DNA from: Cetorhinus maximus
Taxonomy: Eukaryota
DNA length: 64,000 nucleotides
Assembly: GCF_964194155.1 (NCBI RefSeq)
Contig: NC_135917.1
Span: 1,674,001 to 1,738,000 of the forward strand
Direction of reading: 5' to 3'
Below are positions 1 through 64,000 of the stretch, one piece after another. The notes beneath the pieces were generated by a model. The model saw only the letters and a list, made by a program, of their open reading frames with translations, was not told where the DNA came from and searched no databases. The stretch's first letter is position 1. Every line of letters starts with the position of its first letter. A program made the translations under genes and the position numbers.

Positions 1-3000
1 TGAACAATACGTGTTCAACATTAGGACGCAAGGTGAAAAAGAGTCCATAGATCAGTATGTGACTGCAGTAACACAGCTTGAAGAATCATGTGAATTTGGG
101 CAATTAAAAGATTATCTCATTAAAGATAGAATTGTCTTAGGCATAAGAGATCCAACAGTGAGAGCAAGTCTACTGGGAGAGGAGAAACTTATTCTCAAGA
201 AAGTGATAGACGTGCGTAGAAATGCAGAGGTTATAAAATATCAGCTAGACCACATGTATGTCAGAACAGACCAGGAAATACATTATGCTGAATGACATTC
301 CAGGCTGAAAGTGCAGAACAATCACAGACAAAGGACAGGATGCAAATACTTTGGAGGATATCACACAAAGGAAAAGAAGGATTGTTCAGAGTGGGGAAAG
401 CAGTAGTTTTAACTGCAAGAAGCTGAATCATTTTGTGCACAAATGTTTGGCCAGAAAGAAGCAAAACAAGCCTATACAGATGGCCATTGGAGAGATATCA
501 GCCAAAGAGTCTGACGATACAATAGGTTGGTTCCGTCAAGTCTATCGGTAATAAATGGTTTGTGACTGTTAGAATGTTGACCACAGAAGGAGGGCATCAA
601 GTAAACAAGAAGTGTCAGATAGACACTGGTGTGTCATGCAACATCATGACCTTCACAGACCTGTGCGAAGTGGCTCAACATGGCGATCCAAAAATGAAGC
701 TGTCAAAAGTAAAGTTGAAGCTATACGATGGCTTGATATTCATACCAAGAGGACAAATTAGTTTCGAGAGCCCAATAGAATGACAAGAATGAAGACCTAG
801 AGTTCCAGATCATAGACAGTATGCAGTAGCCACTCAGCTGGAGCAAGTCTAAAGCTTGGCCTGATAACCCTAAATGTGCTAACAGAGATTTATAGTGTGT
901 CACAGCACACACAACCATTGACCGCTGAACAGATCTAGAGGAGTACAAAGACGTATTTACGGGGTTTGGATGTCTACCTGGAGAATATCATCTCGAAGTG
1001 GATGAGAGTGTAAGACCAATTAAGCATCTGCTGAGAAGAGTTCCAGCTGCCTTCAAGTCAAGTCTAAAAGACAAGGTAGAAGAGCTGGAAAAGAAGGGAG
1101 TAATCAAGAAAGTGACAGCTCTTACAGACTCGATTAGCAGCATGGTAGCAGTGAAACAACCTGGAAAGCTGAGAGTATGCTTCGACCCAAAGGATTTAAA
1201 TATAGTGCTGAAGAGATCTCACTGCCCCATGCCAACCATCAAAGGAATTTTGCCGCAACTTGCCAAGGCAAAGATCTTTACTGCCCTAAATGCAAAGGAT
1301 GGTTACTAGCAAGTGAAGCTGGATGAAAGCTTTCTAACTACATTCTGGATGCCGTTTGGGAGATACAGATGGTTATGCATTTCCATGGCTCCAGAAGAGT
1401 ACCAATGCAGACAGCATGAGATAGTCAGTGGTCTTCCTGGAGTGGAAGCCATAGTGCTAGTTAATGGATGTGGAGACACAATGGAAGAAGCCATAGCTGA
1501 CCATGATCAGAATTTAATACAACTGCTAGAGAGAGCTCGCCAGATGAAGCTGAAGTTGAACAAGAAAAAATTGCAATTGAAGATGCCTGAAGTCAAGTAC
1601 ATAGGTCATAAACTGACAGCAAACTGTCTTCGCCTGGATTCTGACTAGGTGAGAGCTGTGGTAGCAACGCAGAGACCAACAGATGAGAAAGCAGTGCAAC
1701 GATTTGTTGGATTCATGAACTATTTAGCAAAGTCTTCTGCCCAATTTGTCGTGAGTGCGAGCCATTACACAAGCTCACTGCCAGGATGTGCAGTGGTATT
1801 GGGGCACAGAACAAGAAGCAGCGTTCACTAAAATCAAATAACTAGTGACGGCAATGCCAGTGCTGAAGTACTATGATGTCAATGATAAAGTCACCTTGTG
1901 GTGTGACGTCGGCAAGACAGGTCTTGGAGCAACCCTAATGCAGCAAGGACAACCAGTCGCACTTGCATCCAGGGCATTAATGCAAACTGAATGATGCTGC
2001 ACTCAGATCAAGAAAGCGTGCCTGGCTATTTTTTTTTGCTTGTGAGAATTTTCATCAATACCTGCTTGGGAAAGACAAAATAACAAATAACTGTGGAGTC
2101 CAACCACAAGCCACTTCAAAGCATTTTTCTCAAACTGCTACTATCTGTTCCAAAGCATCTGCAAAGAATGTTATTTTGTTTACGGAGTTATCACCAGGAT
2201 GTGACATTCAAGCAAGGAAAACATATATAGCGCTGACATGCTGTCAAAAGCAGCACTCCCCATGAAGAAAGTTGAGGATGCTACAACAGAATGTGAAATC
2301 TTCCAGATTCAACGTGCAGTTGCAGCTCGACACGCCTTGGAAGTCATCAACCCAGCAGAGACATTGAATCTGACAGACAAGCGCCTTGCTCAAATCAAGA
2401 GAACTACCCAACAAGATGCAGCTCTCCAAGTGCTGCAAGAGGTAATGATGAAAAAATGGCCTGAGAGCATCGAGGATAGACCTGTGGTCACAAGAGCATA
2501 TTGGGGATACAGAGATGATTGACAGCCCAAGATGACACCTTGCACAAAGGAAATAGAGTCATCAACCCTAAGGAGATGAGAGGAGAGATGCTGAAGCGCA
2601 TCTGTGCAAGCCATAAAGGAATTAAATTGAGTCTGAGGAAGGTAAGAGAAGTGCTCTACGGGCCAAACATGAGCAATGAAATTAAAGACCATATCAGCCA
2701 GTGAGGTGCTTGTAATGAGTACCAAGTTAAACAAGCTAGAGAGCCATTGATGATGCATGATATCCTAGACAGACCATGGATGAAGCTGGAAGTAGACCTC
2801 TTCACTATAGCAGGAACTGATTATCTTGTGATTGTAGACTACTATTCTGACTACTGGGAGGTAGATCAGCTGGGAGGTAGATCAATGACAACAGGAGAGA
2901 TAGCAGAGTGCTTGAAAGCACACTTCAGTCTATACAGCATTCCAGACATTGTGATGTGACAAATGTCCTCGATTCACGAGTGAAGAATTCAGCTTCTTCA

Positions 3001-4070
3001 TGAAGGATTGGGAAATTTAACACTATACATCATCTCTGTACTATTCCCAGTTGAATGGAAAGGCTGAAGTGACAGTGAAAATCGCCAAAGCAATCATCAA
3101 GAAATTGAGAAAATCTAGCACAAGGCAATCCTTGAGTGGAGAAACACAGCAACTGAAGGCATGGAAAGTAGTCACACCCAAACTACCCTTCTAATAGCAA
3201 AAAAGCTACTGAATTCAGAAGTAGTAACAGATGAGAGTGAAACAATCAAGGTGAAACAGCAGAAAGCCAAATTTCATTTTGACAAGACTGCCAAACTCTT
3301 GCCAGAGTTGAGCATTGGAGAGTCTGTCAGGGTACAAGCCTTCAATGCTCTCAACAGGAGTCAGCCCATGTGGCAACTTGGGACATGCATGGAGCAGTTG
3401 TCACCTCGATTGTATGCAATGGAAGTGAATGACCAAATTTATCGGCAGAACCACAGGCATGTATGAACAACTAGAGAAGCTGTTCCTTCACAGCAGTCGG
3501 CTGGTCAGGAAGATGGGATCTCACAAGTTGTACTGAGCACAGAACAACCATCACTTCTAGAGATCCACCGGTACCCAACAATGGAAATGGAACAACAAGA
3601 ATAGTTACCACGGCCACAAGTGCCACGGTAACGACACTTCCTGGAGATGGAACATCATCCAGACAAACAGCCAATGACAATGCGCACACGTACCATTAAG
3701 AGACCTGCACAATTTTGTGTGTGCAAGGCATGTGTAGAGACTGACGAGAATAACAAACAGTTTTGAATGCGTGAGAACAGTTGTGGTGTAGTGGGTAACT
3801 CTCAGTCACACGTGATAGTGCATGCAAAGTTGCCTGTTGTTCGTTATGGAAAGGAGGATGTTTGGGTTTTGAAATGCAATCATTACTAAGTGTCCTACCT
3901 AACTTGCCATAGTTACATGACCTCTGCCATGAGGGAATGTGTTGGGTCAGCCATGTTACATTCATTTTATTAAAGACATCACACCAGAAAGACTGTAGTC
4001 TTTGAGCACAGAACAAATACCATGCAGTCCCTATCTTAATATGTGGTGATGCTTGCCTCAGCTAGAAACA
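1..4070 (+). mobile_element. Decayed Ty3/Gypsy LTR retrotransposon (gag-PR-RT-RNaseH-INT remnants, PPT and 3' LTR); 5' part outside the window
   Basis: Broken ORFs in Gypsy order: gag (LIKDRIVLGIRD, 11-295), protease (IDTGVSCN, ~620), RT (KLRVCFDPKDLN, PFGRYRW, 998-1650), RNase H (~1860-2250), integrase (DLF...VDYYS, 2747-3150). Many stops and frameshifts. Confidence 0.93.
3859..4070 (+). repeat. 3' LTR of the Gypsy element (212 bp)
   Basis: Follows the polypurine tract GGAAAGGAGGA (3848-3858). Has TGTTT...AAACA inverted termini and ATTAAA at ~3969. Penelope coding sequence begins immediately after 4070. Confidence 0.75.
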
Positions 4071-5478
4071 ATATTCATTACAAGTCTACCGACTCCCACA
4101 GCTACCTCGACTACAGCTCCTCACACCCCGCTTCCTGTAAGGACTCCATCCCATTCTTTCAGTTCCGTCTGATACTTTCAAAAGTGATGATACTTTCAAA
4201 AACAGTTCCTCTGACATGTCTTCCTTCTTCCTTAACCGAGGTTTTCCACCCATTGTGGTCGACAGGGCCCTCAACCGTGTCTGGCCCATCTCCCACACAT
4301 CTGCCCTCACACCTTCCTCTCCCTCCCAGAACCATGATAGGGTCCCCCTTGTCCTCACTTATCACCCCACCAGCCTCCGCGTTCAAAAGATCATCCTCCG
4401 CCATTTCCGCCAACTCCAGCATGATGCCACCACCAAACACATCTTCCCTTCACCTCCCCTGGTGGCATTCCGCAGGGATCGTTCCCTCTGGGACACCCTG
4501 GTCCACTCCTCCATCACCCCCTACACCTCAACCCCCTCCCACGGCACCTTCCCTTGCAACCGCAGAATGTGCAACACCTGCCCCTCTCCTCACCGTCCAA
4601 GGGCCCAAACACTCCTTTCAAGTAAAGCAGCATTTCATTTGCACTTCCCTCAATTTAGTCGACTGCATTCGCTGCTCCCAATGCGGTTTCCTCTACATTG
4701 GAGAGACCAAACGCAAACTGGGTGACCGCTTTGCGGAACACCTTCTGTCTGTCCGCAAGCATGACCCAGACCTCCCTGTCGCTTGCCATTTCAACATACC
4801 ACCCTGCTCTCATGCCCACATGTCTGTCCTTGGCCTGCTGCAATGTTCCAGTGAAGCTCAATGCAAACTGGAGGAACAGCACCTCATCTTCCGACTAGGC
4901 ACTTTACAGCCTTCCGGACTGAATATTGAGTTCAACAATTTTAGATCATGAACTCTCTCCTCCATCCCCACCCCCTTTCCGATCCCCCTTTTTTCCAATA
5001 CTTTATATAGATTTTTCTTTTCCCACCTATTTCCATTATTTTTAAATGTATTTCCATCCATTGTTTTATCTCTACCTTTTAGCCTATTTCGATCCCTTCC
5101 CTCCACCCCACCCCCACTAGGGCTATCTGTACCTTGCTCATCCTGCTTTCTACCCTTAATGTCACCTATTAGCACATTCCTTAGATAATATCACCACCTT
5201 CAACACCTCTTTGCCCTTTTGTCTGTGACATCTTTTGGTTATCTCCACCTATCACTGGCCCTCTATCCAGCTATACCTGTCCCACCTCCCCCCCCCCCCC
5301 CTCCTCTAAACCAGCTTATATTTCACCTCTCTTCTATTTTTCCTTAGTTCTGTCGAAGAGTCATACGGACTCGAAACGTTAACCGTCTTCCTCTCTGCAG
5401 ATGCTGCCAGACCTGCTGAGTTTTTCCAGGTATTTTTATTTTTGTTTTGGATTTTCAGCATCCGCAGTTTTTTGCTTT
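4071..5478 (+). mobile_element. Penelope-like retroelement 3' part (RT C-terminus, GIY-YIG endonuclease, 3' UTR/terminal repeat)
   Basis: Frameshifted ORF pieces HYKSTDSHSYLDYSSSHP, DRVPLVLTYHP and CIRCSQCGFLYIGETKRKLGDRFAEH...GLNIEF (stop 4951). A pyrimidine-rich UTR and hammerhead-bearing terminus follow. Confidence 0.92.
5345..5384 (+). ncRNA. Minimal type I hammerhead ribozyme motif (degenerate) in the Penelope terminus
   Basis: GTT-CTGTCGA-A-GAGTC-atacg-GACTC-GAAAC-GTT-AAC gives a CUGANGA-like box (A6 changed to T), a 5-bp stem II, the GAAA box, a palindromic AACGTT stem III and a GTT/AAC stem I. Confidence 0.65.
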
Positions 5479-5679
5479 CAACTAGAAACAAGTCCAATTG
5501 TGTGGCTTGAAGGATTGTGACATAATGCCACATTTCGGTATAAAAATGTATAATTTTATTTAATTTGGAGGAAAGGGGATCGAAAACAGCAGCCAAAAAA
5601 GGTTGGCAAACATTCTTTTTCTGAAGATGCACTCTTGATTTGGAGGTTTGGAAGGCAGAAAGACGCACGCAGGCCCTGC

Positions 5680-5780
5680 AAACTACAACTCCCAGCAAGC
5701 TTGGTGGGTTATTTCCGGTGTAGGGAAATGCTTCCAGGTGACAGCTTTCGGCGCCTTTTTTGCCTCAGAAAATGGCGTCA
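5680..5780 (+). promoter_or_regulatory. PRIM1 proximal promoter: ZNF143/THAP11-type, ETS, E2F-like and YY1 motifs
   Basis: AACTACAACTCCCAGCAAGC (5681-5700), ATTTCCGG (5711-5718), TTTCGGCGCC (5746-5755) and AAAATGGCG overlapping the start codon. Motif matches only. Confidence 0.65.
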
Positions 5781-5886
5781 AGCGAGAGTCAGTATGATGC
5801 GGCTGAGTTACCAGATTTACTCCCCATTTATTACAGACGTCTCTTCCCATTTCCGCTGTACTTCAGGTGGTTAAACTATGGTGGTG
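5772..5886 (+). CDS. PRIM1: PRIM1 coding exon 1
   Basis: [38 protein letters not shown]; donor GTAAGG at 5887. Confidence 0.93.
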
Positions 5887-8800
5887 GTAAGGAGGAAATA
5901 TATTTTTTCTTTGCAAGTACTTTTTGCTATTTTATTACTGTGCAAAAGGGTTTGTTCCAGGGTTCGGGTAAAGTGGAAGGAACTTGTGTGTTGGCTGCTT
6001 TCTATTCAAAGGTACCTCTGTACCTATTTAAATCGATCTAAAATGCATTTCATTGCGATTTAGTAATTCTCCTCTTTTTGTTAAATATCAAATGTTTAAA
6101 AGTACAAATAGGGGAGGCGATGGCATAGTGGTATTGTCACCAGACTAGTAATCCAGAGACCCGGAGTAATGCTCTGGGGACCTGGTTTTGAATCCCACAA
6201 GGGCGGTATTAAAACAAATTATAAAGTCTGATGATGATCATGAAACCATTGTCGATTGTTGTAAAAACCCATCTGGTTCACTAATGCCCTTTAGGGAAGG
6301 AAATTTGCCATCCTTACCTGTGACTCCAGACCCACAGCAATGTGGTTGACTCTTAAATGCCCTCTTAACGAGGGCAATTCGGAACGGGCAATAAATGTAG
6401 GCCCAGCCAGCGATGCCACATCCAATTAATTTTTTTAAAATCCTGTAGTTAAAAGGAAAGTCAAGTCATACACGAACTCTGCATTTTGATAGCTGTGCTT
6501 TAGGACATGTCAAAACCCATCAACTTAATTTTATATTTTGTTAACAACTGTAAATTGCTATAAATTGTATGAATTTAGCATACCCATTCCCCCTCCCTGT
6601 TTAAACTACCTTTCAGCCATCAAGGCAGATAATTATCCACAGTTGAGATTTCTATGAGGCAGACTTGTACCAATTGCAAAACTATTGAAAGGGAGTTGGC
6701 AAGAATTGTATTTAAATCAGTGTTTCTGCCAGAAAAGTGCCTAAATATTACAGGTCTACCATGTAACTTCTGTGATAATGCCATGAGTTTGCTGCCTCTT
6801 GCACAACATTTATGCTGGTTTTGTGTGCTAAATAGCATCTATTGAAACTTCAGAGCTGATTTGGAGCACCATTTTCACTGTTCAAAATGTAACTTTGTCA
6901 GCAAATCTATGTTGTAGGTTGGCAGCAGGAAAAACTTCTGGATTATTGTTAAAAATCCAACAAGCTCACAGATGCCCTGCATGGAAGGGAACCTACTTTT
7001 CCTACCTGGCTTGGCCTATGTGTGACTCCAGGTTGACTAATGCTCTTTAAAGTGGTTTAAACTACTTAGTTGTTTTAAGGAAACAGCCAAGGTAACAAGG
7101 GATGGACAATGAATGCAGTCATGTAAGCATCTCTCTCACTGTGACACACACACACACATCTGTTGTCACTCGGATTTCTGAGCAGTGTAAATGGTGCATG
7201 TTTGAAAGTGTCCACCAGGGCTGTTTAAAAGCACCTAACCTTACAATTAGAAGTTTTTACCCCTCCCAAACTTGGGTTGGGACAGGATAGAGAACACAGC
7301 TGAATAAACATGGTGAAATACATCTGCCACTGGTGAATGAAAGAGTTTAAAAATGAACTCTATATTGCACAAAAAGCCAATTACAGAACATGAAAGTATA
7401 CCGGTGCCAATATGCTAAATAAACCATTAACTCATTGTAGTATGTTTCTTAGCAAAGTGTGACCTGCTTCTTGGTGGCTCAGTACCACACTGAGGCTCTT
7501 TACTCGCAAGGTTATTAGTTGGATAATTACTCTCTTTGTGTCAACAGTCCCTAAGAACTATTTCCAAAATCGAGAATTTTCCTTCACCTTGAAAGATGAC
7601 ATCTATGTGCGTTATCTGTCCTTTAATAATCAGACTGAATTGGAGAAAGAGATACAGAAAATGGTCCCTTATAAGATTGACATTGGAGCTGTCTACTCAA
7701 ACAAGGTAACTCTTGAGTGCAATACTTCAGATGACTCCAATCTCATAGGTTGGATAGAAACTACCTTCAAGTACAAATTTTAAAACATCATAAAAGTGAT
7801 ATTCCAGGCATCATTGTTGATTTTATATGGTTTTAAGAAAAGACAAGCCCTGGAAATACTCAGCAGATCAGGCAGCATCTGTGGAGAGAGAAACAAGAGT
7901 TAATGTTCCAGGTCTGTGACCTTTCATCAATGTTAATTTCATACTAGCTGATCACTTGTGGTGTTATGTACAGAGTGAAAACATTTTTGAGTGATTTGCA
8001 GGAACCTAATGTCCAGGTTGTGAAAACTCGGGAGCCTGAGTTGCTGTGGGAACATTCACTTTTTACATGCATGTTGTAGTCTGGATCTATGGATAGTGAT
8101 GGTAGAGGCACCAATACTCTTTCCATCACATAGCTGACTGACCAGGAATCTCTCCCGCTCCTACCGCCTGCCATTGGCATGTGTTGGAAGGATTTGCAGG
8201 TTGATAATTAACCCAATTGGCTGCATTATGAACACCCCTTCCTTACTTGAACATCAAATCCTGGGGTAGGGCTTCAACCTGGAACTTTTGGCTCAGGTGT
8301 AAGGACCCACTGTGCCACAAGACCTCAGTAAATCTCAGTAATATATTCTTTAATAGCACCAGTGAACATTGTAACAAAGCACCACCTACAGGAGTGACCA
8401 GTAATGCAGGCACGTATATTAAGTTCCAAATAATACATGGGCACTGTGTACCAAAGTTTAATGTGTGATCGATGAATTGACTGGCATATTATCGAGTAAT
8501 TTAGCTGGTCGCAGCCAGGATAATAGTAGGGATTTGAACTGCAGCAGCATTCATTGTCCCTGGGTAAAGGGAGGAAAAATTGTCCAGTGAAACCTTGATT
8601 GCTGTCGAGCAACCATTGTTAGATGCAATTGTGGGGCTGTCGTGTATCGAGCTCAGTTGTGCTACTGCACAATAAGACGGTAAATTCTCTGAAGATTCAG
8701 TTATTAATAACTGTCAGTTCTCACGAAAGTGTTGAATCTTTCAGGTGAAGAGAGAGGAGAAAATTAGTGATGTGGAGTGAAAGTTTTTGTCAGCAATTCA

Positions 8801-11800
8801 TAACTATTCAGTGTTTCTTCTTTTGTAGCCTAGTCAGCATAACTCTGTGAAATCGGGAACCTTTCATGCTGAGTATAAAGAGCTGGTCTTTGATATTGAT
8901 ATGACAGACTATGATGATGTTCGAACCTGTTGCAGGTATGTTGATGCTTAATTTTTTTTTTTTTGTGCATGGACCCAGCATTTGCAATGCTAAACCTGTG
9001 GTGCTTTTGCAATTAAAACAGAAAATGCTAGCAACAAACATCAGGTCTGGCAGCATCTGTGGGAAGCAAAACAGAGTTAATGTTTTGGATCGATGACCTG
9101 TCATCAGACCTGGGAAAAGTCACTTTTACAATTGGCACTTCTGTTGTTTGGTTTGCAGAAGAGCACTGACTCCCTGCATTAGCCCTGCTAAAAGCAGCTC
9201 CCTTACGCCAACAGTAGAACTGTCGACCAAGGATGCTGAAGTATCTTGGTGTATGGCGAGTGCAGCATAGTTAACGAGTAAAGTGATAAAATTACATATG
9301 TCTCTTTTGTGCCGTACAGTTATGTTCACTAAGGAACTTTAGGGCTCGTGAGCTGTGTAATTTTAGTGGTAGAAAGGGCTACTGTTAAATTTTCACTTAA
9401 CTCATAGTTTCAGCAGAAATTGGAGATAGAAAAATGAGTATAATGAGAATTATTGAAAGATGTGGATGCAGTTTGTGTGTTTCAATAATCTGGAACTCTT
9501 GGAAACTGACTAGGTAGTTATTCTTCACTTATGTTTAGTAAAATGGAACCCAAAACTCCAATTAATAAGAGATTTTGGATTGGATTAGATTTTCCACTGG
9601 TTAACTTGTTTATGGGTCATAGAGTTTTACTGTTTATAATTTTTTAAAAAAACTTTTGTGGGTTGATGTTTGAAGGAGTGGGGAAGGGACTGGCTCATAT
9701 TAGATTGCAATGGTTCACCGTTCCTAATGTCTCCTGTGGATAGGAGACTGTACTGTTCATGTTGACATAGAATGGCTTTGAAATCTTTCAGAAGAATTGT
9801 CAAGTTATTTTGTATACTTCAGCTCTGCAGACATTTGCCACAAGTGCTGGACACTAATGACCATTGCTATCAAGATTCTGGACAGAGCATTGGGAGGTAA
9901 AATTGCATTGTGCTTTTTTGTTCTCCAGTAATTCTGCTTCTTGCCTTTTTTTTTTGCTCAATTCATCTCTTGAAGGTGCTGATTCTTTCTGGGCTACAGT
10001 TCCACAGGGGCCTACAGCTTTTTGATATTTGACGCAAGTGGCTTTGTCCTTGAGTGAGTGTCAGCGAGCTAATAGACATGTTCTGAAGGGGCTCATAGGT
10101 AATGTTTGGAAACACGAACTCTTACCTGTTTTTCTTTCTTTACTGTTCTCCTCTTCCCTCGCCACCTGGAGTGCTGAGGTGAATTGTAACACGCTTACTG
10201 CTGCCCTAGCCGAACTGAGCCAACCTAAGCATGGATTGAGCCTGCAGGTAGTTTAGTCTGTCTGGGTCAGCACGACAACACACTAGGCACCTTAACTTTG
10301 TGGAGATATTTGCTTTGTTTCTAAGCTATAAATGGATGTTGATTTCAAGTACTGGTGTAAATTGAAATGGTACTCAATTTATCAAAGCACATTCGCACTC
10401 CTTTAATAAGCTGCCACAGAAGTGGTTGACCTCTTGATTGGGCTGCTATCTTATCGTTTTACTAAAGTTGAGAGATAAGAACATGATGTTCTATCATTCA
10501 GCCTGGGCTCTCTGAAGTTTGCTGGATTGACTCATCTCTTCCTCCCTATGCTTCCCTGTGTGCTGAGATTGCAAATAATCAGCAGGAATGAGTGGCCTGT
10601 TTCTGTTCAGTACATTCTATAATCAGCAACTTAACGTGGATCACACCCACATCCAATCAATTTGTGGCATAGTAGATTGGATCCAATATACTGTACTGCC
10701 CTTGAAGGAAAATTTAAGGACGAGAGAGGGAGTAAGCGTACCCCTTTTTAAACTACACTGGTATTGTTGTCATAACAGAAATGCAGTGGTCTCTGTATTC
10801 TGAAATTCAATGTCACAGGTGCTCTGAGATAAGTCAAGCACCTGACATAATGCAGGTTTCCTATGTTCACATCACAGAGGACTTTGGGTTTCAGCACCGG
10901 CTCTGGATATACTCTGGGCGAAGAGGGGTCCATTGCTGGGTCTGTGATGAAAATGCACGGAATCTTTCCCAGGCAGCTCGGTCTGCTGTTGCAGAGTACC
11001 TGAGTGTGGTTAAGGTATGTATCTTCTAAGCCATGCGATTAATTGTACTTTTAGAGAAAACATAACATGTAACCATTCTACCATCAGTTTGTAACGCCAA
11101 ATGCAACCGGCTGTTTTACAGGGTGGAACAGATGCAATCAAGAAAGTACATCTGACTAATCCCATTCATCCTTCTATTCAGTGAGTGCATTAGAGTAAGA
11201 AAGTAGCTCTGTCTATGGTTATTTGGAGAATATTTTGTTACCAGAATGTGGTTATAAGATACTAACCTCATTTTGTGGATTAAATGTCAACTGTGCCTTT
11301 ATTGGTAGCATTCTCTCCTCTGACCCATTAGGCCATTTGTTCAAACCCCCCTCCAGAGATTTGAGCATAATCTAGGCTGAATTGTTGGAGGTTCTGTCTT
11401 TGAGATGAGAACATTAAATCTGCCCTCTTGAGTGGATGTAAAAGATCTGATGGTACCATTCAAAAAAAGAGCAAGGGAGTTATTCCCAGTGTCCTGGCCA
11501 ATATTTATCGGTCAAGTAAACATCACAAAAACAGATTATCTGATTGTTACCTCGTTGCTGTTCGTGGGACCTTGCTGTGCACAAATTGGTTTCTGCATTT
11601 CCTTGCATTGTAGCAGTGACTACATTTCAAAAGTACTTCATTGGCTGTGAAGCACCTCTTTGCATGTTGAGGTTGTGAAATGCAAGTCTTTATGAAGACA
11701 TCTGAATGTATCCATATGTAGTTGGATCACTGTCGTGCAAGGACAGGAGCATTGTACCACTTCGAACACAATGTCTTGTCCTTAAAGTATGTGCCTTTTT

Positions 11801-14800
11801 AAGTTTTAAAAAGTATGTCTGGTGATTAACCACTGGATGAGTTCAAAGGTTAATTTATTCAAGGCTGCCGATTTAAAAACCCTACTTTGTGACAAGGGCC
11901 AGGATTTTACATTTGGTATGTGGGGGCGGGCCCGACACACCGTAAAATGACGCGTGATGACATCAGGCATGCATCACAACGTCATCGTGCTGTCTCGCAA
12001 TATTTCGTTCAGCGGGCACGTGCCAGAGTCGACTGAGCACCGCCGATAATTGAAAGGCCTACTAAGGCCATTAACTAGGTAATTAACCTTAACTTTACAC
12101 TGCCCATCCAACCTTACGGTTGGCGGGTAGGCGAAAAGGCCAAACGGCCTTTACGTTTTTTAGGAAACCTCATCCACGAGCGGGATGAAGTTTCCTAAAG
12201 CTTTTACAAATTAAATAAAAAATTTCTTTAAAAAATAAAAACCTGCCCCATCTCATGTGACACATGAGACATGTTTCATTAAATTTTTATTCCATTTATT
12301 TAATATTTTAAAAAACGCTTCAATCTCCATGAGGCAGCTCCATGCCTTGGGGAGATTGAAGCACTCTTTTGCCCACATGTGCAAAAGAGTGCTGGACCCA
12401 ACTCTCTCTCTCTCTCTTCCCCCCCTGCCCTCACAGGTAGTGCTGAGCTACCACTTGCGTATTACGCTTAATTGGCCCGCCCGCGTAAAATGGCAGTGTA
12501 GAGCCGATTGCGGGCGGTTCTGCAACCGAGCCCGCCCGACGTGGGAAAAATTCAGACCAGGGTCAACTACTAGACTAGATATTGTGACTCCAGCCTTTTG
12601 TGTTCTGTGGCATTTTCTGTGCATTGCCTATGCGATGGATGTGTGTGTGTGTGCGTGCATGTGTGTGTGTAAACCTTCTATATTATATGGTATGAGCAAA
12701 TTGCCTGTGGCATTGTTCAGTGAGGTAGAGAGTATACTGTATAATATGAAATATATCAATGCTGGTGATCTAGTGATTGAATACGTGAAATTGCATTTGT
12801 ATGCTATTGTTGGTTGTATTATTGGGTTCATACTCGAATTATGTTTGTATTTTTATCAAAATTGTAACTCAGTTGATTTATGATGGCTAGCCTGTGTACT
12901 AAATTTGATGCCTTGGCATTTTTAAAGCCCAGGTCTAAGCAAATAATTCTTCTGTTTGTGTGATGCAGTGATGATCTAAAGAGTGGAGTAAGAGCAATTA
13001 GTTGATGAGGGTTTATCATGTCAGTCCAATTGTTAACCATTGCTCTTGATCCACCTGTAGGCAAGCTATCACTGTGATAGATAGCTATTTTGAAGACTAT
13101 GCCGTGAATGAACAAGACATCTTTGGCAGTAAAGAAACCTGGCAGAAAGTCCTTGCTTTGGTCCCTGATGATATCCTTTCATTGGAATTAGCAACATTTG
13201 GTGAATCTGTGGGCAACTTTTTTTTAAATTTCTATTTTCCATTGATATTGGAAATTGATTGCTTGGTGTAGTGTCTCTGAATATTGCTGTCCTATCCCTG
13301 TGCCTGTACTTTGATCTAGTCTAGATATGAAGAGTGATTGCCTTTTCAGAATCACAGAATTACAGCACAGGCAACAACTGTTCGGCCGATTATGTGTTCA
13401 CTGGCTCTCCGAATGAGCAATTCACCAAGTGCCATTCTCCCCATAACCCTGCGCATTCTTCCTTTTCAGATAATCCAGTTCCCATTTGAAGGCCTTGATT
13501 GACCGTGCCTCCATCACACTCTCACGCAGCGCATTCCATATCCTAACGCCTCGATTGGACCTGCCTCCACCACACTCTCAGGCAGCGCATTCCAGACCCT
13601 AACGCCTCGATTGAACCTGCCTCCACCACACTCTCACGCAGCGCATTCCAGATCCTAACGCCTCGATTGAACCTGTCTCCACCAGACTCTCAGGCAGCGC
13701 ATTCCAGACCCTAACGCCTCGATTGACCCTGTCTCCCCCACACTCTCAGGCAGTGCATTCCAGATCCTAACGCCTCGATTGAACCTGCCTCCACCACACT
13801 CTCAGGCAGCGCATTCCAGATCCTAACGCCTCGATTGAACCTGCCTCCACCACACTCTCAGGCAGCGCATTCCAGATCCTAACGCCTCGATTGAACCTGC
13901 CTCCACCACACTCTCAGGCAGCGCATTCCAGATCCTAACGCCTCGATTGACCCTGTCTCCCCCACACTCTCAGGCAGCGCATTCCAGATCCTAACGCCTC
14001 GATTGACCCTGCCTCCACACTCTCAGGCAGCACATTCCAGACCCTAACGCCTCGATTGACCCTGCCTCCACCACACTCTCAGGCAGCGCATTCCAGACCC
14101 TAACGCCTCGATTGACCCTGTCTCCCCCACACTCTCAGGCAGCGCATTCCAGACCCTAACGCCTCGATTGACCCTGTCTCCCCCACACTCTCAGGCAGCG
14201 CATTCCAGACCCTAACGCCTCGATTGACCCTGTCTCCCCCACACTCTCAGGCAGCGCATTCCAGACCCTAACGCCTCGATTGACCCTGTCTCCCCCACAC
14301 TCTCAGGCAGCGCATTCCAGACCCTAACGCCTCGATTGACCCTGTCTCCACCACACTCTCAGGCATCGCATTCCAGACCCTAACGCCTCGATTGAACCTG
14401 TCTCCACCACACTGTCAGGCAGCGCATTCCAGATCCTAACGCCTCGATTGACCCTGTCTCCACCACACTCTCAGGCAGCGCATTCCAGATCCTAACCACT
14501 CGCTGTATGAAAAAGTGTGTCCTCGGGTCTCCATTGCTTCATTTGCCAGTTACCTTAAATCTGTGCTGTCTGGTGTGGGGAACACCTCATTGTCACAATA
14601 TGGGGTGCTTGTCTTTGAGGCTGGGGATTAAGGTGTGTTTTGAGTTAGATTTGCTCTTTATGCAAGGCTTGCTTACTGTTGCAAGAGGTGAGGAAGCATT
14701 GTAGTCCACTGCACAAACATTCTTCACCTCAAGCCCAAAAATTCAGATTTTGACACTTGCTAGGTTGAAAGAAGTCTCCTTAAATCTATTCGTGACATTT

Positions 14801-17800
14801 GAAATCCTTTTTATTTTTTGTGTTACTTGTTTTCTTCAAAAAGTAATTGCACTCTTTCAGCAGTACACTGCATTCTCCCCAGCCAATAGAGAATAGGAGT
14901 AAGAGTGAAGGGAAGTGAATTAGTTGTTTTGTTAACCCTGACCTCCATGGAGAAATTCTCAACTTCCAACCAGATGGTTTTGTTTTTATAAATTGTTCAC
15001 CCAAGTCAACTAGTAGGTTATATCCTTGGCTGTATTGTTCCATCTTCTGGAACTTTTGGTTTGTATACGTGGGATCAGTGGTTGTGTTACTGGACTCTAG
15101 AGGGCTGGAACGTGAGTTGAAATCCCACCATGGCAGCAAAATCAGGAATAAAAATTTGGTATCCGTAAGTGAGCATGAAGTTGTTGGAAAAGTCGAACTG
15201 ATTCACTCATGTCCTTCAGGAAAGGAAACTTGCTGTCATTTCCTGGTCTGGCTTATTTTTGACATCAGTCCCAATGTAGCCAACTCAGCAGTTTGATAAG
15301 CTGAATGTTTTTTTAAATTTAATCTTTCATGAGATGTGGGTGTCACTGGCTAGGCCAGTATTTATTGCCCATCCCTAATTCCCCTTGAGAAGGTGGTGGT
15401 GAGCTGCTTCTTGAACCGCTGCAGTCCCCGTGGTGCAGGTATATCCACAGTGCTGTTAGGGAGGGAGTTCCTGGATTTTGACCCAGCGACAGTGAAGGAA
15501 CGGCGATATATTTCCAAGTCAGGATGGCTGCTTGGAGGGGAACTTCCATGTGGTGGTGTTCCCATGTGTCTGCTGCCATAGAACCATAGAAAAGTTACGG
15601 CACAGAAAGCAGCCATTCGGCCCATCATGTCTGCACCGGCCGAAAAAGAAAAAATAGCCACCCATTATAATCCCACCTTCCAGCGCCCGGTCCGTAGCCT
15701 TGCAGGTTACAGCACTTCAGGTGCTTTTAAATGAGTGCTTCTGTCTGCACCACCAAACCAGACAGCGAATACCAAGACACCAGTGCCCTCTGGATGAAGA
15801 AGTTTTTCCTCATGTCCCCTCTAACCCTTCTGCCAATCACCTTAAATCTGTCCCCCTGGTAATTGGCCTCTCTGCTAGGGGAAACAGGGCATCCCTGTCT
15901 ACCCCAATTTGGCCCCTCATAATCTCGTACACCTCAATCAGGTCACTCCTCAGTTCCAAGGTAAACAACCACAGCCTTTCCTCATTGCTAAAATTTTCAA
16001 GCCCTGGCAACATTCTTGTAAATCTCCTCTGTACTCTCTCCAGAGCAATTGTGTCCTTCCTGTTATGTGGCGACTAGAACTGTACACAATTCCAGCTATG
16101 GCCTAACCAGCGTTTAGTACAGTCCTATCATTACATCCCTGCTTTTGTATTCTATACCTCGTCCAATAAAGGAAAGCATTCCATATGCTTTCTTTACCAC
16201 CTTATCCACCTGCCCTGCCACCTTCAGGGACCTGTGGATATGCACACCAAGGTCTCTCCCTTCCTCTACCCCTCCCAATTTCCTCTCATTTATTGTGTAT
16301 TCCCTTGCTTTGTTTGTCCTCCCCAAATGCATAACCTCACTTCTGTGGATTGAATTCCATCTGGTATTTTGCTGCCCACTCAACCAAGCCATTGATATCA
16401 TTCTGGAGACAACAGCTATCCTTTTCACTATCAACTACACAACCAATTTTTGTGTCAGCTGCAAATTTCCTGATCCCATGCCTCCCAAATCGTTAACATA
16501 TACTTGTCCTTCTAGACAGTGGAGGTCTTGGGTTCGAAAGGTGCTGTTGAAGGAGGATTGTTGGTGAGTTGCTGCAGTGCATCTTGTAGATGGAACACAC
16601 TGCTGCCACTGTGCCTCAGTGGTAGAGGGAGTGAATGTTGAAGGTGGTGGATGTGGTGCCAATCAAGCTATGCTTTGTTCTGGATGGTGTCAAGCTTCTT
16701 GGGTGTTGTGGGAGCTGCACTCATCCTGGCAAGTGGAGCGTATTCCATCATACTCCTGTCTTGTGTCTTGTAGATGGTGGACAGGCTTTGGGGAGTCAGG
16801 AGGTGAGTAACTCGCCACAGGATTCCTTGCTCCTGACCTGCTCTTGTAGCCACAGTATTTATAAAGGTGGTCCAGTTCAGTTTCTAGTCGATCGTAATCC
16901 CCAGGATGTTGGTAGTGGGGGATTCAACAATGTTAATACCATTGAATGCCAAGGGAAGATGATTAGATTCTCTCTTGTTGGAGATGGTCATTGCCTGGCA
17001 CTTGTGTGGCATGAATGTTACTTGTTACTTGTCACTTGTCAGCCCAAGCCTGGATATTGTCCGGGTCTTGCTGCATGTGAACACAGACTGCTTGGTATCT
17101 GAGGAGTCACGAATGGTGCTGAACATCGTGCGAATATCCCCACTTCTGGCCTTAAGATGGACTGGCAGTTATGGTCAATAAACACTGGCTTCATTGAATC
17201 TCACATCCAGAGAATGAATTGATTTTTTTTTTTCAAAATTCCGCTTTCTGTAAATTGACCCTTGTTTTATCATTGCTGTTTCAATAACCAAATAAGTATT
17301 TAGAAAGCATGTAAATGCACAGTGTTTTGACTGATGCACCAGATTTTACAGTGTAACCATGCATGATGCAAAAATGCAACAAAGGTTCCTGCTGTAAAAT
17401 GCTGGGACACATTGACCCAGTTAATGTTAAGCGACTTCTTAGGTTAGTATTACATAAGTGCTTTGTTCTTAAAATTGCAAAGGAGCAGAATGTTAAGTTC
17501 CTTACGAGAATTGATCTCGTGATAAGATTTGTTTCTTTCCTTTAAACTTCCATGCTGTGGTTAAAATCTGTTCAAATATTTACATGAGACGATGGAGGTA
17601 TCTTCTTTAACAGCGGTGCACAGTTTCGAGAGGGATTGCAAATAGATTTTGTCAAAGCGCGAAATTCAGCTGAACGCTGGAAATTGATGCAACGCACTGT
17701 AAGTGGTCCCACAATTCAATCTTAATTAGACATAGCATACCCGCGGAGTGATTCGAACGAATGGTGTGATTGAGGAAATGGGGTGGCAACATTAAACTGA

Positions 17801-20800
17801 TGCATTGAATCTTTCAATATTTCCCACTTTCCCCTCATACAGCACTGCTGTGCTAGAGTACAGTTCTGTGGGTATTGGAAACCTTGGGTTCCTCATCCAA
17901 ATTATCATTCGTGTATGTGTCAAGACAAGTGTCGACCAGTTATTCGAAAGCAGTACATTACTGCAGACCTTATCCTGCCCTCACCTAACCACCCCCTACT
18001 GTGCTCCTTTGCCACCTTGGCTGAGAATAGCCAGCTCCACACAGACTAACAATTAAATCTGGTTCTGGTCAGTATGGCTTAGTCCAGATGGATTTTTAAT
18101 CCATCTCAACGGTAGACCACAAATGAGTGAGTTACAAGGAATTGGTCCTCTGATCAACCTCGAGTATTGTATTGATGCTACAGTTTTGGAGTTTGTGCAT
18201 TTAAATGTCAGATGAGGCTCAGCTGTGTCTCTCGACATTTCACACTTACTCCCACTGGCTCATGTGTAAAGAATGGCCACCTGGGGTGAGTCACTCTCAA
18301 ACTGCCCATGTCTGTGGTAACTGTACCCTTGTATGAATCAGTGCCTTATTAGGGGAATGGAAAGCTAGGTGGTATGGAATGTAATGTGGTCTCATACTTT
18401 TCATAGTCACATAATGAGTTTTATGTGGCCAATGTTTATAAATTTCCTAGGCTTGTTTAATGATGGTTAATAGGATTCTAAGAAAAATAATGGGTTTTAT
18501 TTGTCGCAAATAGCTGAAACTTAGTTGCATGAGTGAATGCGTGAGGATTTTAAGTCTTGAAAATTAGTTGATTGTTTTGTTCGAAACATTGATGGACTAT
18601 TGAAATAACAGTTGAAGAGACTTGGAAGTCTGCTGGACTTACGCTGCACAAGCTGCTTATGTTGTCTTTGGAACAGAACTTGTCATTTATCAAATGATTT
18701 TCTACAGTTGACCACCATCCATTTAGAAGAGATTAAGCTGCAGTACTGCTATCCTCGTTTGGACGTGAATGTCAGTAAAGGCATCAACCATCTGCTAAAA
18801 AGCCCCTTTTCTGTCCATCCCAAAACAGGTATTGAGTGTTTGTCTTTTATTTCCTTCCCTCCCAAATGTTGACTGTGCTTTGCACCAATCCAGGTCAACA
18901 AGTAGTTAGGAGACATAATTCTAGGTCTATAGCTACTTTTCAGCTTATAGGTGAATAAGTACGTTTTATTTTAATCCTCCCTATGGTGAAGCATCTGGTC
19001 TCTTGGGCGCCTCCTACCCTCCTATCCCCCGCAGCTGAAGTTGATAGCTTGTTTGTTTTGGATTTTGAATAAATCTGTGCGCAAGTATTTAATTTTGTTT
19101 TAATTTTATAGCCTTTTGTGTTTAAATGTTGAGATTGTTAGCCCTGGATGCTGAAACGCTTGCTCCTTTTGTCATCCAGTATCAATTACTCCCAAACCTG
19201 ATATAGCATAAGTGAGATCTAGAGTTAAATGAAGCTCCCTCTCCTACGCCTCAGCAATGTGCCTTAGCGTCAACCTTGAGTGCCCTCTACTGCTACCACT
19301 CACATTTTACCCTTGTAGTCATTCGGAGTTGATTCCTGTCATCATTGGCTGTTTTGTGAACTCAGACATAGAGATTTGGTTTGAAGCATCCCAAATTCAT
19401 CTTGCAAGGTTCCTTTGAGACTGGAAAAGCAAAGACTTTTATCCATTCGGGGCTAGATTTGAACCCTAGGCCTCATAAAATGACAATGCTTCAAAGCTGT
19501 TCATTTTAATTCTCATTCTTATTTTCAAATCCCTCCACAGCCTTGCCCCTTAGATCTCTGTACTCTGATTCTGACTGCTTGAGGATCTCCTATCTTAATT
19601 GCTCCGCCATTGGTGGCTGTGTCTTCAGCTGCCTGGGCCCTAAGCTTCGGAATTCCCTCCCTAAACCCCTCTCCTCCTTTAAGAGTCTCCTGTGAAGACA
19701 ATGGGCATTTTGCTGCATTAAAAACACTATATAAATAAAAGTTGTTCCCTCAGCCCCTTTTTTTTTTATATTAAAGGCTGTATCAAAAGTTGTTCTGTCA
19801 CTAGTGTTTTATAGTGTTGCTACATCATTTTTGTTGAGCGCCATTGTCATTGATTGCAAGTTTTCTGCGTGCAAGTATATTCTACTCATCATGTCTGTTG
19901 CTGTTCTAGGTCGCATTTCAATGCCTATAGATGTGAAGAATTTGGATAAGTTTGATCCCTTTAGTGTCCCTACAATAAGGTAGGTAGGAAGGACATTGGC
20001 ATCGATGATTTTTTACATATGTAGAAAGCGACTTAACTATGTGATTTTTTTTCTCTCTTTTACTATGTTGGTGCCATGCATCAGGGTTCTTTAAAGCCTA
20101 GATAAGGCAGGGGAGGAACTCCATAGAATGACATTGAAACATGAGTGTCCAGGTATTTGTAAATTTAATTTAGTGCATCGGCTAGGGTTCCATAAGATGT
20201 CAAAAAATTGATCCCAAAATATTAAAAATTTTCCATTTTACTTAATTTATCCCTAACTTATTTTCATGTACCTTGTGAATATTGCACTACAGTGCCAACT
20301 AAATGTTGGTACAGCCTGTTTGAATTTCACATTCTATAGAGGGTTTCCTGGCCAGACAAGTGCCTTTTGAGCAAATATGGAGAAATGCAAGAGCAAAAAA
20401 AAAGTTTTTTTTTCAGTATCTGTAGTCACGGAATCTTTACAGTGCAGAAGGAGGCCATTCAGCCCATTAAGTCTGCACTGGCTTGCTGAAAATGCATTCC
20501 ACCTAGTCCCACTCCCCTGCCTTATCCCCATAAGCTCGCACATTCTTTCTTTTCAGATAGCAATCCAATTCCCTTTTGAATACCTCAATCAAACATGCCT
20601 CCACCACCCTTTCAGGAAGTTCATTCCAGACTCCAACCGCCCTCTGGGTAAAAAAATTTTTCCTCACATTGCTTCTTCTCCTTTTGCCCATTATTTTGAA
20701 TCTGTGCCCTCTAGTTCTTGATGTACTCTTGAGTGAGAACAGTTTCTCACTATTTACTCTGTCCATACCCCTCAGGATCTTGAATACCTCAATCAAGTCT

Positions 20801-23800
20801 CCTCTCAGCCGCCTTTTCTGCAAGGAAAACAGACCCAATCTCTCAAATCTATCCTCATAGCTACAGTTCTTTATCCCTGGAATCATTCTTGTGAATCTCC
20901 TCTGTACTCTCTCCACTGCCTTCACATCCTTCCTCGAGTATGGTGAGCAGAACTGGACACACTACTCCAGATGAGGCATAACTAGTGTCTTATACAAGTT
21001 CAACATGACCACCTTACTCTTGTACTCAATGCCCCTATTAATAAAACCTAGGATACCATATGCTTTATTAACTGCTCTCTCAACATGCCCTGCCACCTTC
21101 AATTACTTATGTACACATACACCGAGGTCCCTTTGTTCCTGCGCCTCCTTTAGAGTTTCTCTGTTGATTTTATACTGTCTGTCCATATTGTTCCTGCCAA
21201 AATGAATCACTTCACAGTTCCCTGCATTGAACTTCATCTGCCATTTGTCTGCCCAATTCAGCAAAATGGCTATGTCCTTTTGAAGTTCAAGACTATCCTC
21301 ATCACAGTTGACAATGCTTCCAATCTTTGTGTCATCTGCAAATTTTGAAATCATGCCCTGCACATCACAGTCTAGGTCATTAATATATCTCAAGAAGAGC
21401 AAGGGTCCCAACACTGACCCCTGGGGGACTCCACTACAGACCTTCCTCCAATCTGAAAAACAACCATTTATCGCTACTTTCTGTTTCCTGTCACTCAGGC
21501 ACTTGGATAAGAAATTGGCTACTTTCCCTTTTATTGCTCACAAGTCTATTGTGTGGCACTGTATCAAATGCCTTTTGAAAATCAACAGAATTGCCCTTAT
21601 CAACCTTCTCTGTTACCTCCTCAAAAAAAACTCCAAGTTAGTTAAACATGATTTTCCCTTAATGAATCCATGCTGGTTTTATTTAATTATCCCGCTCCTG
21701 TCTAAGTGTCTTAATTTTTGTCCCCAACTATAGTTTCTAGAAGATTCCCTACCATAGAAGTCAAACTGACTGGTCTGTAGTTGCCAGCTTTATCCTTGCA
21801 CCCCTTTTTGAACATTCACAATTCTCCAATCCTCAGGCACCACCCTTGTGTCTAAGGAAGACTAGAAGATTATCACCAGCGCCTCTGAAATTTCCACTTT
21901 CACCTTCCTTTGTATCCTCAGATGCATCTCATCCAGTCCTAATTCCTCGAGTCTACCAGTTAACTCCTCTCTCACCTCAGCCTGGGTAGCATCCTCTTCC
22001 TTTGTAAAGACAGATGCAAAGTATTCATTTAATACCTCCGCTATTTCTTCTGCCTCCGCATGAAAGTCTCCCCTTTTATCCCTAATTGGCCCTACCCTTT
22101 CTTTTTACCACCCTTTTATTATTTATATGCTTATAGAAGACCTTGGGATTCCCTTTTATGTTAGCTGCTAGTCTCTTTTCATGCTCCCTCCTTGCTTTTC
22201 TGATTAGTTTTTTCACTTCCCCTCTGGTCCTTCTATATTTAGCTTGATTCTCCATTGTATTTTCTACCTGACATGCATGTACTTCTTTCTTTTCGTCTTC
22301 ACCTCTATCTCTCTCGTCATCCAGAGTGTTCTAGATTTATCTGTCCTACCTTTTCCCTATCAAGGGAATATACGTTGATATTGCTTGCAATGCTACCTCC
22401 TTGAAGGTAGCCCATTGTTCAGCCAGTAGTCAGAGTGTCATCAGACTAGTTCTTTGGAAGCTGTGAGGGAGCATCCCAACTGGTGCTTGTCTGGCACCCA
22501 TAACACATTTCTGGGAGGTATTGAATGGAGCTATGCTTGCTTGCATTTGCTTTTCATCTCGTCATCCCTTGCCAAGCATACTGAGGCTAGTTTACAGCAT
22601 AATACCTCTCACAGTGACGCCCCAATCGGAGTTGTGTTGGGGAGGTGCCATTAACTGGTCGGAGCACCGTTGTTTTAAGGAAGGAGAAATTGCCAGGGCT
22701 TCTGCTCCAGATTGCTGTCTAGCAAGCCCTGCTGGAAGAACATGTATGTCAGTGATGGGTGAGGACAGGATCGGGCTCTGTCATGATGCTCCATGTGGTT
22801 GAAAAGCCCACAAGATCCCTTGTCAAAACTCCCACGTGGACAATGGTCAGTTGGGCAAAGTATGAGAAGGTGACGTGGCCCCACAGAACTATAGCCCAGC
22901 AAGGAGTCTATTCCTTTGGGAGACCTTAGGTGAGGTGAGAGTGACTGTCCTTGACATCAAGGCAGCATTTGATGGAGTGTGGCATCAAGGAGCCTTCTTA
23001 AAACTGGAGTCAACAGGAGTTCCTCGGGGTAGTGCCCTCGGCCCAACCATCTTCAGCTGCTTCATCAATGACCTTCCTTATGTCATAAGGGCAGAAGTGG
23101 GGATGTTCGCTGATGATAATGTTCAGCACAATTCGCGACGACTCAGATACTGAAGCAGTCCATGTCCAAATGCAGCAAAACCTGGACAATATCCAGGCTT
23201 GGGCTGACAAGTGGCAAGTAACATTCGCGCCACACAAGTGTCAGGCAATGACCATTTCCAACAAGAGAGAATCCAACCATCGCCCCTTGATGTTCAATGG
23301 CATTATCATCACTAAATCCCCCACAATCAACATCCTGGGGGGTTACCATTGACCAGAAACTGAACTGGACTAGCCATTATAAATACTGTGGCTAGAGCAG
23401 GTCAAGAGGCTAGGAATAGTGCGACGAGTAACTGACCTCCTGATTTCCCCAAAGACTGTCCACCATCTACAAGACACAAGTCAGGGGTGTGATAGAATAC
23501 TTTCAACTTGCCTGGATGAGTGCAACTCCCAAAACACTCAGGAAGCTTGACACTGTCCAGGACAAAGCAGCCTGCTTTATTGGCACCACATCCACAAACT
23601 TTCACTCCCTCCACCACTGATGCACAGTAGCAGCAGTGTGTGTACCATCTACAAGATGCACCGCAGGAATTCACCAAGGCTCCATCAACAGCACCTTCCA
23701 AACCCACGACTGCTACCATCTAGAAGGACAAAGGCAGCAGACGCCCACATCCTGTAAATGAATGAAAAAAAATCCAGGCTGGCATTTAAGGGGCGAGGAA

Positions 23801-26800
23801 AATTATCTAAAGTTTCCGCCTGGTTGCAGTACCAGCCTTCTTATTGGAAGCATAGCATCTTTGGATGGTGGGTGACTAATGTTCCCTCTAAACTGTGCGA
23901 GTGTGTGGCCATGCAACAATTGGGAACGAACGTGATATGCAGGGAGCAAACAGGCTGCCCATGAGCAACGTTCCCTTCAAGATGTGTGCATGCATGGCTG
24001 CGCATCAATATTAAAGGAATTGCACAGCGCAACAAGCGCACAGCAAGCAGAAGTTAGGGGGAACAATGTTGAGGGCAGCATTGTGCTCAGCTATGATGGC
24101 CTTCACCATGAGACAGTATGCTGGCACAATCTGTCTAAACTTGCATGAGTAGCTGGTTGGGTGTCCAAAGGCACCCGCCATCCGTGTAACCTAATAATGG
24201 CTCTCAGGGGAACGGGAAGAAAGTTGAGGGACAGTGCGTTCTGCTGTAATTTGCAGCAGGATAAACCCTTGACTCTGTGTTGTCTTTCAGTTCTCTTTGC
24301 AAGGAACTTGATAGGAAAACTAAGGAAGAGCAGGAGAATACAAGTGCTGAGAGTGGTGAGGAACCAGAGATGAAGCGTCGCACCAGAGGTAAATGTATAC
24401 GCACAGTCATGAGTATTCTTTCTTTTATTCCTTCATGGGTGTTGCTGATGAGGCCAGTATTTGTTGCCCAAACCCAATTGCCCTTGTTAAGAATCAACCG
24501 TGTTGCTGTGGGTCTGGAGTCATATGGAGACCACATAAGGATAGATTTCCTTCACTAAAGGACATTAGTAAACCAGATGGATTTTTACAATAAATGGTTT
24601 CATGGTCACCACAACTGAGACTAGCTTTCAATTGCAGATATTTTAAAAATTAATTTGCATTTATTAATTTGAATTTAAATTCCACCAGCTGCCATGGTGG
24701 GATTTGAACCCATGTTATTAGCCTGGGCGTTTGGATTACTAGTCCAGTGACAGTATCATTATGATGCTGTCTCTTGTGTGAGAGCAATCCTTTAGTGCTG
24801 CGGGTCCAGTATATCATCCGATCACTTCTCCTAAAACCATTCATTACCCATCTTTCTGCCCTGAAGGTCCTGATTTCTGCTGGGGCCTCACTCCAAGGGC
24901 TGACTAGCACGTGACTATGTCATCTGAAGTACTGTGTACAGTTTTGGTCTCCTTACTTACGGAGGGATATAATTGCATTGGGAGCAGTTCAGCAAAGGTT
25001 CATTCGACTGATTCCTGGGATGAAAGGGTTGTCTTATGAGGAAAGGTTAATCAGGTTCGACTGATAACTGATTGGAGTTTAGAAGAATGAGGGGTGACCT
25101 TATTGAAACGTATAAGATTCTGAAGGGGTTTGATGGGGTAGATGCTGAGAGGATGTCTTCCCCTTGTGGGGGTATCTAGAACTAGGGGCCGCAGTTTCAG
25201 AATAAGGGGTCTCCCGTTTAAGATGGAGATGAGGGGCAATTTCTTTTGAGGGTCATTAGTCTTTGGAATTCTCTTCCTGAGAGAGCAGTGGAGGCTGGGT
25301 CATTGAATATATTCAAGGCTGAGTTAGACAGATTTTCAATCAACAAGGGAGTCCAGGGTTATGGGGGGGGCAGGCAGGAAAGTGGAGTTATGGTTACAAT
25401 CAGATCAGCCATGATCTTATTGAATGACTGAGCAGGCTCGAATGTCTCAATGGCCTACTCCTGCTCCTATTTCTTATTATCTTATGAAACTGAAGAGAAA
25501 TTGTATGCGATGGAATGCAGTGCATATGGGTGAATAAATTTCTCTGCACTCAGATTATAAGAAAACAAGTCTTCTGGGGCCGATCAAGATTTTTGAACAG
25601 TTTATAGAGAAAATGGAGCAGTCACGAAAAGGACAGCTACTGAAACAGAGTGGTGAGTATCATTCGGGATATTTTACAAAAAATGTTATGGCATGAACTT
25701 GCCAAAATGTGGAGCTTTGAAAAAGCCAATGCAGGTCTAGTAAGTTTTTCCTGGAAAGGACCATTGTTTTTACTGGGAATCTTCTGTTTTTTTTAAAATT
25801 TGGAATGTTTCTGTTTTAGAGTTAAACCATAAGTTTGCTTTGAGTTAAGTCTAGAAGCTTTTCTCAAGAGTGAAGATGTGCTTGAGCTGCGTTTTTTTTT
25901 CATATTTGAATTCTTGTCTTGTACTTGAAATTCAGAAGAATATTGCTTGTGAAGTGACGGACTAGAGGTTTATGCCCTTCCTGAATTATGAAAAAAATGA
26001 AATACACTTATAAGATCAACATTTGATAGTGCTCACCAAATTAATTGCTTTTGGGCTGAAGTGGCTATTATGTAGGCAAACGTCAGTCATTCTGGACCTG
26101 CAGTGTCCCCCCAGCAACAGAGATGAATGGCTGGTCAATCTATTTAGATGGTATTGGCTGAGGGAGTAATGTTGACCAAGATACCTGGGACAGCCCCCTG
26201 CTCTTCAGGGTGGCGTTAAAAGTCTTGACAATTCTTGAGGAGGCAGAAGAGAAATTAGAGGGGGTGGGCGGGAGGTGGCTTAATATCATCTCCAAAGAAT
26301 GGATCCCCAACACGTACAACACTGTCAGAATACTGAACATGACATCTATTTTCTCTGTAAACTGTTCAAAAATCTTGATCGGCCCCAGAAGGCTTCTTTT
26401 CTTTAATCTGAGAGCAGAGAAATTTAAAGGAATTTATTCATCCATATGCACTGCATTCTGCGTCACACTCTTTCTCTTCAGTATTCAGTTTCATAAGATA
26501 ATAAGAAATAGGAGCAGGGGTAGGCCGTTCGGTCCTACACACAGTGCAGTTCACTGCTCAAGTACTGCAACTTCACTCCTAAGCCCTGGAGCCAATACAA
26601 GTGCTGATATCTGAGCAAGAAGTCATTTCTCATAAGGTAGCTATGAGAGGGGAAGCAGGGCAGTTCAAGAGGCGAGTGCGAATTGGGAGAATTTTCAGAA
26701 TTTGGGTGGGGAATAGGGCATGACATGGAGGATTCTTTTCAAAAAAAAATACAGCCAGAAATGAGAAAATTGTTGTATCTGCCACTTTCATTTAAAGGGC

Positions 26801-26861
26801 CTGCTTAATTCATTGTTTAAGCATTTATATATTTTTTCCAGATAGAGGAGGAGATTTTTGA
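5772..26861 (+). CDS. PRIM1: DNA primase small (catalytic) subunit, 13 coding exons, ~414 aa
   Basis: Exons join in frame (1245 nt including stop). They give [30 protein letters not shown], the CC-x5-C-x2-C zinc motif, [13 protein letters not shown] and [26 protein letters not shown]. Confidence 0.97.
6111..6435 (+). mobile_element. tRNA-derived SINE in PRIM1 intron 1
   Basis: A-box-like TGGCATAGTGG and B-box-like GGTTTTGAATCC head. The 3' tail GGGCAATAAATG..GGCCCAGCCAGCGATGCCACATCC is shared with LINE ends in this window. Confidence 0.8.
7548..7705 (+). CDS. PRIM1: PRIM1 coding exon 2
   Basis: [23 protein letters not shown]...[11 protein letters not shown]; AG/GT bounded, 158 nt. Confidence 0.96.
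7838..7930 (-). mobile_element. Short Penelope-terminus repeat with degenerate hammerhead (PRIM1 intron 2)
   Basis: Reverse complement TGATGAAAGGTCACAGACCTGGAACATTAAC...CCACAGATGCTGCC resembles 5350-5430. Confidence 0.7.
8829..8935 (+). CDS. PRIM1: PRIM1 coding exon 3 (catalytic DxD)
   Basis: [35 protein letters not shown]; AG/GT bounded, 107 nt. Confidence 0.96.
9015..9112 (-). mobile_element. Short Penelope-terminus repeat with degenerate hammerhead (PRIM1 intron 3)
   Basis: Reverse complement CTGATGACAGGTCATCGATCCAAAACATTAAC...CAGATGCTGCCAGACCTG. Confidence 0.7.
9823..9896 (+). CDS. PRIM1: PRIM1 coding exon 4
   Basis: [24 protein letters not shown]; AG/GT bounded, 74 nt. Confidence 0.96.
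10878..11014 (+). CDS. PRIM1: PRIM1 coding exon 5
   Basis: [27 protein letters not shown]...EYLSVVK; 137 nt. Confidence 0.96.
11122..11180 (+). CDS. PRIM1: PRIM1 coding exon 6
   Basis: [19 protein letters not shown]; donor GTGAGT; 59 nt. Confidence 0.94.
11290..11692 (+). mobile_element. DeuSINE-type (SacSINE1/AmnSINE-like) SINE
   Basis: tRNA-like head followed by ACAGATTATCTG...GTGGGACCTTGCTGTGCACAAATTGG...CAAAAGTACTTCATTGGCTGTGAAGC, which resembles the Deu-domain as I recall it. Confidence 0.7.
11896..12558. mobile_element. Non-autonomous DNA transposon (MITE) with imperfect terminal inverted repeats
   Basis: GGGCCAGGATTTTAC at the left and GAAAAATTCAGACC at the right, with subterminal GGGCGGGC/GCCCGCCC. 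CpG-rich arms surround an AT-rich centre. Superfamily uncertain (Harbinger-like ends). Confidence 0.6.
13061..13170 (+). CDS. PRIM1: PRIM1 coding exon 7 (followed by U12 donor ATATCCTTT)
   Basis: [36 protein letters not shown]; 110 nt. Confidence 0.93.
13348..14570 (-). mobile_element. CR1-type LINE 3' fragment, internally expanded into a minisatellite
   Basis: The flanks 13348-13490 and 14497-14570 and the repeat unit are colinear with the CR1 3' end at 20440-20710. Confidence 0.75.
13492..14496. repeat. Minisatellite, ~18 x 56 bp
   Basis: Unit GCCTCGATTGA(A/C)CCTG(C/T)CTCC(A/C)CCACACTCTCAGGCAGCGCATTCCAGA(T/C)CCTAAC recurs at 13548, 13604, 13660 and onward. One unit (13996) is 53 bp. Confidence 0.97.
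15310..17155 (-). mobile_element. LINE family B fragment (15310-15577 and 16503-17155) interrupted by a CR1 fragment (15578-16502)
   Basis: The junction TGCTGCC|CTTGTCC is contiguous in the copy at ~42320. The insert encodes [36 protein letters not shown], a CR1 ORF2 tail. Confidence 0.85.
17622..17698 (+). CDS. PRIM1: PRIM1 coding exon 8 (preceded by AC acceptor)
   Basis: [26 protein letters not shown] aligns to human ELQQSFQKSHNSLQRW; donor GTAAGT at 17699. Confidence 0.9.
18708..18828 (+). CDS. PRIM1: PRIM1 coding exon 9
   Basis: [40 protein letters not shown]; 121 nt. Confidence 0.94.
19910..19979 (+). CDS. PRIM1: PRIM1 coding exon 10
   Basis: [23 protein letters not shown]; 70 nt. Confidence 0.96.
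20425..22425 (-). mobile_element. CR1-type LINE, 5'-truncated (ORF2 RT region)
   Basis: [27 protein letters not shown] (21103-21430) and [40 protein letters not shown] (20503-20925). Confidence 0.92.
22920..23772 (+). mobile_element. LINE family B fragment with internal deletions
   Basis: [52 protein letters not shown]; ends in CCCACATCC..ATGAATGAAAAAAA. Confidence 0.88.
23877..24068. mobile_element. Small MITE, possibly hAT-type
   Basis: Inverted termini TGTTCCCTCTAA / TTAGGGGGAACA. No target-site duplication recognised. Confidence 0.5.
24291..24388 (+). CDS. PRIM1: PRIM1 coding exon 11
   Basis: [32 protein letters not shown]; 98 nt. Confidence 0.93.
24920..25488 (+). mobile_element. CR1-type LINE 3' fragment
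   Basis: Encodes [14 protein letters not shown] and [25 protein letters not shown], with a typical AATGGCCTACTCCTGCTCCTATTTCTTAT tail. Confidence 0.88.
25554..25652 (+). CDS. PRIM1: PRIM1 coding exon 12
   Basis: [33 protein letters not shown]; 99 nt; donor GTGAGT. Confidence 0.95.
26842..26861 (+). CDS. PRIM1: PRIM1 last coding exon
   Basis: TTTTTTCCAG acceptor, then DRGGDF-TGA in the right phase (human ends DLQKDF). Confidence 0.82.
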
Positions 26862-27959
26862 TGTCGGCAATGAGTGGGTTCCTTTTTCCAAAGGCATTTT
26901 GGCGTATGTTGTCTTGAATCATCAGATTGTAAAACCTGGAACCAGTGACTGCCTTCTGGACTTCACTTCCGTAGCTGCAGTGAAGATTTAAATGTTCTTC
27001 GTGGTATACCAAATTGCATTTTATCAGCTCTGAACAGCCTTCAACTGAGAAAGCCAGTGGAATACTTGTTTCAGACTTCCTACCTGAGGTTTTTGTGTAA
27101 TCATTTTGTATCTAATAGCAGCTATTTATATACATATGTGTGTATGTATATATATATATATTATATATATTGCTACTTTGTCTCTAAGATCCCTTTTATT
27201 TTTCTTATGGATTCCTGCTTGCCTTGTGGTTAATCAGGATCAATTAGATCACAAGTCACACTTCACAACAAACGCGAGGCAAAAATGACACCTGAAATGT
27301 TTAAGGTGAAGCAGCTTAAAAGCATTTAAAAGTTCAAACAAAATTTAACCAATCTGAAGTAACAACTATTTCAAGAGTAGTGTGTCTAACTGAAACTATA
27401 ATTAAATTGTAGGCATGAATTTTGTAATTAAGGTGGAGGTCAAGCCAAGGACCCTGGGGAACGAGGGATTCAAGAGTAAGTCCAGAGAGAGGCCTGAAAA
27501 GAGAGGGTTTTGGTCATTAGCAATGCCATTGGAGACTATTTAATCTATAAATTAACTAACCAGTTATTTGTTGATTTTTTTTTTTACTATCAATCTTCGT
27601 TTTCTTCCCTTGATGTAAACCTAGCAGTAGGTTTTATTTTACATTGACTCGACCTACACATCAGCTTTTAAAAATTGTGTTGGAAATGCTGAGTTCTCCT
27701 AATGACTCAATTGGTAAATGTACTTGCCAAGGTATTGAGACATGGAGACAGTAAGGTCCCAGATTTGATCCTTGACCTTTGTTGACTCAAGTATCTCAAT
27801 TGGGGCAGCAGTACAACTCACTATTCTCCAAACATCAGAGAATGCCTGCAGTGTTCCTTCTCCACTCTCCAAGCTGTTCCTTTAACATCCAGCCACTGCC
27901 CTTAACTCCTATGTCATGAGGTTATTCTGGGCTGGCTGTATGGGAAGGGTGGAACCCCC

Positions 27960-28925
27960 ATAGAGACATAGGACAATCAGCCTCTTGAGCCTGTTCCAAC
28001 TTCATTTGTGTCGTGGCTGATCTGTACCTCAACTCCATTTGCCTGCCTTTGCTCTAAATCACTTGATAGCCTTGCCTAACTAAATATCAATCAATCTTTC
28101 TCTGTATTTATTCTATGGAAACCTTTAATGATTTTAAATAGCTTTATTAGATCACCATTCATCCTTCCAAACCAAAGGTAATACAAGGCAAGTTTATGCC
28201 ACCCTTTAAGTGCTGGTATAATTTTGGTGAATGTGATGTACTCTTTCCAAGGCCAATATCTCCTCTGAGGTTCAGTGCCCAAAACTGAACACAGCACTGC
28301 AGGTGGAGTCTTGCCAAGGCTCTGTAAACTACAGCATCTCTTCCTCACTTTTGAATTCCAGTACCCTTGAGATAAAGGCTAACATTCCATTAGCCTCTTT
28401 TGATTGCCTTTCGTACTATGTACTTAGTGATTTGTGAACCTGGACACCCAAACTACAGCTTCATTACAGCATCGGTGGTGACCATTTGGCCCCTCATGTC
28501 TGTGCTGGCACTCTTGTAGAGTGATCCACCTAATACTACTCCATCTTTTCCCCATAACCCTGCAAGTTTGTCCAAGTTTCAGATAATGATCCAGTTATTC
28601 CTTTTTGAATGTCATGTTTGAATCTGCCTCTGCCAGATCTTAACTACGCACTCCACTTTAAAAAAAATTTCCTTGTCACCATTGCTGCTTCTGTCAATTA
28701 GCTTAAATCAATACCCTCTGGCTCAGTCCATCCACCAATGGATTCTCTCTATTTACTGTCCAGACCCCCTCATGATTTTGAATACCTCAAATCTCCTCTC
28801 AGCCTTCTCTTGTCCACACCTCCCTGTCTCTCACCATAAAGAAAATATTCTAATTTGCTTTTCTCAGATCCAAAGTGGATAACCTCACATTTCCCCATCT
28901 TGAATTCCATCTGCCGTAGTGTCCT
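27960..28925 (-). mobile_element. Old CR1-type LINE fragments
   Basis: Minus strand RMNGDLIKLFKIIKG. Two decayed 3' ends similar to 20440-20950. Confidence 0.65.
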
Positions 28926-29627
28926 TCTGTTTATATTCCCCACCTGTTTCTTTTAATACATATAGAGTGGAAATGATTAGTTCCTGGAGATTTATCTAAT
29001 GTCCCATTATTTTGTGCATTTTTAAAAAAAAACTTGTTGTAAATGAGGAACATTGTTAATTTAATACATTATGTTCCCTTATACCTCAATGTTTTTATGC
29101 TTGTGCATGAAGACTAGCCACTTGGGCAAAGGACTAGAGAACTACTGGCATCTGGACCCATACCCCAGTCAGAATCAGCATCTTCAAGAACTGGGGTGCA
29201 GAATTGGAAAAAAGAAACATTGAGGGTCGACGGTGAATTGTACAAGAGACTGACTGAAAATGTGTACTTTGGAAAACTGCAAGGCCATTTTGCTTGAACA
29301 ATCAGGCAGTCCATTGAACAGATACCTGCAGTGTCTATTGCCAGCTAATGTCAGGCAGCATATCTATTCAACAAGGACCTATTTTTATTCTGCATAAGCT
29401 AGTTTTTGATTACTTATTTTGCATTGGGCTTTTTGGTTGCAATCTAGTTTGGAGGCTCATTAAACTGAAAGGTGGCATTCAGTACATGGTAAAGGAGACT
29501 AAACAAAACTAAAATGCTGCAGATGCTGGAAATCCTGAAACGAGAACAAAATATGTTGCAAAAACTGGGTCAGGCAGCATATGTGGAGAGAAACAGAGCC
29601 AATGTTTCAAGTCGATGATGCTACCTG

Positions 29628-30402
29628 TGTTATGACACAGCAGTTGGTAAAGGCTGAGTTATTTAAAATCCCAGAGGGAAACTTTAAACAATTGTCATAA
29701 CTTATATTTTCAATTGGTATGTTTGAGATGCAGCTCTGAATTCAGAAATGAAATTACTAAGCCTCCAGAAGTTTAATATAAATTAAATAAAATTTAACAA
29801 ATTTAAACACATACACATGTCTACAAATCACTACCATAATAACTTTTAAACAATTCCCCAAATTAAATCACTCCCAGATAATCTCCAAGGCAACAATAAC
29901 CCATAGACTTAGACACCAGGCAAGGCACATTTTATCTTATGAATTCAAAATGAGGTTCCTTTCAATTTGGTCCTTCATAGCCAGTACTAAGGTTTACAGG
30001 CTGCTTCGATATTACATACCTGATTCAGACACAACCTTTTTTCTATATATACCTAGCCTTCCCTTTGAATGTAAATTCTCATTGTATCACCAAGGCCCTT
30101 TGAACTCCACCTCTAACAATAAAGTCTCTTTCATAGTACCAATTTTATTAGTAATATAAACATATTGCTTGGTGTCTCCTAGCTAGGTGCAAGCTTTCAC
30201 CTTCAGTCTTTGAATGGTTTATTCAACAAAATGCAAATGTAACCTATACCTTACTATTTAACATCTCAAAACTATTATACAATCAAAGCATCCAAACTAG
30301 CTGGCTTTGATCTAATCTAATTAATGCGCACACAGCCACAGGCCCTATTAAAAGTCTAATTTAAAATAATTTACAATATTATATACTTTAATATCTTTGA
30401 CA
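29628..30402 (-). repeat. 3' LTR (~775 bp)
   Basis: Colinear, visibly diverged copy of 31945-32712; adjacent to the PPT. Confidence 0.9.
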
Positions 30403-31944
30403 TCCCCTCCCTATTGAAAAATGAACCATCAATTCAAAAAGATGGCTTCATTTTTTAATAACCCGTCTCACTATCAGACATATATACACAAGTCCTTAGT
30501 ATCAACAGAAACTCAGTTCAGTGTCCAGGTTTTCCTTAAAACATCCAATTTTCTTTTAAGTTTCAAACTCATGCTAATGCATCCGTGAACAGATTCTTTG
30601 TACCAGCAACATGTATAATCCATAGATTAAATGGTTGTAATAGACTCCACCTGAAACTTTTGTCCTGAAACTCTTGCACTTTTGTCTCAATTTATCCAAA
30701 AGCTTCAAAGGATTGTGGTCTGTACAAAATAATTGTTTTATGAATCGTTGGCAACAAATTTCAAAATACTGCAATGCTAACACCAAACCCAAGGTCTCTT
30801 TCGATATTGAATATTCTGTTGTACATTCAACTTCCATAAAAAATATCCTATTGGTTTTTCAATTCCAGTTATCTTGTAACAGTACACAGCCCCAATGTCT
30901 ATATTGCTTGTGTCAACAAGCGAACTTGAATTACTTGGCATTATTGGGTACTGCCAAAACTGGTTGTGTAGTTAATACAGTTTTCAAGCTATCAAATGAC
31001 TTCTGACACTCAAGTGTCCATTGAAACTTCTTGTTTTTTTAAAAGAAATAGTTCAATCGGTGGAACAACCACACTGCTAAAATTTGGTACAAATTTCCAT
31101 TAAAACCCACTCATGCCCAGAAATCTCAAAACTTCTTGTTTTGTTGTAGGCACTCATGCACTCAAATTAGCCTTTTTCACCACATTATAATTCACCAATA
31201 CCTCTTCAGACAAAGCATATACTTCTTATGCCCTACCCAGCAACTTAAGACTAATAATAACGTCCAGTTTTCCTGTAGCCATTTCATCTGTTTAACTATC
31301 TTCTCAAAGGAAAAAACACATCTTTTTCCTCAAACTTTGGAAGAGTTTGTACAAATCTAAACATCTCCCCACTGGGTTTCTTTAAACGTTTTTTCATCAT
31401 CAGAACTCTCCTCCGAATCAAAGATCTTTTTTAGAATTCCTGCTTAAAAGGCTGGAAGTTTTCTCTGCCTGAAATTCCAGTTCCAGCTTCCTTTCTTTCT
31501 CCTGCCTTTCTGCTTGCTCCCTCTTAAAAGCAATTTCTTTGCTTCGAATTCAAGTTTTCAGTTCCTTTGCTTGGTCAAGTTCAAGCTTCTTCATTTCAAA
31601 CTGAAGTCTCACTACCTCCAACTGTGACTCACAAGTGTCAGGTATCATTTCCAACTTCAAATGCTGCGCTATACTTCTACTTGCTTTCTTAGCCCCCCCC
31701 CCCCCCCTTGCAGGTAACCCAAATTTTTAGTATCTGCTAACTCTCAACTTACTCTTGGTTATTTTTTGTAACCCAGAGTTATATCTTCTACTCCCAGACA
31801 TGTCTTAGCAGTTGCCAAAACCATTTTGCAGTCTCGCCACTTCTAAAAATCTCACCAACTCCTGAACTCAAAATGCTTCTTGTATTCAACCGCAAGATTC
31901 ACTAATCAAGAAATTAGAAATATTATCCTGGACAAACCCCTGAT

Positions 31945-32712
31945 TGTTATGACAGCAGTTGGTAAAGGCTGAGTTATTTAAAACTCCAGAGGGAAACTTT
32001 AAACAACTGTCATAACCTATATTTTCAATTTGTATGTTTGCGATGCAGCTCTGAATTCAGAATTGAAACCACCAAGCCGTGAGGTTTTTTTTTATTAAAA
32101 ATTTATTTACAACAAATTTAAACACATAGCTACAAATTACTACCATAGTAACTTTTAAACAATTCCCCAAATCACTCCTAGGTAATCTTCCTGAAGGCAA
32201 CAATAACCCATAGACTTAGACACCAGGCAAGGCACATTTTATCTTATGAATTCAAAATGAGGTTGCTTTCAATTTGGTCCTTCACAGCCAGTGCTAAGGT
32301 TTACAGGCTGCTTCAATAATACATACCTGACTCGAACACAACCCTTTTTCTGTATATACCTAGCCTTCCCTTTGAATGTAAGTACTCATTGCATCACCAG
32401 GCCTTTTGAATTCCACCTCTAACAATAAAACCCCTTTCGTAGTACCAGTTTTATTAGTAATATAAACATATTGCTTGGTGTCTCTTAGCTAGGTGCAAGA
32501 TCTCACCCCCTAGTCTTCATATGGTTTATTCAACAAAATGCAAATGAACCCTGTACCTTGCTGTTTAACATCTCTAAACTTACCATACATCAAAGCACCC
32601 AGACTAGCTGGCTCTAATCCAATTAAGACACACTCACTCACAGACAGACCCTACTACAAATAAACCCCACTAAAATAATTTTCAAATAATGTACATTAAT
32701 ATCTTCATGACA
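31945..32712 (-). repeat. 5' LTR (~768 bp)
   Basis: Colinear copy of 29628-30402; adjacent to the PBS. Confidence 0.9.
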
Positions 32713-32904
32713 GTTTTTCCAGCATTTTTTTGTTCTTGAAACTATTCTAAATATAGTTAAGGTAGGTATGGTCTTCCAGGATTTACATTCAATCATGGGA
32801 CAAGGGAGAGGGGTGTCACAGAACTATTATGTTAGTGCAGGACTTTGAAAAATAATTATTCAGAATGAAATAATTTTACACACTTTAATCAGTTAGCTTA
32901 TATA

Positions 32905-33728
32905 ATATAAAAACAGAAAATGCTGGAAAAACACAGGTCTGACAGCATCTGTGGAGAGAAGAACAGTTAATGTTTTGAGTCCATATGACCTTCAGAGCTT
33001 CAAGGCCCCAAACACTCCTTTCAGGTGAAGGAGCACTTCACTTGCACCCCCTTCAATTTGGTCTACTGCGTTTGCTGCTCCCAATGCAGCCTCCTCTACA
33101 TTGGGGTTACGAAAAGGTAGACTGCTTTGTGGAACCCCTTCAGTCTGGCCACAAGCATGACCCACACCTTCCCATCGCTTGCCATTTTAACACACCATCC
33201 TGCTCTCATGTCCGTCCTTGGCCTGCTGCAATGTTGCAGTGAAGCCCAACGCAAACTGGAGGAACAGCACCTCATCTTCCGATTTGGCACTTTACAGCCT
33301 TCGGACTCAAACATGGAGTTCAACAACTTCAGACCATGAACTCTATCTTCACCCCTTAAATGTATTTTTATTTTTTATCTACTTATTTTTATTCATTTAT
33401 CCCTTTTTCTATCCTTCCCCCCCAAAAAAAAGGGCTGTTACTTGTTCCATGTTGATCTTTCACAGAGTACTGACCCTTGTTCTGCTATTAACACATTGCT
33501 TTCTTACCTTTATGCCACAATCAGCACCTTCTTTAGCCCTTACTACTCCCATTAACACTCTTTTTGTGCATGATGTATTTGTCAATCTCCTTAGCCTCCA
33601 CTGCTCTGAAGAGTCATATGGACTTGAAATGTTAACTTTGTTTCTCTCTCCACAGATGTCAGATCTTCTGAGTTTTTCCATAATTGTGTTTATTTCAGAT
33701 GTGCAGGATCCACAGTATTTTGTGTTAA
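32905..33728 (+). mobile_element. 5'-truncated Penelope-like element with inverted hammerhead-bearing termini
   Basis: 33001-33339 matches the GIY-YIG tail at 4598-4951 (RKLEEQHLIFRFGTLQP). 32905-32998 is the reverse complement of 33603-33700. Confidence 0.88.
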
Positions 33729-34118
33729 TAGATCAGCTGATTGACACAGCCAATACACAGGTTACCAGTGACAGAATTCAAGATCTATGGAATGATCCAT
33801 ATTTATCACACTTTGAAGCCCAGTTTCTGTGGCAGTGTTTAAAACTGAATGAAGAACTGCTTTACTGAGAAAACTATAGAAACTTGAGTCTGAGATTAAT
33901 TGGATATGGCGCAGCAGTAGCCTTCCCAAGTGTGCAATAAATCTTGTGAAAGCAATTTCTGCTTCCAAATACAGTCAAGTGGTCTTTACTGTGACATACC
34001 ACAGACTTTGTTCAGGCATCTCTTAAATGAGAAATTACATGAAATATTGCTGCCTTTAATGTGTGCTTGTTGTGAGCCTCTTAAAAGCTTTAGAAAATGG
34101 GCATTGGACACTGGTCAG

Positions 34119-34722
34119 TGTCAAGCTTCTTGTGTTGTTGGAGCTGCACTCATCCAGACAAGTGGAGAGTATTCCATCACACTCCTGACTTGTAGATGGT
34201 GGACAAGGCACAAGTCAGGAGTGTGATGGAATACTCTCCACTTGCCTACATGATCGCAACTCCAACAACACAAGCTTAACACCATCCAGGACAAAGCAAC
34301 CCACTTGATTGGCACCACATCCACAAACATTCATTCCCTCCATCACCAACACACAGTAGCAGCAGTGTGTACCACCTACAAGATGCACTGCAGGAATTCA
34401 CCAGAGCTCCTTAGACAGCACCTTCCAAACCCACCACCACCATCATCTAGAAGGACAAGGGTAGCAGATAGATGGGAATATCATCACCTGGAAGTTCACC
34501 TCCAAGTCACTCACCATCCTGAGTGGAAAATATATTGTTCCTTCACTTGTCACGGTCAAAATCCTGGAACTCCCTCCCTAACAGCACTGTGGGTGTACCT
34601 ACACCACATGGACTGCAGCAGCTCAAGGCGGCAGCTCGCCACCACCTCACGGGCAACTAGGGATGGGCAATAAATGCTGGCCCAGCCAGTGAAGCCCACA
34701 TCCTGTGAATAAAAAAAAGAGA
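34119..34722 (+). mobile_element. LINE family B 3' fragment with fold-back duplication at its 5' end
   Basis: 3' tail GGGATGGGCAATAAATGCTGGCCCAGCC...poly(A). 34119-34193 is inverted relative to 34210-34281. Confidence 0.87.
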
Positions 34723-35014
34723 AAAAAACTTTTATAGTTCAAGTAGAATTTTGATTTGATCTCTACTAGTACCCAAATTAGCCTCAGACTTGCAGTCTCA
34801 GATTTCCCAGTTGTTTAGTAAAGTTATTCAAGCTCCATAGTGCAAGACACCATCAAATTGATGGAACGAAGGAAATAGCTAACATCTTGCTTGGGTTTTT
34901 AAATGTAGATTGTAGAAAAGGAAGGGAAGGGATTCCACAATATTGAGTTAATGGGAAAGAATGAGCAAGAGCAGATGCTACAGTGAAACTTGGGTTCAAG
35001 CACAGTGAAGCTGC

Positions 35015-38000
35015 AGGAACATATGAATTAAGAGCAGGCCAGTTGGCCCCTCGAGCCTACTCAGCCATTCAATAAGATCATGGCTGATCCTTAACCCCAC
35101 ACTCCTGCCTACCCCTGATAACCAACACCCCCTTGTTAATCACGAAATCTATCTAGCTCTGTCTTAATATTCAAAGAATCTGCTTCCATCGCCTTTTGAG
35201 GAAGAGTTCCAAAGACACTCAATACTCAAAATTTCTCCTCATCTATCTTAAATGAGCAACCCCTTATTTTTAAACAGTGGCCCCTAGTTCTAGATTCTCC
35301 CACAAGAGGGAGACATCCTTTCCACCCTGTCAAGACCCCGCAGGATCTTAAAAGTTTCAATCAAGTCACCTCTTGCTCTAAATTCCAGTGGATACAAGCC
35401 TAACCTGTCCAGCCTTTCCTCATAACACAACCCACCCATTCCTGGTATTAGTCTAGAAACTTTCTCTGAACTGCTAACATATTTAGATCTTTCTTTAAAG
35501 GAGACCAGTACTCTACACGATACTCCAGATGTGGTCTCGCCAATGACCTGTACAACTGAAGCATAACCTCCCTACTTTTGTAATCAATTTTTCCTCACAA
35601 TAAATGATAATATTCTATTAGCTTTCCTAATTAACTGATTTACATGCAGACTAACCATGTGAATCATGCACTAGGACACCCAATTCCCTCAATCTCAGCT
35701 CTGCAATCTCTCACCATTTAGATAATAAGCTTTTTTATTCTTCCTGCCAAAATGAATAATTTCACATTTGCCAGATCTTTGCCCACTCACTTAGCAGCCT
35801 CCTTACATCCTCTTCACAATGTACTTTCCTACCTTTCTTTGTGTTGTCAGCAAATTTAGCAACCATTTCTTCAGTCCCTTCATCCAAGTCATTTATATAA
35901 ATTGCAAGAAATTGAGGTCCTAGCACTGATCCCTGTGGCACACCACTAGTCACATCCTGCCAACCTGAAAAGACCCATTTATGTCAACTCTGCTTCCTGT
36001 TAGCTTGCCAATCTTCTGTCCATACCAATATGTTACCCCCCTATTACCCTCTACAGCATAAGATTTTATTTTCTGCAATAACCTTTGATGTGGCACTTTA
36101 TCAAATGCCTTCTGGAAATCAAGTACAGTACATCCACTGGTTCCCCTTTATCCACAGCACATGTGACTCCTTAAAGAACTCCCAATAAACATGATTTCCC
36201 TTTCACAAAACCATGTTGACTGCCCGATTGCCTTGAATTTTTTAAGTGCCCTGCTATAACATCTTTGCTTCTATTATAACAGATGTTACACTAATTGGCC
36301 TATAGTTTCCTACTTTCTGTCCCTCTCTTTGACTAAAGAGTTATAATTGCTATTTTCCAATCTAATGGAACCTTCCCCAAATCTATGGAATTTTGGAAAA
36401 TTAAAACCAGTGCATCAACTACCTCACTAGCCACTTCTTTCAAGACCTCGGGGTGAAGTCCATCCAGATCTAGGGATTTGTCAGCCCACAGCCCCAACAA
36501 TTTTCTCAATACCACTTCACTGGTGATTGTAATTTTCCATGAGTTCCTGCCTCACATCTATTTCCAGGATGTTACTTGTGTCCTCTATTGTGAAGACCAA
36601 AGTAAAACACCTGTTTAACTTATCCTCCATCTCCCTACTTTCCATTATTATTTTCCCAGACACTCTATAGGACCAACACTCACTTTGTTAAAAACAAAAA
36701 CAGAATTATCTGGAAAAACTCAGCAGGTCTGGCAGCATCGGCGGAGAAGAAAAGAGTTGACGTTTCGAGTTCTCATGACCCTTCAGCACTCACTTTGTTA
36801 AGTCTTATTTAAATATTTATTGAAACTCTAACTATCTGTCTTTATATTAATAGCTAGCTTTCTTTCATATTTTAATTTTTCCCTCCTCATGAATCTTTGT
36901 CATTCTTTGCTACTCTCACATTTTTTCCAATCTTCTGACCAGCCATGTGTCTTTGTGTAATTATTTGCTATTTCTTTAAGTTTGATACGGTCTTTAACTT
37001 TTTTGGTTAACCACAGATGGTGGGCCCCTTGGAATTTCTCATTGGAATATATATTCTGTGTATTCTGAAATATCCCTTTAAGTGCCTGCCACTGAACTTC
37101 TGTTGACATATCCCTTAACCTCATTTGCCAGTTCACTTTTGGCTAGCTCTGCTTTCATGTCTTCATAATTGCCCTTATTTAAGTTTAAAATACTAGTCAT
37201 GGACACACTCATTTCTCCCTCAAAATGAATGCAAAATTCAATCATATTATGATCACTGCTACCTAGGGGTGCCTTCACTAGGGGGTTAACAATTAATCCT
37301 ATCTCTTTGCTCAATACCAGGTCTAGTATAGTCTGCTCTCTGGTTGGCTCCAGAATGTGCTGTTCTAAGAAACTATCCCAAAAACATTCTATGAACTCCT
37401 CATCTACACTACCTTTGCCCATCTGATTTTTTCAGCCTATGTAGCTTAAAATCCCCCATGATTATAGTTGTAGGATTCTGACAAGCTCCCATTATCTCTT
37501 TTATACTCTGTCCTACTGTGTAGTTACAATTAGGGGGGCCTGTACACCACTCCCAGAAGTGACTTCTTGCCTTTATCATTCCTCATCTCAGCCTAAACTA
37601 CTTCTACATCCTGGTTTCCTGAACTTAAGTCATCCTTCTCTAATATGCAAGTACCATCATTAATTAACAAAGCCACGCCTCCACTTTTTCCCCAACTCCC
37701 TGTACTTCCTAAATGTCACATACCCTTCAATAGTCAGGTCCCAATCAAAGCCATTAGAGAGACATGGCTACAGGATGACAATAAGATCATACTTATTTCT
37801 ATTCGCACCATCAGTTCATTTGTTTCATTTCAAATGCTACATGCACTTGGGATGCAGAATTTTTATTTTTGTAGCATCTAGTCTTATCTGCTGATTTACT
37901 CTTAGATTTGTACTCTGCCCCTTCCTGTCACAGTCTGTTTATCCAGGGGTCATAGATTTAAGGTAAGAGGTAGAAGGCTAAGAGGGGAGTTGAGGAGAAA

Positions 38001-38820
38001 TTTTTTCACCCAGAGGGTGGTGGGAGTCTGGAACTCACTGCCTGAAAGGGCGGTTAAGTCAGAAACCCTCATAACATTGAAGTAGTATTTAGATATTCAC
38101 CTGCATAGCCATAGCCTCCAGGGCTATGGTCCAAGGACTAGAAAATGGGATTAGTGTAGTCAGATCTTTGTTCACTGGCATGGACACAATGGGCCAAATG
38201 GCCTCTTTCTGTGCAGTAAACATCCATGAGTCTATCATTTCCCATAATACCAGTCTTTCTTGCCTTGTAACTTCTCTTTGGTTTACCATATCTTCCCAAA
38301 TTTGATCCTTGCCCCCACTATTCAGTTCAAAACCCTCTCTATATCCCTAGTTAGGCATCTTGTGAGGACACCAGCCCCAGTACGGTTCAGGTGTAGACCA
38401 TCCCAACAATACAGATTCCACTTTCCCCAATACTGGTGCCAGTGCCCCACAAACCAGAACCCACTTCTCCCACACTAGTCTTTAAGCTATGCATTCATTT
38501 CTCTAATCTTATTTGTCCTATGCCAATTTGCATGTGGCTCAGGTAATAATCCAGAAATTATTACCTTTGACATTCTGCTTCTTAATTTAGTACCTAGCTC
38601 ATCATACTATCGATGCAGAGCCTTCTTCCTCATTCTGCCTGTCATTGGTACCTACACAGACCACAACCACTGGATCCTCCCCCTCCCACTGCAAGTTCCT
38701 CTCCAGCCTTGAAAAGATGTACTGAACCAGGCACCAGGCAGGCAACAAAGCCATCTAGACTCCTGCTCTTTGCTACAGAGAACAGTATCAATCCCCCTTA
38801 CTATACTGTCCCCTACATCT
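35015..38820 (-). mobile_element. Long decayed CR1-type LINE (ORF1 remnant, endonuclease, RT) with nested insertions
   Basis: [67 protein letters not shown]. Inserts at 36692-36786 and ~37945-38232. Confidence 0.9.
36692..36786 (-). mobile_element. 95-bp hammerhead-bearing Penelope terminus inserted with a 15-bp TSD
   Basis: CACTCACTTTGTTAA at 36677-36691 and 36787-36801. Reverse complement reads CTGAAGGGTCATGAGAACTCGAAACGTCAAC... Confidence 0.88.
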
Positions 38821-39545
38821 TTTAAACTTTAGGGATTGAATAAGAACTTACCCACTTACCAGATACTCACCAAAGAGCTGGCTCTTTTCCCCATGGTAGA
38901 GCAAGAACCAATTTCTATGGCATAAGAAAGAGGAAACAAACAATCCCCCCCCACCGCCCCCCCCCTCCCCCCCCCCAACTCAGCTGCACTCCGTTTGCCC
39001 AAGGAAGGATATAAATAGCGTATTTGAAGCTTAAGAGTAGCAAAGGAGCAAAATTCTTGGGAGATAAAAGAAAGGTTGCAATGAAGAGAGAGAGAGGTCA
39101 CCTGTCAGACAGAAACTTTATTTTTCCTGTCCAGGAGCGAGGTGATAACCAGCACCTCTGAATATAAGAGCAGCATTGAAATTATTGATAAACTTGGGAC
39201 TTTAAAAACAATCGAGTGTTGTTGAGGGGATAAAAAACTGTGTAGCTGGAAATGAAGCGTTTACTGTGGAAAAGGAAGGCCAAGTTTCTTTAAAGGAATT
39301 TGACCAATAAATCATGTGTTAGAGAGCCAAAATATAAATATGTGCCCTTATTCACTGTCGAAGTGCACACATGAAGAATGGCTGTTTGGGCAAGACACTA
39401 GAGGGCAGTTGGTGCCCATGGAACCATATCTATCAGAGTCAGTATCTCCAAGAAAAACAGTGAGGCATCGGGTCAGAACAAAATTAACTGTTCAATTTCC
39501 TAGTGAAATGTAGGTTTACCTTAAGATCTACAGTCAATTTGTCTT

Positions 39546-39647
39546 TTTATGCATAAATCAGCCCTCTGTCAACTCAGCAAAACAATAGCAACCACATTTA
39601 TGCATAAATCAGCCCTCTGTCAACTCAGCAAAACAATAGCAACCACA
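39546..39647. repeat. Perfect 51-bp tandem duplication
   Basis: TTTATGCATAAATCAGCCCTCTGTCAACTCAGCAAAACAATAGCAACCACA x2. Confidence 0.95.
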
Positions 39648-42067
39648 ATATACAAGTTATATTTGGACAGGTACCCTATAAACAGCAGACATACATTTAT
39701 GAGTAAATATTAGGAGAGGTGTAATGACCACTGTTTCCCTCAGTGAGGCAAGACTTAGCATATTCAGGTTGGAGCAACGCTAGCGAAAGCAATTACACGT
39801 GAGGCTAAGATTGTTGCCAATTCTCTCCCCAACAGCAAACCCTTATCAATAGCCTACTAGTAGCCAATGTATCCCAAACATTAAAGCGTTCAATCTTCTT
39901 GTCCACTGCCTTTTAAATAATGCAGTTAGGAAATTCTGTCTTGGGATCCAAACATTCCTGACTACAATAGCCCTTTAATATGTTTGATTCCTCATGATGA
40001 CAGTGCTGATTTCCACACATTGTGTTTGCCCATCTATAGTGCTGACATTATGGGAATTTATACAAATCTGTCACTGCTTGTTCTTGCTGCAATTTGATGG
40101 AGAATGACACATCCATGGGTACAATAATGGCCGTGTCGGCCTGTTGCAGATACAACTGTAATTTAACCATATACATATTACAATGCATTTCAAAGTACAG
40201 CAATTCAGTATATTACTGTCTCATTAGATAATGCTTATGCAATCAGTGAGGTGGTAGACTGCCGTTACACTCTTTTGCTGGGTTCGAAACCAGTCCAAAC
40301 TAATGTGATGTAAATCTCATAATTATGATTTATCCTGGTCAAAAACATATTTCTGTTAAGAGCTGCTGTAAAAACAATGATCTGAAATTTTTAAAAGTCC
40401 TTAATAAGAAGGGAAGTTCAGCATTTAAATCAAATGGATTCTGATCTTGTGGCCTGAAGAGCTTAATACTAAATGTTCTAACTGATTTGTTTGATAGTTC
40501 AGAGGTAGTGTGCAATATGGTACTGAGCCATGCAGATGAGGAAGATTGAAGTTTTGATTTTCAATATTTACTAACTGGCTGAACTCAGCCAGGGTAGCAG
40601 ACAGTTTAGATACTTTTCCCTTACAGGATGCTCACTGACAATCATTCTTCTCCATTTAGTTGATGCAGTGATCTGAGCTGGGAACTTTCCCATGCCTGTG
40701 ATTGAGAGTTCTGAGATTGTCCAGCATATGCTCCAATTCTGATGTGATATGGGAGCAACCAGACTCCAGCCTGTTTGCATAGTGTATGATCTGGAGACAC
40801 AGTTGGGAGGAAAAATACATTCACATGATGCACATTCAAGTAATTAAACCACCAGGTGGAGAAGGAGTTCCTTCTCCCACCCAGTATGACAGACTTATCT
40901 ATACAATAGTGGTTATGTCGGCCTGTTTTATGGGATGTGGGTGTCGCTGGCAAGGCCAGAATTTCTTGCCCATCCCTAATTGCACTTGAAATGGCGGTGG
41001 TGAACCACTTTCTTGAACCACTGCAGTCCATATGGTGTGGGTACACCCATAGTGCTGATGCATATAATTTAATCATAAATATATTAAAACATATTTCCCA
41101 GTATACCAATGTAATCTCAGATTTTCCCTGGAGGAATGGGTGGCATATTTTTCTTTCACTTCTAAGTGCTAGTTTTAAATTCCAGACTAGTGATATGAAA
41201 GTCTCCTCTCTGTGAAAATAATTGGGTTGGTTCAACCCAATAACTGGTAAGTGTGAGTCCACAATATAAAATTGCCATTAATTGTATTGGCTGTGATGGC
41301 ATCCTTCCCCAAAATGTGAAGCAGATTAACAACACGCACTATGTCATGGACTGTAGTGGTTCAAGAAGGTAGATCACCACCACTTTCTCAAAGGCAATTA
41401 GGGATGGGCAATAAATGCTGGCCTAGCCAGCAACGCCCACAACCCATGAATGAGTAAAAAAAAATGATTATTCACAAAATGGACTCGGAAGTATAGTAAA
41501 TTGGTGATTGTTAGAAGGTGTGAGTAGGTGAAAATAAGCTGTGTGTTAATGTCCATGCAGTCATCTGCACTGAGGTCGTGGATGGCAAGGGCATTGTTCA
41601 TGAGCGAACAGAGATTCTGGAGGGAAATGTGAAGGGCAGTGATTGTTGATTTACAGGCAGGGAAAAGATTTAAATTATAGACCTTGAGTGTACAGCCATT
41701 TATCATAATCAATGATTCACTGTATTTCTAATTCTATCTTCCTTACTGTTGTTTGGTCACCCAGTCCAGAATAAAGGTGGAACCATTTCCCAATATTCCA
41801 CCAAGTTTCTCTGCAACTTGCAGCTAAGATGTGCTGAAAAGCAAATGACACGATTCTGTAGAAATTAGAAAAAAAATTAGCATAGACTTGAGTCACCGAT
41901 CTATCATTTTTATGTCTCTTACAAACATTATTCTTCAGAAATAAGTACATTAATTGTAGATTGGACTTGGGTCACTGATTAATTCCATCACTATTGCTGC
42001 CGTCTTTTACGGCAGATTCTGTAGTCTGATACCTGATCTAGTCAGGTCTTCAGTATTACTGAGCACT

Positions 42068-42520
42068 TTAAAAAAAATTTATTTATGGGATGTGGGCATT
42101 GTTGGCTCGGCCAGCATTTATTGTCCATCCCTAATTGCCCTTGAGAAGGTGGTGGTGAGCTGCCTTCTTGAATCGCTGTGGTCCATGTAGTGTAGGTACA
42201 CCCACAGTACTGTTAGGGAGGGATTTTGATCCAACGACAGTGAAGGAACGGCGATATATTTCCAAGTCAGGATGGTGAGTGGCTTGGAGGGGAACTTGCA
42301 GGTGGTGGTGTTCCGATCTGTCTGCTGCCCTTGTCCTTCTAGGTGGTAGCAGTCATGGGTTTGGAAGGCGCTGTTAAAGGAGGCTTGGTGAGTTCCTGCG
42401 GTGCATCTTGTACTTTGCACACAATGTTACCAATGTGTGTCGGTGGTGGAGGCAGTGAATGTTTGTGGGTGGGGTGCCAATCAAGTGGGTTGCTTTGTCC
42501 TGGATGGTGTCAAGCTTCTT
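42068..42520 (-). mobile_element. LINE family B 3' fragment (related short ends at ~40928-41055 minus and ~41345-41465 plus)
   Basis: Same 3' tail and body as 15310-15577 and 34300-34720. Confidence 0.85.
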
Positions 42521-43049
42521 ATTAGCCAGGACTTACTAGATAGCTTGGAGAGACAGATCTATCAATCGGATCTGGATGCTCCAAATAACTACCCTAGTGC
42601 CCCAACACCCCACCAGGGTGGTCTTGGCTGAACAAAAAGTGAGAAGTATACCAGTGCTGTGAGGTGATAAATTGCAGTTTTTACCTAGTTAAAACTCCAG
42701 CAGTTCTTGGGGTGAGGGTCCCCAAGACTAGGCTCTGCCAGAAAATACCTCAGCTCCTTGGACGTACTTAAGGTTAGCATGACCCTTCAAGAGGATTGTG
42801 CAATTTATAATAAATCAAATACAAAATTTACCCGCGCAAATTTCTCAATAATTTGGGTTTGAAAACTTTTGGACACGCCGATGGGTTTCTCCATAATAGA
42901 TACTTGTCTGGCCAAAAAAAGACAGTTTTATTTTACATGCGGCGAGCACTGGTGGATATCAATAATATAGGCTGTCATAATCCGCTGTTAACAACTTTCA
43001 GTATCTCTGGAGAAACGTAGAAATCCAAATTCTGGAGGAGCAACAAAGA

Positions 43050-43200
43050 GCCACCCGGAAATGGGCGACCGCAAGTAGTTTGACCAATTAGCAAGCTATA
43101 GGGGCGGGACTTCCGGGTGTACGAGTGACCCGGAAACACAAGTGCGACCTTTTTAATATCTGTGTGAAAGAAGTCCAGTCTCTTTTCCCAGCCATCTTGG
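43050..43200 (+). promoter_or_regulatory. NACA: NACA promoter: ETS sites, CCAAT, GC box, TCT/5'TOP initiator, YY1
   Basis: CCGGAAAT (~43055), CCAAT (43084), GGGGCGGGAC (~43100), ACTTCCGG (43109), CCGGAAAC (43130), pyrimidine tract TCTCTTTTCCC (43179-43189) and GCCATCTT (43191). Locally CpG-enriched. Confidence 0.8.
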
Positions 43201-43218
43201 ATTTGACGAACTGGAGCA
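43180..43218 (+). other. NACA: NACA non-coding exon 1 (5'TOP)
   Basis: CTCTTTTCCCAGCCATCTTGG resembles the human NACA 5' end as recalled; donor GTAAGT at 43219. The start position is inferred. Confidence 0.78.
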
Positions 43219-45013
43219 GTAAGTGTCTGTGGAAAATCCGCTCCCATCCGTTTATTAAACTGTTGGCAATGGGCACAAATTTGGCATTGTGAGGGAAAGG
43301 GGAACTTTATGCTTCAGATATCGTGAAAATTTACTGGTAAAAGTTCTATTAACGTCGTAGGTTCACAAAAAATGTGCGGGGCGCTGAGGGAGGGGGCGGC
43401 AGCAATCTCGTGGTGTCCCAGCAGGGTTAGTTTAATGGTGGAGGGGGTAGGGTGGCTAAAAAGCCCAATAGTCGAGGTTTTAGCCCGAATGTGCTGTTTG
43501 AGGCTGTGGGTATATTTAGCTGGTTATCTGTTTTCAGATGGTTTCAATTTTTTTTAGTTTTCTCATGTAGGCCATGAAAAGTTGTTTCGGCCATACCTTT
43601 AGGTTTTGAGGGAGCTCTAGTTTGTAGGGATCCATTTATCGGAGTACAAATCGTCTTTAAATATTTTTTGGGTTGTTATATTTTGTCCTACTCTTGAAAT
43701 GTGATCTTATCGGTTATTTAAGTTTATAAAGAAACTTCACGTATTCGTGTTGAATGCCACTCTTGACTACTAGGGTATTTTATTACTAACTATTGTCCAT
43801 CAAGTGCAAACTACCTCCGGATTTTTCAGTTTTGTCATTATTTCTGGAAGCCGCAATGAAATGCGACCGTTAAAAATACTTGCCCTTACGCTATGCTTCC
43901 CATAAACCTTAACAGATCTGTTCATAATATGCTTTTGGCAAAGACCAAAAACCCTGGTTGAAGAAAGCATTAGTATTTTTAAATCTAAATGATTGAACTC
44001 TTGAAATATGGTATGTAGTAGTTGAACTCATAATGATGATGGCTCGTTTATTATGGCTAGAATATTCCAAGCTGCTAATGTGATCGACTTGACATTAGCT
44101 GAAATACATGTTTTTCATTTTTGAACAGAATCCTATGTGAGCGATGAGATGACCTTGTTTGGTTCTTTTAGTTGTCTGTACTTGAAGTTGTGTCAAGTGC
44201 GTGTAGCATTAATATAAACCAATAGGTTTCTGCAGCTCTAAGTAGAGGATTGTTGGTGCTTTTGATCCATGTGTACTGCACACTTGTAGTGCCACTTCCA
44301 TCACACATTGATTTTCCTTATCTTTTCTTTCAAGCATAAGATGCTAAGTGACCTGAGCTGATAGGAGCAGCAAACAGAATTGTGTTTTGGCATAAAAACA
44401 CAAAATGCTGGAAAGCACTCAACAGGTCAGGTCTGGATGTTGGTTGTTTCTATCTCTACAACTGTTACCTGACCAGCTGAGTGTTTTCCAGCATTCTGTT
44501 TATTTTATTTCCAACATCTTTTGCTTTTGGCACGCTCCTTTCTGGTTCAGCCTTCTTGTATGACTTCCCTCTTTGCTTGATTCGCATGGTTATAATTTCT
44601 CAGCCTTTTGTTCAGTGTTTAGCTGAAATACCAAGTTTTAGGGTTGGCCTTTATGACTCAGACACAGTTTTAATTTGGCTAGCTTTAATTTAGGCTTGGC
44701 CTTGTGTGCTTCATTCACTAGCTTTTAAAATTTGCTTTAATATTCCCCAATTAGCGTAACTCTTTGGGGCACTGACTGTTTCTAGCGAATCCAGTTTTGC
44801 AGCAAACAGCAGTACATTTTGAATAATGCAAGTGTGACTCAAAGTTTCTGTATGAAGATTGTACTTTCAAAAACTTTTCCTATGTTAAGTTTGGATAAAC
44901 AAAAAGTTTGCCTTTGCAACAGAAATTCCTCGCAATAGTGCTGCTACTTAATCCTTTATACTGATGCACTTATGGCATGAATTTCTGCTAACTAGATATT
45001 TTTTTGTCTAGAA

Positions 45014-63330
<18,317 letters not shown>

Positions 63331-64000
63331 CACCCTGTCTTTCTTTTTCTCTCACCCTCCCTCCCTCTACTTGGAAGGATTGCAAGCTTAATCTATGAAA
63401 CCCCATATAATTTAACCCTTTAGTTCTGCTCACTGCACCCCCTCATAGCTGGTATATCATTCCTGAGGTGAGGTGCTCCTAAACATTTGCTGCTTTAAGT
63501 ATCAAATAACCTGGTTTTCATATTTTGGCAATTTTATCCCCCCCCTCCCCGGCCCCAAGGCACATGGGTTCTTTGGCATTATCACCCTTTAAGTGACTGG
63601 CTGTCTGTTCGTCTGTACTCCTTAACTGAGCATTGGCAGACGATGTGGAGGAAAACACAACTCAGCCTAATGCTGTCGAAAGTGGACAGTGATCGAAAAT
63701 GTTTGAGCCCAGGCACAATTTGTCTAACTCAGCTGAGACAAAGCTAAAGCCTACCTGTTGTGCATGACCCACCAACATTAATAAATGACATTGGCTATTG
63801 ATGGGGGGTGGGGGGAAAAGAGACCCAATGGATGTTTTAAGCTGCAGTAAAGGAGCACGATTGCAGTTGAGAATTTTGAGCCGTGCATTGACAGATTAAA
63901 TTTAGTTTGAATTGAAGCACCGAAACATAGTTTGTAGAGCTCCCACATATATCCAGAAATCTTACGTTATTTGCATATTTTTATTTGAAATAACTTGTGA

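What the first reader, a model, noticed from the sequence alone, without database searches (positions are those of the whole stretch)
5345..36790. Dispersed family of short Penelope termini carrying minimal hammerhead ribozyme motifs
Seen: related ~100-140 bp units at 5345 (+), 7838 (-), 9015 (-), 29505 (-), 32905 (-), 33600 (+) and 36692 (-), plus a core-less inverted pair at ~44395-44530. Together they give a consensus CTGANGA-stem II-GAAAC-GT(T/C)-AAC. Stem II varies but stays paired (GAGTC/GACTC, AGGTC/GACCT). Established: Penelope-like elements carry minimal type I hammerheads with a palindromic stem III, thought to cleave as dimers. Inference: most copies lack any ORF and behave like ribozyme-bearing non-autonomous elements. 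No copy here has a fully canonical core, and the PRIM1 intronic copies are antisense to the gene.
Basis: partly seen in the sequence, partly recalled or inferred. Interest (0 to 1): 0.7.

Follow-up and report, generated by a model that had tools for sequence, protein, structure and literature searches.

The report
Penelope stubs with altered hammerhead core
These repeats are the short end-pieces of a very abundant Penelope-type jumping gene that carries a known small self-cutting RNA motif; most pieces begin at or inside the motif, which likely marks where the element's RNA starts, and the youngest subfamilies replaced a normally fixed core base while still spreading, which would weaken cutting.

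Summary
All seven units and the core-less inverted pair are real. They are right-hand ends of one Neptune-type Penelope-like retrotransposon (3.3 kb unit, RT plus GIY-YIG) with the published minimal type I hammerhead; about 375,000 units genome-wide by extrapolation (137 in 1.46 Mb). They are not a separate non-autonomous family: 5345 ends a 1.4 kb insertion with target-site duplication, 32905 and 33600 are the two arms of one inverted insertion, and short and long copies mix on the tree. Two additions. (1) 5' ends pile up at the motif's first bases (38 of 131 in 15 nt; 4 in the next 55 nt), about 30 nt after a TATA-like box, not at the cut site: likely run-off from the transcript start. (2) The non-canonical cores at 5345 and 36692 are subfamily states: core A6 became U, then C, in the youngest lineage (over 35,000 exact matches), while other core bases stayed and stem II gained a compensatory pair. 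Cleavage is untested. Only two copies lie in PRIM1 introns. The scan reported both additions before, on other DNA of this and other genomes.

The parts
4072..5481 (+). One 5'-truncated Penelope-like insertion: end of RT/linker, GIY-YIG coding part (broken frame), 3' UTR, hammerhead, tail; 10-bp target-site duplication at 4062-4071 and 5482-5491
   Evidence: Body 89-90% identical to other genomic copies; GIY-YIG E 0.054, below cut-off; duplication found and read
5317..5323 (+). TATA-like motif 33 nt upstream of core C3 (predicted promoter part)
   Evidence: Same motif starts 32-35 nt upstream of C3 in 41 of 57 long copies; function inferred
5346..5384 (+). Minimal type I hammerhead, U6 subfamily (plus private U7C and helix I mismatch); predicted cut after 5380
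   Evidence: 29 of 29 nearest genomic relatives carry U6
7838..7929 (-). Old short copy, stem II AGGTC/GACCT, decayed core; in a PRIM1 intron, antisense
9005..9108 (-). Old short copy, first core box intact, G12A and broken stem II; in a PRIM1 intron, antisense
29505..29623 (-). Old short copy with tail, 5' half of the core missing; downstream of the PRIM1 coding exons found
   Evidence: RNA-guessed contigs of three runs cover it, strand unknown
32903..33722 (.). One head-to-head inverted insertion: tail-less unit 32903-32998 (-), GIY-YIG coding body and 3' UTR about 33000-33600 (+), unit with tail 33603-33722 (+); middle-aged CTGAAGA-type subfamily, both cores damaged by deletions
   Evidence: (D10)
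36690..36788 (-). Young short copy of the C6 subfamily that begins at the core, flanked by a 15-bp target-site duplication
   Evidence: groups with C6 copies on the tree
44386..44518 (.). Core-less head-to-head inverted pair of end-pieces, inside the first intron of the NACA-like gene
   Evidence: GT..AG joint 43218 to 45012 in one run; gene name from recalled motifs
5774..25652 (+). Context: PRIM1 coding exons found (a short last exon probably follows near 25940)
   Evidence: PF01896 matches, PDB primase small subunit E 3e-22

Best explanation
The units are end-pieces of insertions of one long-lived Neptune-type Penelope-like retrotransposon lineage that carries a minimal hammerhead motif, and the short ones likely arise when the element's reverse transcriptase starts about 70 or 105 nt downstream of the motif and runs off the start of the element's own transcript. 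Shown: 3.3 kb elements with a hammerhead at each end; two 3' end classes about 35 nt apart; target-site duplications; head-to-head inversions; a cliff of 5' ends at the motif's first bases about 30 nt after a TATA-like box; no excess of ends at the cut site; a succession of subfamilies in which core A6 changed to U and then C while the other core bases stayed and the stems stayed paired. Inferred: the cliff is the transcription start; long copies come from the same priming sites in the downstream repeat; the motif folds as a dimer through ACGU; the U6 and C6 forms are slowed cutters whose fold is still selected; the window copies themselves are inert.
For: Six of 7 fetched long elements have two hammerheads 3282-3314 nt apart, 5 with U6 at both ends and 1 with A6 at both; RT E 3e-4 to 1.5e-3 and GIY-YIG E 0.05, all below Pfam cut-offs; C-x4-C-xx-C linker in translations. 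5' ends: 38 of 131 at -40..-26, 4 at -100..-46 (p 2e-21 for a window chosen after seeing the data); the same cliff in 14 of 30 well-preserved A6 copies. 3' ends: 82 of 185 at +60..+79 and 74 at +95..+114, matching the two internal RT start sites and tail of PMC11167929. Target-site duplications 19 of 119 against 0.68 in shuffles. Position 6: same 30-mer with A 2209, U 4738, C or G 332 matches; random sample A6 in 32 of 34 older and 3 of 30 younger copies; tree without the core columns puts U6 and C6 copies in one 100/99 clade with C6 nested; median divergence 2.3% (C6 group), 3.7% (U6 group), 12.1% (pooled older). Stem II pair 10.4-11.4: C-G 9452 matches against C-A 273 and U-G 419. A6C lowers but does not abolish cleavage in other hammerheads (PMC7151607, PMC3088659).
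Against: No cleavage, start-site or strand data were obtained; the runs held are contigs. No extra G at the junction as a cap trace (G at C3-5 in 6 of 50 short copies). Starts spread over about 10 nt, and 52 of 131 start inside or after the core, so ordinary truncation also contributes. Older upstream sequence is pyrimidine-rich and may fail to align, which would inflate the cliff. The hammerhead fold is not the minimum-energy structure as monomer or dimer. The compensatory pair is one event in one master lineage. No intact ORF among the 7 long elements. No measured data on A6U were found.
Confidence: 0.65

Rival explanations
1. The U6 and C6 motifs no longer cut; the element transposes without cleavage and the motif is kept for another role (RNA fold bound by the protein, or promoter sequence: the second core box lies at +28 to +34 from the predicted start and shares ACGT with the Penelope downstream promoter element).
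For: Hammerhead mutants did not change insertion in vitro, and no reads ended at the cut site, in PMC11167929; Naiad and most Chlamys elements spread without canonical hammerheads (PMC8557442); no excess of 5' ends at the cut site (13 in 10 nt against 30 in 35 nt, p 0.20); RGACGTGY element in PMC2377424.
Against: Between the U6 and latest C6 states 8 of 24 non-core motif positions changed and 0 of the 14 other core positions (read rows; hand-computed p about 0.015), which a cutter explains most simply; A6C hammerheads keep low activity; earlier scan notes (unchecked here) report rare copies starting at the cut site.
Confidence: 0.25
2. The short units are a SINE-like non-autonomous family that copies itself from short masters.
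For: 95 of 131 sampled units are short, with a shared 5' boundary and target-site duplications; edge-starting copies are commoner in older groups (25 of 42 against 5 of 28, p 0.0006).
Against: Short and long labels are not clustered (15 changes, shuffles 15.4; the tree is poorly resolved, 2 starred branches of 45); short copies lack the upstream TATA-like box; the old-young difference is not significant in two equally diverged samples (14 of 30 against 5 of 20, p 0.15); no tandem arrays of short units as in retrozymes were noticed.
Confidence: 0.1
3. The 5' cliff reflects the 3' splice-site-like AG at helix I, or polymerase arrest and fold-back at the motif edge, not a transcription start.
For: A pyrimidine tract plus AG precedes the core in long copies; in D. 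virilis Penelope an intron ends at helix I (PMC4209133); many inversions are centred here.
Against: Many short copies keep the AG (A in 27 and G in 31 of 50); target-site duplications abut the motif with no shared upstream exon; TATA-like spacing fits a start.
Confidence: 0.15

Closest known systems
Minimal hammerheads (min-HHR) in pLTRs of metazoan Penelope-like elements (Cervera and de la Pena 2014, PMC4209133; parts 1-2 of 4 read; 2 supplementary files searched, file 1 not searchable)
   Same: Type I, 4-5 bp helix I, extra base between 9 and 10.1, G10.1-C11.1, palindromic 15.2-16.2 with no loop III, mostly single motifs from truncated elements, some opposite-strand pairs
   Different: Youngest subfamilies have U or C at position 6; the parts read name only a C3-G8 to U3-A8 core variant and no shark
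PAc Poseidon element of Anolis (Frangieh et al. 2024, PMC11167929; parts 1-2 of 4 read)
   Same: Two internal reverse-transcription start sites downstream of the hammerhead that define the tail; partial tandem structure
   Different: Different clade; its ORF starts inside stem II, here the likely start is about 170 nt past the motif; it has a canonical core
Neptune and Nematis clades of endonuclease-bearing PLEs (Craig et al. 2021, PMC8557442; passages read)
   Same: RT then Cys-rich linker then C-terminal GIY-YIG; 5' truncation, inverted copies, optional 30-40 bp tail
   Different: No reference phylogeny was run, so Neptune against Nematis is not resolved by test
A6C hammerhead of phage Bcep176 (PMC3088659 section 8 and passages; PMC7151607 parts 1-2 of 4)
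   Same: C at core position 6 with the rest of the core intact
   Different: A single phage motif with a full helix III; here a dimer-type minimal motif in thousands of recent copies, reached through U6
Animal non-LTR retrozymes (bioRxiv 10.64898/2026.07.22.740005; part 1 of 5 and passages)
   Same: Type I hammerhead, derived from PLE pLTRs, no protein
   Different: Retrozymes are tandem arrays of hammerhead-bearing units; these are dispersed single or inverted end-pieces

Membership tests
Endonuclease-bearing Penelope-like element | RT followed by C-terminal GIY-YIG endonuclease | tested here: met
   PF00078 and PF01541 weak matches in this order, below cut-offs; frames broken in all 7 long copies
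Endonuclease-bearing Penelope-like element | Partial tandem forming pseudo-LTRs | tested here: met
   6 of 7 long elements have direct terminal repeats of about 290-1230 bp with a hammerhead each
Endonuclease-bearing Penelope-like element | 5' truncation, inverted copies, optional 30-40 bp tail | tested here: met
   45 of 131 inverted; 3' ends bimodal about 35 nt apart
Neptune clade | CX2-5CxxC linker between RT and endonuclease | tested here: met
   C-x4-C-xx-C in window and genomic translations; definition from PMC8557442, shared with Nematis
Neptune clade | RT phylogeny with reference elements | not tested
   No reference sequences were fetched
Minimal type I hammerhead | CUGANGA and GAAA boxes with A15.1-U16.1 and H17 | tested here: inconclusive
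   Met in older subfamilies (A6 in 32 of 34; 15 of 68 parsed copies fully canonical) and not met at position 6 in the youngest (3 of 30); met in no window copy
Minimal type I hammerhead | Helices I and II supported by covariation | tested here: met
   Stem II pair 1 G-C or A-U, pair 2 A-U, G-U or G-C, pair 4 U-A or C-G; 70 of 70 stem II cells paired in the C6 group; genome counts
Minimal type I hammerhead | Palindromic helix III allowing dimers | tested here: met
   ACGT in young copies, CpG-decayed in old ones; the dimer fold is not the minimum-energy fold
Minimal type I hammerhead | Self-cleavage after position 17 | not testable with these tools
   No raw reads held; no excess of genomic ends at the site
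Non-autonomous family (SINE or retrozyme) | Short copies form their own lineage or tandem arrays | tested here: not met
   (no clustering, weak tree); dispersed single or inverted copies

The most novel reading that the evidence does not exclude
A vertebrate retrotransposon lineage switched off its hammerhead's catalysis (A6 to U to C) at the height of its spread yet kept the fold under selection, so the motif serves as the structured, capped front end of the transcript (protein-binding or promoter element) and self-cleavage is dispensable for Penelope transposition in vivo; the short stubs are a genomic record of the transcript start.
Probability: 0.3. Interest if true: 0.7.

Novelty: new variant of a known kind. 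Interest (0 to 1): 0.5.

Why it matters
Why Penelope-like elements carry hammerheads is stated as unclear in PMC8557442, and one in vitro study found cleavage unnecessary for insertion. This genome holds a natural series of closely related masters (A6, U6, C6), each with thousands of copies, which lets one measure cleavage against transposition success within one lineage. The stub ends give a testable prediction for the transcript start and for internal priming at both repeats. The base observation, minimal hammerheads on truncated Penelope copies, has been known since 2014.

Tried and rejected
Rfam search found no hammerhead; expected for decayed minimal motifs, not evidence against. Single-strand folding of 8 motifs gave no significant z-score (best -1.82, for a non-hammerhead fold) and monomer and dimer hammerhead folds were above the minimum energy: uninformative. 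A first 5'-end estimate was confounded by inverted partners and was replaced; 6 of 137 hits were dropped there (stretch edge or no alignment). Cut-site pile-up: not found. Cap-derived G: not found. Link between core state and copy length: significant across ages, not in equally diverged samples; not claimed. Intron orientation bias: 2 copies only; not testable here. RNA-guessed contigs hold the unit but cannot show ends, strand or level. Post-insertion decay as the source of U6 was rejected (U 4738 against C or G 332). Two rows of the tree are misplaced because their upstream part is not their own body (L183_4766, L221_649), and two U6-group rows are misparsed. Literature: 10 searches gave no paper, by listing and abstract start, on position-6 variants in Penelope hammerheads or on shark Penelope hammerheads; Lunse et al. 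(RNA Biol 14:1499, seen only as a reference in PMC6765202) could not be read and, with Cervera supplement file 1, may already show such variants.
Full report
Observation. The seven units and the inverted pair are present as described. A profile built from natural copies finds these nine pieces in the window and nothing in reversed control sequence. No unit has both core boxes intact: the strict pattern matches twice elsewhere, at chance level, and Rfam finds no hammerhead. The window lies on contig C40 of a 3.99 Gb genome; that it is a cartilaginous fish is my inference from recalled repeat types and comes from no call.

What the units belong to. The unit at 5345 ends a 1.4 kb insertion (4072-5481) bounded by a 10-bp target-site duplication and containing GIY-YIG coding sequence. 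The units at 32905 (-) and 33600 (+) flank about 600 bp of the same body in head-to-head arrangement and are one insertion. The unit at 36692 is a complete insertion of about 95 bp with a 15-bp duplication. Walking upstream in the genome gave 7 long elements; 6 have two hammerheads 3282-3314 nt apart in direct terminal repeats, and all have broken frames. They encode RT and GIY-YIG (weak Pfam matches below cut-off) with a C-x4-C-xx-C linker, the mark of the Neptune and Nematis clades in PMC8557442 (passages read).

Abundance and shapes. In 146 evenly spaced 10 kb stretches of large contigs there are 137 units and none in the reversed control, about 375,000 if extrapolated. Of 131 with a measurable 5' end (6 dropped), 95 start within 45 nt upstream of the predicted cut site or later, 30 extend more than 200 nt, and 6 lie between; 45 have an inverted partner. 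3' ends fall in two classes about 35 nt apart (82 and 74 of 185). Target-site duplications were found in 19 of 119 non-inverted copies against 0.68 in shuffles. These are the known signatures of Penelope-like insertions (PMC8557442 and PMC3846280, passages; PMC11167929, parts 1-2).

Where short copies begin. 38 of 131 start at -40 to -26, the first bases of the hammerhead, and only 4 in the 55 nt from -100 to -46. The cliff is also seen in 14 of 30 well-preserved A6 copies picked by an exact pattern. There is no excess at the cut site (13 in 10 nt against 30 in 35 nt, p 0.20). A TATA-like motif starts 32-35 nt upstream of C3 in 41 of 57 long copies, a check prompted by earlier scan notes; the flanking YYAGTT resembles an initiator (consensus recalled). 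Penelope of D. virilis has an internal promoter (PMC2377424, passages) and the Anolis element starts reverse transcription at two internal sites downstream of its hammerhead (PMC11167929). I infer that priming in the upstream repeat runs off the transcript start and yields the stubs, and priming in the downstream repeat yields long truncated copies. Against: no cap-derived G (6 of 50), spread of about 10 nt, 52 of 131 starts inside or after the core, possible alignment loss in old copies. Short and long copies are not clustered on a tree (15 changes, shuffles 15.4; weakly resolved), so a separate non-autonomous family is not supported.

The core. The same 30-mer occurs 2209 times with A at position 6, 4738 times with U and 332 times with C or G. 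A looser pattern with the core left open has 28,445 matches; in the first 100 listed (start of contig C1, hand count) position 6 is U 75, C 17, A 6, G 2 while C3, U4, G5, G8 and A9 are kept in 98-100. A middle-aged subfamily has A6 in 93 of the first 100 of 2718 matches. The subfamily with stem II GGGCC/GGCTC has 9452 matches, C6 in 99 of the first 100 and A6 in none; half-changed stems are rare (273 and 419). In the random sample, with groups defined by bases downstream of the cut site, A6 is in 32 of 34 older and 3 of 30 younger parsed copies (68 parsed of 137). Trees without the core give a ladder from old A6 groups to U6 to C6 (midpoint root, direction supported by divergence of 12.1%, 3.7% and 2.3%). 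Five of six complete elements have U6 at both ends. Window copy 5345 belongs to the U6 group and 36692 to the C6 group, so their odd cores are inherited; the other copies are decayed members of older A6 groups.

Meaning. A6C strongly slows other hammerheads in Mg2+ but leaves activity, more so in Mn2+ (PMC7151607 parts 1-2; PMC3088659 section 8). After A6 was lost, 8 of 24 non-core motif positions changed, all stem changes keeping pairs, and none of the other 14 core positions did (rows). I read this as a slowed cutter still under selection (best reading), with a non-catalytic or promoter role as the main rival. Nothing here tests cleavage; the RNA runs held are contigs.

Gene context. PRIM1 coding exons run from 5774 to at least 25652. 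Only 7838 and 9015 are in its introns, both antisense; two copies show no bias. The core-less pair lies in the first intron of the NACA-like gene (joint in one run).

Comparison and novelty. The motif is the min-HHR of PMC4209133. The position-6 series and the start-site cliff were not found in 10 literature searches (listed under Tried and rejected), but Lunse et al. and one supplement could not be read. The scan's own earlier notes report both, on other DNA of this genome and in other genomes; my counts and trees on position 6 and on the cliff were made or sent before those notes were read, and the notes are not independent support. Verdict: new variant of a known kind, interest 0.5.

Noticed in passing
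window 1-3900: Decayed LTR-retrotransposon-like coding sequence (RT, RNase H and integrase-like stretches by eye, many stops) directly upstream of the Penelope insertion; one frame gave no Pfam match
   Followed up: no
window 5350-5774: The U6 insertion ends about 290 bp upstream of the PRIM1 start codon in the same orientation, so its predicted promoter and a GT donor-like site (subfamily-specific) could feed the gene
   Followed up: no
L211 1597-2142 against L210, L212-L215: An ATG about 20 nt past the cut site is in frame with the main ORF; the one A6 element reads through, while the U6 elements have a stop at one shared codon before the next ATG
   Followed up: partly
core positions 6-8: The canonical CUGAUGA core contains an AUG that opens a 9-codon upstream frame; U6 and C6 remove it, a possible selective reason for the change
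   Followed up: no
L065 and L168: Two C6 copies of different length on different contigs are almost identical (branch 0.003), pointing to very recent activity
   Followed up: partly
window 54029-57274: 1081-codon Pro/Ala-rich open frame with 21- and 30-nt tandem repeats inside the NACA-like gene, probably the large muscle-specific exon (recalled)
   Followed up: no
window 13490-14500: 56-bp tandem array of about 18 copies, related to a dispersed repeat at 20583
   Followed up: no
window 27175-29960: Unique sequence downstream of PRIM1 covered by long contigs in three RNA-guessed runs, including the 29505 copy; possibly a long 3' UTR or a non-coding transcript
   Followed up: no
window 47780-48360: Five related 38-47 nt units spaced 128-138 nt apart in a NACA-like intron (D15 and D17), possibly small intronic RNA copies; no Rfam match
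   Followed up: no
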